DNA from: Capsulimonadaceae bacterium
Lineage (GTDB): Bacteria; Armatimonadota; Armatimonadia; Armatimonadales; Capsulimonadaceae
Direction: 5' to 3'
Assembly: GCA_965215505.1 (NCBI GenBank)
Contig: OZ244065.1
Coordinates: 4,544,001 to 4,608,000 of the forward strand
Length of the DNA: 64,000 nt
Shown here: positions 1 to 64,000 of the stretch, one piece after another
Numbering within the stretch: position 1 is the stretch's first letter
Layout of the letters: each line of letters opens with the position of its first letter
Translations under genes and position numbers: made by a program
The notes under the pieces: generated by a model
Seen by the model: the letters and a program-made list of their open reading frames with translations, nothing else
What the model was told of the DNA's origin: nothing
Database searches by the model: none

Positions 1-2
1 TG

Positions 3-446
3 TACGAAGTACAGGTGGATGTCCCCGACGACAAGTGTTCCATGCGCGGCTTCGACAAGGGCAAGTTCCTGGACGACGGCGGCCTGCGCCCCACCCATGT
101 GGCGGACTATCTGGCGACCATCGTGCCGGACCCCGCCCACAACGAGTTGTCCCGCCACGTCCGCAAGCCCGAGGTCGTGGAGGAAGCGAACGGTTCCAAG
201 ACCGAGTCCCTGTTCCGCACGGCGCACTTCAACACGGACCGGCTGACTGTCACGGCGGGCGCGACCCTGCCGCAGTCTCTCGCTGACGGCTTCCACCACC
301 TGTTCGTTCACTCCGGTACGCCCACCATCGGGGGCAAGACGCTATCGCAGGGCCGCTCCTACGTCCTGCCCGCTTCCGTCGGCGAGTACACGATCGAGGC
401 GGGCAGCAAAGACGCGGTCATCTTGAAGACGTACCTGCCGGTCTAG
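3..446 (+). CDS. C-terminal part of a cupin protein, probably class I mannose-6-phosphate isomerase-like (5' end outside window)
   Basis: Open frame from the window edge: YEVQ...R.FD...LRPTH followed by a cupin-like beta-rich tail (LFRTAHF...GRSYVLPA). Confidence 0.5.
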   Translation, partial: YEVQVDVPDDKCSMRGFDKGKFLDDGGLRPTHVADYLATIVPDPAHNELSRHVRKPEVVEEANGSKTESLFRTAHFNTDRLTVTAGATLPQSLADGFHHLFVHSGTPTIGGKTLSQGRSYVLPASVGEYTIEAGSKDAVILKTYLPV

Positions 447-454
447 GAGACTCC

Positions 455-1345
455 ATGCCCGCCGCCCAAACACTGCTCGACCCCGCCTTCCTCAAGAAGC
501 TCGAAGCCCTCAGCCTCGTCTCCAAGCGCGTCTTCGCCGGGCAGACCAAGGGCGAGCGGCGCTCCACCAAGCGCGGCTCGTCCATCGAGTTCGCCGACTT
601 CCGCGAGTACACGTTGGGCGACGACCTGCGCTATGTGGATTGGAAGGCGTATGGACGGCTGGAGAAGCTGTTCCTGAAGCTGTTCGTGGAGGAGGAGGAC
701 CTGAGCATCCACCTCCTGGTGGATACGAGTCAGAGCATGGAGTTCGGCAGCCCCGTCTCCAAGGCGATATATGCGCGCCGCCTGGCCGCCGCCCTGGGGT
801 ACATCGCGCTGTCCGAGTACGACCGCGTCCTGCTGGCCTCGTTCAGCGGCGGATTGGGGGAGATGATGCCGCCGATGCGCGGCAAGCCGGGCATCTTCCC
901 GTTCTTCAAGTTCTTGGAGACGCGGATGCCGGCGGGGGGCGGGACGAAGTTCGGGGAGGCCCTGACGCAGTACGCGCTGCGGGCGAAGAACGTGGGCATC
1001 GCCGTGGTCGTCTCCGACTTCTTCGACGAGACGCACGTCCAGGGCATCAAGGCCCTGCTGTCGCGGCGCTTCCAAGTGGTCCTGCTGCATGTCTTGGACG
1101 AGGAAGAGCTGCACCCGACCCTGACCGGCGACCTGCGGCTGGTGGACTCAGAGACGGGGGCGATCCGGGAGGTCAGCATCTCGCCGCACCTGCTGGCACA
1201 GTACGAGGCGCAGCTCCAGTCGTTCTGCGCGGGCTTGCAGGCGCTGGCGAACCGCTATAGCATGGACTACGTCCGGGCCTCCACGGGCTTGCCCTTTGAA
1301 GACGTGGTCCTGAAGTCCCTGCGCGGCGGCGGGATGGTGCGCTAG
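455..1345 (+). CDS. DUF58 domain protein (MoxR-associated, vWA-like)
   Basis: GSSIEFADFREYTLGDDLRYVDWKAYGR, LLVDTSQSM and VVVSDFF motifs; AGGAG RBS. Confidence 0.9.
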   Translation: MPAAQTLLDPAFLKKLEALSLVSKRVFAGQTKGERRSTKRGSSIEFADFREYTLGDDLRYVDWKAYGRLEKLFLKLFVEEEDLSIHLLVDTSQSMEFGSPVSKAIYARRLAAALGYIALSEYDRVLLASFSGGLGEMMPPMRGKPGIFPFFKFLETRMPAGGGTKFGEALTQYALRAKNVGIAVVVSDFFDETHVQGIKALLSRRFQVVLLHVLDEEELHPTLTGDLRLVDSETGAIREVSISPHLLAQYEAQLQSFCAGLQALANRYSMDYVRASTGLPFEDVVLKSLRGGGMVR

Positions 1346-1357
1346 TCGGGATCGCGG

Positions 1358-2212
1358 CTAGTCGGCGTCCTCGGCGGGCCGTCCGTGCTTGTCGAAGCCG
1401 ATGTAGATGCGCGCCTGGGCGGACTTCGCCAGTTCCCGCAGCGCCTCCAGTTCGCGCAGGCGCAGCAGGGCGGGGTGGGTGGTGTAGGCCTGCGCGGCCT
1501 GATCTTGGGCGCGCAGGGAGTCCACCTCGGCCTGTGTCCGAATCGCCTGCGTTTCGGCCTCTACCGTGGCCGCCAGCCGCTGCGCCCCGGCCAGTGCGTC
1601 GGCCTGGAGCCGCTGGGTCTCGGTCTTGGCCTGCATCTCGATCCTCTGCACGTCCGCCTTGGTCCGCGCCTCCACGAGCTGCGCCTCGCTCATGCGCTCG
1701 GCGGCCAGCACCTTGTTCATGATCTCCTGCAAATTGCCGGGGAAGATCAGGTCCTTGACGTCCGCCCGGAAGATGGCGACGCCGTAGGTGGCCGCGATCT
1801 CCTTGACGTCCCGCAGGATGTCTTCGGAGAGCTGGTTGCGGTTCGTCAGGATCTCCTCCAAAGGCATGGAGGCCAGCGACCGGCGGGCGGCGAGCTGCAC
1901 GTCGCTGTACAGCCGGTCCTCGTACTTCTCCACTTCATGCAGGGCGGCGCGCGGGTCGGTCACGCGGAACTGGACGATGATGCTGACCCGAATCGCCACC
2001 TTGTCCGCCGTCAGGATTTCCTGCCCCTTGATCGTCAGGTCCCGCTCGCGCACGTCCACCAGCACGACCTCGACTTTCGGCACGCGCCCGAAGAGGGAAG
2101 GGAGCAGGCGCGGCTTGGGGAAGACGTAGCGCCCCGCCTCCAATATCCGCGTCAGGACGCCGTCCTCGTACCACAGCCCCCGGTGCGTGTCTTTGATGAT
2201 GATGTCGTTCAT
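1358..2212 (-). CDS. SPFH/band 7 (slipin-like) family protein
   Basis: QEILTADKVAIRV, DVKDLIFPG and C-terminal PALLRLRELEAL. Confidence 0.85.
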   Translation of the reverse strand: MNDIIIKDTHRGLWYEDGVLTRILEAGRYVFPKPRLLPSLFGRVPKVEVVLVDVRERDLTIKGQEILTADKVAIRVSIIVQFRVTDPRAALHEVEKYEDRLYSDVQLAARRSLASMPLEEILTNRNQLSEDILRDVKEIAATYGVAIFRADVKDLIFPGNLQEIMNKVLAAERMSEAQLVEARTKADVQRIEMQAKTETQRLQADALAGAQRLAATVEAETQAIRTQAEVDSLRAQDQAAQAYTTHPALLRLRELEALRELAKSAQARIYIGFDKHGRPAEDAD

Positions 2213-2221
2213 GCCAAAAAC

Positions 2222-2348
2222 CGAAAAAGCAAGCCCCGTAGCCGGACCGATGGGGAGGACGAGCGTTCAGATAGCATCACTCAACCGCGTGTGGAAGGGG
2301 CGGCAGAGACACCTGATGGCGGCTCGCTCCTGAACCGGCCGGGGCTTG
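2222..2348 (-). ncRNA. Candidate structured RNA or leader upstream of the SPFH gene
   Basis: TATAAT at 2354-2359 (minus); ends pair (CAAGCCCCG/CGGGGCTTG, GCCGG/CCGGC, GGAGCGAGC/GCTCGTCC) and are followed by T-runs. Confidence 0.4.
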
Positions 2349-2381
2349 GGGCCATTATACCAGAAGAGGGAGGGCAGGACC

Positions 2382-3374
2382 TCAAAGAGACGAGCCTGCG
2401 ATCTTCTGCGCGAGGTTCCGGGCGATCTCCTCGTGGCCCAGCAGGGAGGGGTGGACCAAGTCCGTGGTGAGGCCGCCGACGGACGCCAGCAGGCTCCGTC
2501 CCGGCAGATGAAACAGATTGGGCAGGGCCAGGGCTTCCACCTGTGCCCGCACGACCTCCCGGAACTCCTCAACCTTTGGAAAATCATCCCAGTCCCCACC
2601 ATGCGTGAAGATTTCGGTGCAGAAGACTCGTCTGTCCGTATTGCTTCCAGCGATGCGCCCGGCGAAATAGCCGACTTTGCGCGCGAACTCGTCCGGCGTC
2701 CAGCCCAGCACATTGATCCCTAGTTCCAGGGAGGCGACGTGCCATTCCTCATTGTCGGCGATGAAGTCCGCGACGCTCTCGTCCATCCGCGCGCTGCCCG
2801 ATGTGCCCAGGCCGACGAGGTCCATGCCGAGTAGCTGCGCCGTCCGCATTGCGTATGTCCCGCTCGGCGTTGCCGCATTGCCCCCCTGCGTGATGGACGA
2901 GCCGTAGGTCAGCAGGCGGCGTGCCGGGACCTGTCCGGGCTGAGGCGGGGTAGGGGTGCCGGTTAGGCCGAGGAGTTCCGTCGGCCACCCGTGCGGCAGC
3001 AGGATGCGGACCAGGGCAGGGTCGAACGGGAGGCCCTGCGCCGACGCCAGCCGGGTCATCCGTTCCAGTTCGGCGGACGGCCCGACCGTGATCTCGGTCG
3101 GATCGGCCCCGACGGCATGGGCGCTCTCGGGGAACGGGCCGCGCCACACCTCCGCCACGTTCAGGAACGGCCCGCGCGAGGCAAGTGTCACCGTCACCGG
3201 TCCCGCCCCGACGTTGAAACGGATCTCCCCGCCTGACGGTGTCACCGCCATTTCTTGCCCGAACTCCCCCAGCGTCTCCCGCACCCGTGACGGCAGGCGG
3301 CTCATCTGCCACCCCCCAATGGCGCGCGGCAGCAGCTCGCGGACATTGTAAAGCTCGACGTTCTCGTGGATCAT
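2382..3374 (-). CDS. SGNH/GDSL hydrolase family protein
   Basis: YGSSITQG block I, GTSGSA, LELGIN and DLVHP catalytic motifs. Confidence 0.85.
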   Translation of the reverse strand: MIHENVELYNVRELLPRAIGGWQMSRLPSRVRETLGEFGQEMAVTPSGGEIRFNVGAGPVTVTLASRGPFLNVAEVWRGPFPESAHAVGADPTEITVGPSAELERMTRLASAQGLPFDPALVRILLPHGWPTELLGLTGTPTPPQPGQVPARRLLTYGSSITQGGNAATPSGTYAMRTAQLLGMDLVGLGTSGSARMDESVADFIADNEEWHVASLELGINVLGWTPDEFARKVGYFAGRIAGSNTDRRVFCTEIFTHGGDWDDFPKVEEFREVVRAQVEALALPNLFHLPGRSLLASVGGLTTDLVHPSLLGHEEIARNLAQKIAGSSL

Positions 3375-3375
3375 G

Positions 3376-4803
3376 TCAGAGCAGGTTCTTCTTGACCACC
3401 GTTCCTAACGGCGAGTCGCCGACCGTGTAGCCCTGCCCCTCGATCTCCGCCCGCAGGGCGTCCGAGCGGGCGAAGTCTCTGGCCTTGCGCGCCTCGTCCC
3501 GCTGGCCTTTCAGGGCGATGATGCTTTCGGGCAGGCCGTCTGCGTCGTTCTGCGCCGTCGGGAGGGCGGCGCGGGAGCGTGCCTCGATGTCCAGGCCCAG
3601 GACGGAGTCGAACTCGCGCCACAGGCGGTAGGACTTGGCCTCGTGCAGGGCGGCGACGGCGCGCGGCAGGTTCAGGTCGTCGGAGATGGCATCAAAGACC
3701 GTCTGATAAGCCCGCGCGTATTCCTCGTCGGAAAGGCCGTCGTCCTCGCCGATGCGCGCCTTCAGCTCGTAAACCTTGCCCAAGGCTTTGGTCGCCGCCG
3801 CCAGCGACTCCCAGGTTTCCACGTTGAAGGCCAGTTCCGAGCGGTAGTGGGCGGTCAGGCACAGGTAGCGGTAGGCGAGCGGGTCGTAGCCCTTGTCCAT
3901 CAATCGCTGGACGGTCAGGAAGTTCTCGCCGGACTTCGACATCTTGATGCCTCTGGCGTCCGCCGAGGGCGTGACGACGTTCAGGAACGCGCCGTGGAGC
4001 CAGAACCGGACGAACGGGTGCCCCGTCGCGCACTCCGACTGGGCGATCTCGTTGGTGTGGTGGACGGGGATGTGGTCAATGCCGCCGCAATGGATGTCCA
4101 GAGTCTCGCCCAGATACTTCATGCTCATGGCCGAACACTCGATGTGCCAGCCGGGGTAGCCCTCGCCCCACGGCGACGGCCACTTCATGATGTGGGTCGG
4201 CTTGTTGGTGAACCACAGGATGAAGTCGGCGGGGTGACGCTTGCCCGCGTCCACATTGACCTCCTCGCGCGCCCCCTCGCGTTGCGCGCCCAGGTTCAGT
4301 CCGGCCAGCTTGCCGTAGTCGGCGTCCTTGGCGGTGTCGAAGTAGACGCCCTCTTCCGTCTTGTAAACATACCCCTGCGCTTCCAGCCGCTCAATCAGGG
4401 CGATCATCTCGGCGACATGATCGGTGGCGCGCGGGGCGACGTTTGGCTTGATGACGTTCAGCCGGGCCGAATCGCGGAAGAAGGCTTCCTCATAGAATTT
4501 GGCGATGTCCCAGGGGGACTTCTTTTCGCGCTCCGCCGCCGTCGCCATCTTGTCCTCGCCCGCGTCCGAGTCCGAGGTCATGTGGCCGACGTCGGTGACG
4601 TTCATCACATGCTCGACCGCCCAGCCGTGCAGGGCCAGGGTCCGGTGCAGCAGGTCCTCGAAGATGTAGGTCCGCAGGTTGCCGATGTGGGCGTAGTTGT
4701 AGACCGTAGGCCCGCAGCAGTACATCCTGACCGTGCGGCCGTCGGCGGGCGTGAAGACTTCTTTCGAGCGCGTGAGCGTGTTGTGCAAAACCAGGGGTGT
4801 CAT
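3376..4803 (-). CDS. cysS: Cysteine--tRNA ligase
   Basis: CGPTVYNYAHIGN, PGWHIECSAM, DIHCGGIDH and KMSKS; start placed at ATG 4803, 6 nt after TGCTATAAT. Confidence 0.97.
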   Translation of the reverse strand: MTPLVLHNTLTRSKEVFTPADGRTVRMYCCGPTVYNYAHIGNLRTYIFEDLLHRTLALHGWAVEHVMNVTDVGHMTSDSDAGEDKMATAAEREKKSPWDIAKFYEEAFFRDSARLNVIKPNVAPRATDHVAEMIALIERLEAQGYVYKTEEGVYFDTAKDADYGKLAGLNLGAQREGAREEVNVDAGKRHPADFILWFTNKPTHIMKWPSPWGEGYPGWHIECSAMSMKYLGETLDIHCGGIDHIPVHHTNEIAQSECATGHPFVRFWLHGAFLNVVTPSADARGIKMSKSGENFLTVQRLMDKGYDPLAYRYLCLTAHYRSELAFNVETWESLAAATKALGKVYELKARIGEDDGLSDEEYARAYQTVFDAISDDLNLPRAVAALHEAKSYRLWREFDSVLGLDIEARSRAALPTAQNDADGLPESIIALKGQRDEARKARDFARSDALRAEIEGQGYTVGDSPLGTVVKKNLL

Positions 4804-4809
4804 GGGGTT

Positions 4810-4818
4810 ATTATAGCA
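4810..4818 (-). promoter_or_regulatory. Extended -10 promoter (TGCTATAAT) giving a probable leaderless cysS mRNA
   Basis: TGnTATAAT ends 6 nt before the ATG; no Shine-Dalgarno. Confidence 0.6.
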
Positions 4819-4897
4819 CATGGCAGCCCATGCCGCCCCCGCCCGCGAAGGTGGTATACTGAGGAAGGATCACCCGCGCGAGAGGAGAGCCTTCCCA

Positions 4898-5275
4898 ATG
4901 ACTGCCACCATTGAGATAGATGAAGAAACGTACAACGGCTTTCTAGCCATCGCTGAACCCGGCGAGGATTTCGCCGCCTTCGTCGCCGCCGCAGCGCTCA
5001 AAGCTCTTGCGCGCCGCGAGTACCAGGCGGCGGGCCGCGCCGAGATGCAGGCCATGCTCGACGGCCCGCGCCACCGGTTCGACGCGGAAGGGACTTACCG
5101 GTCATACTGCGAGAAGTATGGCTGGCCCGACCTGTCGCACCTGTCGCGCGAGGAGATCGAGGAGCGGTGGGACGCGCTGATGGATGCCGCGCCACCCGAA
5201 AAAGCGTTGATGCGGACCGGCTGGCACCCGCATGAACAACGAACAAGACGGGCCGATCCGGTATGTCGTCGTTGA
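4898..5275 (+). CDS. Putative antitoxin (small protein upstream of a ParE-like toxin)
   Basis: GAGGAG RBS; N-terminal beta-strand plus helices (MTATIEIDEETY...); overlaps the toxin gene. Confidence 0.5.
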   Translation: MTATIEIDEETYNGFLAIAEPGEDFAAFVAAAALKALARREYQAAGRAEMQAMLDGPRHRFDAEGTYRSYCEKYGWPDLSHLSREEIEERWDALMDAAPPEKALMRTGWHPHEQRTRRADPVCRR

Positions 5276-5639
5276 AAGTGACCGCTTTGCCGACGACCGC
5301 GACAGGGCCGTTCTCGGCTTCAACAGCAGGCAAGGTCCGGAGCGGGCGACTCTGTGGTACAAGGATTTGGCTCAGGCGATCAACGCCCTGACCGGCTTCC
5401 CCGGCCCGCTGCCCCATGCTCGGGACGAAGACGCCTCGGACTTCTACGGCCGCGAGGTCCGCCGCCTGCTCTACTACGGGCCGACGCGCAAGCGCAGCGG
5501 GACCCCCGTCCGCATCCTCTTCACCATCTTGCCGCCCGCCGCCGATGAGCCGCCGGAGACTGCCGAATCGGTCATCTTCCTGCTGCGGCGGCTGCGCGGC
5601 GGGCAGACGCTGGCCTCGGAAGAAGAAGACCCCACTTAA
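5232..5639 (+). CDS. ParE/RelE-family toxin-like protein
   Basis: WYKDLAQAINALTGFP...ARDE...EVRRLLYYG...RILFTI...IFLLR pattern typical of ParE-like toxins. Confidence 0.65.
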   Translation: MNNEQDGPIRYVVVESDRFADDRDRAVLGFNSRQGPERATLWYKDLAQAINALTGFPGPLPHARDEDASDFYGREVRRLLYYGPTRKRSGTPVRILFTILPPAADEPPETAESVIFLLRRLRGGQTLASEEEDPT

Positions 5640-5724
5640 ACAAGGAAGGAAAACGCCGACCCGGTGCCGAACGGCCTTACAGCCACCTCATCGAAGACCC
5701 TCTCGTTGAAGACAGGAAACTCGC

Positions 5725-6810
5725 ATGACCACACCCATGAAAATCGGAATCGTCGGCTGCGGAAACATCAGCAACATCTACCTCGGAGCGGGCAAGAAGT
5801 TTGACATCTTGGACATCGTCGCCGTGTCCGACCTGGACCTGGCGCGCGCCCAGGCCAAGGCCGAGGAACACGGCATCGCGAAGGCCGTCTATGTGGACGA
5901 GCTGCTGGCCGACCCCGAGATCGAGATCGTCGTCAACCTGACCGTGCCGGGCGCGCACTACGACGTCTGCAAGGCCACGCTGGAATCCGGCAAGCACGCC
6001 TATGTGGAAAAGCCGCTCTCGCTGACCCGCGCGCAGGGGCGCGACCTGCTCGAGACGGCCCAGGCGAAGGGCCTGCGCGTCGGCGGCGCCCCGGACACCT
6101 TCCTGGGGGCGGCCCTCCAGACCTGCCGCAAGCTGATCGACGACGGGGCCATCGGCCAGCCCATCGCCGCCACCGCCTTCATGCTCGCGCGGGGCGTCGA
6201 AACCTGGCACCCGAACCCCGAGTTCTTCTTCAAAGCCGGCGGCGGCCCGATGTTCGACATGGGTCCCTACTACCTCACCGCCCTGATCTCGCTCCTCGGG
6301 CCGCTGAAGCGCGTCACCGGCTCGGCACAGATGTCGTTCCCGGAGCGGCAGATCACCAGCCAGCCCCTGTCCGGCCAGACCATCCTCGTCGAGACGCCCA
6401 CCCACATCGCGGGCGTCATGGACTTCGCGGGCGGTGCGGTCGGGACCATCATCACCTCGTTCGATGTCTGGGCGCACAACCTGCCCCCCATCGAGATCCA
6501 CGGCTCGGAGGGGTCGCTGTCCATCCCGGACCCGAACTATTTCGATGGGGTCGTAAAGCTGTACCGCGACGGCAAGTGGGAAGAGGTCCCGCTGACGCAC
6601 GGCTACGCCGAGAACAGCCGGGGTATCGGCGTCGCCGACATGGCCTACGCCATCCAGGAGGGCCGCCCGCACCGGGCGAGCGGCGACCTGACCTTCCACG
6701 TCCTCGACGCCATGCACGGGTTTCTGGACGCCTCGCAGTCGGGCAAGCATTACCTCCTGGAGAGTCCGGGCGTCCGCCCCGAGGCCCTGCCCGAGATGTG
6801 GCCGGTGTAG
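5725..6810 (+). CDS. Gfo/Idh/MocA family oxidoreductase
   Basis: IGIVGCGNIS Rossmann motif, HAYVEKPL and GGGPMFDMGPYY. Confidence 0.92.
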   Translation: MTTPMKIGIVGCGNISNIYLGAGKKFDILDIVAVSDLDLARAQAKAEEHGIAKAVYVDELLADPEIEIVVNLTVPGAHYDVCKATLESGKHAYVEKPLSLTRAQGRDLLETAQAKGLRVGGAPDTFLGAALQTCRKLIDDGAIGQPIAATAFMLARGVETWHPNPEFFFKAGGGPMFDMGPYYLTALISLLGPLKRVTGSAQMSFPERQITSQPLSGQTILVETPTHIAGVMDFAGGAVGTIITSFDVWAHNLPPIEIHGSEGSLSIPDPNYFDGVVKLYRDGKWEEVPLTHGYAENSRGIGVADMAYAIQEGRPHRASGDLTFHVLDAMHGFLDASQSGKHYLLESPGVRPEALPEMWPV

Positions 6811-6822
6811 CACGACACGAAG

Positions 6823-6861
6823 AAAAAGAGGGGGCGGGCCAGCGGCCCGCCCCCTCTTTTT
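6823..6861. terminator. Bidirectional intrinsic terminator
   Basis: AAAAAGAGGGGGCGGGCC-AGC-GGCCCGCCCCCTCTTTTT between convergent genes. Confidence 0.85.
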
Positions 6862-6871
6862 GACTCACCCG

Positions 6872-7162
6872 TCAGTGCTTGTGTCCAACTCGGTACTTGC
6901 GATGGATGCGGCCGCTGGAGGTGACAACTGACCGATAGGTGCGGTTGCCGTTGCGCCGGTGGACGACGGACTTCGCGCCCACCGTCCGGTGGGCGGCGAT
7001 GCTGGCATTCTCCGAGGTCTTGCGGATGGGGTACTCGATGGCTTTGCCCAAACGGTGCAGCGTGTTGCTGTCGTGCTTGGCCTGTGCCATGGGGACCACG
7101 AGCGCGGTCCCTAGGACACACGCGAGGACGGCGGCAGTGCCGCGCAGGTTGATGCGGATCAC
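6872..7162 (-). CDS. Small secreted basic hypothetical protein
   Basis: Signal peptide (AAVLACVLGTALVVPMAQA); AAGGAG RBS; downstream of the ECF pair. Confidence 0.65.
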   Translation of the reverse strand: MIRINLRGTAAVLACVLGTALVVPMAQAKHDSNTLHRLGKAIEYPIRKTSENASIAAHRTVGAKSVVHRRNGNRTYRSVVTSSGRIHRKYRVGHKH

Positions 7163-7276
7163 GTTTCTCTCCTTGTGTCGGTTTTTGGATCGGGGTGATG
7201 TCCCCTGTCATGCCCGTAAGCGCCCGAATTGAAACGGAAGTTTCCGCCCATCTGCGTTCCGCGCGTCTGCGTTCCG

Positions 7277-7564
7277 CTAACTGCGGGGCGGCGTCAGGTC
7301 GCGCTCCGCCTGCTCCCACTCGGCCTCGACTTCGGCCCAGCGCTCTGGCTCCAGCGTGACCGCTGGGAGAGGCTTGGACAGGCCCTGAAGGCGCGCGTGC
7401 ATCCCGCGCAGAAAAGGGAGCGAGGACTGGCACTGCGGGCAGCCTTTGACGTGCTGCTCCGTGTACCAGCGGGCCAGACCCGTCAGCCTCTCGTCCGTCC
7501 AGGCGGAGACCAGGGTCCGCATGTGCGGGCAGGGCTTCAGGTCGGCGGGGTCTTGTTTCTTCAT
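7277..7564 (-). CDS. Zinc-finger (zf-HC2) anti-sigma factor
   Basis: C...HVKGCPQC (HxxxCxxC) motif directly after the ECF sigma gene. Confidence 0.75.
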   Translation of the reverse strand: MKKQDPADLKPCPHMRTLVSAWTDERLTGLARWYTEQHVKGCPQCQSSLPFLRGMHARLQGLSKPLPAVTLEPERWAEVEAEWEQAERDLTPPRS

Positions 7565-7576
7565 GGTCCTTCACTT

Positions 7577-8185
7577 TCAGGGGGTGGCAGTTCGCGGCAG
7601 AATGCCCCGGCGGCGGGCAAACCCTTGCAGCAGGTCGTGGAGCTTCATCCGCCCCCGCGCCAGGCGCGAGCGGACCGTGCCGATGGGGACGTTTAAAGCC
7701 AGGGCCGCCTCGGCGTATTCCAGGCCCTCCACGTCCACCAGCAGTACGCACAGCCGCAGGACCTCGGGCAGCATCGCCAGAGCTTTTTCCAGCTCCTCGT
7801 CCAGAGTCCCCGCCAGCAGGGCGACGCCGGGGACGTCTGAGGGGGCGGCGTGAGTCTGGGCCGGGCCGGCTTCACCCAACGAGGTCAGCGTGTCCAGGTC
7901 CGGCCCGGACTCGAACTTGCGCCGCCGGTGGTACTCGTTGATGAAGAGGTTGGTCAGGATACGCAGCAGCCAGGGTCTGGCGTCCGTGCCCTCGCGGAAG
8001 CGGCCTTCCAGGTAGGCGACATAGGCGCGCACCAGGGCATCCTGCACCAGATCCTGTGCCCAGTCGTGGTCGCCCCGGCACAGGCGCAGGGCCGCGCCCA
8101 TCAGGGCCGCCTCATGCCGCCGCGCCAGATCCGCGAAGGCGGCCCGGCGCGTCCGCGCTTCTTTTCCCGGCGGTTCTTGTGTCAT
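7577..8185 (-). CDS. ECF sigma-70 family RNA polymerase sigma factor
   Basis: AQDLVQDAL, WLLRILTNLFIN and GLEYAEAALALNVPIGTVRSRLARGR. Confidence 0.92.
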   Translation of the reverse strand: MTQEPPGKEARTRRAAFADLARRHEAALMGAALRLCRGDHDWAQDLVQDALVRAYVAYLEGRFREGTDARPWLLRILTNLFINEYHRRRKFESGPDLDTLTSLGEAGPAQTHAAPSDVPGVALLAGTLDEELEKALAMLPEVLRLCVLLVDVEGLEYAEAALALNVPIGTVRSRLARGRMKLHDLLQGFARRRGILPRTATP

Positions 8186-8366
8186 GTCCCCCTTCTACAA
8201 AGCGGTACTCCGGAAAGTTCCATAAAAAATCAAGGCAGGGGACTGTCGCCTTTAGGCGTCTGGGGAATGCCTTCCTGTCTGCCGAAGGCGTATCCCCGCC
8301 CTGCGACTTCCTTTCAGTTTTCGTTGAGTGTTTGACATTTGTGTAACGCGTCCCATATATGGGGCT

Positions 8367-8867
8367 ATGCCGCAAGAGAGCTACAGGAAGACAGCGGGAG
8401 GCGTTTTCAACCTCGGCTACCACTTTGTCTGGTGCGTCAAGTACCGAAAGCCTTTGCTGGTCGGCGACGTGGAGACTCGGCTCAAAGGACTGCTTCACGA
8501 ACGCGCCGCCGTGCTGGACTTGACGGTCGCACAGTTGGAGGTCATGCCCGGCTACGTTCACCTGTCTGTCAGCGCACCGCCTACCGATGCGCCCCAGCAC
8601 TACGCGAACCAGTTCAAGGGTCACACGTCCCGCGTTCTGCGGCAGGAACTCCCGCACCTGAAAAGCCGTCTGCCTGCGCTCTGGAGCAGAAGTTACTATT
8701 GCGGTTCGGCGGGCGATGTCCCGGCAGCGGTCGTTCAGCGGTACATTGAAGCGCAGAACACGCGCGACGCGGTTCTTCCGAGAGGCAGGGGGCAGTTGAA
8801 CAAGGCTTTCCGTTATCTCCTGTACCCGAACCGCTGTACCCGAACCGCGAACAGTCCGAGGCCATGA
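8367..8867 (+). pseudogene. tnpA: IS200-like Y1 transposase, probably inactive
   Basis: YHFVWCVKYRK, LWSRSYY and RYIEAQ present; HUH motif reads MPGYVHL instead of MPDHVHL; frame reads through into the tnpB N-terminus. Confidence 0.75.
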
Positions 8868-10362
8868 CAATCCTCCTGAACACGCATCGGCATCTCTACA
8901 ACTCGGCTCTGGCAGAACGCAAGTCGGCCTACGAGGCGGAGAAACGTACCGTGGGTTATCAGGACCAGTCGGCGCACCTGAAAACCACCCGCAAGGAGAA
9001 CCCGTACCTGGCTCTGGCAAACTTCTCGTCCTGCCAGCGCACATTGAAGCGGCTTGACCGAGCATTCGCCGCCTTCTTCCGCCGCATCAGAGATCAGTCC
9101 AAGAACGGTGACAGAAAGATTGAGAGAACGCCTGGCTACCCGCGCTTTTGTGGCTATGGCCGCTTTGACAGCGTGGAGTTCACGCAGGGCGACGGGGCCA
9201 GACTGACTGCCGATGGCCGCGCCTACTTCCAGAGCGTCGGCAACGTCAAGGTCAAGATGCACCGCCCCGTGGAGGGCAAAATCAAGACCGTCACGTTCTG
9301 CCGACAGGCAGGCCGCTGGTACGCCGTGTTCGTGTGCGACGTTGCCGACACTGACGCCGAACAGTCCGAGAACCCTGCCGTGGGGATTGACCTCGGCTTG
9401 AAGTCCTTCTTCGTGACCAGTGACGGCGCGGAAGTGAAGCCGCCGAAGTTCTACCGCAAGGCGCAAAAGAAACTTCGCCGCGTCCAGCGGACCGTGTCCC
9501 GCAAAAGGAAGGGCGGCACGAACCGCCGCAAGGCCGTTCAGCACTTGGCGCGTGTTCATCAGCACGTTGCCTGCCAGCGCAAGGACTGGCAGCACAAAAC
9601 GGCCCTGTCGCTGGTTCAGCGGTACGGGTTGGTCGCCCACGAAGACCTGAACGCGAAAGGCATTGCCCGCTCTAAACTTCCTGGGCTTGCCAAATCCACG
9701 CACGACCCAGGGTGGTCGCAGCTTCTCTCCGTTCTGAGGCAGAAGGCTGAAAGCGACGCTGTCCTCGTGGTCGGAGTGAACCCGCTCAAACATGGGAGTC
9801 GCTTCTTGTCGGCAAGGAGTTGTTGCATAAACTCGATCTCGCTTTCAAGGTCTTCAATGCTCATGTCTTTATATCGCCTGCCGTTGCCGTTGTTCCCGCG
9901 CCACAACTCTAAGTTTTCTAAACAGTTGTCGGTTTTCTCTCCGTTCTTGTGGTGTACGGTTTCCGTTGGCTGTAAATATCTGCCTAAGTGCGCCTCCATC
10001 ACAAGGCGGTGTTGAAACACATAGCCGTTTCTGGCATTAGGATGTTCGGGATTACGGACTTGAACGTACCCCCGTCTGTTGGTACGCTTGCCGCCTTTCC
10101 AGTTGAGATTACTTTCGCCACGGGGTTGAGGCTTGGAAATCTTGAATGAACAAGGCTGGCAAGTTCCCGATAGGCTGCCTGCTGTTATGCTAGACCTAAC
10201 CGTTGCCACTGACACTCGTTCCACTTTCTTGCAGGCAACACAGGTGCGTTCAGTGGCTTTCAGGCTGACCGCGACTTCAACGCGGCCAAGAACATACTTT
10301 GCCGTGGTACGGCTTTGTGCAGGGCGGGGACACCGCCTTTGGGAGCCAACGTAGGCCAGTAG
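8796..10362 (+). pseudogene. tnpB: TnpB RNA-guided nuclease pseudogene, frameshifted and interrupted
   Basis: LNKAFRYLLYPN start broken by a 14-bp tandem duplication (8821-8848); RuvC motifs GIDLG and HEDLN; C-terminal GFQADRDFNAAKNIL resumes at ~10255 after a foreign segment. Confidence 0.85.
9786..10245 (-). pseudogene. HNH endonuclease fragment (phage/homing type) lying antisense inside tnpB
   Basis: NWKGG...GYV...HRLVMEAHLGRYLQPTETVHHKNGEKTDNCLENLELW; visibly more AT-rich than the flanks; lacks its own stop codon. Confidence 0.75.
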
Positions 10363-10433
10363 GCTGCCAGTAGGCTATGCGTTTCCCAAGAAGCCGGCCC
10401 CTCTAGGGGTAGGAGTCGTCCGCAGACCCTTCA

Positions 10434-13139
10434 TCACGCAGACCCTTCATCTTGTGCCAGCGCGTAATCCACCGTCTGCTCCCAGTCCATTCCCTGCCCC
10501 GTGGCCCAGGCGCTGCGGAAGGCTTCCGTGCCCAGTGCCTCGCGCACGGAGGCGACGCGGCCGGCGAGTTCCTCCTGCTCCGCGGAAGTCGGAGGGTTCC
10601 CTATGGTCTCGCGCAGGCAGGTAGCGGCCCCTAGAAGCCGGGCGGCCCGCGATGACCTCCCCTGCGCGTGTGCCACCCCCGCCAGGCCCTCCAGGCTGTC
10701 GGCGGTGTCCAGCCTGCCGCCCAGGCGTCGCAGGATCGTCAGGCACTCCTCAAGCAAGGCCCGTGCCGCCGCCAGGTTGCCCTGCCGGAAGGCCACATTC
10801 CCGAGGTTGCTGAGCGCGGCGGCAATCCCATTTTCGTTCCCGAGGCGCCGCGCGATCGCCAGACTCTCCTCGTGCAAGGCCCGCGCGAGGGCGGGGTCGC
10901 CCTGCCGTTCGGCCACGACCCCCAGGATGTTGAGTGAGACGGTGATGCCGGTCTGGTCTTTCTGCGCCCGCAGGACCGCCAGGCACTCTTCAAGCAAGGC
11001 CCGCGCCTGCGTGTGGTCGCCCAGCCGGAAGGCCACAAGCCCCAGCCCGAGCAGCGAGTAGGCGACGCCGTTCCGGTTCCCGACTTCCCGCGCGATCGTC
11101 AGGCTCTCCTCGAACAGGACACGCGCCGCACCGCTGTCGCCCTGCTCGGAGGCCAGGATGCCCGCCCCGTAGAGCGCCCTCGCCCGCACCGGTGCCGCGC
11201 CCGCCGCCCCGTTCAGCCCCGCCGCCTTCGCGAGTGCCCGGTCCAGCCACTGACGCCCCTCGGAATGATTGCCGCGCACCGACCAGAGCCACCAGAGCGC
11301 TGCCGCAAGCCGCAGGCCCTCCGCCGCACCCGCCACCGACCGCTCCGCCGGACGCATGTACCAGAAGAGGCTCGACCGTAGGTTGTCGTGTTCCGCCTCC
11401 AGCCGCCTCAGCCACGCCGCCTCCTCCGGCCCCCGCGCCTCCTTCTCCGCCTCTTCCGCCAGCGCCAGGAACCAGGCCGCGTGGCGGCCGCGCACGGTTT
11501 CCGCCTCGCCGCTCTCTTCCAGCCGGTCGCGGGCGTACTGGCGCATGGTCTCCAGCAGGCGGTAGCGGGCCGTGCCGCCCGCCTGTTCCTCGTAGACGAC
11601 CAGACTCTTGTCCACCTGCCCCATCAGGAGATCCAGCACCTCGGCGCTCTCCACATTCCCCCCGGAGCAGACGTGTTCCGCCGCCTCCATGGTCCAGCCA
11701 CCTGTGAACACCGACAGCCGCCGCAGCAGAATCTTCTCCCGATTCGTCAGCAGGTCATACGACCAGTCGATCAGTGCCCGCAACGTCTGCTGCCGGGGGA
11801 GGGCGGTGCGGGAGCCGCCCGTCAGCAGGCGGAACCGGTCCTCCAGACGCGCCATGACCTGCTCGACGGGCATGGCCCGGACGCGCGCCGCCGCCAGCTC
11901 GATCGCCAGGGGGATGCCGTCCAGTTGCCGGCAGATCTGCGCCATGGCGGCGGCGTTGGAGTCCGTCACCGCGAACGACGGCTGGACGGCCTGGGCGCGC
12001 TCGGCGAACAGGAGGACGGCCTCAAACCGTGACACGGCCCCAGCCGTCTGCGCCTGCTTCGGGTCGGGCAGCGACAGGCCGGGGATGCGGCAGGTCTGCT
12101 CACCCGCCACGTTCAGGGCCTCGCGCGACGAGGCCAGGAGGCGGACGTGGGGACAGGCGCGCAGCAGATCCGACGCCAGTGCGGCGCAGGCGGGCAGCAT
12201 GTGTTCGCAGTTGTCCAGGATCAGGAGGAGGTGACTCGTTTTCAGCGCGTCCGTCAGCGTGTCCGCGATCGGCCGGCCTCCCTGCTCCTTGATGCCCAGC
12301 ATCTGGGCGACGATCTGGGGCAGCAGGGAGGGGTCGGAGAGCGAGGCGAGTTCGGCGAGCCACACGCCGTCGTTCCCCTCGGCGAGCAGGTCGGCGGCCA
12401 CCCGAAGCGACAGGCGCGTCTTCCCCGCGCCGCCGGAGCCTACGAGCGTCACCAGGCGCGACTTCCGCATCAGCGCCTTGATCTCCGCGACCTCACCCCC
12501 CCTGCCGATGAAACTGGTCGTCTGCTGGGGCAGGTTGTTGGGCGGGGCCGGGCCGTCCAGTGAGCGCAGGGGCGCGAAGTCGGTGGGCAGGGCAGGGTGG
12601 AGGAGTTGGAAAACCCGCTGCGGGCCTTTCAGGTCTTTGAGGCGGCGCTCGCCCAGGTCCTGGAGCGCCGCGCCGGGCGGCAGGGAGTCCCGAACCAGCG
12701 CCTGCGTCGCCTCCGAGAGCAGTATCTGGCCGCCGTGCCCCGCCGCCACGAGGCGGGAGACGCGGTTGAGGGGCGGGCCGAAGTAGTCCCCGCCGCGCTC
12801 CTCGCAGGCCCCGGTGTGCAGGGCCATCCGCACCAGGAGCGGCGTCGGCAGGCCCCACGGCTCGGCGCACAGGGAGGTCTGGGCGGCTAGTGCCGCTTCC
12901 AGAGCAGCCCCGGCGACGGCGAAGGCCGCGTAGAAGGCATCGCCGACGGTCTTGAAGACATGGCCGCCGCTCCGCTCGACGGCGCGGCGGAGCAGGACGT
13001 CGTGCCGCGCCAGGGCCGGGCGCATGGCGTCGGGGTGCGCTTCCCAGAGGCCGGTACTCCCCTCGACGTCTGTGAACAGAAATGTGACCGTGTCTGTGGC
13101 CGTGTCTGTGACCGTATCTGTGGGCATGGCGGCGGGCAT
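10434..13139 (-). CDS. Class III adenylate/guanylate cyclase - STAND ATPase - TPR protein (paralogue 1)
   Basis: FLFTDVEGST, KTVGDA, DYFGPPLNRVSRL; Walker A GSGGAGKT; LILDNCEH; GIPLAIELAAAR; four 40-aa TPR-like repeats. Confidence 0.9.
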   Translation of the reverse strand: MPAAMPTDTVTDTATDTVTFLFTDVEGSTGLWEAHPDAMRPALARHDVLLRRAVERSGGHVFKTVGDAFYAAFAVAGAALEAALAAQTSLCAEPWGLPTPLLVRMALHTGACEERGGDYFGPPLNRVSRLVAAGHGGQILLSEATQALVRDSLPPGAALQDLGERRLKDLKGPQRVFQLLHPALPTDFAPLRSLDGPAPPNNLPQQTTSFIGRGGEVAEIKALMRKSRLVTLVGSGGAGKTRLSLRVAADLLAEGNDGVWLAELASLSDPSLLPQIVAQMLGIKEQGGRPIADTLTDALKTSHLLLILDNCEHMLPACAALASDLLRACPHVRLLASSREALNVAGEQTCRIPGLSLPDPKQAQTAGAVSRFEAVLLFAERAQAVQPSFAVTDSNAAAMAQICRQLDGIPLAIELAAARVRAMPVEQVMARLEDRFRLLTGGSRTALPRQQTLRALIDWSYDLLTNREKILLRRLSVFTGGWTMEAAEHVCSGGNVESAEVLDLLMGQVDKSLVVYEEQAGGTARYRLLETMRQYARDRLEESGEAETVRGRHAAWFLALAEEAEKEARGPEEAAWLRRLEAEHDNLRSSLFWYMRPAERSVAGAAEGLRLAAALWWLWSVRGNHSEGRQWLDRALAKAAGLNGAAGAAPVRARALYGAGILASEQGDSGAARVLFEESLTIAREVGNRNGVAYSLLGLGLVAFRLGDHTQARALLEECLAVLRAQKDQTGITVSLNILGVVAERQGDPALARALHEESLAIARRLGNENGIAAALSNLGNVAFRQGNLAAARALLEECLTILRRLGGRLDTADSLEGLAGVAHAQGRSSRAARLLGAATCLRETIGNPPTSAEQEELAGRVASVREALGTEAFRSAWATGQGMDWEQTVDYALAQDEGSA

Positions 13140-13232
13140 GGGAGACCTCGTTTCATGCCGGGCTGCCGGGGACAAGATTCCCAGCGGCCCGGAGACCAGC
13201 AGGAACAAACCGCCGGGCCTGGGGGCGGGGGG

Positions 13233-15692
13233 TCATTCGACCACTCCGACCAGAAGGCAGACGTCGTCACGCGTGAAGCCGCCCGCCGCCGCCGCATCCA
13301 CCCCAGCGATCAGGTTCCGGGTCATGTGTTCGGCCACCGACCCGGCATCGCCGGTCTGCGCGCAGGCGACACTCCGCCCCAGGAGGTCGGCGACGCCCCC
13401 GATCCCCAGCAGCTCCGCGCGCGACCTGCCCACCTCCGTCAGCCCGTCCGTGAACACCGCCAGCGCGTCCCCGGACCCGAGGGCGACCGTCCGCTCCTCG
13501 AAGACCCCTCCCTCGAACGATCCCAGGACCGGGCCTGTCGGGGCAAGAGGCTCGACCATCCCCGCCTTCCGCCGCACGAGGGCCGGCTCCTGCCCGCAGT
13601 TCACATAAGTCAGCGTGCCCGCCGCGCTGTCATAGGCCCCGACGAACATCGTACAAAAGCCCGACAGGAGGCCCTGCGTGGCGAGGAGCGCGTTCAGCCC
13701 CCCGAGCGCCCCCGCCAGCGTCCGGGCGCGGTACAGGGCGTAGCGGAGCATGTTCCGCACCGTCGCCACCTGCGTCGCCGCCGCCAGGCCCTTCCCGGAG
13801 AGGTCGCCGACCACGAGGGCGGTGCAGCCCTCCTCCATGGGGAACACGTCGTAGAAGTCTCCGCCCACTCCCGCCTCGTCCAGCGCGGCCCGGAAGTAGT
13901 GCGTCAGCGCCATGCCGGGGATGTGTCCCGGAACGGCGGGCGTCAGGGCCGACTGGAGCTGCCGGGCGATGTTGCGTTCCCGCTCCGCCAGGCGCTCCCG
14001 CTCCTCGTCCAGCGCCCTGCGCTCGCTGATGTCCGAGAACGTCACCACGGCGCCGCTGACCGTCCCATGCTCGAGGATCGGCGCGGCGCTGTAGGCGACG
14101 GGGAAGGGGACGCCGTCCGCGCGCCAGAACACGTCGCCTTCCGCATGAACACTCTCGCCGCTGCGGAGGGCGCGGCAGATCGGGCACTCGGCCTCGGGGT
14201 AGGGGGTGCCGTCGGGCCGCGAATGGTGGATCAGCGCATGGTCGCTCCGCCCAATGACCTGAGACCGCACGAGGCCGAGCATCCGTGCCGCCGCCTGGTT
14301 GACGAAGGTGAAGCGGCCCTCCAGGTCGATGCCGTAGACTCCCTCGCCCGTGGACTCCAGGAGCTGCCGGTATCGCTCCTCGCTCTCGCGCAAGGCCTGT
14401 TCACTGCGCTTGCGGGCGCTGACATCCTGGTAGAACACCGAGAGGCCGTCCGCAGAGGGGAAGGCGCGGACCTCAAGCCAGGCGTCCAGGGGCCGGTAGA
14501 ACTCCTCGAACGTGACGGCGGTGTCCTCGGCCATCGCGCGGCGGTACTCGCGCTCGAACGTCGAGCCGAGCAGCCTCGGGTAGACCTCCCAGAAGTTGCG
14601 CCCGAGGATCTGGCCGCGCTTCTTGGTCATCAGCCGCTCGGCCTGATCGTTGACGCGGGTGACGTTCCAGTCCCGGTCGAGTGTGAAGAACGCGTCGGTG
14701 ATGCTCCCGAGGATGCGCGCCGTGGCCTCGGCTTCGCGCGCCAGGGCGCGCTCCTGGCGGGTGACCTCGACGGTCAGCCAGGTGTGTTCGACGGCCGTCC
14801 GGAGCAGTCCCACCTCCTCGGGCTTCCAGCGCCTCGGCTCGCCGCTGTGGACCGCGATGCAGGAGACGAGGCGCGCGGAATGCACCACGGGCACGGTGAC
14901 GTGGGCGCGGATGCCGATGGCCTCATACGCGGCGATGTTGCCCTCGGGGACCCGCATGGTGTCGGCGCGAACGTCATCCACCGCGACCTCCCGCCCCGCC
15001 GCGTACTCGGAGACGACGAACGGGCCGAAGGAGGAGATCGAGAAAACGCCCACGATGCTCGGCACCGAGTCGTCGGCGCAGTAGTCATGGGGGATTACGC
15101 AGGTGTCGGCGACGATGTCTATGTCGGCGAAGACGCAACGGGAGACAGCGAGGAACTCGCCCACCGAGTTTACGGCGTCGGCGATGACGGCATCCGGGTC
15201 GGTCAGCCGACGCGCCCGCTCGGCGAGGTCCGCCAGGAACCGCTCGCGCCGCCCGCGCTCGACCCGCTCGGTCGCGTCCTGGAAGAAGACGGCCAGCCCC
15301 TCGCTGGACGGGAAGACGCGGACCTCGAACCAGCAGGAGAGCGGCGGGAAGAACTCGTCGAAGGCCACCGCGACCTGCTCGCCGGCGGCGCGGCGGTATT
15401 CATGTTCAAACGTCGAGCCGACCGCCTCCGGGAACTCGTCCCAGATGCCCTTGCCCAGCAGGGCCGCGCGCGTGCGGGAGAGCAGGCGCTCCGCCTGGGC
15501 GTTGACATGGGTAAAACGCCACTGGAGGTCAAGAGCGAAGAAGGCATCGGTGATGCTGTCCAGGATGTGGGCGGCGCGGGCGTGAAGGAGGGCGCTCGTC
15601 TCGCCGACCGGTGCGGGTGTGGCATCGGGCGCGGCGTCGGACACTGCCGTTTCTCGGGTTGGGCCTGGGTCGGTGAAGGGGTCGGACGCCAT
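13233..15692 (-). CDS. PAS-GAF-PAS-PAS-PP2C (SpoIIE/RsbU-like) phosphatase
   Basis: Repeated ITDAFFxLD...VN.QAERL PAS units; GAF domain; VGGDFYDV, VGDLSGKG, FTDGLTE and DDVCLL. Confidence 0.9.
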   Translation of the reverse strand: MASDPFTDPGPTRETAVSDAAPDATPAPVGETSALLHARAAHILDSITDAFFALDLQWRFTHVNAQAERLLSRTRAALLGKGIWDEFPEAVGSTFEHEYRRAAGEQVAVAFDEFFPPLSCWFEVRVFPSSEGLAVFFQDATERVERGRRERFLADLAERARRLTDPDAVIADAVNSVGEFLAVSRCVFADIDIVADTCVIPHDYCADDSVPSIVGVFSISSFGPFVVSEYAAGREVAVDDVRADTMRVPEGNIAAYEAIGIRAHVTVPVVHSARLVSCIAVHSGEPRRWKPEEVGLLRTAVEHTWLTVEVTRQERALAREAEATARILGSITDAFFTLDRDWNVTRVNDQAERLMTKKRGQILGRNFWEVYPRLLGSTFEREYRRAMAEDTAVTFEEFYRPLDAWLEVRAFPSADGLSVFYQDVSARKRSEQALRESEERYRQLLESTGEGVYGIDLEGRFTFVNQAAARMLGLVRSQVIGRSDHALIHHSRPDGTPYPEAECPICRALRSGESVHAEGDVFWRADGVPFPVAYSAAPILEHGTVSGAVVTFSDISERRALDEERERLAERERNIARQLQSALTPAVPGHIPGMALTHYFRAALDEAGVGGDFYDVFPMEEGCTALVVGDLSGKGLAAATQVATVRNMLRYALYRARTLAGALGGLNALLATQGLLSGFCTMFVGAYDSAAGTLTYVNCGQEPALVRRKAGMVEPLAPTGPVLGSFEGGVFEERTVALGSGDALAVFTDGLTEVGRSRAELLGIGGVADLLGRSVACAQTGDAGSVAEHMTRNLIAGVDAAAAGGFTRDDVCLLVGVVE

Positions 15693-15749
15693 TGAATCAA
15701 GTCCAGCCTTGCTTGAACGATAAGGCATTATACCCGCAGACTCGGGGCG

Positions 15750-15788
15750 GGGCCTCATTTCTTCAGCGAGCGGCTCGGCTCGGTCAAC
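15750..15788 (-). repeat. Third partial copy of the ogg 3' end (LTEPSRSLKK*)
   Basis: 35/39 nt identical to 19904-19942 by manual alignment. Confidence 0.8.
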
Positions 15789-15809
15789 ACCGGCGTCGGA
15801 ACTCCGGCG

Positions 15810-16064
15810 TCAGGGCTGCGTGGCCCAGGCCAGACGGTAGATGCAGACAGAGGCGGAGGTCAGGATGAGCAGGATGACGCAGAGCAGATACCAGTCGACG
15901 CGCACCCGCCGCCGCTTCGCCGTCACGGCGGGTCCGGTTCTGACCCGCCGGCTGGGCAGGACCCGTGCCGGCACCCGCGCCGGGCGCACCGGGGCCGTGG
16001 GGCTTCCCGCGAACTCCGAGAGAGCCGCGCTGCTTTCTACTACTTTTGCTGTGCTGATCGCCAT
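15810..16064 (-). CDS. Small protein with a basic stretch and one C-terminal transmembrane helix
   Basis: GGAGG RBS; KRRRVRV followed by WYLLCVILLILTSASVCIY. Confidence 0.6.
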   Translation of the reverse strand: MAISTAKVVESSAALSEFAGSPTAPVRPARVPARVLPSRRVRTGPAVTAKRRRVRVDWYLLCVILLILTSASVCIYRLAWATQP

Positions 16065-16145
16065 CGTGTCTGTCCTCCCGTGCTTTTGATGGGGCCATTA
16101 TGGCACCCCGACGGGGGGAGGGCGGTGCGACGAGTCACAGCGATT

Positions 16146-16161
16146 TGTGATAAGTATCACA
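16146..16161. promoter_or_regulatory. CRP-type binding site
   Basis: TGTGA-TAAGTA-TCACA, a perfect CRP consensus, next to the crp-like gene and upstream of TGCCATAAT (-10, 16097-16105 minus). Confidence 0.7.
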
Positions 16162-16184
16162 GGGAATCAAGTATCACAGGGGGA

Positions 16185-16880
16185 TCATGTCGCGCAGCGG
16201 TGGCGCAGTGCTTGGGGGTCAAGCAGAGTCAGGCTGCTGCCGCTGGTGTGGATGAGGCCCGTCTTGCGGAGGCCCGACAAGGCGCGGGTGACACTTTCCC
16301 GCGTCGCACCGATGCGGTCGGCGAGTTCCTGATGCGTGATCCGCAGTGTGATCTCGGCTGGACCTCTGTCAGCGTTCGGGCCGCGATCGGGTGCCAGTTC
16401 CAGGAGTGCTTTGCAGAGCCGCCCCAGGACATCAAGCTCCTGGGCACTTTCCAGGGCGTCGGCGGCTTCGCGCAGGCGCTCGGCCAGAGTCGCCATGATC
16501 TGAGAAGCCACGGAGGGGGCATCACGGAGGCAGTGCTGGAATGCCGCCCGCTCGATGGTCAGACAGACGCACTCCGAGACGGTCACGGCGGAGGCCATGC
16601 GCGGCTTGCCGTCCAGCAGCGCGAGTTCCCCGAAATGGTCGCCCCGCCCGCGATACGCCAGATGGATCATTTCGCCGGACGCGCTGACTTTTTCGATTCG
16701 CACCTGCCCGGCCACGATGACATACAGCATGTGTCCCGGCTCACCGGCATGGAACAGCGCGGTATGTGGCGGATAGGTCCGGTGCCGCGTGAGGGATGCC
16801 ATTTCCCGCAAGGCCGGCTCGTCCAGTTCTTGGAACAGCGGGACGACTTTCAACGCGGACACGATTTGAGCCTGGTTCAT
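16185..16880 (-). CDS. Crp/Fnr family transcriptional regulator
   Basis: cNMP-binding FGELALLDGKPRMASA; HTH THQELADRIGATRESVTRAL. Confidence 0.92.
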   Translation of the reverse strand: MNQAQIVSALKVVPLFQELDEPALREMASLTRHRTYPPHTALFHAGEPGHMLYVIVAGQVRIEKVSASGEMIHLAYRGRGDHFGELALLDGKPRMASAVTVSECVCLTIERAAFQHCLRDAPSVASQIMATLAERLREAADALESAQELDVLGRLCKALLELAPDRGPNADRGPAEITLRITHQELADRIGATRESVTRALSGLRKTGLIHTSGSSLTLLDPQALRHRCAT

Positions 16881-16956
16881 CTTTTTTGCCCCATCCAGTC
16901 ACTAGTGTCTTCCCCTGCATAATCCATGCCAAATGTTCGCCAAGACTCCGCCCAGT

Positions 16957-19899
16957 CTACGCCGGATCGCCTCCCGCCGTTGACAGCGCGTACTCCACCG
17001 CCTGCTCCCAGGTCATCGCCCGGCCCGCCTCCCAGGCGGCGGCAAAAGCTTCCTCCCCCAGCGCCTCACGCACGGAAGCCATAGTCTTCTCCATGTTCTC
17101 TTGGTCTAACGGGGGCCGAAAGCTGCCGATGCTCTCGCGCAGGGCAGAGGAGGCTCCCTCCAGCCGCGCCGCCCGTGACTGCTGGCTCTGTCCCCGCGCT
17201 ACCCCCGCCATGCCGTCTAAACACTCGGCGATGCCCTGCTGGTCCCCCAACTGCCGATGAAGTGTCAGGCCCTCCGCCAGCAAGGTCCACGCCGCAGCGT
17301 AGTCGCCTTTCAGGGAGGCCAAATCACCCAGGCGGGTGAGCGAAAAGGCAACACTTCCCCGATCCCCGACCTGCCGAAAGAATTCCAAGCTTTCCTCGTA
17401 CAAAGCCTGTGCCCTCGCCAAGTCGCCTTGTCTGATGGCCACATCCCCTAGGCTGATGAGTGAGTCGGCGATGCCACTCTGATGCCCTACCTGTCGCCAG
17501 AGTGTCAGGCCCTCCTCATACAGAGTCCGCGCCCCCGCCAAGTCGTCCTGAATCCGGGCCACACGCCCCAGGCCGAAGAGCGCGTAGGCGATGCCGGTCT
17601 GGTGCCCCATCTGCCTCCGAATGGCCAGGCTCTCCTCATACAAAGCGCGCGCCCGCGCCAAGTCGCCCTGGAAGGTGGCCACGTCCCCTAAGATGCTGAG
17701 CGAGTAGGCGATGCCCCACCGGTCCCCCACCTGCCGACGGAGAGTTAGCCCTTTCTCCAGCAAGGCCCGTCCCCCCACATGGTCGCCTTGTCCAATGGCT
17801 ATGTCCCCCAGGGTGTTGATCGAGAAGGCGATGCCCCACTGATCCCCCAGCCGCCGATGAAGTGTCAGACTCTCCTCCAGCAAGGCCCGTGCCGCCGCAG
17901 CGTCGCCCTGCTGAGAGGCTAGATATCCTGCCCCGTTGAGTGCCTTGGCCCGTCCCGATGATGCCTCCCTTCCTGTTGCGCCGTCCCGACCTCCTGCTTC
18001 TGTCGTTGCCCTTGCTAGAGCCTGGCCCAGCCACTGACGCCCCTCGGAATAGTGACCACGCACCCACCAGAACCGCCACAGCGCCCCCGCAAAACGGAGG
18101 CCATCCTCGGCGTCCCCCGCTGACTGTTCAGAGGTCTGCTCGTGCCAGGACAGACTCGCCCGCAGATTATCGTGTTCCGTCTCCAGCCGTCTCAGCCACG
18201 ATGCCTGCTCCGCGCCGGTCAGATGCGGCTCTGCTTCTTCCGCCAGACCCAGGAACCATGACGCCGACCGGCTGCACACGGCTTCCGTCTCCCCGCTCTC
18301 TTTCAGGCGATCCCGAGCGTATTGCCGGACCGTCTCCAGAAGACGGTAGCGGCCTACGTCGTCATCCCCCTCTTCATACACTACTAGAGACTTATCCACC
18401 AGCCCCGTCAGCAAGTCCAGCACCTCAGAGTCCTCGACCCCTTCGCCGGAGCAGACCCTTTCCGCCGCTGAGAGCGTCCACCCGCCTGCGAACACCGACA
18501 GCCGGCGCAGTAGAGCCTTTTCGTTTCCGGTCAGCAGGTCGTAGGACCAATCAATGAGCGCCCGCAGCGTCTGCTGGCGGGGGAGCGCCGTGCGAGTGCC
18601 GCCCGTCAGCAGGTGAAACTGGCGGTCCATCCGGACGTTGATCTCCTCGACAGACAGCGCCCGCACCCGCGCCGCCGCCATCTCGATCGCGAGCGGGATG
18701 CCGTCGAGCCGCCGGCAGATCCCGGCTACGGCGGGCGCATTGGCGTCCGTCACGATGAACGCAGGCCGTACCGCCTTCGCACGCGCGGTGAACAGCCGCA
18801 CCGCCTCATACCGCGACAGGCTCTCCGCCGTCTGCGTCTGCTTCGGGTCCGGCAGCGACAGCGACGGGACGCGGTAGGCCTGCTCTCCCGACACGTTCAG
18901 CGCCTCGCGCGAGGAGGCCAGCAGGTGAACGTCCGGGCAGGCGCGCAGCAGGCCGGCGGCGAGGGACGCGCAGGCCGAAACCAGGTGTTCGCAATTGTCG
19001 AGGATCAGCAGGAGGCGCTTGGGCCTCAGCCACTCTACCAGGCTTGCCTGGATGGCCTTCCCCGACTGCTCCTTGACGCCCAGCACGTCGGCGACGGCCT
19101 GCGGGACTAAGGCAGGATCGGCCAGGGCGGCCAGTTCAACGAGCCACACGCCGTCCCCTTCGCCGTCCAAGAGGTCGGCGGCCGCTTGCAAGGACAGCCG
19201 CGTTTTGCCGCTGCCGCCCGCCCCTGTCAGCGTCAGCAGGCGCGTCCTGCCCAGCAAGTCTTTGACTTCCTCGACCTGCTTCTCCCGGCCGATGAAGGAG
19301 GTAGTCTGCTGGGGCAGGTTGTTGGGCAGGGCGGGGTTGTCCAGGGACTTGAGGGGCGGGAACTCGGCGGGGAGGGCGGGATGGAGGAGCTGAAACACCT
19401 GCTCCGAGCGGCCTAAATCCTTGAAACGGTGTTCACCCAGATCGCGCAGACTCGCCCCGTCCGGCAGATGGTCACGCGCCAACTCCTGCGTCGCGGCGGA
19501 CAGGAGTACCTGGCCGCCGTGCCCGGCTGCCATTAGCCGCGCGGCGCGGTTGAGCGCGCCGCCGTAGTAGTCGCCGTCACGCCCCTCCGCGCTGCCGGTG
19601 TGCAGTCCCATCCGTACCGAGATCGGAATTTGCGGACCCCATGGCTCGTCCCAGAGCGCGCGCTGGGCACTGAGGACGGCGGCGAGAGCCTGGGGAGCGG
19701 TGGCAAAGGCGGCATGGATGCCGTCGCCCGTGGTCTTGACGACGTAGCCGTGATGCTGTTCCACGGAGGAACGAATGAGCGCGTCGTGGCGGGCGAGGGC
19801 GGGGCGCATGGCGTCGGGCTGCTGCTCCCAGAGGCGGGAACTGCCCTCAATGTCGGTGAAGAGGAACGTCACGGTGCCGGTGGGCGGCGCGGCGGGCAT
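16957..19899 (-). CDS. Class III adenylate/guanylate cyclase - STAND ATPase - TPR protein (paralogue 2)
   Basis: FLFTDIEGSS, KTTGDG, DYYGGALNRAARL; Walker A GAGGSGKT; LILDNCEH; six 40-aa TPR-like repeats. Confidence 0.9.
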   Translation of the reverse strand: MPAAPPTGTVTFLFTDIEGSSRLWEQQPDAMRPALARHDALIRSSVEQHHGYVVKTTGDGIHAAFATAPQALAAVLSAQRALWDEPWGPQIPISVRMGLHTGSAEGRDGDYYGGALNRAARLMAAGHGGQVLLSAATQELARDHLPDGASLRDLGEHRFKDLGRSEQVFQLLHPALPAEFPPLKSLDNPALPNNLPQQTTSFIGREKQVEEVKDLLGRTRLLTLTGAGGSGKTRLSLQAAADLLDGEGDGVWLVELAALADPALVPQAVADVLGVKEQSGKAIQASLVEWLRPKRLLLILDNCEHLVSACASLAAGLLRACPDVHLLASSREALNVSGEQAYRVPSLSLPDPKQTQTAESLSRYEAVRLFTARAKAVRPAFIVTDANAPAVAGICRRLDGIPLAIEMAAARVRALSVEEINVRMDRQFHLLTGGTRTALPRQQTLRALIDWSYDLLTGNEKALLRRLSVFAGGWTLSAAERVCSGEGVEDSEVLDLLTGLVDKSLVVYEEGDDDVGRYRLLETVRQYARDRLKESGETEAVCSRSASWFLGLAEEAEPHLTGAEQASWLRRLETEHDNLRASLSWHEQTSEQSAGDAEDGLRFAGALWRFWWVRGHYSEGRQWLGQALARATTEAGGRDGATGREASSGRAKALNGAGYLASQQGDAAAARALLEESLTLHRRLGDQWGIAFSINTLGDIAIGQGDHVGGRALLEKGLTLRRQVGDRWGIAYSLSILGDVATFQGDLARARALYEESLAIRRQMGHQTGIAYALFGLGRVARIQDDLAGARTLYEEGLTLWRQVGHQSGIADSLISLGDVAIRQGDLARAQALYEESLEFFRQVGDRGSVAFSLTRLGDLASLKGDYAAAWTLLAEGLTLHRQLGDQQGIAECLDGMAGVARGQSQQSRAARLEGASSALRESIGSFRPPLDQENMEKTMASVREALGEEAFAAAWEAGRAMTWEQAVEYALSTAGGDPA

Positions 19900-19908
19900 C
19901 GCAGGGCC

Positions 19909-19998
19909 TCATTTCTTCAAGGGGCGGATCGGCTCGGTCAACGGCTGGTACAAGGCCGTGTACGCCTCCCACGCACCTTTCTGATAAAGGTCGTGGAA
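19909..19998 (-). pseudogene. Displaced 3' end of the ogg gene (FHDLYQKGAWEAYTALYQPLTEPIRPLKK*)
   Basis: 21/29 aa identical to the C-terminus of ORF 41259-42260; similarity stops exactly at the shared core. Confidence 0.85.
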
Positions 19999-20072
19999 CA
20001 TTGAAAACTACACGCTTGCGAACGTCGAAATCACTGGGCAACGTCGAAATCGCTGGGCGCGGAACGGCTACA

Positions 20073-20309
20073 TCATCCGCCTGACTCTTTCTCCTCGGCC
20101 CGTTCTTCACCCTCTTGCCGACGATCCCGGAACTCGCGTAAGAGGCGGCGGATTAAGACGCTCGCTCCGCCATCCTCTTCAAGTGCGATGCTCCATAAAT
20201 CGTCCGGGACGTAAATCATCCGCCCCGGATATTTCTCCCGCCGCTTTCCAGGCGGGCGTCCTGGCCTTTTAGCCCCCTGTCCCTCGGTTGTCTCGTCGTT
20301 TGCTTCCAA
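20073..20309 (-). CDS. Small DNA-binding protein (AT-hook-like KRPGRPP plus ribbon-helix-helix-like region)
   Basis: KRPGRPPGK; RMIYVPDDLW...ASVLIRRLLREF; TTG start; divergent from the nuclease gene. Confidence 0.55.
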   Translation of the reverse strand: MEANDETTEGQGAKRPGRPPGKRREKYPGRMIYVPDDLWSIALEEDGGASVLIRRLLREFRDRRQEGEERAEEKESGG

Positions 20310-20413
20310 TCCTGCATCCTAAAACCGAGACCTGGTGCTTGGCCCCGGACATCACCTCAAACCATGTTACCATGGCACCATCTAAAAAACTTCTATCTCG
20401 CCCCGGATTCCCC

Positions 20414-20443
20414 TTGACAGAAGATGCAAGTTTATGTTAAGCT
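20414..20443 (+). promoter_or_regulatory. Sigma70-like promoter for the nuclease operon
   Basis: TTGACA-18nt-TAAGCT in an AT-rich intergenic region. Confidence 0.5.
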
Positions 20444-20556
20444 ATTTTTATAATAGTGCAGTAATGGTGCAACATTGATCGCCCTGCTGAACACTCGAAA
20501 GCCATGCCGACCACCAGGCGAAGTCGGTGACCGTCCACCGACGAAAGGAGTCAACT

Positions 20557-21357
20557 ATGACCGATCGTGTATGGACCGACCTGCCCCGCATCACCCCAAG
20601 CAGTGTTGGCGACCTCACCGGATGCGGCAAGCGATTCGCGGAGACACGCATCCTGAAGAACTGGGGCAGCAACAACCGCGACTTCCCGGAGAGCGTCGCT
20701 CATGGGACTGCCGTCCACGCCGTGCTCCGTGACGTGTTCCACGACCGACAGAATGACCAGGTCAACCTCACAAACTTGGGGGCACTCTCGCGGGCGGCAG
20801 TCTATAAGGGCCGCTACCCGAAAGGCTTTGAGCGGGAGCGTGCTGTCGAACGGGTCATGGAGGCCGTCTGCGGCTACGCTCGGTCCCAGGCCCCTGATGA
20901 TGTCGTGGGCACGATCCGGTGCGAGGACCAGATCGAGTTCCCTTTCTCATGGGAAAACAGGCCGCTCTGCATGATCTCGGCCACCCTCGACCGGGTCCTG
21001 GTGCGACCGGACCAGCCGACCCGTTTAATCGTCAAAGAGTACAAAACCACCAGGCCGAAGATCGACCTTCAAGAAATTTTCGTTGCGCTTTTTGCCGCCC
21101 GCCGCGCCTACCCGGACTACGAAACCTACGCCATGGAGATCGACTGGATCGCCGACGACGGCACCGTCTCGACGGACACTATCGAGGGGCGAGAGTTGCG
21201 CGGCCTGCACCCGGTCATCTTCCGGGCCGCCGTGAAGGTCATCCACGAGAAGCAGTGGGACGCCTGCCCCTCGGAGCGATGCACTTTTTGCCATCTCCGC
21301 GCCCAGTGTCAGAAGCTGCCAGCCGTCGAGATGAGAGAAGGGGATGAGGTGTTCTGA
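20557..21357 (+). CDS. PD-(D/E)XK nuclease, RecB/AddB/Cas4-like with probable Fe-S cysteines
   Basis: ITPSS....CGKRF, HGTAVHAVL, ATLDRV, IVKEYKT and C-terminal CTFC....C; AAGGAG RBS. Confidence 0.8.
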   Translation: MTDRVWTDLPRITPSSVGDLTGCGKRFAETRILKNWGSNNRDFPESVAHGTAVHAVLRDVFHDRQNDQVNLTNLGALSRAAVYKGRYPKGFERERAVERVMEAVCGYARSQAPDDVVGTIRCEDQIEFPFSWENRPLCMISATLDRVLVRPDQPTRLIVKEYKTTRPKIDLQEIFVALFAARRAYPDYETYAMEIDWIADDGTVSTDTIEGRELRGLHPVIFRAAVKVIHEKQWDACPSERCTFCHLRAQCQKLPAVEMREGDEVF

Positions 21358-21880
21358 ATTGGCCGAGGAAATATCCGATCTCGCACCTGACGCTGCGAAT
21401 GGCCCAACTGATGCCTATGCCGCGGGCTACTTTGACGGCGAGGGTTGCGTCGGCCTTTACACACGCGGCGGGAACGTTATTCCCCGCATCCGCATCGCTG
21501 TGAAAAGTGCAAATCTGCCGTGCCTTTTGGCACTGAAAGCCCGCTTCGGAGGCACCGTGACGATGGCTTCGCCACCGGGCCACAAGCGAAAAAGTCAATA
21601 TCGGTGGCGCATCGGCTCAATGCAGGACTGCCTGGCGTTCATCGCCGCTGTGGAACCACACTCCATCGAGAAGCGGGAGCAACTCGCTCTGGCTCGGGAG
21701 TGGCTCGAACACCGCTCGCGAACTCCCCTGCGTGGTCGCCGCTTCCCGGAGACATACTCCATGGCGGCCCGGATTCATGAGGCGATCTCCGTTCAGAAAC
21801 GCCTCGACTTCTACGCCTCCGCCATGGAGACTGAAACCAGCGGCCTGCACAGCCCCGCGATAATCAAGCCTCCTCCCTGA
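21344..21880 (+). CDS. Single-motif LAGLIDADG endonuclease-like protein
   Basis: AYAAGYFDGEGCV; LKARFGG..; YRWRI; F...VEPHSIEKREQL. Confidence 0.75.
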   Translation: MRCSELAEEISDLAPDAANGPTDAYAAGYFDGEGCVGLYTRGGNVIPRIRIAVKSANLPCLLALKARFGGTVTMASPPGHKRKSQYRWRIGSMQDCLAFIAAVEPHSIEKREQLALAREWLEHRSRTPLRGRRFPETYSMAARIHEAISVQKRLDFYASAMETETSGLHSPAIIKPPP

Positions 21881-21886
21881 AGCTGT

Positions 21887-24652
21887 TCATGTGATGCTCA
21901 TCTTGGCGAGGTCGTAGACGCGCAGAACCTCGTCGCCGTAGTGGTTGATGACCTTGACGGCGATCTTGCCCGTGTCGGGGGTGTCGAACGGGCGGCTGAC
22001 GGTGGAATACAAGGCCGACCACGCGGACTCGTCTATGTCGGCGCGCAGCGTGTCCCGCAGCTTCTTGTACGGGTCGCCGTCGCCCGTGAAGTAGGCGTGG
22101 CGCACGATGAACGCCTCGCCGTTGTAGGCGGTGTCCACGAACCAGCAGGCCAGGTCGTTGGTGCTGGACGGCTTGATCTCGCCCGTAGTCGGGTCGTAAA
22201 TGTCCAGGCCGAAGATTTCGACTTCGAGTTGCTCGGCCTTCTTCCGAATCTCGATGTCCGGTTCACCGAACACCATGAAGAGGTTGCCCGCGCCCGTCTT
22301 CTTCAGCAGATTCCCGCCGATCATCAAGTCCTGGTTGATGCGGGCCATCATCACCGTCAGCGGTCCGAACTTCTTGATGAGGTAGGTGTCCTCGGTCTGC
22401 TCCTTCGCCTCCTCGTACACGGCGGGGTCGAAGGCGAACCCGCAGATCACCAGGGTGTCGAAGTGCTTCCGTGCCTCCTTGACGGCCTCGCGCACCTGTT
22501 CCGCCGACACGGTGCCGAACTGCGGGCCGAGCGAGACGGCGATACGGTTCCCCGTGCCGCGCTGGACGCCCTCGGCTTGGATATACACGCTGCTGAACGG
22601 TTCCAACTGCTCGAACTCGATCTTCTCGCCCTTCTTCGTATTGCCGACACCCGCCCGCTTCAGGTTCTCGATAATGCTCTGCTCGTACTCGCCGTCCGCC
22701 TCGGCGGTGGCGCGCTTCTCCGTCGCGGGCCGCTCGGCTTCTTCGTCGGGGGCGACGACGCGGTGCGGCGAGATGCTTTCCACGGTGAAGGGGCCGCAGA
22801 CGCGCACGGCCTTGTTGTTCTCGTAGGGCCTGTCGTAGAGGTAAACGGTTTCAGCGCGGCGGGCGATGCTGGCGTCCATCTCCTTCTTGCGCTCGATCCA
22901 GTTCTTCCAGTAGTCGGCGAGCAGTATCGTCGCGGCGGCGGGCCAGTCTTCGCTCGCGATGCGGGGTATCTGCCAGGGTTCCAAGGCGTGACCGAGTTGA
23001 GCGTTCAGGGCGGCGCGAACCGGTTCCAGTTTCGCCTCCCAGCGTTCGTGGATGCCATCGATTTCATCGTTGTTGGCGATGGACTTCAGCGTCACACGGG
23101 GGACGCGTTCATAGACGAAGCCCTTCCGAACGTCGTTCATGGTCGGCGCATCGGGCTGCACTTTGCCGCTGACGATCTGTTCTCTTGCGCGTCCTTCGGG
23201 GCTGTCGGCCAGCAGGAAGGCGGGGTACTTCGCGGCCATCAGGCGGGTGCGGGCGAGGGCCAGAGCGACGCGGCTACTGTCAATCGTGACCCAGCGGCGG
23301 CCCCACTGCTCGGCAACGGTGGCGGTTGTGCCGCTCCCGCAGGTTGGGTCAAGAACGATGTCGCCTGGGTCAGTGGTCATCAGGATACACCGCTTGAAGG
23401 CTTCTGTGGAAGTTTGAACGACGTATATCTTTGGGTCGGATCGGCTCTGAACAGAACCGCTTATGTCGGACCACAAATTCCCCTTAGTTGTTAATTTGAA
23501 GTCGTCCAAGAAATGAATGTAAGAAAGCGTTCTTCCATTACCAAGTAGACGACCAGCCTCAGACAAGCGTTTGAGGCCAACTTGGTCTGTTCGAAATGTC
23601 CTATTGCCTGATGAATACGGAACTCCGTAAAGACGAAACGAAGATGCGTCGCCTGCACCCGGTGCACGGGTACTTGTCACGTCATCCAGCCGAAAATACC
23701 TACCAGAGTCGTCGGGAGTTGTCTGATTGTATCGGCGTTCTGCGTCGTCAGATTTCTCAACCACGATGGGATGCCATTTTGTATGGTTCTTGTCCCTACC
23801 ATACCACAGAAGGTAGTCGCAGGTCGCCCCCAAAAAGTCGCTGGTTTCACCTGTTGTTTTTCGGATGGTGATTTGAGATATAAAGTTTCTGTCCCCGAAC
23901 ACTTCATCCATGAGAGAGCGGACGCGGTGAACATTAGCGTCCCCAATCTGTACGAAAGCACTGCCACTCTCGGTCAGAAGTTCGCGGGCGACTGTCAGGC
24001 GGTCGCGCCAGTACGTCAGGTAGGTGTGAATGCCCTTCTCCCAGGTATCGCGGAAGGCGCGAATGACTTCGGGTTCGCGAGATAAATCCGCAATTTTCCC
24101 ATCCGTGACGGTGCGGCTCCGCGTTGTGGCCTGCCAGTTGGAGCCGAACTTGATGCCGTAGGGTGGGTCCATGATGATGCACTGTATCTGCCCCTTCAGG
24201 CTCGGTGTCTCGCCCTCGGCCAGCGCGTTCATCACCAGGAGCGAGTCGCCCAGGATCAGGCGGTTCCGCCACTTCTCCTGGTGCTGGCTGTATTCGATCT
24301 TCTTCTCCAGAGGCAGGAAATCTTCGACGGAGAACAGCGCGGGCTGCTCCCGCACGACGCCGCCCTCCTTCGCCGCCTTCGCCCGCTCCGCGTCGTACTG
24401 CACCGCCTTGATGATGTCCTGGGGGTTGATCTCCTCCTGGATGTAGAGCGGCACGACCGGGACGGCCAAATCCTCCGAGTCCAGTTCGTCCTTGCCCTGC
24501 CAGACCAGTTGCGGGTCGAGCGACGGGTCGCGGGGGTAGAGTTTCGGCTTCGGGCTGGCCTCCCGCTCCGCGTCAAAGTCGGAAAGTTCCGACGTGAGGA
24601 TGTTCGGGCGGGTGTCGTCGTGCTTGATGGTGTCGATCTTCGTCTCAGGCAT
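21887..24652 (-). CDS. Adenine-specific DNA methyltransferase (type III Mod-like, beta class)
   Basis: NRLILGDSL, DPPYGI and VLDPTCGSGTT; AT-richer central target-recognition region. Confidence 0.9.
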   Translation of the reverse strand: MPETKIDTIKHDDTRPNILTSELSDFDAEREASPKPKLYPRDPSLDPQLVWQGKDELDSEDLAVPVVPLYIQEEINPQDIIKAVQYDAERAKAAKEGGVVREQPALFSVEDFLPLEKKIEYSQHQEKWRNRLILGDSLLVMNALAEGETPSLKGQIQCIIMDPPYGIKFGSNWQATTRSRTVTDGKIADLSREPEVIRAFRDTWEKGIHTYLTYWRDRLTVARELLTESGSAFVQIGDANVHRVRSLMDEVFGDRNFISQITIRKTTGETSDFLGATCDYLLWYGRDKNHTKWHPIVVEKSDDAERRYNQTTPDDSGRYFRLDDVTSTRAPGAGDASSFRLYGVPYSSGNRTFRTDQVGLKRLSEAGRLLGNGRTLSYIHFLDDFKLTTKGNLWSDISGSVQSRSDPKIYVVQTSTEAFKRCILMTTDPGDIVLDPTCGSGTTATVAEQWGRRWVTIDSSRVALALARTRLMAAKYPAFLLADSPEGRAREQIVSGKVQPDAPTMNDVRKGFVYERVPRVTLKSIANNDEIDGIHERWEAKLEPVRAALNAQLGHALEPWQIPRIASEDWPAAATILLADYWKNWIERKKEMDASIARRAETVYLYDRPYENNKAVRVCGPFTVESISPHRVVAPDEEAERPATEKRATAEADGEYEQSIIENLKRAGVGNTKKGEKIEFEQLEPFSSVYIQAEGVQRGTGNRIAVSLGPQFGTVSAEQVREAVKEARKHFDTLVICGFAFDPAVYEEAKEQTEDTYLIKKFGPLTVMMARINQDLMIGGNLLKKTGAGNLFMVFGEPDIEIRKKAEQLEVEIFGLDIYDPTTGEIKPSSTNDLACWFVDTAYNGEAFIVRHAYFTGDGDPYKKLRDTLRADIDESAWSALYSTVSRPFDTPDTGKIAVKVINHYGDEVLRVYDLAKMSIT

Positions 24653-24654
24653 CG

Positions 24655-27600
24655 TCAGTTCTCTTCCTTGCGCGTCGGGAACCAGTGCGCGAACGGGTCG
24701 TTGGCGATGTGGCCGCGAATGACGCTCGCCGCCTCCCACGGGTCGGCGATCTCGATGTAGGACCAGCGGCCAAACGTCTGGTAATTGGTCGCGCCGTAGT
24801 TGTTCACGGCGGGAACCCAGAAACCTTTCGCCGTCATCGCCTTCTGCTGCTTATCGTTCTTCCGCAGGCCCGTCACCTCGATAATGAGTTGCAGCGGATC
24901 ATTTTTACCGTAGCCGTCGTCCACATGGGCGATGAAGTCGGGGAAATACTGCCGCTCCTTGCCCGCCAGCGTATACGGAATCGTGAAGCCGATGTTGTGG
25001 TTCTTGACGTAGCACCGCACTTCGTCCATCTCTTCCAATACCTGCGCCATCTTCTGTTCCCACGAGTCCGTGTCGCAGACGACGTGCGAGATGTGGCACT
25101 TGTCGGCGCGGGTGACATACGTCGGGCGCGTGGTCAGGTAATCTACATGGCGCGTCGTGCCGACGTACTCGTAAGGGCGCAGGATCGGCAGGAGTCGCTT
25201 GACGGGGGTATCTTGCCCCCCGTTGACAATGCCCCCATAGATTTTCTCCGCTGCCTCGTCCGCAGGCTCTCGGAACCGTAACAACTGGGGGAACGTCCTG
25301 TCACCGCAATGGAGGCAGTCCTTCATCCAGCGTTTCGTTATGGAGAGGACCTGTGGAAACAACCAGGACTTGTCGTTGCCAGACCCAGTCGGGAAGTACC
25401 GCTTCAGAATCAGGTGCGCCAGGTAGAACTCCACCTCCTGCACTCGCCGATGCCTTGCCTCCTCGACAGAAATAGTTACGGACTCCCCGATAATAGGCGC
25501 GTTTTCAGTGTCCATCGGAATGTCTTTGGTGGACAAGGAGTAGTGGTGGTCGAGTTGGAAGTCCGCCGTCAGCCGCTCCGTCGGCAGGTCGAAGCGGTAG
25601 CCGAGGACGCGGGGGAAGCGAATCTCGCAAGCCTCCCGCCGTTCTTCCAGGGCACGCACCCGCGTCGGGATCGGGCCTGGCTGCGGGTCGGTCGGCGTCC
25701 CAGCCGATGGGATGAACGAGAACGGCACCCCGAACACCTCGGCGTATTCCGGTTCCAGCATTCCATGTTCGTTCGGCGCGTAACTCATGCGGCGCAGGGC
25801 GCGGCCCACCACCTGCTCGCACAGAAGCTGCGTCCCGAAGGCGCAGACGCCCAGGACGTGCGTTACCGTGTTGGCGTCCCAGCCCTCGGTCAGCATGGAC
25901 ACGGAGACGACGCAGCGGACGCCCTCGCCGAGTTTGCCGCGCTTGCCGACTGTATTCATCACCTCGCGCAGAATGTCTTCGTCGTCCAGGTCGTCGGAGT
26001 CACGGCCTGGGTAGCGAATACGGTACTCGGACTTGAACTCCTCGATCTCGCGGGCGGCGATCTTCTTGAAGTCGTCGGTCAGGCCCTCACCCGAGTCCAG
26101 TTGCTCCGAGTCCACCAGGATCGTGTTCGGGCGGTGCAGCCACTGGGCGTCCTCGCTGACGTTGGAGAACAAGTCGAACTCGCCCCGCTTCAATTTCTTT
26201 GTCTTGCCGTCGTTCAGAGTGATCTCGTACCCCGCGACGTAATCGTAGACCAGTTTGGAAATCTGCGTGTTTTGACAGACGACGATGAAAACGGGAGGCG
26301 TGGTCGCGGCGCGGGCGGCGGGGCTACCCTCCCACCGCTCGTAGAACTTGCGGTAGTTGGTGTATAGGGCGTCCAGTGCGGCCTCCAACTCCTTCGGTAA
26401 GTTCGGGTCTTCGCTGGCCCGCTCCGCCGTCTTGCCACGGCCCGCCTTCGGCAGACCGTGCTTGATGTTCACCCAGAGGTTGCGGAACTTCGGCCCCTCG
26501 CTCGCCATCGTGTCATCGGAGACGGGGACCCGCGGCACCTTGACGATCCCGGACTCGATGCCGTCGATCAACGAGAAGTCCGATGCGACCCAGGGGAACA
26601 GTGCGCCTTCGGGGTAGCCCGACCCTTTCAGGAAGAACGGGGTCGCCGAAAGGTCGTAGATGGCGCGGACGCCGAGTTTGGCCTTGACGTGTTCCAGACC
26701 CGTATGCCACAGGTGGGCGGCCTTCGACTCCTTCTGCAAGGCCCGCTTCTCCTCCGCCGTCAGCGCAGTCATCGCCGCCGCCGCGTCGGTGTCGGGCTTG
26801 CGCGTCCAGCAGTGGTGCCCCTCATCGTTCAAGACGACGACGTTTTTCTTCGTTCCCAAGTCGCGGCAGACCCGCGCCACCATCTGCGCGGGCGTCTCCA
26901 GGAACGGACTGACATCCTTGCCCGTCAGCAGTTTCTTGGTCAGGGCCGCCGCGTCGCCTGTGTCGCGCAGGCGGAAGGCATGAAAGTTCACGAGGGCGAT
27001 CTTGGCACGGTTCATGTCGTCGCGCAGGTGGGGCGGCACGAGTTCCAGATCGGCGTAGTAGTTGTTCGGGTCGGACGGCAGCAGCACCCGCAGGCGGTCA
27101 CGGATGGTGATGCCAGGCGCGACCAGCAGGAAGGCGTCGGCGAATTTCGGGTTCTGCGGGTTTGCCAGCTTGTTCAGCGTGTGCCACGCGATCAGCATCC
27201 CCATCACCGCCGTCTTGCCGCCTCCGGTGCATAATTTGAACGCCGTGCGCTGAAGCGTAGAACTGGCCGTCTCATTGGCCGCGCTCAGTGTCACCGCGAA
27301 GTGACGATACTGCGGGATATTGGGGACGACTTCAGTGAGAAAGATCGCCGTCTCTGCCGCCTCAATCTGCGCGAAGAACAGCCGCCGAAACCGTCCCTCG
27401 TCCTGCCAGTAGTCCAGCAGGAGCCGCGTCGTGCGTGTCACGCCCTCGTACCGTCGCTCGCCCGAACGCCAGACCTTGACGTAGGCGCGCAGTTCGTTGA
27501 TGTACCGGTTCTCCTCGACCTTCTCCGGGACCGGTTCGTCCATGCCAGGCAGGACGGCCATCTGCGCCTTCCTGGACTTGACCTTCGGGATGGGTGAGAA

Positions 27601-27723
27601 GTACGAACTCACCCGCCGTTCGGGAACGACGCGGTTGGTGATGCCCTCGCCATCAAACTCGTGATGCTGCTTTGGTTCGTGATATGGGCTGTTGATGATG
27701 GGGTTTTTGATGACTTCAGGCAT
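24655..27723 (-). CDS. Type III restriction endonuclease Res-like subunit (SF2 helicase + PD-(D/E)XK)
   Basis: CTGGGKT, LNDEGHHC, LSATP, SVSMLTEGWD, QVVGRALRR and YFPDFI...IIEVTG; start placed at MPEVIKNPIINSPY. Confidence 0.88.
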   Translation of the reverse strand: MPEVIKNPIINSPYHEPKQHHEFDGEGITNRVVPERRVSSYFSPIPKVKSRKAQMAVLPGMDEPVPEKVEENRYINELRAYVKVWRSGERRYEGVTRTTRLLLDYWQDEGRFRRLFFAQIEAAETAIFLTEVVPNIPQYRHFAVTLSAANETASSTLQRTAFKLCTGGGKTAVMGMLIAWHTLNKLANPQNPKFADAFLLVAPGITIRDRLRVLLPSDPNNYYADLELVPPHLRDDMNRAKIALVNFHAFRLRDTGDAAALTKKLLTGKDVSPFLETPAQMVARVCRDLGTKKNVVVLNDEGHHCWTRKPDTDAAAAMTALTAEEKRALQKESKAAHLWHTGLEHVKAKLGVRAIYDLSATPFFLKGSGYPEGALFPWVASDFSLIDGIESGIVKVPRVPVSDDTMASEGPKFRNLWVNIKHGLPKAGRGKTAERASEDPNLPKELEAALDALYTNYRKFYERWEGSPAARAATTPPVFIVVCQNTQISKLVYDYVAGYEITLNDGKTKKLKRGEFDLFSNVSEDAQWLHRPNTILVDSEQLDSGEGLTDDFKKIAAREIEEFKSEYRIRYPGRDSDDLDDEDILREVMNTVGKRGKLGEGVRCVVSVSMLTEGWDANTVTHVLGVCAFGTQLLCEQVVGRALRRMSYAPNEHGMLEPEYAEVFGVPFSFIPSAGTPTDPQPGPIPTRVRALEERREACEIRFPRVLGYRFDLPTERLTADFQLDHHYSLSTKDIPMDTENAPIIGESVTISVEEARHRRVQEVEFYLAHLILKRYFPTGSGNDKSWLFPQVLSITKRWMKDCLHCGDRTFPQLLRFREPADEAAEKIYGGIVNGGQDTPVKRLLPILRPYEYVGTTRHVDYLTTRPTYVTRADKCHISHVVCDTDSWEQKMAQVLEEMDEVRCYVKNHNIGFTIPYTLAGKERQYFPDFIAHVDDGYGKNDPLQLIIEVTGLRKNDKQQKAMTAKGFWVPAVNNYGATNYQTFGRWSYIEIADPWEAASVIRGHIANDPFAHWFPTRKEEN

Positions 27724-28294
27724 GGGGTCCGTTTCTCGTGCGCGGGATGCACCGAGAAATTCCACAAAGCGGCCTTGAACTCCTGCACGATTATCCCAAA
27801 GCCTGATAGCGCGATTGGCGGCAGGCACTCCTGCACGCGCTACAAGCCTCCTCGAAGACGTTGACGGTGTCCGGTCATCACGACGCCTGGAAATGCGTCC
27901 TGGGGGTGTTCTGCGCGGTCCTGAGGCATATGGACGAGACAAACCGGGGGCGCACCGAAACCGGACGGCGGGCGCACCACCGGGTAGCCTGGAGCATGAC
28001 GGTGCCAGACACCGCAAATACCTTCCGCCAGAATGCCGATGACGAGGATGACGGTAAGCCACTCCTCCAACTTGACGCTTCCAGAGACCGAGGGGAGACA
28101 GGAACACAGAGATGCCCCGGTCGAGATGGCGACTTCTGAGTGCGAGTTGTAACCACATGAATGATAGACGTATGTCTAAAAAATGGTGTGGTTCCGGGGT
28201 ATCATGAACGCGGTGCAGGTGGGGACCACTTTTATCCCGAAGCACCTCTATGTAGGATGATCCGAGATCATCCCTGATAAAGGAAGCCAACACA

Positions 28295-30325
28295 ATGGAT
28301 AAAATATGGACCCCCGACGCCCTCGTCCGGGAACTCGAAACGATGACGCCTGCCCATGCCGTGGATGTGACGGGGAGCATTGACCCGCGCAGATGTTCGA
28401 CGCCCCTCATCGACCGCATCCTGATCGATGGCGAGGTCATCGAACTGTCTCTCGTCGGTGGTCGCTACGGCGCGGGCAAGGTGCGTGTCTCCACCAAACG
28501 CCAGCGCACGGGCAAAGAGGCCAACCCGGACGGATTCAGCGAGAGCGACCAGGTCAGGCGCATCATCAACCACTTCGTGGCCCTGCGCCAGAGTTTCCGC
28601 ATCTTCACCGACTGCGGACTGAGCGGCAGCCTCCCGCCCAACGACCCGTACCTGATGAAGAAAATGTGGACCAAGAAGGCCGTCATGTACGGGCGCATCT
28701 TCGACAAGGTCTTCCTGTCCGAGTTCGCTGCCGAGAAGTTCACGAAGCTGCAGTTGCTCGAACTCAAGGGATACCGGGACGCCCGCGTCAAGAAAATCCT
28801 CGCGGGCAAGCTGGGCGTCGAGGAAGAACCGGTCGAGCCTGAGGACCCGGAGGCCGAAACCGAGAAGCTGGTTCTCCGGGGGCGGCCCCGGATCACGCTC
28901 GACTACCGACCGGGGCTGACCCTGCTGATGCAGTCGCTGGACGAAATTCACACGGTGGCCGTCACGGACCTGTCGCGCCTGTGCCGCTCCCAGGTCCTGG
29001 CGGCGGAACTGGCTGAACAGTTCATCGAGCACAAGGTCAAGCTGGAGGGCCTCGTCGAGACGATCAAGTTCTTCAACAGCACCGAGTTCGGCGACGAGAT
29101 CGCCAAGGTCGTCCTGTCCATGCTGGCGGAGCAGAAACTTCAGGAGGTGTGTCTGCACTCCCTGCGCGGCCTATACGCGATGCTGGAGTCGGGTAGGCCC
29201 CACGGCACGCCACCGCACTGGATTACCAAGAACGAGAACGGCAAGGCCGTCCTGAAGCCCGGACCCGCCGAAACCGTCAAGGAGATCGTGGAGATGTACC
29301 TCTCCTCGGACGACGTGTCGGCCAACGTGATCCGCAACTCGCTGCGCGAACGCGGCGTGAAGATGCCTTCGGGCCGCGAGTACGGTACTCACACCATCTA
29401 TCACCTCCTGAAGAACCCCGCCCTCATGGGCGTGCAGAAGAACTTCGGCATCTCCTGGCACATTTACCCCGCCTTGGTGACCCCGGAGCAGTTTGAGTTA
29501 ATCCAGATCAAGGTGACGCGCAGGCGCAGTTACCGGTACTCCAACAACAGCGTCAAGGAGAAGGACGGCTACCTGATGACATCCATGGTCAGGTGCCACT
29601 GCGGGACAGCCGTCGTCCACGCCGTGACAGGCAGGCGCGTCCATCTCTACCGCTGTCGGCGAAAGAACGAGAGCGGGGCGTCCCACCACGGCGCGATCTA
29701 CCACGACTCGCTGAACGACTTCATCAACGGCCTGATGTCCGCACACCCGCTCGTCGTGTTGGGGTCATTCAAGAACGACGCCAAGTACACCGAACTGAAG
29801 GCGCAGATCAAGCACCTGGAGCATCAGGCGGCGGAACTGAAGGTCCAGCAGCGTATGGCGCACGAGGCGGCCAGGAACCGGGCGGTCGAGCAACTGGCCC
29901 TCTCCAACATCGACGACAGCAACCCCATGTTCTCGGCGACGGTGGACACGCTGACGAGGGCGTTCCTCGTGGACAAGAACGAGCACGCCCAGCACATCGA
30001 GGACACCCTGACGAAGCTGCGCCTGAAGCTGAACGGCCTTGTACCCGCGGATAAGTTCCTGACGATTGAGGAGCGGGTCCGCTGCTGGAACGGCCTGAGC
30101 AACACCGAGAAGAACACGATCCTGTTGCTGCTCTTCGAGAAGTTTCAACTGAGGAAGGTCGACGGCCAGCAGTTCCTGGAGGTGCGGCTGAACAACTCGA
30201 CGCGCACGGTCATGCCGCTCATCCCGCTGATCCTGCCCGCAGGACGGGTCCGCAACCGGACGTGTCTGCTGCCGACGGTGGAGGAGTGGCTACTCGGCTT
30301 CACGAGCGTAGAGGAACAGCCGTAG
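28295..30325 (+). CDS. Large serine recombinase 1 (with insertion in the catalytic domain)
   Basis: VRVSTKRQ, FTDCGLSG, RPGL, DLSRLCRS; recombinase domain; CHCG...YRC zinc ribbon; coiled coil. Confidence 0.85.
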   Translation: MDKIWTPDALVRELETMTPAHAVDVTGSIDPRRCSTPLIDRILIDGEVIELSLVGGRYGAGKVRVSTKRQRTGKEANPDGFSESDQVRRIINHFVALRQSFRIFTDCGLSGSLPPNDPYLMKKMWTKKAVMYGRIFDKVFLSEFAAEKFTKLQLLELKGYRDARVKKILAGKLGVEEEPVEPEDPEAETEKLVLRGRPRITLDYRPGLTLLMQSLDEIHTVAVTDLSRLCRSQVLAAELAEQFIEHKVKLEGLVETIKFFNSTEFGDEIAKVVLSMLAEQKLQEVCLHSLRGLYAMLESGRPHGTPPHWITKNENGKAVLKPGPAETVKEIVEMYLSSDDVSANVIRNSLRERGVKMPSGREYGTHTIYHLLKNPALMGVQKNFGISWHIYPALVTPEQFELIQIKVTRRRSYRYSNNSVKEKDGYLMTSMVRCHCGTAVVHAVTGRRVHLYRCRRKNESGASHHGAIYHDSLNDFINGLMSAHPLVVLGSFKNDAKYTELKAQIKHLEHQAAELKVQQRMAHEAARNRAVEQLALSNIDDSNPMFSATVDTLTRAFLVDKNEHAQHIEDTLTKLRLKLNGLVPADKFLTIEERVRCWNGLSNTEKNTILLLLFEKFQLRKVDGQQFLEVRLNNSTRTVMPLIPLILPAGRVRNRTCLLPTVEEWLLGFTSVEEQP

Positions 30326-30508
30326 GCCATGGAAGGCCCGCACGTGCCGCTCCTCGCCCCCCTTTTCGGCCATGGCCGAGAGGTTGCGGGCTACAAGGTC
30401 CCGGTTCCGGTGTAGGTCGGGGTGGCATTGGTCCTCGGGCGCGGCCTGAATAAGTCGGGCCAGGTGGAGGTAGTCATCGCGTGTCGGATTCTCGGTGAAG
30501 ATGCTCAT
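30290..30508 (-). CDS. Small hypothetical protein
   Basis: 72-aa helical ORF downstream of Prim-Pol on the same strand; no recognisable motif. Confidence 0.35.
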   Translation of the reverse strand: MSIFTENPTRDDYLHLARLIQAAPEDQCHPDLHRNRDLVARNLSAMAEKGGEERHVRAFHGLRLFLYAREAE

Positions 30509-30633
30509 GTGGTTCTACCCTGTCTGCTCATTCATGGCGTCCATGCTGGTGATGTTCGGCATAGAGCCTCCCAGAACATTCTACCCCAAACTCGCATCGG
30601 CCAGGACCACCCGGTCCTGGCCGATGCGTCCGT

Positions 30634-32232
30634 CTACTGCCGCGCCAGCCAATTCCGCTTCTGCGCCTCGATGATCGCCGTCGCGTGCCGCTCGCGCTCC
30701 TCCCGATGGCGTTGGACGCGCCCCTCCGCCCTGCCCAGCGTCCCCTGCTCCTGCGCGATCTGGTCCAACACCGCGACGGACACGTCCACCGCACGCCAGT
30801 GTCCGTCATCGGCATGGGCAAGGCCATGACCGTCCAGCTTCCCGAGGGCGAGCCTGACCGTGGGCCGCGTCTTGCCCGTGCGCGCCACGATCTCCGCCTC
30901 CGTCAGCCCCGGAGCCGCCTGTAACGTTGTCCAGCAGGCCAGGGCCGACTTACCCAGCGCAAGGCTGTGCCAGACGTCGTGGGCCTCCGAGTTCCGTACA
31001 CTAACCCCTACAAGGGCGTAGGCTTCGCCTACTGTACGGGTTTGGGATTGGTTCTCCCCGCTGGCGGGGGGAGGGCAGACCGGTTCCTGGGCGACAGGAA
31101 CGTACTCCGAGAGGACGTGGACGGCCAGGGAGTAGCGGGCACTGCGCGCCGCCCCATCCTGACCCTCCAAGTGGACCAAGCCCGCTTTCACCAGCCGAGA
31201 CAGAGCCGCGCACGCCGTCTCCTTGTTGACCCCTGCCAACTCCGCCACCTCGCGCACCGACCCCCGGAACGGTATCCCGCCGTCCATCCGCATCCGCTGG
31301 CACAGGGCCAGGTACACGGCCCGGTCGGTGTTGCCCGTCCTTCCGGGCCACGGGCGGGCTTCGGCCCAGCGCATGAAGGCCGAGGAGTGAGGATCGCCTG
31401 GCCTGCGGGATGAGGCCCGGTCGGGCGGCCTCTGCTTCATGCGGGCCTGATCGAGCACCGACCGCTTGAAGTGCGTCTCGCCCACCTTGGCGTAGTGCGG
31501 CGGCGGGAAGAGCGAGAGGAGGTACATGATGTCGGCGTCACCATAGCCGACGCCGATCAGCGACAGGCAGACCGCGAACTCGGCCTCGCTGTCCGAGTGG
31601 TAGGCCGAGGTGTCCTGCTCGACGAGCACCCGGTCCGCGACCACGGGCAGTTCGTGCATCTTCCCCCTGGCCCTGCGGCGGCCCACCGTCTCCAGGCCCA
31701 GTCCGAGCACGCCGAGCGTGTCCAGGGACACCAGCGGCGGCTGCGGGCCTGCGCGGTGCAGCCACTCGTAGACCATGCCCGACGGATGAAGGCTGGGCGG
31801 GGCGACGGTGTACTTGCGGTTGCCGAGGACGTCCACGTCGCCTACCTTCGCGTTCGCGACTTCCCCATCCTGGCACCGGAGCCAGTATTGCCCGCCGTCC
31901 ACGCCGTTCCGGGGCCAGGCCGCGATGCTGAGGGTCGCCAGGCCGTGGCCGATTCGCTGGAAGGACCCTTCGGAGTCGCAGTCCAGGACGAACAGGTTCC
32001 CGGACAATCTGCCCGTCATGACGGCGATGTTGCTGCCCCGCACCAACGCGGGGAGGCTGGGCCTGTGCAGGCGCGTGGTCGTCAGGATGCTATGGGAGCC
32101 ATACGGCTCCTTGCTGGCCCGGATGACCGGGAACACGTTCAGGCTCGCGTCGTAGAGGTCCAGGGCTTCGCGGATGGAGTCGTCCCAGTCCTCGGCGGGA
32201 GTCTGCGGGGTAGGGTGTTGAATCTCATCCAT
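30634..32232 (-). CDS. Bifunctional primase/polymerase (Prim-Pol, AEP) replication protein with C-terminal HTH domains
   Basis: VFPV...KEP, NIAVMTG, VLDCD, YTVAPPSLHPSG.VYEW; SVREVAELAGVNKETACAALSRL and LTEAEIVARTGKTRPTVRLAL HTHs. Confidence 0.8.
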   Translation of the reverse strand: MDEIQHPTPQTPAEDWDDSIREALDLYDASLNVFPVIRASKEPYGSHSILTTTRLHRPSLPALVRGSNIAVMTGRLSGNLFVLDCDSEGSFQRIGHGLATLSIAAWPRNGVDGGQYWLRCQDGEVANAKVGDVDVLGNRKYTVAPPSLHPSGMVYEWLHRAGPQPPLVSLDTLGVLGLGLETVGRRRARGKMHELPVVADRVLVEQDTSAYHSDSEAEFAVCLSLIGVGYGDADIMYLLSLFPPPHYAKVGETHFKRSVLDQARMKQRPPDRASSRRPGDPHSSAFMRWAEARPWPGRTGNTDRAVYLALCQRMRMDGGIPFRGSVREVAELAGVNKETACAALSRLVKAGLVHLEGQDGAARSARYSLAVHVLSEYVPVAQEPVCPPPASGENQSQTRTVGEAYALVGVSVRNSEAHDVWHSLALGKSALACWTTLQAAPGLTEAEIVARTGKTRPTVRLALGKLDGHGLAHADDGHWRAVDVSVAVLDQIAQEQGTLGRAEGRVQRHREERERHATAIIEAQKRNWLARQ

Positions 32233-32437
32233 GATATTGTGTTGCCGCCCCTCTGAACTCGTCGCGGCTCATCAGCACCGTCTTGCCTCGGTGTCGGTAG
32301 GCCGCGAGTACCGTCCGAACGACTCCGGGGTGCGCTCTAACCCACTCCAGCCCCTCGTACTCTCCCGTACCGTCCGGGGTTTTCTTTATCTCGCCCGCCG
32401 TCACAGGCACTGCTGACGGCGCGGTTTCGGTAACCAT
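32225..32437 (-). CDS. Small hypothetical protein coupled to Prim-Pol (possible directionality factor or regulator)
   Basis: GAGAGG RBS; stop overlaps the Prim-Pol start. Confidence 0.45.
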   Translation of the reverse strand: MVTETAPSAVPVTAGEIKKTPDGTGEYEGLEWVRAHPGVVRTVLAAYRHRGKTVLMSRDEFRGAATQYHG

Positions 32438-32640
32438 TTTCTGCCTCTCATAACGCTATGTCACGACTTCGCTGTCCCACCCGACCCGAAAGAGCGTGGT
32501 GGAATGACAGCGGCCTCGTGTGGTGCATGATAGTGCCGTGGATGGCCTGCGAACGGAAAATAGTTGATAATTTTTTTGAGACCCGGTAAAATGAGCAGGG
32601 TTTGAAGATCGCAAGAATACTTCCGGTGGACGGGCAGAAC

Positions 32641-34293
32641 ATGACAAAGAACTTAAAAAGGAACGTGGTCATCTCGAATCAAGTCGTTGATGATGCAGCG
32701 GATCGGACAGGTCGGGTTGCGATTCGTGTAAGCGAACAAGGTGACCGTGGGAAGATGAACGATCAAGGAGAAATCGAGCGCGGCTTTTATTCGCCAGAGG
32801 TTCAGTCGGAGGCCGCTTCAGAATTGTATGCCCGTCTGGGCATATGGTACGATGCCAAGACATCATTGGACTTGCAGGACATCGACCGCCGCGCCAGTAA
32901 AGATGGATCGGTTCTGGCACGCGAAGGCATTCAACAGCATCTTGAGGATGCCAAGAACAAGAAATTCACTGACATCGCCTTTTACAAAGTGTCGCGCATG
33001 GCGCGGTCACCTACAGATGGAATCCAACTTGTCCTCGATTTCATCGCGGCTGGAGTCCGGGTTCACTTCATAAAAGATAAACTGCCCGATGTGAATACCG
33101 CTGTAGGGCAGACTTTTCTTTTCTGGTTTTTGAATCAGGCGCGAGCAGAGTCCGAGAACACGGGCCAATTCATATCCGATACCATCGCCCTCAAGTGGAA
33201 AAAAGGCATTCCGCACGGTGTCACGCACGGCTGGCTCCAAAAGACCAACGGGGCGTACACAATCCAGGAGCAGGGTTGGAAGACCTATCGGCGTTTGATC
33301 GTCTTGGGGCTGGAGGGACACTCATACAGCGCAATCTCCCGTCGGCTGAACACCGAGGGTTTCCCGACGAAGCGCGGGAAATTGTGGACCGCTGCCCAGG
33401 TCTCGGGCATCCTCAGAGTCGAGAACATCCCGAAGTTGCTTGGCACCGCCGTCTGTGATGATCTCCTGGACAAAGAGGGGAGGCCGATCAGAATCCACGG
33501 AGCGTGGCCTGCGCTCATCTCGGAAGAGGAGGCGGCTCAACTACGGTTGCTCGCGCCGATAAAAACAGCCAGTGTGCCGTGTGTCAAGAACCAGCGGACG
33601 AACTACGCCCGTAACCGGTTTTTGCTTTCCGGGATAGTCCGGTGTTCCATATGCGGGGAATCCTTGAACGCTGGACACGGGCACACGAGGGGTGGGGAGT
33701 ACGACACCTACTGCTGCAAGCAGGGGGCCAACGGACATCCGCTTCACGAGGCAGCCCTCCACGACGAGGATGGGGCTTGGGTGAAAGGGAACAAAACCAT
33801 CCAGGTGGACAAGGAGAACCTGGACGAGGCCGTATTGAGAGTCGTCACCCACGGGATGGACGTGCCCGATGTCGAGAAGGCCATGGAAGAGCGCAAGCCG
33901 AAGGCGAAGGCCAAAGTTCGAACCACGGGTGACATCGAGAAAGACGCGATGAAACTGCTCAAGCAAAAGGACGAGATACCGGATTGGCTCTTCGCCAAAC
34001 GGATGCAGGAACTGGATGCGGAGCGGTCTAAGGTGATGAGCGAGATGGAGGACCAGCAAAGCCAGCGGAACTTAGACTTGGCGATGCGGCGCGAGCAGGA
34101 CGAGCAGGTCGCGAAGAAACTCATGATCCGTGCGCTGGTGGCGTCGGCGACGTTCCCGCACTCGCTCCAGGGCAAGCGACGGGTCTACCGGGCGGTCAGG
34201 GTCGTGATGAAGACGGGCGGGGCATACCTCGCGCCGATCCACAAGGAAGATTTCACCGGAGTCCGGGCCGTAGTCCGGGATGACGCTGTATGA
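32641..34293 (+). CDS. Large serine recombinase 2
   Basis: AIRVSEQ, YSPEVQ, YKVSRMARS, ARAESENTG, SYSAISRRLNTEGFPTKRGKLW, WPALISEE and LLSGIVRCSICG...YCC; start may be 32602 or 32641. Confidence 0.88.
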   Translation: MTKNLKRNVVISNQVVDDAADRTGRVAIRVSEQGDRGKMNDQGEIERGFYSPEVQSEAASELYARLGIWYDAKTSLDLQDIDRRASKDGSVLAREGIQQHLEDAKNKKFTDIAFYKVSRMARSPTDGIQLVLDFIAAGVRVHFIKDKLPDVNTAVGQTFLFWFLNQARAESENTGQFISDTIALKWKKGIPHGVTHGWLQKTNGAYTIQEQGWKTYRRLIVLGLEGHSYSAISRRLNTEGFPTKRGKLWTAAQVSGILRVENIPKLLGTAVCDDLLDKEGRPIRIHGAWPALISEEEAAQLRLLAPIKTASVPCVKNQRTNYARNRFLLSGIVRCSICGESLNAGHGHTRGGEYDTYCCKQGANGHPLHEAALHDEDGAWVKGNKTIQVDKENLDEAVLRVVTHGMDVPDVEKAMEERKPKAKAKVRTTGDIEKDAMKLLKQKDEIPDWLFAKRMQELDAERSKVMSEMEDQQSQRNLDLAMRREQDEQVAKKLMIRALVASATFPHSLQGKRRVYRAVRVVMKTGGAYLAPIHKEDFTGVRAVVRDDAV

Positions 34294-34510
34294 CTCAGAA
34301 GGGGCGAAGAGTCCCGCGCCCGGACATCCCATCCGCTCCGCACCATTGTGTCAGGCAACCGGAAGCGATTCCCGCCCGCCCGCTTGAAAGATCACATTCC
34401 GTGGTATAGTAATTGTATCCCAAGATTGATTGGGTCAGGTTCTTGCAAAACCCTCGCCGACATTTTCCCGTCGAACCGCCCCGCGGCGAGGAAGCAGCGC
34501 ATGAACCATC

Positions 34511-35470
34511 ATGGCCTATCACCAGACCGAACAGCCGCACGGCCCTGTTGACCTTTCCTTTCCGGTCCCGGATCACGCCCGCGTTGTCGCCGTCGGTGCC
34601 TCGGCGGGCGGGCTACAGGCCCTCGGCCTAATCCTGGCCGCCCTGCCTGCCCACTTCCCCGCGCCCGTCCTTGTCGTCCAGCACCTGTCCCCCGACTTCC
34701 CCAGCCAACTCGCCCGCCTCCTGGGACGCCACACGGCCCTGCACGTCAAGCAGGCCGCCCAGGGCGACCGCCTCCGGGCGGGCTGGGTGTACGTCGCCCC
34801 ACCCGGAAAGCACCTGTTGGCCTGTGCCGACGGGAGCCTCGCGCTGACCCTCACCCACAAAGTGCACCACTGCCGCCCGTCCGCCGACGTGCTGCTCACC
34901 TCCGTGGCGGCCAGTTTCGGGGTCCGGGCGGTCGGCGTGATCCTGACGGGCGGCGACGGGGACGGTGCGGCGGGCATCCAGGCAATCAAGGCAGCGGGCG
35001 GTGTCACCATCGCCCAAGACCTGTCCAGCAGCCAGCAACCCAGTATGCCTCGAAACGCCGCCGCGACGGGGGACGTGGACCATGTGCTGCCGTTGTCCGA
35101 CATCGCCGCCGCTCTGATGGCTCTAACGGGTCCGGGGGGGCAGTCTGCCACTGAAAGAGAACGCCCCAGCGAAGACGAGACCGAGGTCCATGAGAATGGG
35201 AACCGGGCGGGGCGTTTCGAGTGTGACAGGGTCAATGAGAGGGCGCGGGTGAGGCGGAACCGCGTCGCAGGTCTGCTGAAGCGGGCGCAGGCGACGCCGA
35301 CTTCCCCTGGCCTCCTGGAGGAGGCGGTCGCAGAACTTGCGGCCTGTTCGGGGGCGTTGGGGGTGGCGGAGGAGGCTTTACGGGTGCAAAGTGACGTTAT
35401 CACATCGTACTGGCTGGCTCTCGGGGCCGAAGCCGCAGGGCCGCCGACCCGCGGAACGTCCCCTTCCTGA
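34511..35470 (+). CDS. CheB-type methylesterase with a C-terminal coiled-coil extension
   Basis: VGASAGG, VVQH, RPSADVL and ILTGGDGDG (S-H-D triad); no receiver domain. Confidence 0.85.
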   Translation: MAYHQTEQPHGPVDLSFPVPDHARVVAVGASAGGLQALGLILAALPAHFPAPVLVVQHLSPDFPSQLARLLGRHTALHVKQAAQGDRLRAGWVYVAPPGKHLLACADGSLALTLTHKVHHCRPSADVLLTSVAASFGVRAVGVILTGGDGDGAAGIQAIKAAGGVTIAQDLSSSQQPSMPRNAAATGDVDHVLPLSDIAAALMALTGPGGQSATERERPSEDETEVHENGNRAGRFECDRVNERARVRRNRVAGLLKRAQATPTSPGLLEEAVAELAACSGALGVAEEALRVQSDVITSYWLALGAEAAGPPTRGTSPS

Positions 35471-35525
35471 GAGGGAAAGTATTCGGAGGAATGATTGAGG
35501 AAAATCATTCAGAACTGAGACAACC

Positions 35526-36704
35526 ATGGCCCGTGCGAAACTGCTGCTCCAGGAGATCGAGACCTACGCTCAAAATATAGGCGATACCGTCCGAGACCCC
35601 CTGGTCATCCTCGACAGGGACCTGCGCGTCAAGTCCGCGAACCGGTCGTTCTATAAGACGTTCCAGACCTCGCCCGAGGACACGGAGGACTGCCTGATCA
35701 GCGAACTCGGCAACGGCCAGTGGGACCTGCCCCCGCTGCTGGCCCTGCTGCGCGACATCCTCCCCACCAAGGGCCACTTCGACGACTTCGAAGTGACGCA
35801 CGACTTCCCCTGCATCGGCCAGCGGACCATGCTGCTGAACGCCCGCAAGCTGTACCGTCCAGGCAACCGCACCGTCCTGCTCGTCCTCGACATCGAGGAC
35901 ATCACCGAGCGCAAGCGGACCGAGACGCGGCTCGCCGCCGCCCAGCAGCGCGACAGACGGATCGCCTCCACCCTCCAGCGCGCCCTGCTGTTCATGCCCC
36001 CGGAGGACGCCTTCCCAGGGCTGGAGGTCAAGATGCTGCACGAGGCGGCCTCCGAGGAGGCCCTGGTGGGCGGCGACTTCTGGGATATGTTCGCCTACGA
36101 CAACGGCCACGTTGCCCTGGTGATCGGGGACGTCATGGGCCATGGGCTGACGGCGGCGGTGTTCACGGCGGAGATCAGGTTCATCCTGCGGGCCTTCCTG
36201 CGGGAACACGAGCGGCCCGGTTTTGTCCTGAACAACCTAAACGCCTACCTGTGCGAGAGCCACCGCCTGTTCCGGGAGGGGCTGAATGATGAGGGGGACG
36301 AGGCCCCCGTGTGCCTGGCCTTGGCGGTGATCCACGCCGCGTCGGGGGAGGGCGTGGTGGCGTCGGCTGGGATGGAGCCGCCACTGCTGATCCGGGCGGG
36401 CACGGGGATCGATCAAGTGGCGGTGTCGGGTCTGCTGCTGGGGGTCGAGGCGGACCAGGAGTACCAGGCGGTTCCGTTCCGCCTGGAACACGGGGACACG
36501 CTCCTGCTGACGACGGACGGGATCACGGAGGCGCGGCGGGGCAAGGAGTTCTTGGACACGGCGGGCCTGATGCGTCTGGTGCGGGAGGCCCCGCTGCGGG
36601 GGAACCTGGAACAGACGGCGCAGTCCATTTTGGCGGGGGCGCGGGAGTTTGGGGGCGGCAGGTTCCGGGATGATGTGTGCCTGGTGATGGCGCGACGCCT
36701 GTGA
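35526..36704 (+). CDS. PAS + PP2C (SpoIIE-like) phosphatase
   Basis: PLVILDRDLRVKSANRSFY...ELGNGQWD PAS; VGGDFWD, IGDVMGHG, TTDGITE and DDVCL. Confidence 0.88.
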   Translation: MARAKLLLQEIETYAQNIGDTVRDPLVILDRDLRVKSANRSFYKTFQTSPEDTEDCLISELGNGQWDLPPLLALLRDILPTKGHFDDFEVTHDFPCIGQRTMLLNARKLYRPGNRTVLLVLDIEDITERKRTETRLAAAQQRDRRIASTLQRALLFMPPEDAFPGLEVKMLHEAASEEALVGGDFWDMFAYDNGHVALVIGDVMGHGLTAAVFTAEIRFILRAFLREHERPGFVLNNLNAYLCESHRLFREGLNDEGDEAPVCLALAVIHAASGEGVVASAGMEPPLLIRAGTGIDQVAVSGLLLGVEADQEYQAVPFRLEHGDTLLLTTDGITEARRGKEFLDTAGLMRLVREAPLRGNLEQTAQSILAGAREFGGGRFRDDVCLVMARRL

Positions 36705-36841
36705 CGGAAGTCGCCCCGTGTAACGCGGGGCTTCAACCGTCGCGGGCGAGTGCGGGAAGATTTTGGCGTCGGGTGTCCGTTAAATCATGGCTTCGTTGGA
36801 GTCAGGTACTCAGGAGACGGCAGCGTCGGGAGACAAGCGCA

Positions 36842-37426
36842 ATGGGGGATGAGATGCTCGCGCCGACTGGGGGGCCAGTCGGCCCTTCTCCAGAGGCCCC
36901 GGACCCCACGCCTTCCATGCAGGAACACCCCTCCACTCGGGCACGGACGACGCCCCCACCGTTGTCGCTGCTGGACAAAGCCTTGGTGGAATTGGAAGCC
37001 TGCCTCGAAGCCCTGCGGGTGGCCGAGGGAGTCATCCGGGCGCAGAATGGGGTCCTGAAGGAGTACCGTATGGCCCGCCACGCCGAGCGGCGTCGATACC
37101 TGGACCTGTTGGCGTATGTGTCCGACGCGCTCCTGGTCACCGACGTGGACGGCCTGATCCTGGAGGCAAGCCCCGCCGCTGCCCGCCTGCTGTCGGGGTC
37201 TCGGCGTCTCCGCGCTGGCAAGCCCATCGCCCGGTTCTTCACGCATGACAGGCGGGTGGCCCTGCTCGGGGCAGTGCGGGCCACCGGGGGCGGGGCCGCC
37301 TGGGAGGGTGACCTGTGGATCAAGCCGCGGCTCGGCGTGGCCTTCTTCGCCTTCGTCACCGTCACGCCCGTGCCTGCCGCCAAGGACGTCCCGCCCGCCC
37401 TGCGCTGGCTGATTCGTCCCGCCTGA
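36842..37426 (+). CDS. Coiled-coil + PAS domain protein
   Basis: ELEACLEALRVAE...ERRRYLDLL...DALLVTDVDGLILEASPAAARLL. Confidence 0.7.
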   Translation: MGDEMLAPTGGPVGPSPEAPDPTPSMQEHPSTRARTTPPPLSLLDKALVELEACLEALRVAEGVIRAQNGVLKEYRMARHAERRRYLDLLAYVSDALLVTDVDGLILEASPAAARLLSGSRRLRAGKPIARFFTHDRRVALLGAVRATGGGAAWEGDLWIKPRLGVAFFAFVTVTPVPAAKDVPPALRWLIRPA

Positions 37427-37522
37427 CTGCGTGCCCCCCACGAGCCATGTGCCTCACTGGACTGAACTCGGGGAGTGGCAGGGTGGGCAACACTCGCGGT
37501 CTGATGCTGCGCCGCTCCGACG

Positions 37523-37951
37523 CTACACCCTCGACTTGAGGCGTTTTTCCGCGACGACCGTCGTACCCGTCGGGTGTGACGTGCGGAACTCCACGTTATC
37601 GGCGAGGCTCCTGACGAGGTGCAGACCGAATCCGCCGAACCTCTCCGTTCCATCCACGTCTGCGCGGGCTGACCCGACCGGAGGCAACGAAGCCGTGTCC
37701 AACCCCGGACCGTAGTCGGCCACGCTCAACGTCACCCGGTCAACGTGGTATTCGAACCGCACCTGGAAATAGCCAGCAGAGGAGCGGGCGTGCAGTGTGG
37801 CGTTCGAGGCGAGTTCACCCAGGATGACCTCGACGTCCGTGATGTCGTCGGCGGCCACGCCGTGGCGTTCCAGGAGCAGCCGAGCCATATGGCGGATGAT
37901 GGGCACGAACGCGTGGTCTTCGGGCAGGTCGAGCGCGAGGGCGGTCTTCAT
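37523..37951 (-). CDS. RsbW-like anti-sigma factor / serine kinase (HATPase_c)
   Basis: LGELASNATLHA, VADYGPG and GGFGLHLVRSLAD. Confidence 0.85.
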   Translation of the reverse strand: MKTALALDLPEDHAFVPIIRHMARLLLERHGVAADDITDVEVILGELASNATLHARSSAGYFQVRFEYHVDRVTLSVADYGPGLDTASLPPVGSARADVDGTERFGGFGLHLVRSLADNVEFRTSHPTGTTVVAEKRLKSRV

Positions 37952-38064
37952 GGCCCTTGTCTTTCTGCCCCCCCGCGGGTGCGCGACTGGTGACTAAATG
38001 CTTTACTATACCCAGCCTGTGGTCGTATCGTAGAACCGTAACCCTCAAGGTGCGAAAATTCCGT

Positions 38065-40341
38065 TCAGTCGCCCACGGCTCCAATCAGCAGGCACACGTC
38101 GTCGCCGACGACGCCCTGCGCGTGGGCCTCCATGCCCGCGATCAGACGCCCCGCCACGCACTCCGCCACTTCCTGCGCGGTTTCACCCGCGCTCGGTGCA
38201 CAGGCCAGAAGCAGGGCCTCAACGCCCTCCACCCCCAGCATCTCGCGGCGCGTCGGCCCCGCGTCCGTCAGGCCGTCCGTAAACAGGGCGAGGCAGTCCG
38301 ACGGGGCCAGTGAAATCCGCTCCTCCCGGAAGGTGGCACCCGAGATTGATCCCAGGATCGGACCCGTCGGGAGAAGCTGCTCCACCGCCCCGGTCGCGGC
38401 GCGCCACAGCAGGCCAGGTTCCTGACCCGCATTGACGTAGTTGAGCGTCCGCGCCCCGCTGTCGTAGGCCCCGACGAACAGGGTGGCGAAACCGGTCAGC
38501 AGGCCGTTCTCCGCCAGCGTCCGGTTGAGCGCGGTGACGGCCTCGGCCAGCGTCGGCAGCGTGTACAGGAAGGCGCGCAGCATATTCCGCAGGGTCGCCA
38601 GTTGCGAGGCCGCCGCCAGCCCTTTCCCGCTGACGTCGCCCACGACCAGGGCGTGGCACCCGTTCTCCACGGGGAACACGTCGTAGAAGTCCCCGCCGAT
38701 CTCGGCTTCGGTCAAGGCCGCCTGGTAGTGCCCGACCACGGCCAGGCCCGGAATGTCTGCGGAGTTCGTAGGACGTAGCGCGTCCTGGAGTTGCGCGGCG
38801 ATGGCGCGCTCCCGCTGGTTGGCGCGGGCCGTTTCCACTGCCGCACGCACCTGGGCGGCCACCGCCTCCACCGTTTCTACCTCGTCCGCCGTCCACTTCC
38901 TCGGCTGGTCCGCCATCGCCACTACGAAAGCCGCGGTGGGGCGACCCCGGTCGTAGAACGGCACGCCGACCAGCGACCGCTCGCCGATCCGCTCGAAGGC
39001 CGCCGCCGTCTCCGAAGAGAGCGGCCCCCTGCGGACATCCTCGATGACCACCGTCTGCCCTCCCCGAAACACCTCCTCGACGGCCAGACCCATCTCCGAG
39101 AGGCGGTACTCGCCCGCAAGCGGCGGGAGGTGCGGGCGGTGCCAGTCCTCCTCCACCGTGCAGCGGTCCTGGGGTACGTCGTAGAGAACGTAGAAGCACC
39201 GGTCCGCAGCCAGGTGCTCCCCCAACACGGCGAGAGCGGTCGCCTGCACGACACGCAGGTTCGCCGAGGCGCGGGCCGCCAACCCGACCCGGTTGATGAC
39301 GGCCTCCCGCTCGGCCCGCGCCTCGGCCTCGATGAGAAGCTGTTCCCGCTCCTGCTCCAGTTCCCACCGCTCGGTGATGTCCGTCGCGGTCCCCACCCAC
39401 CGGAGGACACGGCCCGCCCCGTCTTTGACGGGCACCGAGCGGCCCAGGTGCCACCGGTAGACGCCGTCGGCGCGGCGCAGGCGGTACTCGACCTCGGATG
39501 GCACCCCCGCCTCAAGAGCGGCCCGCCAGACGGAAGTCGCCCGTGCGACGTCGTCGGGGTGGATCACGGGCTGCCAGCCCCAATCCCGCGTCTGCTCGAA
39601 GGTCAAGCCGCTGAACTCGTACCAGACCTTGTTGTAGTAGTCGATGCCGCCGCCCGGTCCTGTCGTCCAGGCGATCTGGGGCATGGTGTCGGCCAGCAGG
39701 CGGTACCGCTCCTCCTCGGCCTGGCGGCGCGGGGCGGCGTCGCGAACCAGCCAGCGCAGGCCCGCGGGCTGGCCGCCCCGGTCGCGCACGACGGTGACGG
39801 TCACGGCGGCGTCAACGGGCGCACCGCTCCGGGGCCGTAGCCGCAGGTCCCGCTCCGTGGCGACCGAGGGTGGCTGATTGCCGCTCAAAAGAGGCCCTGC
39901 CTGGGCGAGGACGGTGAGGTCGCGATAGAACGCTGCCCGCGCCTCTTCCGAGACGTAGACGGCCAGTGGCTTGCCGATCAGGGCTGGCCGCCTTCGGAAA
40001 CCCAGGAGCGACACGGCGGCCTCGTTCACCTCCCCGATGATGCCGCCCATGTCGGTAACGAAGTAGGCGTCCGGGGCGGACTCGAACAGGTCCTGGTACC
40101 GCCGCCGCTCGTCCTCCAGGGCGAGGCGTGAGGCGAGCAGCGCCTCGTTCTGAACGCGCAGTTCCTCCTCGGTGACGAGCAACTCCTCGATGGTGGTGCC
40201 GAGTTCCGCGAACGCCTGGTCCAGCAGTCTGCCCGACTCGCCGCCCGCACTGGCCCGTTCGGTGAGTCCCACGACCCGCTCCCGGATGGCGGCAAACTGA
40301 CGGGCGAATGGCTCGAACGGGAGTTGGTCTTCTTGTCTCAT
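38065..40341 (-). CDS. Coiled-coil-PAS-PAS-GAF-PP2C (SpoIIE-like) phosphatase
   Basis: IHPDD PAS, GAF, IGGDFYDV, VGDVSGKG, FTDGLTD and DDVCLL; start placed at MRQEDQ. Confidence 0.88.
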   Translation of the reverse strand: MRQEDQLPFEPFARQFAAIRERVVGLTERASAGGESGRLLDQAFAELGTTIEELLVTEEELRVQNEALLASRLALEDERRRYQDLFESAPDAYFVTDMGGIIGEVNEAAVSLLGFRRRPALIGKPLAVYVSEEARAAFYRDLTVLAQAGPLLSGNQPPSVATERDLRLRPRSGAPVDAAVTVTVVRDRGGQPAGLRWLVRDAAPRRQAEEERYRLLADTMPQIAWTTGPGGGIDYYNKVWYEFSGLTFEQTRDWGWQPVIHPDDVARATSVWRAALEAGVPSEVEYRLRRADGVYRWHLGRSVPVKDGAGRVLRWVGTATDITERWELEQEREQLLIEAEARAEREAVINRVGLAARASANLRVVQATALAVLGEHLAADRCFYVLYDVPQDRCTVEEDWHRPHLPPLAGEYRLSEMGLAVEEVFRGGQTVVIEDVRRGPLSSETAAAFERIGERSLVGVPFYDRGRPTAAFVVAMADQPRKWTADEVETVEAVAAQVRAAVETARANQRERAIAAQLQDALRPTNSADIPGLAVVGHYQAALTEAEIGGDFYDVFPVENGCHALVVGDVSGKGLAAASQLATLRNMLRAFLYTLPTLAEAVTALNRTLAENGLLTGFATLFVGAYDSGARTLNYVNAGQEPGLLWRAATGAVEQLLPTGPILGSISGATFREERISLAPSDCLALFTDGLTDAGPTRREMLGVEGVEALLLACAPSAGETAQEVAECVAGRLIAGMEAHAQGVVGDDVCLLIGAVGD

Positions 40342-40537
40342 GCCTACTCTTGTTCCTGACTTCCGTTCCGTCCAGGCCGCGCACCGAAGCCGCGCTTCCC
40401 GCGGCACCCACACCGCGCCCGTGTGAAAAGGCGCAAGCAGCCAAGCCCGAGTGATTGTAACACGAATCACTCCGTTCGGCAAGGGCGAGGTACGGGACGA
40501 GGAATGACGGGGGCTTGGGAGGCGGCGATCACTGACA

Positions 40538-41107
40538 TCACGGGGCACAGGCGAGTTCGGTCAGGACGGCGGCGATGTCCGTGGGAGGCAGGACATACTG
40601 CACGCGGGCGCGGGCGATGGCGTTGCGGGGCATGGCGGGGAAGAGGGCGTCGGCGGGTTCCTGCGCGATGCTGGCCCCGCCGTGCCTGTTGATCTCGATC
40701 AGGCCAGCTGTGCCGTCGTCGAGCACCCCGGACAGGACCACCCCGACGACGCGGCTCCCGTAAGCCCGTGCCGCCGAGCGGAACAATGGATCGACGGCGG
40801 GGCGCGTGTGGTGTTCCCGTGCGGCCAGGGACAGGCGCAGCACCGCCTGCTCGACGAGGAGATGATGGCCTGGGGGCGCAACGTAGATGTGGCCCGACCG
40901 GATGGCCTCGCCGTCCTGTGCGTGCGTGGCGGGGAGCGGGCCGCTCCTGCTCAGGATGTCTGGGAGTACACTGCGGCTGTCTGCGGGGATGTGGACGGCC
41001 ACGCAGACGGCGGCGGACAGATCGGGCGGGAGGCCGCCGACCAACTCTGTCAGTGCCGTCACGCCGCCCGCGGAGGCTCCAATCACGATGATGTCATGTC
41101 TGGGCAC
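40538..41107 (-). CDS. Stand-alone CheB-type methylesterase
   Basis: IGASAGG, VAVHIP, RPAVDPLFRS and LSGVLDDG. Confidence 0.88.
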   Translation of the reverse strand: MPRHDIIVIGASAGGVTALTELVGGLPPDLSAAVCVAVHIPADSRSVLPDILSRSGPLPATHAQDGEAIRSGHIYVAPPGHHLLVEQAVLRLSLAAREHHTRPAVDPLFRSAARAYGSRVVGVVLSGVLDDGTAGLIEINRHGGASIAQEPADALFPAMPRNAIARARVQYVLPPTDIAAVLTELACAP

Positions 41108-41258
41108 GGTTGCTGACCGTTCGCCTTTTACTTGTCATTCGCGTAGTCTACCCGGTGGAGGACGAGGGCTAACCCACAAACGCTTCGATGGCGGAGCAGT
41201 GAGCGCGGTCGTAAGGACCCGTCTTATGCAGAACTACTTAGGGTGCGCTAAATCAGGA

Positions 41259-42260
41259 CTAACTAAACTTCCTCGGGTCTTTCTTGAGGGGCTGGACCGG
41301 TTCGACGAACGGCTGGTACAAAGCGGTGTACGCAGACCACTGATTTTTAAGGTAGAGGTCGTGGAAGAATAGGTACTGCTGCGCCCAGCCGGCCATCGGC
41401 CCGAACTGCTTCCGCAGGTGGTCGCCGATCTGGGCATAGCCGGCTTTAGTCAGCGTCTTGGCGGCGGGGGTATTTTTGAGGTACGTCCGCTGGGCGATAC
41501 GGCGGATGTGGGTGTCCACGGGGATGGCCCCATCCTGGTCCAGCGAGAACAGGCAGACGCAGTCGGCGATCTTCTCGCCGACGCCCGGCAGGGTCATCAG
41601 GGCCGCCTTCGCCTCGGGGTAGGGGAGCGCGCGCAGGCCGAACAGCCAGGCCGCCCCGCCGTTCGCCATGACCTTCTGCGCCGTCTCCTTGATGGAGCGC
41701 GCGCGGTAGGCGAGGCCGGTGTTGGTCAGGTGCGGGATGGAGGCCTCGGCCAGCCGGTGGATGGGCGGGAAGGCGTGATGGACCAGCCCCGCCACCTCGC
41801 CGCCGGGGTAGTCGTCCCCATACTCGCGGCACAGGGCGGCGATGGTCCTCCGGATGCGGTACAAAGGGGCGGCTGGCGTGCAGAGGAAGGAGAACAGGCA
41901 TTCCACGGGGTCCTGCCGGATGACGCGCAAGCCGGCGAACTCGCGCACCGCGTCCCGGATGTTCGGGTCGTGGGCGGCGAAACCGGCCGTCAGGGCCGGC
42001 AGGTCCACGTCCAGCCGGAAGTAGTCCCGCACCAGGGCCATGTCATCGGGGCACGGACCGGTCTCGTAGTAGACCATCTCGTCGTCCTGCCAAAGCCGGA
42101 CGAGCTGGTGCGCCGTCCGGCCCGTCGCCGGGTCGGTGATGGGCAGCAGGCAGGCCCACCAGCCCGCCTTGTCCCGCCGCCAGCGGAAGGTCTGGCCGCA
42201 GATGACGGTGTAGGTGATCTCGAACTCCGCGATGGGGCAGAGGAAGGTGGAGTACGGCAT
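41259..42260 (-). CDS. ogg: 8-oxoguanine DNA glycosylase (Ogg family, HhH-GPD); last ~35 codons supplied by the element
   Basis: CGQTFRW, GLRVIRQDPVECLFSF, GLAYRA, LPGVGEKIADCVCLF, IPVDTH and AGWAQQYLF. Confidence 0.9.
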   Translation of the reverse strand: MPYSTFLCPIAEFEITYTVICGQTFRWRRDKAGWWACLLPITDPATGRTAHQLVRLWQDDEMVYYETGPCPDDMALVRDYFRLDVDLPALTAGFAAHDPNIRDAVREFAGLRVIRQDPVECLFSFLCTPAAPLYRIRRTIAALCREYGDDYPGGEVAGLVHHAFPPIHRLAEASIPHLTNTGLAYRARSIKETAQKVMANGGAAWLFGLRALPYPEAKAALMTLPGVGEKIADCVCLFSLDQDGAIPVDTHIRRIAQRTYLKNTPAAKTLTKAGYAQIGDHLRKQFGPMAGWAQQYLFFHDLYLKNQWSAYTALYQPFVEPVQPLKKDPRKFS

Positions 42261-42265
42261 ACAGC

Positions 42266-42295
42266 ATTGTACGCCGGGGGCGCGAGGTTTGTCAA
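42266..42295 (-). promoter_or_regulatory. Consensus sigma70 promoter of ogg (probably leaderless)
   Basis: TTGACA-18nt-TACAAT ends 5 nt before the ATG. Confidence 0.7.
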
Positions 42296-42343
42296 ACGCC
42301 GCCCCTCGCTAGGTAGGGCAGACAAAAAAGAGGTAGGGCACAC

Positions 42344-42405
42344 AAAAAAGCAGCGCGGCTGTACGCAGGCCGTCTCACGACGGGCTGCGGAACACCGCGC
42401 TGCTT
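42344..42405 (-). terminator. Long intrinsic terminator-like hairpin
   Basis: AAGCAGCGCGG...CCGCGCTGCTTTTTT on the minus strand with an inner hairpin; adjacent 20-bp tandem repeat 42311-42350. Confidence 0.6.
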
Positions 42406-42597
42406 CTCTTGATTTCCAAAAGATGTCCGAAGACTTCTCTCAGGCTTCTGGGGTGGGCTGGTGGCAAAGGTAGCCATTCATGACCCGCGAGTGAACATCA
42501 CCCGTAGGTTTGAGCCGCCCCGAAGGTTAAAAGGACTAACCTTCGCCACCGCCCTGTAAACTATGATCCAATTGTTGATACCTCCTTTTGAATGTGA
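42344..42597 (-). ncRNA. Candidate structured RNA or short-peptide transcript
   Basis: TGGTATATT -10, AAGGAGG, long-range stem 42455-42554 and terminal hairpin. Confidence 0.4.
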
Positions 42598-42625
42598 TAC
42601 TCTAATATACCATGTTTTGACGATT

Positions 42626-43954
42626 TTAATTCCCGTCTTCCAGGATATTTTCGTTCCGCCCGCTTTTGGCCCAGGCGGGGAGGAACGGGACGAAGAAGAC
42701 GGCCAGCAGGGTGAACCCGAAGCCGAACCACAGGGCGCAGAACCAGCCGTGCGCGATGGAGTGGCCGCTCGCCGGCCCGAACCAGTCGTAGAGCGCGCTG
42801 CCGAACTTGTCGCACAGGACGATGCTGAGGCTCAGGGCGGCCTGCATCAGCCCATAGACAGTCCCCTCGATCTGGGGAGGGCAGGCGCGGGCGGCCAGAG
42901 TGTTCAGGCAGACGGCGAGGAAGATCGCGAGGAAGCTCCACCCGAACTGCGCGTACCGCACCGAGGGCGCGTCGTGCATCGTCATCGCGACGAGGTAAAT
43001 GGCGGCGTCCGCCCCGATCGCGCCCCAGACGACCGCCCGGATGGGCAGCCGCCGGGAGAAGGTGCCGAAGGCGACCAGCCCCGCGATGGAACCCGCCGAC
43101 GTCCAACTATCCAGCCGCCCGATGAAGCCCTTGGAGAGATGCAGCACGTCCGTCTCGTAGTACACTGAGGCGGTCAGCAGCAGGGGCGTGACGTAGAGGT
43201 AGAACAGGAATGCGGTCATCACCCACATGCCGGGCGTCGCCGCCGCTTCGCGCAGGGCCGCAGCCGTCCGCGCCCGCTCGGCCCGCTTCGCCTCCGCCTG
43301 CTCCGCCGTCGCCCGCCGCCGGCCCGTGACCCGCCGGTCTTCGATCAGGAACGTCAGCGGCAGGAAGGCCAGCGACAGCAGCGCGGCCACCAGGAACGTG
43401 TGGTGGTACGACCAGGACTGCGTCACCTCGCCGTCGAGTCTCGCCGTGTAGGCGAGGCTGAGGAGCAGCGGCGTCATCTGGAAGAGCGCCTGCAAGACGC
43501 CGAACCTCCCCGTCCGGTTGCCCACCGAAACCATGACGGCGTTGATCAGCACCCCGGCCATCGCCGCGCCCGTCCCCGCCACGATCAGCAGGCAGGCGAG
43601 GGCGGCGTAGTGATACGCATGGAGCGTCATCAGGCCCGCATACCCGGCTGCCTGTACGACGGCGGCCAGCGCGAAGTACGAGCGGCGGTGCCACCCGCCC
43701 AGTGGGTACAGGTCGGACAGGCCGCCCATGAAGGGCTGCAAGTAGGCGGGGAGGTTGATGAGGAGCAGCAGGGTGCCGACCCCGCTGGCGCTCAGGTGCA
43801 GCGTGTCTTTGTACAGAAAGGTCTGCTTGTTGGCGGTCACCGCGCCCAGGACACCGCCGAGCGCCGCCGCCGCCGCGATCAGCAGGGCGGTCCGCCAGAG
43901 CGCGTCCCGGCTCACGGAGAGGGTGGGGGACTGAAGGGGGGTGTAGACGGCCAA
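42626..43954 (-). CDS. MFS transporter (folate/biopterin BT1-like)
   Basis: About 12 hydrophobic segments; PAYLQPFMGGLSDLYPLGGWHRRSY; ARACPPQIEGTVYGL; start uncertain. Confidence 0.8.
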   Translation of the reverse strand: MAVYTPLQSPTLSVSRDALWRTALLIAAAAALGGVLGAVTANKQTFLYKDTLHLSASGVGTLLLLINLPAYLQPFMGGLSDLYPLGGWHRRSYFALAAVVQAAGYAGLMTLHAYHYAALACLLIVAGTGAAMAGVLINAVMVSVGNRTGRFGVLQALFQMTPLLLSLAYTARLDGEVTQSWSYHHTFLVAALLSLAFLPLTFLIEDRRVTGRRRATAEQAEAKRAERARTAAALREAAATPGMWVMTAFLFYLYVTPLLLTASVYYETDVLHLSKGFIGRLDSWTSAGSIAGLVAFGTFSRRLPIRAVVWGAIGADAAIYLVAMTMHDAPSVRYAQFGWSFLAIFLAVCLNTLAARACPPQIEGTVYGLMQAALSLSIVLCDKFGSALYDWFGPASGHSIAHGWFCALWFGFGFTLLAVFFVPFLPAWAKSGRNENILEDGN

Positions 43955-44080
43955 AGGTAATGCTTTCTTGTGAGGGATTGCCTTCGGCGCTGGAGGCGGT
44001 TTCAGTATGGCAGATAGCGGGCGCGGTGTCAATGCTGGGGCCCTGCCGCCCATGGCCGGTCTCCCCATGAGGGTGCCGAA

Positions 44081-44253
44081 GAGTGCCACGGGTTGAAACC
44101 CAAGGCACCGGAGTTCCCGGCGCCCCAGGGACGCATGAGACGGCATAGGATCGTAGGGGCGGGGTCCCCCCGCCCTCTGCTTCCTGTCCTGTGTCCTCTA
44201 CGTTCCCTGGACGATAAGCTTTTCAGTGCCTCGGGTTTCAACCCGTGGCGCTC
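44081..44253. repeat. REPIN/MITE-like palindromic element (CCACGGGTTGAAAC family) with a nested GTAG-type REP
   Basis: GCCACGGGTTGAAACCC...GGGTTTCAACCCGTGGC arms; related to 57717-57855. Confidence 0.75.
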
Positions 44254-44864
44254 TCATCACCTGTTCCCGACACTATGCGCCGCTCCCGCAACCATTGCCC
44301 GACCCCGTTCACGACCGCCACGATGCAGCCTAACAGAAACCAACTCCCCCAGACGATCAGCGCGACAAGGTTGATACGGTGGATGTGGTAGATGTCCAGG
44401 TAGGACAGCCCCCAAATCAGGAACATGGCGTTCGGGACCAGACCCATCCGCCCACCCATGGCCGGAATGAAGCTATCCTTCAGCCACTCTGACGGCAACG
44501 ACTCTGCGGGTCTGCCGAGGCTTCGGGACACAAAAAGCAGGGCGGCTGCGGAGGCCCAATAAAGTAGGGCGAAGAGACATATGAAAATGAGAACGCTGAA
44601 AAAGCCGACCATGATTTTGCCGACGAGCGGCGCATCACGCTCCAGCCAGAACACCGCGAGAACCAACATGATGTTGAACGAAGCTGTCTTCGCCCATTTC
44701 GGCAGACCAAAGCCCCCCGGCATCCGAGGCAGTGCCATGTACAGGGGCAGGAGCAAACGCCGCTGCGGTGCTTGCTTCGGCGTTTCATAGGTCGGCGGCG
44801 GGGGCCAGACCCCATCGGAAGCCCTCGCCGCCCCTGTTCGTTTGCGCCTGCCTTTCGCCGCCAT
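44238..44864 (-). CDS. Hypothetical membrane protein
   Basis: GVWPPPP motif followed by about 4 transmembrane segments. Confidence 0.6.
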   Translation of the reverse strand: MAAKGRRKRTGAARASDGVWPPPPTYETPKQAPQRRLLLPLYMALPRMPGGFGLPKWAKTASFNIMLVLAVFWLERDAPLVGKIMVGFFSVLIFICLFALLYWASAAALLFVSRSLGRPAESLPSEWLKDSFIPAMGGRMGLVPNAMFLIWGLSYLDIYHIHRINLVALIVWGSWFLLGCIVAVVNGVGQWLRERRIVSGTGDESATG

Positions 44865-44874
44865 CCTGTGCCCT

Positions 44875-46914
44875 CTAATGCTCCAGGAAATAGCGGACGT
44901 TCGTCACGATCACGTCGCGGCGGTTCAGCAGGGCCAGCTTCAAGAGTGGCCCGGCCTGGTTGTGCAGCAGGTGGTGCCAGAGCTTGCGCGAGACCAATTC
45001 CGGGATGACGATGGTGACCACGTCGTCGCCGCGCTCCTTCTGGACGGCGTCGATGTAGCGCAGGAGCGGGCCGACGAGGGAGCGGTAGGGGGACTCCATG
45101 ATGATCAGCGGGATGTCCGGGACGTGCGCGTTCCACGACTCCTTCATCGCCGCCGTCTTCTCGGGGTCCGTCTCGATGTAGACCGCCCGGACGTCCTCGC
45201 TCGTCAGGCGCGCGTAGTTCAGGGCGTCCAGGATGCCCCGGTGCAGGCGCGAGACCAGCACCAAAACCGTGTTGTGGGTGGGCACGGCGGCGGGCGCATT
45301 GTCCAGGGCCAGCTCGTCGCGCATCTCGTCGTAGTGCCAGTGAATCCGCAGGAAGAACATCACCATCAGCGGCACCAGCACGATGACAAGCCACGCGCCG
45401 TAATGTGGATAGTACTTGCCGAAGTGGATGGCCTGGCTGATGACGTCGCCGTCGGCGAACTTGGAAACGGCGATGATGAGAGTTACAGCGCCGGTCGCCA
45501 CCGCGCCCAGGGCGTTGAAGCCGAGCGAGACCTGCCAGCCCGGATGCCGCTCGCGCAGCCAGTGGCGCACCATGCCGATCTGGGCCAGGGTGAACGAGGT
45601 GAAGACGCCGATGGCATACAGCGATAATAGGGCGTCCACGATTCCCTTGAAGATCACGATCAGGAAGATGGCCGCGACGGACAGCAGGATGATGCCGTTG
45701 GAATACGAGAGCCGGTCGCCGATGTTTGCGAGCTGCCGGGGCAGGAAGCTGTCCCGCGCCAGCATGGAGGCGAGCTGCGGGAAACCCGCGAAGGCGGCGT
45801 TGGCGGCGATCACCAGGATGACGGCGGTGGAGTACTGCACGACATAGAACATGAAGTGCAGGGCGGGCGGCCAGGCCGTGTTCGCCACCTGGCCGACCAC
45901 GCTCTGGTAGTCGGGCTGCGTCGCGTCCAGGTGGTCGTGGATGCCGAACCGGACCGTCAGGTAGGTCAGGCCGAGGAACATCATCACGGCCAAAACGCCC
46001 ATCCAGACCGTCGTGAGCGCGGCGTTCTTGTCGCTCGGCTCTTTGAACAGCGGGGTGGTGTTGGAGATGGCCTCGACGCCGGTGAGCGCCGTACATCCCT
46101 GCGAGAAGCCGCGCAGGACCAGATACAGGCCCACGGCCTTCAGCCCGGCCTTCGAGGCGGCGTAGCTGTCCCCCAGCCGCTGCGCTTCGGCGATGTGCGG
46201 GGCGTGGATCGCCAGGCCGATCAGGCCCGCCGCCACCGTTGCCAGGATGGAGAAGATGAACAGGTAGGCCGGCCCGGCGAACGCCCACCCGGCCTCGCGG
46301 ACGCCGCGCAGGTTCAGGATCGCCACGATCAGCACACCCAGGATGCACATCAGGACGAGGTGTTCATGCAGGGAGGGCACGGCGGTGATGATCGCCGCCA
46401 CGCCCGCCGCCACCGAGGTCGCCACGGTCAGGACATAGTCCACCAGGAGGGAGGCCGCCGCCACCAGGGAGGGCACCGTCCCCAGGTTGTCGCGCGAGAC
46501 GGGATACGCCCCGCCCCCACCGGGGTAGGCGAAGATGACCTGCCGGTAGGACAGTACGACGACGGCCAGCAGGGCGCAGATGCCGAACCCGATGGGCAGG
46601 GCGAAGTGCAGGTTGCCGGTCAGGATGGCCGACCCGAGCAGGACGGACAGGATGGCCTCGGTCGCGTAGGCGTTGGAGGAGAGCGCGTCGGAGGAGAAGA
46701 TCGGCAGGGCCAGGAAGACCGGCAGCTTCTGATGGCCTGCCCCCGAAGTGGGCAGTGCGCGCCCGAAGACGATGCGCCGCAGCCGCCCCAGGGCGCTGTC
46801 GTACTTGTGGGGCGCGGGCAGGGCGCTCGGGCCTCCCGCTGTCGGGCCGGTCGTCTTCGCCTCCGCCGGCTGCCGAGGCTTGCCGCTCGGCGGTGTGGTG
46901 GTGGGAGTTGCCAT
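44875..46914 (-). CDS. APC family permease, KimA/YdaO-like
   Basis: FSSDALSSNAYATEAI, YPGGGGAY, GCTALTGVEAISN and ESPYRSLVGP cytoplasmic tail. Confidence 0.88.
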   Translation of the reverse strand: MATPTTTPPSGKPRQPAEAKTTGPTAGGPSALPAPHKYDSALGRLRRIVFGRALPTSGAGHQKLPVFLALPIFSSDALSSNAYATEAILSVLLGSAILTGNLHFALPIGFGICALLAVVVLSYRQVIFAYPGGGGAYPVSRDNLGTVPSLVAAASLLVDYVLTVATSVAAGVAAIITAVPSLHEHLVLMCILGVLIVAILNLRGVREAGWAFAGPAYLFIFSILATVAAGLIGLAIHAPHIAEAQRLGDSYAASKAGLKAVGLYLVLRGFSQGCTALTGVEAISNTTPLFKEPSDKNAALTTVWMGVLAVMMFLGLTYLTVRFGIHDHLDATQPDYQSVVGQVANTAWPPALHFMFYVVQYSTAVILVIAANAAFAGFPQLASMLARDSFLPRQLANIGDRLSYSNGIILLSVAAIFLIVIFKGIVDALLSLYAIGVFTSFTLAQIGMVRHWLRERHPGWQVSLGFNALGAVATGAVTLIIAVSKFADGDVISQAIHFGKYYPHYGAWLVIVLVPLMVMFFLRIHWHYDEMRDELALDNAPAAVPTHNTVLVLVSRLHRGILDALNYARLTSEDVRAVYIETDPEKTAAMKESWNAHVPDIPLIIMESPYRSLVGPLLRYIDAVQKERGDDVVTIVIPELVSRKLWHHLLHNQAGPLLKLALLNRRDVIVTNVRYFLEH

Positions 46915-47055
46915 GAAGGTGTCTTTCGCTGGGAAAATTCTGATGTCATTGTACCCTGTCGCCGCTGCAAGTGACCTTCTGCTTCTGCAATTCCGAGGGG
47001 TATGCTATAATGGGGTAACGCAATACTCGCAATCCGTCTCCGAAGGCATTCTTCC

Positions 47056-49734
47056 ATGAACAAGGCTCTTCTCCCTCTCGCCGGGGCGCTGTTGTCCCTG
47101 GCCGGCGCGGCCTGGGCACAGATGCCCGCCGCCCCAAACACCGTCCCGCCCGCGATGTTCCCGTTCGTCCTGCCCTGGGATGACGCCGCGCCCGGCACGA
47201 TCACCGACATGTCTTTCCTGAACGCCAGGCCTGCCGGCGTCAACGGCTATATCACGCCGAAGGACGACCACTTCGTCGAGAGCAAGACGGGGAAGCGCGT
47301 CCGGTTCCTCGGCACCAACTTCGCCGCCAAATGCGCCTTCCCCTCCCACGCCGACGCCGTGAAGGTGGCCGCCCGCATCGCCAAACTGGGCATCAACCTG
47401 GTCCGCCTGCACCACATGGACAACGACGGCTGGGGGGCGGGGGCGAGCATTTGGGACATGTCCGTCAAGGACCGGCAGCACATTGACCCCGCCCAGCTCG
47501 ACAGGCTGGATTTTCTGGTCGCCCAGTTCAAGAAGAACGGCGTCTACTCCAACATCAACCTGCACGTCTCGCGCCAGTTCTCCCCCGACGACGGCTTCCC
47601 GGCCAGCGTCAGCGCCATCCCGTTCGACTTCGACAAGCGCGTGGACGAGTTCGACCGGCGCATGATAAAGCTCCAGAAGGACTACGCCCGCGCCCTGCTC
47701 ACCCACGTCAACCCCTATACGGGCCTGTCTTATGCCCAGGACCCCGCCGTCGCCGTCGTCGAGATCAACAACGAGAACTCGCTGGTCGGCGACGGGTGGG
47801 CCGGCACTTATGGGAACGACCTGGGAACCCTGCCGGAGCCGTTCCGAGGCGAACTGGTCGGCTTCTGGAACGCCTGGCTGACCAAAAAGTACGGCACGGA
47901 CGCCAAAGTCCAGGCCGCCTGGACGGCGGGCCTGACGCCCACCGGCCCCGGCCTGCTGACCCAGACTATGAACTGGTCCACCGAGCATCAGGGGACATCA
48001 CAGGCGGTGGCCGGTACGGTCATGGAAACGGGGCAGGATCGTCGCCGTGGTCTGCGCGCCCAAAACATCGAGGCAGATGTCACCGGGGTTGACGGCACGG
48101 ACTGGCACGTCCAGGCGCATCAGACCGGGCTGAACCTGACCGACGGCACCACTTACACCGTCTCGTTCCGCGCCAAAGCCGACAAGCCTCGGCCCATGCC
48201 CCTCGGAGCCAGCCTCGACCAAGCCGACTGGCACAACATCGGCCTGACCGCGAATGCCGCCCTGACGGCCGACTGGAAGACCTTCCGTTACGTCTTCACC
48301 GCCCATGACACCGCCCCGAACCACAACCGTATCGCCTTCACCTTGGGCGGGCAGACTGGGACCGTCTGGATCTCCGATCTGCAAATCCACCCCGGCGCGG
48401 ACGGCGCAGGGCTTGCACCCGGCGAGTCGCTGCTGACCAGGACCGTGGACATCCCGACGACGGCCCTCAGAGCTTCGCACGACGACTGGGTCGCTTTCCT
48501 GGCCGACACGGAGCGCGGGTACGCCGAGGAGATGCGCCTCTACCTGAAGAACGGCCTTCACGTCCGGGCGAACGTCCTCTGCTCCCAGATCTCGTGGGGC
48601 GGCCTGACCGGCATCAGCCGGGAGGCGAACATGGACTTCGCCGACAACCACGCCTACTGGCAGCACCCGTCCTTCCCGCACAAGGCGTGGGACGCGAACG
48701 ACTGGACCATGCCCAACACCGCCATGGTGTCCGACCTCGCGGATGGCAAGGGCGGCACATTGCAGTCGCTGGCCGAGTACCGCGTGGCCGGCAAGCCCTA
48801 CAGCGTTTCGGAGTACAACCACCCCGCACCCAACGACTACCGGGCCGAGACCCTGCCGGAACTGGCGACCTTCGCTGCCTTCCAGGGTTGGGACATGATC
48901 TACCTGTTCGACTACGGCGACTATGGCACGGGGGTCCAGAACGACAAGATCAACGGCTACTTTGGCATCACCAGCGACCCGGCCAAAACGGCGTTCCTGC
49001 CTGCGGCGGCCATGATCTTCCGGGCAGGCGAGATCGCCCCCGCCCTGGAGGGTGAGCGACTGCGCCTGATCAACCCGGTCGCTGGTGGGCTTCTCAGCGC
49101 CGGGCCGGCCTGGAGGGCGGCGGGTCCTGATGATCCCCCGATCTTCTCCCACCGTCTCGCCGTCTTACAGGACCGCTCCCCAGGTACGGCGGGCATCTTC
49201 CTCGCCATTAAAGACCCACACTCGGGGCCAGCGGTGCCGCGCTCCGTTTCCGTGGGAAAGACCGCCGCCGGCGGGCGCTACCTGGCCGTCAGCCCGTCCG
49301 CCCAGTCCGTCGTCGGCTTTGTCGGCGGCCAGACCGTGACACTGGGGCGGAACACGCTGGCCTTCCCTGCCTTCGGCAACGACTTCGGCAACGACTTCGC
49401 CGCCGCGACGCTGACGGCGATGGACCGGAAGCCCCTCGCGCAGTCCCGCCGCCTCTTGCTGACACTCGTGGGCAAGGTGGAGAACCAGGACATGGGCTGG
49501 AACGCGGGCCGCACCAGCGTCGGCGACAAGTGGGGCCACGGCCCGACCGTCGCCGAGGGCATCCCCGCGACCGTGACGCTCAAAACGACCGTCGCCCGCC
49601 ACGTCTGGGCGCTGGACGGAGTGGGAAAGCGGGTGAGGGACGTGCCCGCGACCTTCGCGGATGGGACGCTTACGTTCACCGTCGGCCCGCAGTTCAAGAC
49701 GCTGTGGTACGAGATAGGGGCGCTTGACCGATGA
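47056..49734 (+). CDS. Secreted clan GH-A glycoside hydrolase-like protein with an internal CBM4/9-like module
   Basis: Signal peptide; GINLVRLHHMD, EINNEN and VSEYNHP; YTVSFRAKAD CBM-like insert. Confidence 0.75.
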   Translation: MNKALLPLAGALLSLAGAAWAQMPAAPNTVPPAMFPFVLPWDDAAPGTITDMSFLNARPAGVNGYITPKDDHFVESKTGKRVRFLGTNFAAKCAFPSHADAVKVAARIAKLGINLVRLHHMDNDGWGAGASIWDMSVKDRQHIDPAQLDRLDFLVAQFKKNGVYSNINLHVSRQFSPDDGFPASVSAIPFDFDKRVDEFDRRMIKLQKDYARALLTHVNPYTGLSYAQDPAVAVVEINNENSLVGDGWAGTYGNDLGTLPEPFRGELVGFWNAWLTKKYGTDAKVQAAWTAGLTPTGPGLLTQTMNWSTEHQGTSQAVAGTVMETGQDRRRGLRAQNIEADVTGVDGTDWHVQAHQTGLNLTDGTTYTVSFRAKADKPRPMPLGASLDQADWHNIGLTANAALTADWKTFRYVFTAHDTAPNHNRIAFTLGGQTGTVWISDLQIHPGADGAGLAPGESLLTRTVDIPTTALRASHDDWVAFLADTERGYAEEMRLYLKNGLHVRANVLCSQISWGGLTGISREANMDFADNHAYWQHPSFPHKAWDANDWTMPNTAMVSDLADGKGGTLQSLAEYRVAGKPYSVSEYNHPAPNDYRAETLPELATFAAFQGWDMIYLFDYGDYGTGVQNDKINGYFGITSDPAKTAFLPAAAMIFRAGEIAPALEGERLRLINPVAGGLLSAGPAWRAAGPDDPPIFSHRLAVLQDRSPGTAGIFLAIKDPHSGPAVPRSVSVGKTAAGGRYLAVSPSAQSVVGFVGGQTVTLGRNTLAFPAFGNDFGNDFAAATLTAMDRKPLAQSRRLLLTLVGKVENQDMGWNAGRTSVGDKWGHGPTVAEGIPATVTLKTTVARHVWALDGVGKRVRDVPATFADGTLTFTVGPQFKTLWYEIGALDR

Positions 49735-51566
49735 ACACCTTGTTCCTGCCGCCTCTCCTCTGGGCGGTCCTTGCGGCGGTCCTTCTCTGCCCCGGCCCGG
49801 CGCGCGCTCAGCAGGAGCCGCCGGCCCCGCCCGGCGGCGTCGCCGCCCTGCCCGCCGACAGCCTTCCCGGCTTCCTGCCATCCTATAAGGACGACAACAT
49901 CGGAATCGTCCCCGTCGCCGGGCGGCCGTTCACGCGCGCCCTGCGGATCACCACCAGCCAGCCCAACCCGCCCGCCCCGTGGAGTGTCCAGTACGGCATC
50001 CGCACCTCCGCGCCCGTCAAAAAAGGTGACACCCTGCTGGCTGACTTCTGGATGCGGACGGTTCGGACCCAGACCGGCTACGGGCGGGCCGACGTCTACT
50101 TCCAGGATGCGGCCACCTACAACAAATCCATCTACTACTCCGCCTCGGCCACGTCTGGCTGGAAGCACATCCAGGTCCCGTTCGCGGCGGTTCAGGACGA
50201 ACCGGCGGGCCGGGGCTTCCTCGGATTCGGCGTCGGCTTCACCGCCCAGACCATCGAGGTCGCGGACATCCGCGTGACGGACTACGGCACGTCCGTCTCG
50301 GTCAGCGGCCTGCCGACGACCCGCATCACCTACGCGGGCCGCGAACCCGACGCCCCCTGGCGCAAGGCCGCCGATGCCCGCATCGAGCGCATCCGCAAGG
50401 GAGACCTGCGCGTGGTCGTGACGGACCGCCGGGGCAGGCCCATCCCCGGTGCCGCCGTCTCGGCCCGCATGACCCGTCACGCCTTCGGCTTCGCCACCGC
50501 CGTCTCCACCGACGTCTTCCTGCCGCACCCGGACACCCCCGCCGCCCAGGACTACCGACGCCGCATCTACCGCCTGTACAACAAGGTCACCGGGAACGGC
50601 GTCAAGTGGCCGGAGTGGGAGGGCACGGCCGCTGGCTTCAACGGGGTGACCGGCACCTGGTATCAGTTCCGCCCCGCCGACACGATCGCCTTCGTCCGCA
50701 CTCTGCGCGCTCATGGGATCGCCGCGCGCGGCCAGAACCTCCTCTGGCCCTCCTGGGGCTACCTGCCCAAAGACCTGGAAGCGATGAAGAACGACCCCGC
50801 CGCGCTCCGCCGGCGCATCCACAGCCACATCGCCGAGGAGATGACCGCCCTGAAGGGGCTGTACGCCGAGTGGGACGTCGTCAACGAGCCGTACTCGAAC
50901 CACGACCTCATGGACGCGCTAGGCCAGCACGAGATGGTGGACTGGTTCCGGCAGGCGCATGCCTTGGACCCGCAGGCGCGGCTGTTCGTCAACGACAACG
51001 GCATCATGGAGAGCGACGGCGAGGACGCCGCCCACGCCGTCGCTTATGAGAAGACCATCCAGTATTTGCTTGACAACCACGCCCCCCTGGGCGGCATCGG
51101 CATGGAAGGCCACTACAGCAGCGTCCTGACCCCGCCCGACACGCTACTCCGGTTCCTGGACCGCTTTGGACGGTTCGGCCTGCCCATCGAAACCACCGAG
51201 TTCGACATCAACGGCACCGACGAGCAGGTGCAGGCCGACTACACCCGCGACTATATGACTGCGACGTTCTCGCACCCCGCCGTCAGCGGCTTCGTGATGT
51301 TCGGCTTTTGGGAGAGCGACCACTGGATTCCGAATGCCGCCTCCTGGCGCAAAGACTGGACAATCAAGCCCAGCGGCCGGGCCTATGAAGACCTCGTCCT
51401 GCACAAGTGGTGGACCAACGCCTCGGGTAAAACCGGGCCGACGGGTCTCTACAAGACGCGCGGCTTCCTGGGCGACTACGCCGTCACCATTTCGCACGCG
51501 GGCCGCACGAAGACCGTCAAGGCCGCGCTCGTCCGGCCCGGCACGACGCTCAAAGTCGCGCTGTAA
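49731..51566 (+). CDS. GH10 endo-1,4-beta-xylanase-like protein
   Basis: WDVVNEP, LFVNDN, GIGMEGH and TTEFD; signal peptide. Confidence 0.85.
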   Translation: MNTLFLPPLLWAVLAAVLLCPGPARAQQEPPAPPGGVAALPADSLPGFLPSYKDDNIGIVPVAGRPFTRALRITTSQPNPPAPWSVQYGIRTSAPVKKGDTLLADFWMRTVRTQTGYGRADVYFQDAATYNKSIYYSASATSGWKHIQVPFAAVQDEPAGRGFLGFGVGFTAQTIEVADIRVTDYGTSVSVSGLPTTRITYAGREPDAPWRKAADARIERIRKGDLRVVVTDRRGRPIPGAAVSARMTRHAFGFATAVSTDVFLPHPDTPAAQDYRRRIYRLYNKVTGNGVKWPEWEGTAAGFNGVTGTWYQFRPADTIAFVRTLRAHGIAARGQNLLWPSWGYLPKDLEAMKNDPAALRRRIHSHIAEEMTALKGLYAEWDVVNEPYSNHDLMDALGQHEMVDWFRQAHALDPQARLFVNDNGIMESDGEDAAHAVAYEKTIQYLLDNHAPLGGIGMEGHYSSVLTPPDTLLRFLDRFGRFGLPIETTEFDINGTDEQVQADYTRDYMTATFSHPAVSGFVMFGFWESDHWIPNAASWRKDWTIKPSGRAYEDLVLHKWWTNASGKTGPTGLYKTRGFLGDYAVTISHAGRTKTVKAALVRPGTTLKVAL

Positions 51567-51589
51567 CCGGGCCATGCTATAATAAACCC

Positions 51590-51931
51590 ATGCCCCTCTA
51601 TGAATACACCTGCAACCACTGTCACAAGCGCTACACCGTCCTCGTCGGCATGACCGCCGCCGGAGACAGCAACGTCTGCCCGCACTGCGGCGGCGACCAG
51701 GCCACCAAGCGCGTCACCCGCTTCGCGCGCGGGCGCGGCGACGACGACTTGATGGACGACCTCGCGGACCCCGACAAGATCGGCGACATGGACGACCCCA
51801 AGGCGATGCGCCGCTGGGCCAAGGAGATGGGCAAGGAGATGGGCGAGGACCTGGGGGACGACTTCGACGAGTACATGGACGCCGCCGAGAGCGGCGAGAT
51901 GGAAGACGACGCCCCCGGCGGCCTGGAATAG
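51590..51931 (+). CDS. FmdB family zinc-ribbon protein
   Basis: MPLYEYTCNHC...CPHCG with acidic tail; TGCTATAAT 6 nt upstream. Confidence 0.88.
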   Translation: MPLYEYTCNHCHKRYTVLVGMTAAGDSNVCPHCGGDQATKRVTRFARGRGDDDLMDDLADPDKIGDMDDPKAMRRWAKEMGKEMGEDLGDDFDEYMDAAESGEMEDDAPGGLE

Positions 51932-51990
51932 CAGGAGAAGCCGTGCCGCGCGGCGTATCTTACGCGCGTCGCCCGAAAAGGAGAACCGCC

Positions 51991-52857
51991 ATGTCTCTGC
52001 CGACCACACGCCGCGCGTTCCTGCCCGCCTGCCTGACTTTGGGGGCGCTGCTCTGCGCGCCGCCTATCTTCGCCGATACGCCCGTCGTGCCTGCCGCCCC
52101 GATGGCGCAGGCGAAGACGCTGGCCTTGCAGAATACTGTTCCCAAAGACATCCTCAAGGCTCTGCACTGGGACCAGAACGCCCAGAAGTTTGACAGCGCC
52201 GCGCCGGTCCGCGTTGAGGGCGTCACCCAGATCAGTGCCCTGCCGGCGACAAACTCCCTGTCCATCGTCGCCACGCCTGATGGTTTCGCTAAAGTACGGA
52301 CCCTTGTCCGAATCCTGGACATCGCGCCGCGCCAGGTACAGATCAAGTTCGCCCTGGCGAACGCCACCGCCGCCGAACTAGACGCTTCGGGCATCAACTT
52401 CGCCCTGGAGGCAGGGACGGGACCGCACGAGTCGCCGATCCTGGGGTACGCGACGGGCAGCGCCGTGGCTCGCTTCCTGCAAACGCTCACCGCCAAGGGC
52501 AGCGTCACGCAGTCGCCGGTCATCTCGACCTCGAACAATGTGGACGCGAGCCTCAGCCTGACTACCACGGTCCATTCGCAAGTGGTTTCGTCCGTCACGT
52601 TCGCCGCCATGCCCCGCGTCAACAGCGACGATACCGTCACCCTTTCCCTGCACCCGTCGTTCTCGCAGAGTCCTCCCGGTGCGCCTGCGGTCAAGGCGCT
52701 GTCCCTCAAGACCCTGCGGACCGTCAAGAGCGGCGACACGATGGTCCAAGTGGTCTACTCCGAGCCTTTCGGCAAGAGCGACGCCAACCAACTCCTGTTC
52801 GTCACGCCGACGATCTTGTCCACGGGTAAAGCCCCGGCGGCGATGACGGTGAAGTAA
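51991..52857 (+). CDS. Short secretin-like protein (N domain + reduced secretin domain)
   Basis: Signal peptide; ATNSLSI...VRILDIAPRQVQI; PRVNSD.TVTL; LRTVKSGDTM; LLFVTPTIL. Confidence 0.6.
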   Translation: MSLPTTRRAFLPACLTLGALLCAPPIFADTPVVPAAPMAQAKTLALQNTVPKDILKALHWDQNAQKFDSAAPVRVEGVTQISALPATNSLSIVATPDGFAKVRTLVRILDIAPRQVQIKFALANATAAELDASGINFALEAGTGPHESPILGYATGSAVARFLQTLTAKGSVTQSPVISTSNNVDASLSLTTTVHSQVVSSVTFAAMPRVNSDDTVTLSLHPSFSQSPPGAPAVKALSLKTLRTVKSGDTMVQVVYSEPFGKSDANQLLFVTPTILSTGKAPAAMTVK

Positions 52858-52869
52858 TGGAGGCGCGTC

Positions 52870-53463
52870 ATGGCGAGCATTCACGGTCCCAAGAAGCCGG
52901 GGGCGGCGCGGGCGGGCGTCTGGGCCACCTCCCTCCTGCTTGCCCTGCTTCTGCTGCTTCCCGCTGCTTGGTACGCCCGCTACCGCGACCAACTGGCCGC
53001 GCCGTCTGTCCCCGCAGGCTCCGGCGCGGCCCTGGTGTTCCGGCCTTCCGGCGTCATGACACTCGGCCCGCCTGCGCCCGGTCAGGCCCGCACCGTACAG
53101 ATACGACATACCGGTGGGCAGGTCATTACCACTGTCACCACCGGCGGTTTGATGATCGCGGCGAAAACCAGTGACCCGCACCCACCCTCTTATCTGCTGG
53201 ACGTGCTGGGCCAAAGCCTGTGTGACCGCTACAACGCCTGGACGTGTGAGCGCGGTGATCCCCATCAGTCTATCGGTACAATTCAAATGTCCGGCGATAT
53301 TGTCTTTACGGGACACATCTATTCTCAGCCTGGCATATCCACCGGAATAGCTTCTCTCCTGCCTAGTATCAGCTCGCCCGCACCGCCGCCAGCCCATGCA
53401 CCGGGAATACCTGCGCCTGCACCGTCGCTACACTCCGCCGCGCGTACTCCCGCGCGTCCGTGA
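52870..53463 (+). CDS. Hypothetical membrane-anchored protein
   Basis: GGAGG RBS; N-terminal hydrophobic helix; Pro-rich tail overlapping the convergent acuC end. Confidence 0.5.
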   Translation: MASIHGPKKPGAARAGVWATSLLLALLLLLPAAWYARYRDQLAAPSVPAGSGAALVFRPSGVMTLGPPAPGQARTVQIRHTGGQVITTVTTGGLMIAAKTSDPHPPSYLLDVLGQSLCDRYNAWTCERGDPHQSIGTIQMSGDIVFTGHIYSQPGISTGIASLLPSISSPAPPPAHAPGIPAPAPSLHSAARTPARP

Positions 53464-54556
53464 TGCCGGAGTCCGGGTGACGCCGCCGGTACACTTGGTC
53501 AAAGACCAACTGCTTCTCGTCTTCGCTCGGCCCTGCTGCGTCATGCAGGGCCGTGATGCCCCATTCTTCCGCGTAGGCTGACGGCACTGCTTGGGGGAAC
53601 GTCTGCCCGGACAAGGCCCCGTAGAGCAGCGTCCACTGCCGGGCCACCGTCTTCAGGTTGTAGCCGCCCCCGCCCAGCGCGACCGTCGGCTTCCCCAAAG
53701 TCAGCACCGACGACGCCAGCCCCAACCAGCCCTGCGTCGTCAGGCACAGGTGAGCCAGCGGGTCCTGAAAATGGGCGTCCGCGCCCACCTGCAAGAGGAT
53801 GTAATCGGGGTCGAAGGCGCGCAGCAGGGGCAGGAAAGCCGCTCCGAACGCCTCGGCGGCGATAGTGTCCCCGCTGCCCGGTGCCAGCGGCAGGTTGGCG
53901 TTATAGCCGAGTCCTGCCCCTTCCCCCACCTCGTCCGCGTAGCCCGTGACGCGCGGGAACAGGGTTTCCGGCGTCTCGTGGATGGACAGCGTCAGCACGC
54001 GCGGGTCGTCGTAAAAGAGGGCCTGCGTGCCGTCGCCGTGGTGCGCGTCAATGTCCACATAGGCGACTCGCTGCGCCCCGTGGTCGAGCAAATAGTGGGC
54101 CACGAGCGCGCAGTCGTTGACGGTGCAAAAGCCCGCCGCCCGGTCCAGACGGGCATGGTGCAGGCCGCCCGACGTGTTAAAGGCGGCATCATAACCCCCT
54201 TGTGAGACCAGCCGGGCGCAGTCAAGCGACCCGCCCGCGTACAGCAGGGAAGCTTCCCACATGCCGGGGAACGGCGGGTTGTCCAGGCCGCCGAAGCCGA
54301 ACCGCTTCTTGTCCGGGACAGTGTGGCCTTCGCTCAGTGCCCAGAGGGCGTCGAGATAGTCGGAGGAATGCACCCGCAGCAGGTCCGCTTCGGTGGCCGG
54401 GGTGGGGGAGATGAGGTCAGAGTCAGGGCCGCCGAAGGCCCCGTAGGCGTCCAGCAGGCGGTGCGTCATCAGGAGCCGCTTCTGCTGCAAGGGGTGGCTG
54501 TCGGAGAGGTGGTAGCGGACGTAGTCGTCGGTGTAGACGAAGGCGGCGCGGGGCAT
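53369..54556 (-). CDS. AcuC / histone deacetylase family protein
   Basis: HPLQ..R, GGLHHA, GFC.VND, YVDIDAHHGDG, GADAH..DPL and GGGGY. Confidence 0.92.
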   Translation of the reverse strand: MPRAAFVYTDDYVRYHLSDSHPLQQKRLLMTHRLLDAYGAFGGPDSDLISPTPATEADLLRVHSSDYLDALWALSEGHTVPDKKRFGFGGLDNPPFPGMWEASLLYAGGSLDCARLVSQGGYDAAFNTSGGLHHARLDRAAGFCTVNDCALVAHYLLDHGAQRVAYVDIDAHHGDGTQALFYDDPRVLTLSIHETPETLFPRVTGYADEVGEGAGLGYNANLPLAPGSGDTIAAEAFGAAFLPLLRAFDPDYILLQVGADAHFQDPLAHLCLTTQGWLGLASSVLTLGKPTVALGGGGYNLKTVARQWTLLYGALSGQTFPQAVPSAYAEEWGITALHDAAGPSEDEKQLVFDQVYRRRHPDSGITDAREYARRSVATVQAQVFPVHGLAAVRAS

Positions 54557-54589
54557 GGGGCGGCTTTCTAAGGTCCCCGAATGAAAAAG

Positions 54590-54699
54590 AGGGCGAACAC
54601 AAGGTTCGCCCCTACGGGGTGGACGGAAGGTGTAGGGGCGAACCTTGTGTTCGCCCTTCTTGGACGTGTTCGCCCTTCTTGGACGTGTTCGCCCTTCTT
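54590..54699. repeat. Inverted pair of GTAG-type REP sequences followed by a 19-bp tandem repeat
   Basis: GGGCGAACACAAGGTTCGCCCCTAC...GTAGGGGCGAACCTTGTGTTCGCCC; TGTTCGCCCTTCTTGGACG x2.7. Confidence 0.75.
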
Positions 54700-54719
54700 C
54701 CTGCGCTGCCGCGCGAAGG

Positions 54720-55487
54720 CTAGGCGTATCCCTTCGCCTTCAGGTTGTTGTAGGACAGCGTCACCGCCTCGATGGCGGGGCCTTTGCACACGTCCTGCTC
54801 GACGATCAGGTACTCCGCACCGACGATGGGCGCGGCGGCGACCAGTTCATCCAGGGGAAGGCGCCCCGTGCCGACGGGAGCGAACGAGTCGTCGGTAGGG
54901 TCCATGTCCTTGAGGTGAATCAGGGGGACGCGGCCCGAATGCTTGTTGATGAACGCGACCGGGTCATGCCCGGCCTTCAGCACCCAGTATGTGTCCACCT
55001 CGGCTTTGACCAGCGTGGGGTCGGTATTCTCCAGCAGGATGTCCTCGCCCATCTGCCCGTTGTCCAGCGGCTTGAACTCGAAGTCGTGGTTGTGGTAGCA
55101 CAGGGTCAGACCGCTGGACCGCAGGGTTTCGCCCATCTCGTTCAGGGTCCCCGCCAGGCGCTTGTAGTCGTCCGCCGTCCGGCGGCGCTCTTCGGCGAGG
55201 TAGGGGACCACGATGTAGCGGTTGCCCAGGGCCAGGTTCTCCTGGATGACTTTGGGCAGGTCGGCCTCCAGGTCGTCCAGCCCGATGTGGCTGCCCGCGA
55301 CGCTCAGGTGGTTGTCGGCCAGTAGACCGGAAAGCTCCTGCACGGACAGGCTGCCCCGCCCGGCCAACTCGACGGCGGCGTAGCCGATGGCGGCGACTTT
55401 CTGAATGGTCCCGGCGAAGTCCTGGGCGGTGTCGTCGCGCAGGGTGTACATCTGCAAGGCAATGGGTAGCTTCGGCATTTCTTTCAC
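54720..55487 (-). CDS. Sugar phosphate isomerase/epimerase (xylose isomerase-like TIM barrel)
   Basis: LQMYTLRD, YHNHDFEF, EVDTYW, IHLKD and IVEQD. Confidence 0.9.
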   Translation of the reverse strand: MKEMPKLPIALQMYTLRDDTAQDFAGTIQKVAAIGYAAVELAGRGSLSVQELSGLLADNHLSVAGSHIGLDDLEADLPKVIQENLALGNRYIVVPYLAEERRRTADDYKRLAGTLNEMGETLRSSGLTLCYHNHDFEFKPLDNGQMGEDILLENTDPTLVKAEVDTYWVLKAGHDPVAFINKHSGRVPLIHLKDMDPTDDSFAPVGTGRLPLDELVAAAPIVGAEYLIVEQDVCKGPAIEAVTLSYNNLKAKGYA

Positions 55488-55551
55488 GTCCTTCTTTGAA
55501 GTGATGTCGTCCGGTCAGGTTCGGCGTCGCGTCTGCTAATCCCTTCCCCCT

Positions 55552-57870
55552 TTAGCGTGTCCTCAAAACGACCGTCACCCGGCGGGCCGCACCGGCTGAA
55601 ACCGTGACCGCGAAGTGCCCATTCGCCGGGTCATAGGCCACCGGCCCGACCCTCCCGCCCGCCGCCGCCGCTTTGGGCGCGGAGGCCGCGTAGCCGTGCA
55701 GCGTCACCGCCGCCTCGCCGGCGGCAAGCAGGACGGTCGCCGTCAGTCCGCCCGGCGTGTCCTGGACGGCCGCGAGCCGCTGATGGCCCATGCCGACGAA
55801 CTTGCCTTCGTCCCCCAACAGCGCGATGCCGGACGCGCCGACGGGGGCGACGACGTAGAAGGCCCGCCCCGTCGGCCCAAGTGTGTCCTGGTACGTCCCG
55901 CCCGCCCCGAGCCGCCGGGCGGTCTTGGCGAAGTAGTCGTAGACGTACACCGGGCCAGGCACGCCGAGCGATTTGGGCGAGAACGACACGGCCGAACTGT
56001 CCCCGGTGCGTGTGCAGGCGAAGACGTAAGCCGTGCGCCCCGTCCCAACGCCGGTGTAGGTCGCGGCGACCAAGGGCAGATGTGCCTGCCGGGCATCGGC
56101 CAGAATGCTGGCGTCCGTCGGCACCAGCGGCGCGTCCGGCTTGACGATCATGCCGTCGCCGCGCACGGCCAGCAGGATGTTCGCGCGGGACTCGCGCCCG
56201 ATCCCGTCGCCCGTCCCGACCGGCCCCGCCGACAGTGCGGCGAGCAGCATGTTGTCTGTTTCCGAACTCATAAACACGTCCGCCCAGGGCCACAGGCCGA
56301 GGGCCTGCGCCAGTTGCGAGGTGTAGATAAAGTCGTTCCACTTCCTGCGCTCGAACCGGTCGCCGCTGGTGCGGATCGTCGTCAGGCTGCCGTACTTCGC
56401 CCCTTGCAGGAAGAAGCGCGGGGTCGCCATGCAGTACTGCATCGTCTGCCCGCGCTGGTGCGTGGCGCGCGCCATGTTGTCGGCGAAGGCCGCGCCGGGC
56501 GCGAGGCTCCGTGCCATCTCGGGGGAGTGCGGGTAGATCTCGGAGAGCCAGTCCTGCTCGTAACAGGCCACGCCGCCGCCCGCGAGGTACGCGGCCCGGT
56601 CGTCCCACCAGCGTGGGTCGGTCGGCGCGATGCCGGAGATTTGATAGGTCTTGTGGTAGGGGCTGGCCGGGTCGATCCAGCGCGCGTGGACGACCAGGGG
56701 CAATCCGAGCTGCTTCTGGAAGGCCGCCAAGCCCTGCGGGAACAGGGCGGGCGAGGCCGAGTAGTCCAAAGTCCCGCCGTAGGCGTTCCACGTCCCTTCC
56801 GGCAGGCGCGCGTTCTTGGGACCCTCCTGCTTGCCCGCCGGGGACGTGCGCGTCTTCTGATACCACCAGCTATCGAGCTGGAGGTAGCGGATGGGGATGT
56901 GTTCCTGCTGGTAGCGCCGCCGCAGTGCCAGCAGCGTCCCCGTATAGCCCAGTTTCGGGTCGTAGTTGTAGTAATAGGTCGCGCCGTTGTCCGTCCAGTA
57001 CCCGAAGTACTTCAAAGTAAGGTCGGCCTGATTGCCTGGCCGCGCCTTGCCGGTCCAGTCGGTGAGAGCCTGCCCCCAGGCCTGCATGGTGCGCCCGATG
57101 CCGCCGCCGACGACCAGCAAACTCCGGTGCGTCCACCCCGCCGGGATGCCGGACAGCTCCGGGTTCAGGCCGCTGGCGAGTTCCGCCCGGCCGTCCCCGT
57201 GCATCTGCGAGACGATGAAGTCCGAGGCCGGGGACAAGACGGCGGTCTGCGCCTTGTCGTCGAACAGCACCCAGGGTGTCGCGTTGTGGGCCAGCCGGAA
57301 GGCATGCGGGCTGAACGCGCTGTCTTCAAAGCTCATCGGGTGCAAGTTTTGAGGGAACCCGGTGAAGCGCGGGAAGTCTTGCATCACATGGGCGGCAGGC
57401 TGCCGCACGGTCAGTGAGAACAGCACGGCGGCCTTGTCCTGGTAGCGCCGGATCGCGCCGCCGTAGGGGACGCCCGCCGACCAGTGGAAGGCGAGTTCCT
57501 GGTACGCGCCGATGCGGTCCCGGCCCCGCGTCGTGGTCACATCGGAAAGCCGCGCCCCCACCGTCCCCGTAAAGGTCCAGGCCGGGCTGCGGGTGGCGAC
57601 CTTGTATGCGCCGCTCGCCTCGTCTACCGAGACGGCGACGCCGGAGGGGGACGCCGGCAGGGCGGCGGCTTGCGCGCGTGCGGCCGGGAATAGGGCGAGC
57701 AGCAGGGCGAGGAGAGCCACGGGTTGAAACTCGAGGCTCGGAAAAGCCCAGCGTCCAGGGGACGCAAGATCAGGAACGTGCCGGGCGCTCCAGTGTTTTC
57801 CCTCTTCTGTCCCTTGGACAGTGAGCTTTTCCGAGCCTCGGGTTTCAACCCGTGGTACTTCCTTCATCAT
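55552..57870 (-). CDS. Secreted glycoside hydrolase-like protein (clan GH-D-like TIM barrel)
   Basis: GYWTDNGA.YYY, YLQLDSWWY, YEQDWL and RTSGD; start overlaps the AraC stop (ATGA); the upstream part of the 1031-aa track ORF is a shadow of the AraC gene. Confidence 0.65.
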   Translation of the reverse strand: MMKEVPRVETRGSEKLTVQGTEEGKHWSARHVPDLASPGRWAFPSLEFQPVALLALLLALFPAARAQAAALPASPSGVAVSVDEASGAYKVATRSPAWTFTGTVGARLSDVTTTRGRDRIGAYQELAFHWSAGVPYGGAIRRYQDKAAVLFSLTVRQPAAHVMQDFPRFTGFPQNLHPMSFEDSAFSPHAFRLAHNATPWVLFDDKAQTAVLSPASDFIVSQMHGDGRAELASGLNPELSGIPAGWTHRSLLVVGGGIGRTMQAWGQALTDWTGKARPGNQADLTLKYFGYWTDNGATYYYNYDPKLGYTGTLLALRRRYQQEHIPIRYLQLDSWWYQKTRTSPAGKQEGPKNARLPEGTWNAYGGTLDYSASPALFPQGLAAFQKQLGLPLVVHARWIDPASPYHKTYQISGIAPTDPRWWDDRAAYLAGGGVACYEQDWLSEIYPHSPEMARSLAPGAAFADNMARATHQRGQTMQYCMATPRFFLQGAKYGSLTTIRTSGDRFERRKWNDFIYTSQLAQALGLWPWADVFMSSETDNMLLAALSAGPVGTGDGIGRESRANILLAVRGDGMIVKPDAPLVPTDASILADARQAHLPLVAATYTGVGTGRTAYVFACTRTGDSSAVSFSPKSLGVPGPVYVYDYFAKTARRLGAGGTYQDTLGPTGRAFYVVAPVGASGIALLGDEGKFVGMGHQRLAAVQDTPGGLTATVLLAAGEAAVTLHGYAASAPKAAAAGGRVGPVAYDPANGHFAVTVSAGAARRVTVVLRTR
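57717..57855. repeat. REPIN/MITE-like palindromic element inside the 5' end of the hydrolase ORF
   Basis: 31-bp arms with one mismatch, CCACGGGTTGAAACTCGAGGCTCGGAAAAGC; inner GTCCAGGGGAC/GTCCCTTGGAC. Confidence 0.8.
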
Positions 57871-58709
57871 TTCTCCCCCTGCATCCGCCGCCGGTACTCG
57901 GCGGGGCTGCACCCCATCTGCTGCTGGAAGACCCGGTAGAACTGCGGGTAGCTCCCGAACCCCGCGTCCAGCGCGGCCTCCGATACCGACACCGCCCGGC
58001 CCTTCCCGTAGAGGCGCAGGAACCTCTGGATGCGCTGCCGGTTGCGGAAGTCCACCAGGGCAACCCCCGTCTGCTGGTGGAACAGGCGGCTCAGGCGCGA
58101 CGCGCTCAGGCCGACGCGGGCGGCGATCTCCTCCACCGAGAACGGGTCCGCCTCGTCCCGCAGCAGGCGGGCCGCCTGCTCCACTGCCGGGTGGACGTCC
58201 GGCCCCGCCGCCGGCTCCTCCGCCCCCGAGTACGCCGCCCACGCCGACAGCAGGGCGTAGCCCAGGCCGGCGCTGTAGCGCGCCGTGTCCTCCGGCACCC
58301 CGGCGATCTCCCCGAACAAGGATTGCAGGCGCGCGCTCGGTTCCACGGCCAGGCGGCGGCACCACTGCCCCGGCGGGTCCGAGGCGCACAGCGCCGCCGC
58401 CTCGGGCGTGACGCAGGCGCGTGCCAGCAGGGCGGGCGTGAAGACCCCGATCCACATGGCATGGTCGGCGGACTCGTCGAGCAGGATGTGGTCCTGATCG
58501 GGGAACAGCCAGACCAGTGAGCCGCGCGTCAGGTCGTACCGCCGGTCGCCCAGCAGGTAGGCCGCCCGCCCCGATGTCACCAGGTTCAGCTCGATCTCCG
58601 CGTGGCGGTGCGGCGCGCGCCTCTGCGGCGTGTACCGGTGCAGCCACAGGCGGCCGGCGGAGGCGCGGGGGAGGTGAAGATCATCCGGGGCGGCGGAAAC
58701 TGATAACAT
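57867..58709 (-). CDS. AraC family transcriptional regulator
   Basis: Cupin PHRHAEIELN; VGLSASRLSRLFHQQTG...AGFGSYPQFYRVF. Confidence 0.92.
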   Translation of the reverse strand: MLSVSAAPDDLHLPRASAGRLWLHRYTPQRRAPHRHAEIELNLVTSGRAAYLLGDRRYDLTRGSLVWLFPDQDHILLDESADHAMWIGVFTPALLARACVTPEAAALCASDPPGQWCRRLAVEPSARLQSLFGEIAGVPEDTARYSAGLGYALLSAWAAYSGAEEPAAGPDVHPAVEQAARLLRDEADPFSVEEIAARVGLSASRLSRLFHQQTGVALVDFRNRQRIQRFLRLYGKGRAVSVSEAALDAGFGSYPQFYRVFQQQMGCSPAEYRRRMQGEK

Positions 58710-58795
58710 AACGGCTTATTACGAGAGGACAGGGCCGCTCAAGATGGTCATAATGATAGCATATTTGAGCATCAATCGCAAGGAGAACAGCAGCC

Positions 58796-59587
58796 ATGAC
58801 CGTTTCAGAACTCCCCACCCGGCCCGCCGCCACGGACCGCCTCGTCATCACCGACGCGCAGAAGCAGCAGTACCAGGAGCAGGGCTTTTTCGTGCTGGAG
58901 AACGTCATCCCGCCCGCCCACCTGGAGGCGATGCGCGGGGCCTGCCAACAAGAGATGGACAAGAAGGACGCCGAGATGGAGGCGCTGGGTGTGGACAAGC
59001 TGGGCATCAACCACAAGGGCAGCCGCTACTTCCTGCCGTTTCTGTCCCAGGAGAACCCGGACGTCCGCCGGTTCATCTTCAGCGACCTGATGGCCGACAT
59101 CTGCCGCGCGACGGTCGGCCCCGACGCCTTCTTGTTCCTGGACCAGTACGTCGTCAAGGCCGCCGAGAAGGGCATGAGCTTCTCCTGGCACCAGGATGAG
59201 GGCTACATCCCCTACCCGAACCCGCCCTACGTCGGCTGCTGGTGCGCCCTCGACGACGTTTCCGAGGCGAACGGCACCGTCTACAACCTGCCCTACGCCC
59301 AGGCGGGGACGCGGAGCAAAGTCACCCACGTTCGGGACGAGGCGACCAACGACATGGTGGGCTATTTCGGCGATTCACCCGGCATCCCCGTGATCGCGCC
59401 CGCCGGCAGCATCGCCGTCTTCTCCAGCACCTGCTTCCACCGAAGCGGCTTCAACCGCACTGACAAGATGCGCCGCGCCTACCTCGTCCAGTATTCCGAG
59501 GCCCCGATCACCACCGACGACGGGACGGGCGTTCGCCACCTGGCAGAGCCGTTCCTCCAGGATGGCCGGAACGTCGCCCGCCTCTAA
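58796..59587 (+). CDS. Phytanoyl-CoA dioxygenase (PhyH) family protein
   Basis: QGFFVLENVI, WHQD, CALDDV..ANG and FHRSG.N. Confidence 0.88.
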   Translation: MTVSELPTRPAATDRLVITDAQKQQYQEQGFFVLENVIPPAHLEAMRGACQQEMDKKDAEMEALGVDKLGINHKGSRYFLPFLSQENPDVRRFIFSDLMADICRATVGPDAFLFLDQYVVKAAEKGMSFSWHQDEGYIPYPNPPYVGCWCALDDVSEANGTVYNLPYAQAGTRSKVTHVRDEATNDMVGYFGDSPGIPVIAPAGSIAVFSSTCFHRSGFNRTDKMRRAYLVQYSEAPITTDDGTGVRHLAEPFLQDGRNVARL

Positions 59588-59609
59588 GCGCCCCGCGAGG
59601 AGAAACACC

Positions 59610-60449
59610 ATGACCCTGACCGCACCTGTCCAGGCCACCGAGCCGCGCGTCCCGACCGCTTTAGACGACTTCCTGTTCGACCTGCGCGGCTACATCATCA
59701 TCGAGAACGCCGTCGAGCCGGCCCTGCTCGACGACCTCAACAATGCCTTCGACAACTTCCCGAAGCTCGCGCCACTGGAGTGGTGGGGGAACGCCCAGCG
59801 GCGCGACTACACCGAAGACACCGGGTTCGAGCTGCACAACTGTGTCGAGGCCGGCAAGCCGTTCGAGTCGCTAATTGACTGCCCCGGCTGGATCAACTAC
59901 GCCCGGCGTTACTGCGGCGAAGACAAATCTTATGTCGAGGGCCTGTTCATTGACGAGGCCATCGCCTCCATCCGCCGGTCAGGCGGCTTTCATCAGGTCC
60001 ACTCGGGCAATTACCAGGTCCCCCTGCGCTGCACCTACGGCTACGAGAACGGCGTGTTCCGCTGCGGCCAGTGCAACGTCATCCTCGCCCTGACCGACAT
60101 CGGCGAGGGGGACGGGCCGACGATGGTGATCCCCGGCAGCCACAAGTCCAACTTCCTGCACCCCCAGGCCGCCGAGTACACCCTGGGCGAGCGCATGGAC
60201 GACCTGGAAGGCGCGATCCCCGTCTACCTGAAGCGCGGCGACGCCGTGCTGTTCGTGGACGGCCTGATGCACGGCGGGAGCAGCCGGACGACCGAGGGCG
60301 GCGAGCGGCGGGTCACCATCTACCGCTACGGCCCGAAGTGGGCGCAGACCCGCTTCGGCTACGAGTATTCCCCAGCCCTGCTGGACCGGCTGACGCCCGA
60401 GCGCCGCCGCATCTTGCAGCCCATCCCGCCGAACCGCCCGCCCGCCTGA
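59610..60449 (+). CDS. PhyH-like Fe(II)/2OG dioxygenase
   Basis: FDLRGYIII, VIPGSHK and GDAVLF..GLMHG. Confidence 0.85.
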   Translation: MTLTAPVQATEPRVPTALDDFLFDLRGYIIIENAVEPALLDDLNNAFDNFPKLAPLEWWGNAQRRDYTEDTGFELHNCVEAGKPFESLIDCPGWINYARRYCGEDKSYVEGLFIDEAIASIRRSGGFHQVHSGNYQVPLRCTYGYENGVFRCGQCNVILALTDIGEGDGPTMVIPGSHKSNFLHPQAAEYTLGERMDDLEGAIPVYLKRGDAVLFVDGLMHGGSSRTTEGGERRVTIYRYGPKWAQTRFGYEYSPALLDRLTPERRRILQPIPPNRPPA

Positions 60450-60539
60450 GCGTCTAAAAAAATAAGTGTCAGGCGGGCAGGGTTGGGGAACAACACTGCA
60501 AGTCCCCGGAGAACGGGACACCAAGGGAGAAATCACACC

Positions 60540-60866
60540 ATGGCCGACATCATTGACACCACAGGGGACACGCACGGCGACGGCATCCAGCACGGCATCG
60601 ACGACAACCCGAACAACGACGCCAAGAAGGGCGCCATCGGCGGCGCGGTGGGCGGGGCCGTCGTCGGCGCGCTGGCCGGCGGACCCCTCGGGGCCGTCAT
60701 CGGCGCGGTCGCGGGCGGCGTCGCCAGCGGCGCGGGCGTGGCCGCCGTGGACAAAGTGGACAACGACAACACCGTGACGGGTCTGGGTGACGGCGTCACC
60801 CCCAAGCACGGCGACACCGTCGTGGACGACAGCGCCCCCATCGTCGTGGACCGCCGCACCCCGTAG
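60540..60866 (+). CDS. Small glycine-zipper protein
   Basis: GAIGGAVGGAVVGALAGGPLGAVIGAVAGG; AGGGAG RBS. Confidence 0.75.
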   Translation: MADIIDTTGDTHGDGIQHGIDDNPNNDAKKGAIGGAVGGAVVGALAGGPLGAVIGAVAGGVASGAGVAAVDKVDNDNTVTGLGDGVTPKHGDTVVDDSAPIVVDRRTP

Positions 60867-60951
60867 AGGCGCGATGCGATGGATAAACGCCCTGGCCTTT
60901 CGCTGATTTTCAGGGGAGGCTGGGGCGTTTGTGTGTCGGCGGCAGAGCCGT

Positions 60952-61101
60952 AAGACGGGTAGGACGAGTGAATGAATTCACTCGCTAGAGGGGACCTGTC
61001 CAGGGGACAGAAGAGCAGTACGCGCCTGTCCATTCCCCTGCTTGTCCCGTGGACAAATCCTGCGTCAGCGAGTGAATTCATTCACTCGTCCTACCCGTCT
61101 T
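60952..61101. repeat. REPIN-like palindromic element with perfect 35-bp arms
   Basis: AAGACGGGTAGGACGAGTGAATGAATTCACTCGCT and its exact reverse complement; inner GTCCAGGGGAC/GTCCCGTGGAC. Confidence 0.8.
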
Positions 61102-63214
61102 CATCAGTCCCCTTCACCGCCAGCTCTCCCAGCGACGGCATCTCCCCCAAAAACGGCGAGCGCGTCAGGGCGCGCGTCTGGTGCTGCAAGGGCCAGGACA
61201 AAAATACGCGCCGCTTGGCCCGCGTGATGGCGACATAAGCCAGCCGCCGCTCCTCCTCGATGCTGTCCGAGGCAAGCTGCGTCTTCTCCTCGTCCAGCCA
61301 CCGCAGGGACCGGTGATGCGGCAGCATCCCGAAGGCGAAGCCCACCACGAAGACGACCGGCCACTCCAGGCCCTTCGCCCGGTGGATCGTCATCATCTCC
61401 ACCGCGTCCCCGATCTCCGACTCCTCCTTAGGCTTGTTCTGGGCGGCGACAAAGGCCAGGAAGTCCGCCGGGGACGGGAACGCGCCTGACGCCACGCACA
61501 ATTCTTCCAGGTTGTCTAGGCGCGAGTTGCCCTCGTCCTCGACGTGCCCCTCCTCGCGCAGCAGCCAGTCGTCATAGCCCAGTTCGCGGGCCTTCCGCAG
61601 ACGCGCTTCCACCGAATCGCCGGCTTCGGCGACGCCCTTCACATAGTCCCGGAAGTCCTTCACGGCAAGCCCCTGGTTCGTCGTCTTGAACTGACCCAAG
61701 GCAAGCGCCCGGTACAGCGAGTGGCCCTTGCGCCCGGCCTGCGTCTCGACCTCGGCCAGAAACGCCTGCCCCAGAAAGTGGGTCGGCTTGCCGAATGAGC
61801 TGGAAGGGATGTTGATGACCCGCTTCACCGCCTCATCCGCCGCCGCCGTGTCCCGCTCGACCGAGAGCTGCAAGAAGGCGCACAGGTCGCGCACCTCGCG
61901 CCGCGAATAGAACCCCATCGCCCCTTGCAGGACATACGGTACGCCGCCCTTGACGAACGCTTCTTCCAGGGCACGCGAGTAGGCGTTGGTGCGGAACAGG
62001 ACGGCGCAGTCCCGGAGCTGTGTCCCCGCCGCCTGCAATTCTTTCAATGTCTCCGCCACGAACTGCGCTTCGGCCTCGGCGTGCTCATGTTCGTGCTGGG
62101 ACAGGTCCTCGCCTTCCGGATGGATGGCCGCCATTTCTAAGCGATACTTAGCGTCAATCCCGGACCGCCCGATCAGCTCATTCGCCACCCGCACGATGGT
62201 CGCCGAAGACCGATAGTTGGCCGGCAGCCGGATGATCGTCCCGTTCGGGTATGCTGCCCCGAACTGCCCCACTGTCGCCTCGGGCGAACAGCCGCGGAAG
62301 CTGTAGATGGCCTGCCCCACGTCCCCGACGATGAAGATGTTGCCGGTCCGGGCGGCCAGCAGCCGCGCGATCTCCCACTGCACCGCGCTCGTGTCCTGCG
62401 TCTCGTCAATGCACAAATACTGGAAGAACTGCTGGTACTTGTCCCGGATGGCGGGCTGCTCCTGGAGCAGTATCAACGCCTCAATCAGCAGGTCGTCGAA
62501 GTCCAGCCGCCGCGACGGCTTCTTCGCTAGCACATCGAACTTGGCCTGCTTGGCCTGCTCATAACACCGCCAGAACTTGGACAAGGTCTGGATCGTCGGG
62601 TCCGCCCAGTTCGGCTCGTGCTCCCGGAACGCCTTCTCGGCCTCCTCCACCCGGAAGCCCCGGTTCTTGACCGCCGACACCGCCGACAGCGCCCCCTTGG
62701 GGTCGTAAGCGGTGTTCAGCCCGAACGGCGGCGAGGGAAGCCCGCGCGCCATCCAGTTCGCGTCGCCCAGGATCGCCTTCGCCACCCGCACCTGCCAGTT
62801 CTCGTCGGCGAGCTGGAAGTACCCCGCCTTGCCGTACAGGTGCGCCCACTCGTGCTTGAGTATCCGCAGACAGTGCGCGTGGAACGTCCCGATCCACATC
62901 TTCTCGACGGTCGCCTCGCCGCCCTCACCCAGCAGGGCCGCCAGCCGCAGGCCCATCTCGTCGGCGCTCTTCTTGGTAAACGTCGCCACGAACAGCCGCT
63001 GCGGGTCCACCCCTTTGGCGAGCAGCCGGGCCACCCGCCGCGTCAAGATCGTCGTCTTCCCAGACCCCGCCCCTGCCAGAACCAGGGCCGGCCCATCGTC
63101 ATGGTAGAACGCCTGCCGCTGCTCCTCGTTCAGCCCGGCTTCGAGCTTGGGGACGAGGGCGGCGGTGCGGTGCGCGTGCAGGTCTTCGGTGATGGCGTCG
63201 AGCGTGGCTTGCAT
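61091..63214 (-). CDS. UvrD/PcrA/Rep family ATP-dependent DNA helicase
   Basis: AGAGSGKT, GTFHA, IDETQD, QAIYSFRG, NYRS, MTIHRAKGLEW and EERRLAYVAITRAK. Confidence 0.93.
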   Translation of the reverse strand: MQATLDAITEDLHAHRTAALVPKLEAGLNEEQRQAFYHDDGPALVLAGAGSGKTTILTRRVARLLAKGVDPQRLFVATFTKKSADEMGLRLAALLGEGGEATVEKMWIGTFHAHCLRILKHEWAHLYGKAGYFQLADENWQVRVAKAILGDANWMARGLPSPPFGLNTAYDPKGALSAVSAVKNRGFRVEEAEKAFREHEPNWADPTIQTLSKFWRCYEQAKQAKFDVLAKKPSRRLDFDDLLIEALILLQEQPAIRDKYQQFFQYLCIDETQDTSAVQWEIARLLAARTGNIFIVGDVGQAIYSFRGCSPEATVGQFGAAYPNGTIIRLPANYRSSATIVRVANELIGRSGIDAKYRLEMAAIHPEGEDLSQHEHEHAEAEAQFVAETLKELQAAGTQLRDCAVLFRTNAYSRALEEAFVKGGVPYVLQGAMGFYSRREVRDLCAFLQLSVERDTAAADEAVKRVINIPSSSFGKPTHFLGQAFLAEVETQAGRKGHSLYRALALGQFKTTNQGLAVKDFRDYVKGVAEAGDSVEARLRKARELGYDDWLLREEGHVEDEGNSRLDNLEELCVASGAFPSPADFLAFVAAQNKPKEESEIGDAVEMMTIHRAKGLEWPVVFVVGFAFGMLPHHRSLRWLDEEKTQLASDSIEEERRLAYVAITRAKRRVFLSWPLQHQTRALTRSPFLGEMPSLGELAVKGTDEDG

Positions 63215-63411
63215 GATGGGTTCTTGGTTCGTGATGGTCTTGACGGGCCGAGTGCGTGGGAGATACTGACAGTATACCGTATCGGGGCAAGAGGGGGCGG
63301 GGAATCGTCGCGCGGCGGGCAGGAAAGCGGCGGTGCGGTGCGGAATGTTGGCGTGAGGGAGGCGCGAACCACTGGCCTCTCGGCTACGCTCATTGCGGAT
63401 GGAGGCGATGC

Positions 63412-63864
63412 ATGAAACGACTACTGATCGTGGTGCTTCTCTGCACCTGCTGCTTGGCGGCGACAAAGAGTGGGCAGACACAGAACGCCCAGCCACGCGG
63501 CCCCATAAGACTTGAGGAGTCAAGACCCACACGAGGCCCCGTCTCAGTCTACACACTGCGCCTTCTACAGATCGGTGACACTAAGCCTGCCGAAAACATC
63601 TGGATACTGCAAAAACAGGCTGCCGCTGGCGTGAACGGGCCGATTGAGCCGAACGAAACAGCGTTTCGGTCCCTCAACTCGCCTACTCTCCGCGATTTCG
63701 TTTCTCACCTGCCGAAGGGTTCACGCATTCTCCACTCCCCCGTGATGCTCCCCGGCCCCGATCCGACAATGAAGGTCGGCAGTGCCTCCGAACCGGGTCT
63801 TCAGGACTTCATCAAGTTCTGCCGCAGCAAGAAGGTTGATTTCATGTTCGGCATCTCGTTCTAA
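63412..63864 (+). CDS. Secreted or lipoprotein-like hypothetical protein
   Basis: MKRLLIVVLLCTCCLAA signal peptide; GGAGG RBS. Confidence 0.6.
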   Translation: MKRLLIVVLLCTCCLAATKSGQTQNAQPRGPIRLEESRPTRGPVSVYTLRLLQIGDTKPAENIWILQKQAAAGVNGPIEPNETAFRSLNSPTLRDFVSHLPKGSRILHSPVMLPGPDPTMKVGSASEPGLQDFIKFCRSKKVDFMFGISF

Positions 63865-64000
63865 CCAGGGCTTTTCACTGTTCTGTGGCGATAGCAAGCA
63901 GGGGGTGCGGGAAAGGGGTCAGGCGGATGTTTTGGTTGGCTGAGGGAGTGTGAGTTCGGGGGCTATCGGCGGGAGTTGGTTAGGTTAGCGTCCGTCTATG

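Follow-up and report, generated by a model that had tools for sequence, protein, structure and literature searches.

A mosaic 21.4-kb integrative element at the 3' end of an 8-oxoguanine DNA glycosylase gene, most likely inserted by a large serine recombinase

The 64,000-nt stretch of DNA analysed here (hereafter, the window) contains an intact gene for 8-oxoguanine DNA glycosylase (ogg) and, far from it, a second ogg tail that reads in frame to a stop codon, which raises the question of what separates the two and which enzyme placed it there. The intervening DNA comprises 21,357 bp (19999–41355) and is bounded by an 11-nt core, AGGTCGTGGAA, which occurs exactly twice in the window, both times on the + strand (Table 1); its expected count was 0.06, and two or more matches were found in 1 of 100 shuffles. 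This core forms the inner end of an 87-nt direct repeat of the in-frame ogg tail (19912–19998 versus 41280–41366, 75% identity), and such short identical direct cores with unlike arms are a hallmark of serine integrases. The codon phase is equal in both tails (41364 − 41259 = 105 and 19996 − 19909 = 87, both divisible by three), and ogg would therefore be rejoined in frame if the interval were removed. The original prediction had read the repeat, the orphan tail, the intact ogg and the in-frame rejoining as an island inserted site-specifically at an attB within ogg, carrying recombinases, a replication gene and restriction-modification (R-M) genes. All these points were borne out: the genes proved to be two large serine recombinases, a Prim-Pol and a methylase/restriction pair, and the site is empty in one relative, occupied by a related element in another and accompanied by a second tail in seven other species. 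In all likelihood, the interval is a mosaic integrative element that was put into the ogg 3' end by the recombinase LSR2 and now lies in a tandem array.

The ogg gene, whose best NCBIfam match is TIGR00588 ogg over residues 3–303, has orthologues in 41 of 41 related genomes. Its residues up to ~299 are chromosomal, and the final 32 codons are element-borne. This replacement tail, of the 'LKNQWS' type, also occurs in genomes G015 (98% amino-acid identity) and G009 (90%); the window genome (G000) and G015 differ in eight synonymous and no non-synonymous codons of 33, so this type of tail is evolving like a coding sequence. The orphan tail (tail 1) is of the native 'QKGAWE' type and matches the native tail of genome G012 in 26 of 28 residues. 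We make no claim on half-site symmetry of the putative attB and attP, since the values observed for them in a crude dyad test were reached by 461 and 66 of 500 shuffles, respectively, and were not significant.

Table 1. Positions of the features of the ogg locus in the window.
Feature	Position	Strand	Evidence or remark
Truncated third ogg tail	15754–15795	−	Final ~13 codons and stop; nhmmer with tail profile, E = 0.0045
Older cassette behind tail 1	15796–19908	−	Pfam
84-aa ORF	15809–16064	−	Older cassette
Crp-family regulator	16185–16880	−	Older cassette
Cyclase-STAND-TPR protein	16957–19899	−	Older cassette
Orphan ogg tail 1	19909–19998	−	Native 'QKGAWE' type, in frame, ends in stop
attR core	19988–19998	none	11-nt exact repeat
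Element arm beside attR ('P arm')	19993–20021	−	29 nt
78-aa basic ORF at attR end	20073–20309	−	Intact 78-aa ORF, identical central part, in G009
PD-(D/E)XK nuclease	20527–21357	+	Pfam PDDEXK_1 6e-12; phrog_69 exonuclease
Small endonuclease-like ORF	21344–21880	+	phrog_5046 'HNH endonuclease' 1.9e-19
N6/N4 DNA methyltransferase, 950 aa	21887–24739	−	Pfam N6_N4_Mtase 1.1e-33
BPTD_3080-family restriction endonuclease, 1261 aa	24655–28440	−	NCBIfam NF046055, 1115 bits (cut-off 800)
LSR1, second large serine recombinase	28295–30325	+	Pfam, phrog_95; 21% identical to LSR2
Prim-Pol with winged-helix domains, candidate replication initiator	30634–32232	−	Pfam Prim-Pol 1.6e-12 plus HTH families
70-aa ORF overlapping Prim-Pol start	32225–32437	−	Within stretch 79% identical to G009
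LSR2, large serine recombinase, proposed ogg-specific integrase	32641–34293	+	Start = ATG at 32641
Host-like cargo block (limits approximate)	34330–41190	none	~6.9 kb of CheB/PAS/SpoIIE genes
CheB	34511–35470	+	Pfam, cargo block
PAS-SpoIIE	35526–36704	+	Pfam, cargo block
PAS	36677–37426	+	Pfam, cargo block
HATPase_c_2	37523–37951	−	Pfam, cargo block
PAS-PAS-GAF-SpoIIE	38065–40548	−	Pfam, cargo block
CheB	40538–41107	−	Pfam, cargo block
Element-borne replacement ogg tail	41259–41355	−	'LKNQWS' type, with stop codon
ogg, 8-oxoguanine DNA glycosylase, 333 aa	41259–42260	−	OGG_N 4.6e-20 plus HhH-GPD (Pfam)
attL core	41356–41366	none	Identical to attR core over 11 nt

Both recombinases contain PF00239 (Resolvase) and PF07508 (Recombinase) above the Pfam cut-offs, with the zinc ribbon PF13408 (Zn_ribbon_recom) just below its cut-off of 25.3 bits (23.8 and 23.0 bits for LSR2 and LSR1, in that order), and both match the phrog_95 integrase (1.7e-51 for LSR2). 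The 'IRVS' serine of LSR2 is invariant across three homologues (G000, G009 and one at 39% identity), and the recorded 512-aa form of LSR2 would begin behind it; LSR1 carries 'VRVST', as judged by eye. The best match of LSR2 among solved structures was the catalytic domain of TP901-1 integrase (E = 2.7e-5). LSR2 is an intact open reading frame under purifying selection, as indicated by a dN/dS of 0.125 (0.076 for LSR1), and is rare, with just four homologous proteins at E ≤ 1e-10 among 5.8 billion.

The Prim-Pol matches the phrog_1156 DNA primase and is common to the G009 element (69% amino-acid identity) and an island in G012 (77–79%); no solved-structure relative was found by sequence. The BPTD_3080-family endonuclease was also recognised by PADLOC as REase_III (8.5e-8), and the small endonuclease-like ORF gave a LAGLIDADG_1 match (5e-4) that falls under the Pfam cut-off. 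The 70-aa ORF had no Pfam or PHROG match and the 78-aa ORF no significant family match; the latter, at the attR end, is a candidate regulator or directionality factor. The family and PHROG searches of the ORFs revealed no recombination directionality factor. Capsid, tail, terminase and lysis genes were absent from the interval ORFs (Pfam) and from the seven proteins scanned with PHROGs, whose matches were to integrase, primase and nucleases only. Likewise, relaxase, oriT, coupling protein and type IV secretion genes were not recognised among the interval ORFs scanned, and the Pfam search of 19999–41355 revealed no tyrosine integrase (Phage_integrase family). We read the interval as an integrative element that is not a phage and not conjugative.

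Comparison with relatives ties one of the two recombinases to ogg. In G009, an 86% homologue of LSR2 sits 68 nt past ogg, with the Prim-Pol next in line, and the 'LKNQWS' tail adjoins the LSR2 homologue directly. At its opposite end, the G009 element has 85% identity to window positions 20113–20460 and adjoins an orphan tail via the same arm (24 of 29 nt identical), so that both ends are conserved between the two elements; the G009 junctions have just 5 nt in common, as judged by eye. In genome G012, the closest relative with the closest ogg (87%), no insertion breaks ogg, its tail is of the native type and the following gene is 40 nt away; no LSR2 homologue was found in this genome. The empty locus that the original prediction had proposed to seek in related genomes was present. 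A 96% homologue of LSR1 lies in G012 on a contig other than that of ogg. There, the R-M/LSR1/Prim-Pol module of the window (20542–32215) recurs beside a tyrosine integrase in an island flanked by tRNA-Arg on one side and a repeat of this tRNA locus on the other. Of the two recombinases, only LSR2 is tied to ogg, and LSR1 travels with the tRNA-Arg-island module.

A wider search with LSR2 yielded two loci in genome contigs (G009 and a 36% relative), none in viral contigs and two at 36% in metagenome contigs. A homologue placed beside ogg with a duplicated tail, which the original prediction had also proposed to look for, was found in G009; the distant relatives (36–39%) had no ogg beside them in the flanks available, and only one of their three loci (L035, 6 kb) had a usable downstream flank. 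Between G000 and G009, the element is only slightly more similar (79–85% of nucleotides) than the surrounding host genes (71–78%), so an old integration with precise loss in G012 is indistinguishable from two independent integrations.

The island is a mosaic, about a third of which is host-like signalling cargo. This cargo block, located between the replacement tail and LSR2, has a flank-like GC content (0.65–0.72), consists of members of a multi-copy gene family and is missing from the G009 element. Among the matches listed, it is whole in no other genome of the genus, and those outside G000, which were set aside as paralogues, each extend over no more than ~1.6 kb of the 6.9 kb searched with. 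The possibility that the block is a separate cassette was rejected: no extra ogg tail was found between LSR2 and the CheB block by tblastn, or by nhmmer at E ≤ 100, and the G009 tail abuts LSR2. The block therefore lies inside the element, and it is the reason why LSR2 is found 7 kb from attL rather than beside it.

The ogg 3' end is used repeatedly within the genus. A second ogg tail was found in 8 of 24 species genomes (the window genome plus seven others) and in none of 17 genomes outside the genus, and the starts of the orphan tails in the eight differ by a few codons at most. In six of these genomes, the two tails enclose integrase-less cassettes of 1.1–3.5 kb that carry MerA/MerTP, a PLD-helicase, a YhcG nuclease or a STAND protein, and no LSR2 homologue was detected in these six at E ≤ 1e-10. 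The 29-nt element arm shows in-register likeness to the G016/G018 and G021 cassettes and is thus common to three unrelated cassette types; the 18 of 29 identities between G018 and G021 were reached at 1 of 21,944 locus positions. Tail-like matches ~0.7–0.9 kb behind ogg in G008 (E = 0.45) and G021 (E = 0.5) were too weak to be retained.

The window also holds a truncated third tail, which ranked third among its nhmmer matches, behind the two known tails, and makes the locus a tandem array. It lies just upstream of a PAS-GAF-SpoIIE gene (13233–15758), which is the gene after the orphan tail in G009 and G018. On account of this third tail, tail 1 is probably not the original one but was brought by an earlier, smaller cassette. 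In G015, a homologue of the STAND gene of this older cassette lies by itself, as sole cargo, in a cassette bounded by two ogg tails.

In the mechanism that we propose, LSR2 would insert the element where the conserved Ogg core ends, at a site that spans the Phe-His-Asp-Leu codons. In the circular form, attP would comprise three pieces: the conserved arm of 29 nt, a short core and a tail like that of ogg. Recombination with attB would couple the body of the chromosomal ogg to the 32-codon tail brought by the element, so that ogg stays whole, while the prior tail would be orphaned 21.4 kb downstream. After excision, the circle would be replicated by the Prim-Pol, and the element may still be able to move. 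Its presumptive cargo is the methylase/BPTD_3080 restriction pair plus nucleases. Three parts make up the mosaic: ends, LSR2 and Prim-Pol of the G009 type, an R-M/LSR1/Prim-Pol module of the type of the G012 tRNA-Arg island, and the host-like 6.9-kb CheB/PAS/SpoIIE block. The element would have arrived in front of the older cassette (tail, STAND gene and Crp gene), making the locus a tandem array like that at the staphylococcal SCC site.

An alternative that we consider rather unlikely is that the island is a fossil, which entered site-specifically and then lost excision, for example through the cargo block, mosaic rearrangement or loss of a directionality factor. Contigs of X1, X3, X15 and X17 were compared with positions 22501–42500, a range that contains attL but not attR. 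The attL junction was bridged by two contigs from further runs of different studies, one identical (X15 record 15, spanning 37511–41412) and one with a single difference (X17 record 23, spanning 40442–41433), and the junction between LSR2 and the cargo was likewise bridged by contigs of other public runs. A 204-nt X3 contig from the ogg of a relative stops fitting at 41359, which is expected with a native tail and carries little weight. No joint across the element, whether from an excised circle or a restored attB, was present among these contigs, which drop rare forms. The near-uniform attL junctions and the missing excision joint would suit a fossil, as would the integrase-less cassettes in six relatives and the neighbouring older cassette, whose truncated distal tail is a clear sign of decay. 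However, rare excision events would be invisible in contigs, and the intact, selected LSR2, the identical 11-nt cores at both ends and the element arm conserved with G009 argue against this reading.

It is improbable that LSR1 and LSR2 act as a pair, like the CcrA/CcrB pair through which SCC elements recombine, or that LSR1 by itself serves as integrase for ogg, with LSR2 doing something else. Two large serine recombinase genes do flank the Prim-Pol in the element of G000 and also in that of G009, yet the second one of G009 shows no sequence relationship to LSR1 (best BLASTP E = 0.047), in contrast to the 86% conservation of LSR2. In addition, G012 possesses the LSR1 homologue in its tRNA-Arg island with an empty ogg site and no LSR2 homologue found. 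LSR2 is thus the most likely ogg integrase.

We give very little credence to an origin without a site-specific enzyme, either by Campbell-type homologous recombination via an ogg 3' fragment or at a hotspot of flanking-homology exchange. The duplicated segment is ~90 nt of homologous coding sequence, and the two tail copies of G006 and G021 are almost identical, which would fit such exchange; but the tail pair of the window, at 75% identity, is a poor substrate, the orphan tails share nearly one starting point in eight genomes, the non-ogg 29-nt arm is kept in register beside the tails of three cassette types, and in G009 the site has a serine integrase gene directly beside it. Finally, the concern that the duplication is an assembly artefact can be dismissed, at attL because contigs of two other public runs bridge this junction, and more generally by the bridged LSR2/cargo junction and the same architecture in independent assemblies of seven other species.

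Beyond insertion by LSR2, we tentatively propose—as a possibility that we would not yet favour—that this genus has, at the 3' end of ogg, a cassette chromosome comparable to SCC, which evolved independently in a distant phylum. A small LSR2 clade might dock its own element there and move integrase-less mini-cassettes of 1–4 kb in trans, each with the 29-nt arm and a working ogg tail, so that defence and resistance genes would circulate and stack behind a single repair gene. With this locus, a rare serine-integrase clade gains ogg as a defined target together with natural attB, attL and attR sites, and integrase/att pairs of this kind are useful orthogonal tools for genome engineering. To our knowledge, almost no mobile DNA has been described in the host phylum, into which the element offers a first look. 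Nothing relevant on ogg as an attachment site was found in the freely accessible full texts searched.

Among known systems, serine-integrase prophages and elements such as A118, TP901-1, SPbeta and Bxb1 share the enzyme class, the short identical core and a target in a conserved gene. They usually split this gene and restore it only on excision, whereas the present island is predicted to supply a working replacement end and, by the PHROG scan of seven proteins, lacks phage structural genes. Tyrosine-integrase islands at tRNA or tmRNA genes, such as that of G012, also carry a copied 3' end that keeps the target functional and leave a partial repeat at the far end, but the window island has no tyrosine integrase and targets a protein-coding gene. 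Streptococcal integrative and mobilizable elements and ICEs with serine recombinases (PMC4701971 and PMC5704250) include small elements at conserved genes that lack their own transfer apparatus; the ORFs scanned here gave no sign of a relaxase or oriT.

The layout also resembles that of SCC/SCCmec at rlmH, with its tandem SCC-like defence cassettes (PMC11470126, PMC7581432 and PMC6222049); the CcrA/CcrB pair is named in PMC11470126. Both systems combine serine-recombinase and replication genes in an island at the 3' end of an intact housekeeping gene, tandem cassettes bounded by site repeats, some without a recombinase (three tail copies in the window), and cargo rich in restriction, nuclease and resistance genes. 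This is analogy rather than membership, as the target is ogg instead of rlmH, the host an Armatimonadota-type genus instead of Firmicutes, the replication gene a Prim-Pol with winged helices instead of the SCCmec primase-helicase operon, and the replaced gene end long (32 codons). Nor is LSR2 a Ccr protein, because its NCBIfam scores for CcrB (33.7 bits) and CcrA (25.4 bits) are far under the cut-offs of 900 and 700; LSR1 matched no Ccr family of NCBIfam. The island is ordinary in kind, a serine-integrase island, and new in its target, host phylum and context; the recurrent, stacked and partly integrase-less ogg cassettes suggest that SCC-style trading of defence and resistance genes is not peculiar to staphylococci.

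The island at 19999–41355 is likely a serine-integrase element docked in the 3′ end of ogg. The original prediction placed a duplicated 11-mer, AGGTCGTGGAA, at its borders, and exactly two copies were found in 64 kb, at 19988–19998 and 41356–41366, against an expectation of 0.06; at least two matches arose in 1 of 100 shuffles. A longer direct repeat of 87 nt (19912–19998 and 41280–41366; 75 % identity) has the 11-mer at its inner end, the copy at 19909–19998 being a 29-codon ogg tail, i.e. the C-terminal coding end, with its stop at 19909. Codon phase is equal in both tail copies, so that, by coordinate arithmetic, deletion of the interval restores the ogg reading frame, as had been claimed. 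The crossover falls at Phe-His-Asp-Leu codons, where the canonical Ogg core ends and a C-terminal extension begins, which is kept within the genus; the NCBIfam ogg model spans residues 3–303 of the protein. Contigs from runs of other studies confirmed the junctions at attL and between LSR2 and the cargo, which answers the concern about an assembly artefact on the attL side. No excised form was seen among the assembled contigs, compared over a stretch that included one att site, attL; a dyad-symmetry test on the att sites was negative, and no directionality factor was recognised in the island.

Features of the island and its target gene, in order from attR to attL
Feature	Position	Strand	Remarks
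78-aa ORF	20073–20309		First gene from the attR side
PD-(D/E)XK nuclease			Second gene
Small endonuclease-like ORF
N6/N4 methyltransferase
BPTD_3080-family restriction enzyme			1115 bits (cut-off 800)
LSR1	28295–30325		Large serine recombinase
Prim-Pol protein			With winged-helix domains
LSR2	32641–34293		Second large serine recombinase; 21 % identical to LSR1
Six CheB/PAS/GAF/SpoIIE/HATPase signalling genes
Element-borne ogg tail			Last feature, attL end
ogg	41259–42260	minus	333-aa protein; OGG_N and HhH-GPD domains

The predicted recombinases, replication gene and restriction–modification (R-M) genes were all present, namely LSR1 and LSR2, the Prim-Pol gene, and the methyltransferase and BPTD_3080-family genes. 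Phage structural genes, conjugation genes and a tyrosine integrase were not found among the island ORFs scanned. The GC content was 0.55–0.69 at 20–34 kb and 0.65–0.72, as in the flanks, at 34–41 kb. In both LSR1 and LSR2, an unusually long insert separates the serine motif at the N-terminus from the remaining catalytic domain, and the Pfam Resolvase match starts at residue 203 of LSR1 and residue 100 of LSR2 (563-aa form).

The genus is represented by 24 species genomes in the collection, and the wider comparison set comprises 41 related genomes, all of which (41/41) possess ogg. The closest ogg (87 %), that of the relative G012, is uninterrupted and ends in a ‘QKGAWD’ tail of the native type; 40 nt further on comes an ECF sigma gene, whose window counterpart is at 7577–8185. 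This locus is the empty site expected among relatives. All of 8224–41258 is extra relative to G012, a stretch that takes in a copy of IS200/IS605 and a paralogous STAND gene as well. In a second relative, G009, an LSR2 homologue (86 %) lies 68 nt behind ogg, followed by Prim-Pol and a further serine recombinase unrelated to LSR1, and another contig opens with 348 nt of element end, 85 % identical to window 20113–20460, followed by an orphan tail and a PAS-GAF-SpoIIE gene. An element of the same kind, conserved at both ends, therefore occupies the ogg of this species, whose gene is only 74 % identical to that of the window. The CheB/PAS block is missing from the G009 element, which marks it as cargo that in the window was added between tail and LSR2; the genes of the block are members of a large family of paralogues in the genus, and the whole block was found in no other genome. 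The G009 element (L023 14212–19998), which extends beyond the contig end, has defence-type cargo different from that of the window, comprising a 1152-aa PLD/SNF2 helicase and an Eco57I/MmeI-type methylase.

Nucleotide identity between the window genome, G000, and G009 is 79–85 % in the element and 71–78 % in host genes, and because these divergences are similar, two independent integrations are indistinguishable from a single old one that was later lost precisely in G012; either history requires site-specific recombination at the ogg site. The proposal of a site-specific island with attB in ogg is thus upheld by the in-frame repeat, the empty site and the element with both ends in G009.

Of the two recombinases, the link to ogg holds for LSR2, whose homologue adjoins the gene in G009, but not for LSR1, a 96 % homologue of which occurs in G012 on a contig other than that of ogg, in an island at tRNA-Arg. 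This stretch is 84–88 % identical to window 20542–32215. It is bounded by tRNA-Arg(TCG) at one end; at the other, beside a gene for a tyrosine integrase, lies an 80-nt piece whose match in G000 is that same tRNA locus. Its location suggests that the R-M/LSR1/Prim-Pol module moves between islands using different integration modules and, as the search for LSR2 homologues gave none in G012, points to LSR2 as the recombinase tied to ogg. The G012 island (~18.6 kb; L025 4569 to L026 3245, contig C2), which runs from tRNA-Arg(TCG) to the 80-nt tRNA-locus repeat, contains a tyrosine integrase along with the PDDEXK/methylase/BPTD_3080/LSR1/Prim-Pol module in common with the window; a serine recombinase has no obvious role within it.

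The catalytic-type serine motif of LSR2 is invariant in three homologues, and dN/dS for LSR2 is 0.125 versus G009. The protein on record has 512 aa; its start would leave out the conserved ‘IRVS’ serine, which makes the longer start at 32641 more likely; the public annotation probably sets the gene start too far downstream (window 32602–32760). Few proteins belong to the LSR2 clade (4 at E <= 1e-10), and the adjacency of homologous recombinases to ogg and a duplicated tail, seen in G009, did not extend to relatives at 36–39 % identity, for which a usable flank was available at one locus only.

A 53-residue tail query against the 24 genus genomes and 17 genomes outside the genus returned two tail copies in 8/24 (G000, G009, G011, G015, G016, G018, G006 and G021) and a second tail in 0/17. 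Excluding G000 and G009, the tails are spaced 1.1–3.5 kb apart and enclose differing cargo: MerA (487 bits, cut-off 454) and a MerTP-like protein in G011, a cyclase-STAND-TPR protein in G015, a PLD-helicase in G016 and, in two ORFs, in G018, a pilin-like DUF1559 protein in G006, and a YhcG/DUF1016 nuclease (PADLOC PDC-S02) in G021. None of these six small cassettes contains a recombinase gene, and none of the six genomes an LSR2 homologue at E <= 1e-10. The PLD-helicase is a single 987-aa ORF in G016 (L015 5229–8192) and is split in G018 (L016 5531–8673) into two, of 502 aa and 551 aa, both cassettes being GC-poor (0.47–0.49 versus 0.55–0.59 for their loci).

All orphan tails start at one place, within a few codons, and the adjoining 29 nt on the element side show gapless likeness among three cassette types in the register set by the tail. 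Identities were 16/29 for G000 versus G021 (matched or beaten at 7/21,944 locus positions), 18/29 for G018 versus G021 (1/21,944) and 16/29 for G009 versus G016 (9/23,944); the G011 arm had no clear similarity (13/29; 259/22,568), and those of G006 and G015, which required gaps, were excluded. The G015 cassette shares with the window the element-borne ‘LKNQWS’ tail and ~70 nt of resembling sequence behind it. Across 33 codons, these tails differ by 8 synonymous and 0 non-synonymous changes, which shows that this tail is kept as coding sequence. A broader cassette-docking system possibly exists around the ogg island. Partial tail-like stretches were also seen behind ogg in G011 (L013 5330–5367; E = 0.012), G008 (L021 4892–4931; 0.45) and G021 (L018 5926–5966; 0.5); if real, they would raise the number of genomes with past insertions above 8, and one of those added had been scored as empty.

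The window itself holds a third, truncated tail at 15754–15795 (E = 0.0045 with a profile of all tails), as does G011 with its partial tail. The window copy lies directly upstream of a PAS-GAF-SpoIIE gene (13233–15758), which is also the gene behind the orphan tail of G009 and of G018. Between this copy and tail 1, the orphan tail at 19909–19998, are a small ORF, a gene for a Crp-family regulator and a cyclase-STAND-TPR gene homologous to the G015 cargo. Most simply, the locus reads as a stack: the ogg body is followed by the 21.4-kb element, then by tail 1 with the older STAND/Crp cassette to which it belongs, then by the original tail in truncated form, and last by the former neighbour gene. 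The cyclase-STAND-TPR paralogues at 10434–13208 and 16957–19899 (72–76 % nucleotide identity, spacing 6784 nt) each contain 120-nt TPR repeats, and only the latter is within the array. The IS200/IS605 copy (8328–10015), with a Y1 transposase ORF (8328–8867; Pfam Y1_Tnp 2e-32) and a TnpB-like OrfB_IS605 (8864–10015), sits where homology with the region downstream of ogg in G012 breaks, at 8223/8224.

Full-text searches of the main text of articles outside subscription journals gave no earlier description of ogg serving as an attachment site. An assignment to SCC was rejected: LSR2 scores far under the CcrA and CcrB cut-offs, and the target and replication genes differ. The island nevertheless shares with SCC/SCCmec at rlmH several features set out in PMC11470126, namely a replication gene with recombinase genes next to it, a housekeeping gene as docking site, entered at its 3′ end and left whole, tandem cassettes with site repeats at their borders, cassettes devoid of recombinase, and defence and resistance cargo. 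It works like serine-integrase islands and is an addition to a known kind of element, in a little-studied phylum; whereas tRNA-targeting islands bring a replacement gene end by means of a tyrosine integrase, here a serine integrase would do so.

Follow-up and report, generated by a model that had tools for sequence, protein, structure and literature searches.

SCC elements target rlmH, encode their large serine recombinases (LSRs; Ccr) adjacently in one operon, and are not known to carry conjugation or capsid genes. A conserved operon of SCCmec encodes characterised proteins, the title of the paper naming a primase-helicase pair (PMC7581432), and defence cargo is described as travelling with the SCC element (PMC11470126). 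Among AICEs, which the study concerned found restricted to Actinomycetales, serine recombinases were reported in 19 of 144 and Prim-Pol in 40, and some of these elements insert in protein-coding genes (PMC3218068). Integrated elements encoding AEP/PrimPol are described with att repeats, tyrosine or serine recombinases and variable gene content; one of them is inserted towards the 3' end of a protein gene, and the figure abbreviations include MTase, REase and wHTH (Kazlauskas et al. 2018, PMC5862659). Composite or accreted elements (IME/CIME) can acquire several unrelated integrases by accretion, nesting and recombination. IMEs with serine recombinases are described as having very short terminal direct repeats and, when site-specific, as usually disrupting the target gene (PMC5704250).

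Here we consider a 21.4-kb island at positions 19999-41366 of a 64,000-nucleotide stretch of DNA (the window) from a Capsulimonadaceae bacterium (genome G000), inserted in the 3' end of ogg of this Armatimonadota host. It resembles SCC and SCCmec in carrying replication and defence genes and no visible conjugation or capsid genes, but differs from SCC in its target, ogg instead of rlmH, in the phylum of its host, in LSR genes that are neither adjacent in one operon nor co-occurring in relatives, and in a Prim-Pol-wHTH fusion with no helicase gene beside it. Like AICEs, it is small and integrated and combines an integrase (tyrosine or serine) with replication genes of the Prim-Pol type; AICEs, however, are defined by an FtsK/SpoIIIE Tra protein, none of which was found among the island ORFs scanned, and the two LSRs and the wHTH-fused Prim-Pol are further differences. 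The elements of PMC5862659 are likewise att-flanked, recombinase-made and variable in content, and one of them also lies near the 3' end of a protein gene. Several unrelated integrases on one island and very short terminal repeats are features in common with IME/CIME; unlike serine-recombinase IMEs, this island supplies a ~110-bp replacement 3' end, and no relaxase or oriT was identified on it. Our preferred reading, which we hold with reasonable confidence, is that of an integrative, probably self-replicating, non-self-transmissible mosaic island, in which LSR2 is the ogg integrase and LSR1 is a module from another lineage and not the partner of LSR2.

Island boundaries and the ogg target site

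An 11-bp core occurs in exactly two copies in the window, at 19988 and 41356, and these coincide with the two island junctions.

41259..42260, minus strand: ogg (8-oxoguanine DNA glycosylase), the target gene, with OGG_N and HhH-GPD domains, intact despite the insertion
41259..41366, minus strand: island-borne replacement ogg 3' end, the P' arm of attL, with core copy 41356-41366
19909..19998, minus strand: displaced native ogg 3' end, the B' arm of attR, with core copy 19988-19998
19999..20460, no strand assigned: island left terminus (P arm of attR), which contains a conserved 78-aa ORF (20073-20309, minus strand)

The target gene was present in 39 of the 41 genomes searched. The island-borne 3' end is ~92% identical to the same part of ogg in the relative G009, compared with 74% for the gene as a whole. 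The displaced end is 75% identical to 41280-41366 and was recognised both by tblastn (72% over ogg residues 299-327) and by nhmmer with a profile of ogg 3' ends (E 2e-23, from profile position 50). An alternative ATG of the cyclase-STAND-TPR gene bordering the left junction (16957-19899) overlaps the stop codon of this displaced end, and in five relatives of the same genus (G015, G007, G014, G005 and G004) the counterpart of this cyclase gene comes immediately after ogg.

Both island ends are the same in G009, where contig C112 joins the island left terminus to G009's own displaced ogg end (G009:C112:46-566 aligns with window 19908-20460 at 76%). The 78-aa ORF in this terminus, 77% identical in G009 and with no Pfam or PHROG family found, may encode a small regulator or directionality factor belonging to the LSR2-type backbone. 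The two junction cores of G009 mismatch each other at positions 3, 4 and 6, which confines the exchange to GACCT, as would suit a serine recombinase. The attP reconstructed from the ends shows dyad symmetry at 14/24 positions in G009 and at 10/24 in G000, the latter marginal, as 282 of 5000 shuffles reach it.

Two recombinases enclosing a Prim-Pol gene

28295..30325, plus strand: LSR1, 676 aa, with Pfam Recombinase (E 6.7e-12) and Resolvase (E 5.7e-7) domains and an RVS motif near residue 66
30290..30508, minus strand: orf72, small protein whose gene converges on LSR1 and overlaps its end
30634..32232, minus strand: Prim-Pol (AEP) fused to two winged-HTH regions (PF09250, E 1.6e-12; GntR, MarR and IclR HTH matches)
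32225..32437, minus strand: orf70, small gene in the G009-like part, its end overlapping the Prim-Pol start
32641..34293, plus strand: LSR2, ~550 aa (ORF 32602-34293, likely ATG 32641), with Resolvase (1.7e-10) and Recombinase (1.5e-8) domains and an RVS motif near residue 43

The original prediction described two co-oriented LSRs around a minus-strand replication block, and this arrangement is indeed found, with both LSRs on the plus strand and orf70, Prim-Pol and orf72 between them. The RVS serine and the recombinase domain attributed to both proteins were also recovered, but the zinc ribbon was matched only below the cut-off (LSR1 against Zn_ribbon_recom, 23.0 bits, cut-off 25.3; LSR2, 23.8 bits). 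The catalytic serine and an SRxxR motif are kept in both, the latter aligning with the DRLxR position of Gin and TP901-1 integrase, and both match the PHROG integrase family phrog_95 (LSR1 1.2e-43, LSR2 2.3e-51). That these are real genes and not chance ORFs, as are orf70 and orf72, is borne out by their conservation in relatives, and the low dN/dS of the LSRs (0.076 for LSR1, 0.125 for LSR2) together with the kept motifs points to both being functional. With the two core copies at 19988 and 41356 as junctions, the LSR1 start lies 8.3 kb from the left junction and the LSR2 end 7.1 kb from the right, in agreement with the 7-8 kb proposed. The remark that no transfer or virion genes are visible stands as well: no capsid, relaxase, T4SS or FtsK/SpoIIIE domain was found among the scanned ORFs of 19999-41366, small ORFs being covered in part.

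We infer that LSR2 is the ogg-site integrase. Aligned codons give 87% identity between its product and that of G009 (the homologue search gave 86%), and the likely start at 32641 gives a length matching the 551-aa G009 homologue. In G009 the LSR2 stop lies 57 bp from the ogg stop, the order being ogg, 57 bp, LSR2, orf70, Prim-Pol. The assignment draws on two related islands, those of G000 and G009, which do not count as independent lineages. The position of LSR2 in G000, 7 kb from the junction, is an unusual spot for an integrase gene. A further ORF, orf74 (32448-32672), is a doubtful gene.

The Prim-Pol-wHTH protein, presumed to be the replication initiator of the excised island, is 78% identical in the relative G012 and 70% in G009, shows low dN/dS across genomes, and belongs to a family of 35 members in a search of 5.8 billion proteins. 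Its neighbour orf70 is 80% identical to its G009 counterpart (dN/dS 0.35), and no Pfam or PHROG family was found for it.

LSR1 shares only 21% identity with LSR2 over 286 residues. It is a member of a rare LSR subfamily whose proteins are extended at the N-terminus and have an enlarged catalytic domain; its N-terminal 220 aa used as query retrieved 94 cluster representatives out of 1.84 billion. The G012 protein is 96% identical to it (94% at the nucleotide level), and no other gene of the block shows purifying selection as strong. Counterparts of the adjoining orf72 occur in G012 (86% identity) and, at ~30% identity, in two distant pairs where they neighbour an LSR1-family gene (genome 2.16 Mb and G014:C50). 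Complex prediction for LSR1 with orf72 gave a median ipSAE of 0.56, against 0.00 for the best of three controls, with run agreement of at least 69% and partner pLDDT of at least 75. Of 80 solved complexes, 58 attained the mark used, as did 2 of 110 mismatched pairs; at values of 0.60 or below, however, only 7 of the same 80 did so, along with both mismatches. The modelling lends weak support to orf72 as a candidate partner of LSR1, either a directionality factor or a regulator.

Mosaic ancestry and the standing of LSR1

20527..21357, plus strand: PD-(D/E)XK nuclease (PF12705, E 6e-12; phrog_69 exonuclease), first gene of the block common to the G012 island
21344..21880, plus strand: small homing-endonuclease-like gene (phrog_5046, E 1.9e-19; weak LAGLIDADG_1 match)
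21887..24739, minus strand: Type III restriction-modification methyltransferase, Mod (PADLOC MTase_III PDLC03632, E 9.9e-255; PF01555, E 1.1e-33)
24655..27870, minus strand: Type III-like restriction subunit, helicase plus C-terminal endonuclease (weak ResIII and RE_endonuc; REase_III, E 8.5e-8)
34310..41258, no strand assigned: 7-kb host-like signalling block of CheB, PAS-SpoIIE, PAS, PAS-GAF-SpoIIE and CheB (Pfam; GC 0.65-0.72)

The window from 20542 to ~32150 aligns with G012:C2 at 84-87% identity, its left start coinciding with a gene start, and 30637-34294 aligns with G009, the identity to which climbs to 0.89-0.90 at 32000-32200, exactly where that to G012 collapses. A breakpoint near 32000-32150, inside Prim-Pol, thus joins two ancestries. 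On one side stands G012, in which LSR1, orf72 and Prim-Pol occur together with the Type III restriction-modification block but LSR2 is missing; there the LSR1/Prim-Pol block is internal to an island whose two ends are marked by perfect 38-bp copies of the 5' part of tRNA-Arg, one end also carrying a tyrosine integrase and an HTH_17 gene. On the other stands G009, with LSR2 and without LSR1, in whose place beside Prim-Pol is a third LSR lacking BLASTP similarity to LSR1 (E 0.047).

Within the G012-like part, the middle segment of Mod is variable (~23300-23900), identity to G012 falling to 0.33-0.45 at 23400-23700. The longest ORF of the restriction subunit extends to 28440, its first ~190 residues being probably not coding, as the N-terminal translation looks out of frame; the G012 homologue has 1072 aa. 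The signalling block sits between LSR2 and the island-borne ogg end. G009 lacks it there, the alignment skipping from the ogg stop to the LSR2 stop, and only paralogous pieces occur in relatives, at other places.

Among the 41 genomes, LSR1 was matched in 10, LSR2 in 8 and Prim-Pol in 4, close copies of all three being confined to G000; across the 40 relatives, a close LSR1 was found once (96%, G012) and a close LSR2 once (86%, G009), in each case without the other recombinase. The proposal that the two recombinases form a conserved pair, cooperating or dividing labour, is therefore not supported. The likeness to SCC drawn in the original prediction holds loosely, in the use of a housekeeping gene's 3' end as target, the replication gene and the defence cargo, and fails in the cooperating CcrAB-like pair, which is unsupported because the homologues do not co-occur. 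One could still imagine that LSR1 and LSR2 work jointly on the ogg att sites, either in a heteromer like CcrA/CcrB or by splitting integration and excision between them. The two genes are intact and point the same way on either side of the replication operon, and the contiguous LSR1-Prim-Pol-LSR2 arrangement recurs in contigs of four further runs from four studies, one of which (X4) is ~1.6% diverged and has Mod 23382-23897 swapped for 574 other letters. Considering, however, the separate occurrence of the close homologues, the residence of LSR1 in a tRNA-Arg/tyrosine-integrase island in G012, the unrelated second LSR between the same ends in G009, and the low mutual identity of two proteins lying on opposite sides of the breakpoint, we regard such cooperation as very improbable. 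Two LSRs do flank Prim-Pol in G009 too, which leaves room for a functional need for two LSRs in the island family.

A different possibility is nesting, with each LSR having its own att pair. LSR1 and the Type III block (~20461-30636) would then be an independent cassette mobilised by LSR1 that entered the LSR2 island next to Prim-Pol, in parallel to an insertion of the third LSR with its PLD-helicase/methylase cargo in G009. The segment replaced in G000 relative to G009 starts at the left terminus (20460) and ends exactly at the Prim-Pol stop (30637), and in both genomes it opens with an LSR beside Prim-Pol and holds a restriction-like system. The strong purifying selection on LSR1 fits such a scheme, as does an LSR1-family gene in G014:C28 that lies at an element end and adjoins a truncated host gene of ChlI/Mg-chelatase type, as expected of a terminal integrase. 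An att pair was found for LSR2 only; none was found for LSR1, and repeats of at least 10 nt linking the candidate cassette ends are absent. Moreover, the LSR1 end overlaps orf72 and could not accommodate an att site, the block common with G012 begins on its left at a gene start, and this block runs past LSR1 and orf72 through Prim-Pol with identity falling gradually. We consider the nested arrangement unlikely.

LSR1, kept under strong purifying selection, is most likely a second, independent integrase with its own target, possibly acting with orf72. At five other LSR1-family loci, no Prim-Pol was present within the DNA fetched around them.

Proposed mechanism

The comparison with G009 and G012 is best read as indicating LSR2 as the ogg integrase, Prim-Pol-wHTH as the replication gene and LSR1 as a separately evolving integrase module that came in with the defence cargo. 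LSR2 would recombine attP of the circular island with attB within the last ~110 bp of ogg, with strand exchange inside the five bases GACCT. The ogg 3' end would thereby be replaced by the homologous copy carried on the island, so that ogg stays whole, and the native end would be shifted by 21.4 kb. After excision, Prim-Pol-wHTH would start replication of the circle, perhaps with orf70 and the 78-aa terminal ORF as accessory or directionality factors. The cargo comprises the Type III restriction-modification system, the nucleases and the signalling block. The restriction-modification block, LSR1, orf72 and the greater part of Prim-Pol stem from the other island lineage, found in G012 at tRNA-Arg with a tyrosine integrase, and became joined to a backbone of LSR2 type when the two recombined homologously within Prim-Pol. 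The island is then an interesting but fairly ordinary mosaic, holding two serine integrases of separate island lineages and no working pair.

We infer that the island is still mobile. Should it instead be immobile, its LSRs might be kept for another role (e.g. resolution of replication products, or regulation) or by recent ancestry only, and the variable ogg-cysS interval would be shaped mainly by ordinary recombination. The structure is the same in contigs of the four other runs, LSR2 is separated from the junction by 7 kb of host-like genes, and neither an excised circle nor an empty site in the same strain was seen in assembled contigs, a source unable to show rare excision. Low dN/dS across genomes for both LSRs and Prim-Pol, intact catalytic motifs, and the conservation of both termini between G000 and G009 though the cargo differs all speak against a fixed relic, which seems to us quite improbable. 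The ogg-cysS interval is hypervariable within the genus and, in keeping with the relic view, no LSR lies within ~300 kb of ogg in any of the five complete or near-complete relatives that carry other cargo downstream of it. Much of the variability of the locus therefore needs another explanation, or represents decayed islands.

An older event may have left its mark further to the left.

15747..15788, minus strand: short, marginal second ogg 3'-end remnant, overlapping the start of a PAS-GAF-SpoIIE gene (13233-15758)

This remnant is 88% identical over 42 nt to 19901-19942, with a match to the ogg 3'-end profile of only E 0.059 in nhmmer. In G002, the PAS-SpoIIE homologue directly follows ogg, and the remnant may be the mark of an older insertion of the segment 15789-19908.

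Two large serine recombinase genes around a Prim-Pol gene

The genome in question (G000) is a single contig of 6.18 Mb with 66.5% GC, and the genes considered here are the following.

Recombinase region and adjoining signalling block
28295-30325, + strand: LSR1, large serine recombinase, 676 aa
30290-30508, - strand: orf72, between the LSRs
30634-32232, - strand: Prim-Pol fused to two winged-HTH regions (PF09250, E 1.6e-12, residues 23-161)
32225-32437, - strand: orf70, between the LSRs
32448-32672: orf74, looks non-coding
32602-34293 (ORF; likely ATG 32641), + strand: LSR2, large serine recombinase, ~550 aa
34310-41258: signalling block (CheB, PAS-SpoIIE, PAS-GAF-SpoIIE, CheB), 7 kb between LSR2 and the island-borne end of ogg, the 8-oxoguanine DNA glycosylase gene

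The two plus-strand recombinases of the original prediction are real: both have a resolvase-type catalytic domain (Pfam Resolvase, E 5.7e-7 for LSR1 and 1.7e-10 for LSR2) with the RVS nucleophile motif, and both match a PHROG integrase family. The Recombinase domain (PF07508) scores 46 bits in LSR1 and 35.2 in LSR2, above the cut-off of 21.1, and the Zn_ribbon_recom matches, at 23.0 and 23.8 bits, fall just below theirs of 25.3; in the LSR1 family alignment the Cys pairs are kept, with C434, C436 and C454 invariant. With a Recombinase domain and a zinc ribbon, both proteins belong to the large serine recombinases. An SRxxR motif in each aligns opposite the DRLxR of Gin and TP901-1 integrase, with Ser replacing Asp, and the two share 21% identity. 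The minus-strand block expected between them, a small ORF, a Prim-Pol-HTH gene and another small ORF, is likewise present as orf70, Prim-Pol-wHTH and orf72.

In an alignment of 16 closer homologues, Prim-Pol residues D84, C85, D86 and H149, which we take to be AEP motifs I and II, are invariant, as befits an AEP/Prim-Pol catalytic domain. No Pfam or PHROG family was found, even at lenient thresholds, for orf70, orf72, orf74 or a 78-aa ORF near the left end of the island. The Prim-Pol-wHTH family is rare, with 35 proteins at E <= 1e-5 in a search of 5.8 billion; a phylum-wide sample gave matches in 14 of 401 genomes, full-length only in G000 and one relative, G012. Among nine further loci of the family (79 ORFs, Pfam scan) only one, L064, has an LSR nearby. 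Three others with long flanks (L060, L062, L063) gave no LSR by Pfam scan and carry helicase, Abi and other defence-like genes. At L064, a metagenome contig, an LSR lies upstream of Prim-Pol-wHTH (4089-7858), each gene in two frames, among a PLD-ResIII helicase, an ankyrin gene and IS genes; it looks like a degenerate relative whose LSR is of a further type.

Insertion at the 3' end of ogg and the proposed role of LSR2

The ogg gene (41259-42260, - strand; OGG_N and HhH-GPD domains) has a 75%-identical copy of its final ~90 nt at 19909-19998. An 11-nt core occurs exactly twice in the 64-kb window, at 19988 and 41356, with junctions at 19988-19998 and 41356-41366. In five relatives of the same genus (G015, G007, G014, G005, G004) ogg is followed directly by a homologue of the cyclase-STAND-TPR gene that adjoins 19909 in the window, and therefore 19999-41366 (21,368 bp) is an insertion. 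The present 3' end of ogg (41259-41366), ~92% identical to its counterpart in the relative G009 versus 74% for the remainder of the gene, is part of the insert. In G015 a native ogg has the island-type 3' end with a long C-terminus (L031, 2390-2510), followed directly by the cyclase gene. The copy in the island may therefore derive from a G015-like host, and the finding suggests either a capture of the replacement end from a host of that kind or the loss of an island in G015.

In G009 a gap of 57 bp separates the stop codon of ogg from that of an LSR2 with 86% identity, beyond which come orf70 and Prim-Pol, and on another contig (G009:C112) the left terminus of the island, 76% identical to 19908-20460 and including the conserved 78-aa ORF, is joined to G009's own displaced ogg end. 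Thus both termini and LSR2 are common to the two islands; their cargo is otherwise different. The two junction cores of G009 differ at positions 3, 4 and 6 and have GACCT in common, and strand exchange would therefore have taken place within those five bases. Confinement of the exchange to GACCT would be as expected of a serine recombinase. The reconstructed attP has an imperfect dyad about GA, of 10/24 in G000, a marginal value reached by 282 of 5000 shuffles, and of 14/24 in G009; in a scan of attP centres GA was not the single best. We propose that LSR2 would serve the ogg site and that LSR1 would be a separate resident module. LSR2 would then form a candidate new integrase/att pair with an attB located in the final ~110 bp of ogg, the exchange occurring inside GACCT. 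Within the island, 15-60 nt from its left end, a ~19-nt motif is directly repeated (20013-20057); G009 does not conserve the two copies.

Mosaic ancestry of the island

From 20542 to ~32150 the window is 84-87% identical to a contig of G012 (G012:C2), a stretch that holds a PD-(D/E)XK nuclease, a small endonuclease, Type III Mod and Res, LSR1 (94% identical in nucleotides, 96% in protein), orf72 and most of Prim-Pol; a homologue search found no close LSR2 in G012. Window 30637-34294 in turn matches G009, where the same kind of search found no close LSR1. At 32000-32200 the identity to G012 collapses and that to G009 rises sharply, to 0.89-0.90, which places a recombination breakpoint within the 5' part of Prim-Pol. 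At either end of the G012 island (C2:20648-39171) stands an identical 38-bp copy of the tRNA-Arg(TCG) 5' part, and its left end carries a tyrosine integrase and an HTH_17 gene; LSR1 is therefore internal there to the island of another integrase. On the far side of Prim-Pol, G009 has a third LSR of 701 aa, without BLASTP similarity to LSR1 or LSR2, adjoining a PLD-SNF2 helicase and an Eco57I/MmeI-like methylase.

Matches to LSR1, LSR2 and Prim-Pol occur in 10, 8 and 4, respectively, of 41 genomes (G000 and 40 relatives), and close copies of all three together in G000 only. In the flanking DNA examined, none of five further LSR1-family genes (G012:C299, G038 and three in G014) has a Prim-Pol beside it. 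The proposal that the two recombinases form a pair, either cooperating or dividing the labour, thus finds no support: close copies of the two LSRs do not co-occur in the 40 relatives, and their ancestries differ. We consider it fairly probable that the island is a mosaic, in which LSR2 serves ogg and LSR1, an integrase module that came as a passenger with the defence cargo, has become resident.

Let us suppose, alternatively, that the Prim-Pol-wHTH islands of this genus are docking platforms for exchangeable defence cassettes, each with its own LSR, and that LSR2 moves the platform into ogg. In G000 and G012 the cassette inserted beside Prim-Pol would then consist of LSR1 and the Type III system, in G009 of the third LSR and the PLD-helicase and Eco57I-like methylase. 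We regard such a platform as unlikely, and this assignment of cassettes as equally doubtful; if true, the scheme would amount to a two-tier, integron-like shuffling of defence genes run wholly by large serine recombinases. A search among repeats of >= 10 nt for the att site of a nested LSR1 cassette gave nothing convincing.

LSR1 as a probable separate module, with orf72 as a candidate partner

No gene of the shared block is under stronger constraint than LSR1 (dN/dS 0.076 at dS 0.23; LSR2 0.125). In the family alignment the LSR1 subfamily stands out by an N-terminal extension, which is conserved, and by a catalytic domain enlarged by ~100 residues. Among 1.84 billion cluster representatives, the N-terminal 220 aa of LSR1 matched 94, 72 with E <= 1e-10. 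One of the five further LSR1-family genes, on G014:C28, starts 55 nt past a truncated ChlI/Mg-chelatase-type gene, like a terminal integrase. A convergent orf72-family gene nearby, together with ParB, accompanies both a G000 paralogue at 2.157 Mb and the G014:C50 gene. The G000 paralogue (813 aa, 27-29% identical) belongs to a second island of this genome (L001, 2147000-2165000), which holds, besides the orf72-family gene and ParB, a tyrosine integrase, a DUF3854 protein and a split UvrD-PD-(D/E)XK helicase-nuclease; the combination of LSR, orf72-family gene and ParB is seen again in G014:C50.

Complex prediction for LSR1 residues 300-676 with orf72 gave ipSAE values of 0.78, 0.56 and 0.38 in three runs (median 0.56), with the best of 3 controls at 0.00, agreement between runs on at least 69% of contacts and a partner pLDDT of at least 75. 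Of 80 solved complexes 58 reach the mark applied to such predictions, as do 2 of 110 mismatched pairs, counts that are rough because our own small alignments were used, and scores of at most 0.60 belong to only 7 of the 80 solved complexes and to both mismatches. The prediction supports the pairing weakly, and orf72 is a candidate, not an established, partner of LSR1, perhaps its directionality factor. The AT-richer stretch ahead of LSR1 contains, ~20 nt before the start of the gene, an inverted repeat of two perfect 8-bp arms separated by 3 nt (28255-28273), which could be an operator or binding site.

Cargo

Mod matches PADLOC MTase_III at E 9.9e-255 and is encoded together with Res, as in Type III restriction-modification systems; the Res matches are weak (REase_III 8.5e-8, ResIII 0.0028). 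The middle of Mod (window 23300-23900; Mod 21887-24739) is hypervariable, with identity to G012 of 0.33-0.45, and in X4, a public sequencing run holding a near-identical strain, 23382-23897 is replaced by 574 other letters, which looks like swapping of the target-recognition domain. The signalling block is missing from G009 at the corresponding place and is represented elsewhere in relatives only by paralogous pieces; it is host-like cargo. As had been noticed from the sequence, capsid, relaxase and T4SS genes are absent among the island ORFs scanned (Pfam, PADLOC, PHROGs), and so are FtsK-type genes. Among viral contigs, LSR1 had no match, LSR2 one partial match (23%), and Prim-Pol matched 24 loci with only one full-length relative (28%). 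We considered a phage or satellite origin of the island and find it unsupported, since the viral contigs hold no close relative.

Relation to known elements

Mosaic islands with several integrases are well known. Staphylococcal SCC elements have large serine recombinases and insert at the 3' end of rlmH (orfX). In SCC the ccrA/ccrB pair (or ccrC) is adjacent and acts together, whereas the LSR genes of the island are split by the Prim-Pol operon and the island sits at ogg. The SCC-like logic first proposed holds in the broad sense of how the island works, but not for an adjacent, co-inherited ccr-like pair or for rlmH as the site. For SCC, a replication operon (PMC7581432) and defence cargo moving with the element (PMC11470126) are described. 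AICEs are defined (PMC3218068) by a Tra protein with an FtsK/SpoIIIE domain for dsDNA transfer, unlike the island, none of whose scanned ORFs encodes one. Two papers, PMC3218068 and PMC5862659, describe small integrated elements that combine a serine or tyrosine integrase with a Prim-Pol gene and with restriction or defence cargo, and accretion and nesting of elements with unrelated integrases are described as common (PMC5704250).

The general kind of element is thus known, and no new principle is revealed. What is unusual for a serine-recombinase element is that the target gene is restored by a ~110-bp replacement end instead of being disrupted. Word-based searches of the open-access literature turned up no account of elements like these, either from Armatimonadota or at ogg, which is not proof of absence. 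The island provides a worked example, in a little-studied phylum, of how small replicative islands carry defence systems and how recombination among islands with a common replication gene reshuffles them. Besides the candidate LSR2/att pair, it has yielded two rare items, the LSR1-type subfamily and the Prim-Pol-wHTH replication protein family.

The ogg locus in relatives and in close strains

In one relative (G024) cysS directly follows ogg, and in another (G001) it is one gene further along; the window has it at 3376-4821. All 36 kb between ogg and cysS thus vary within the genus, and the gene downstream of ogg differs in most relatives. The notion that each of these variants is a live LSR island was dropped, since five relatives with complete or near-complete genomes, whose cargo at ogg is different, have their nearest LSR at least 314 kb away; the locus is thus not simply an array of live LSR islands. 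The following observations concern the same interval. A third ogg remnant at 15747-15788 is marginal (E 0.059). The segment 15747-19908, comprising a 280-aa ORF and the cyclase-STAND-TPR gene, has 42-nt repeats, 88% identical, at both flanks, spanning the ogg stop and the start of the next gene, and may represent an earlier insertion at the ogg site. The cyclase-STAND-TPR gene has a paralogue at 10434-13208, and an IS605-family OrfB (TnpB-like) gene lies at 8864-10015. In G006 a second ogg 3' end fragment (L040, 3644-3733) lies ~1.2 kb downstream of ogg, with a DUF1559/N-methyl-motif gene in between and no LSR within 450 kb, and may be a small integrase-less insertion at the same ogg site.

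The LSR1-Prim-Pol-LSR2-CheB contiguity is also present in contigs of four other public runs from four studies: X3 (11.5-kb contig, 7 differences), X6 (10.8 kb, 7 differences), X4 (15.3 kb, ~1.6% differences, with the 574-nt replacement inside Mod) and X7 (low depth). The composite is stable across close strains, which are not independent lineages. These runs were available as assembled contigs, in which excision, circles and rare empty sites are invisible. A joint 39000->19912 in X3 and X4 was considered as a circle junction and rejected; because the ogg 3' end resembles 19912-19998, the simplest explanation is a contig running on to the ogg 3' end. A low-depth contig of 421 nt in X6 covers 19907-19998 with 8 differences and then departs from the island; it may be the uninterrupted ogg of a relative.
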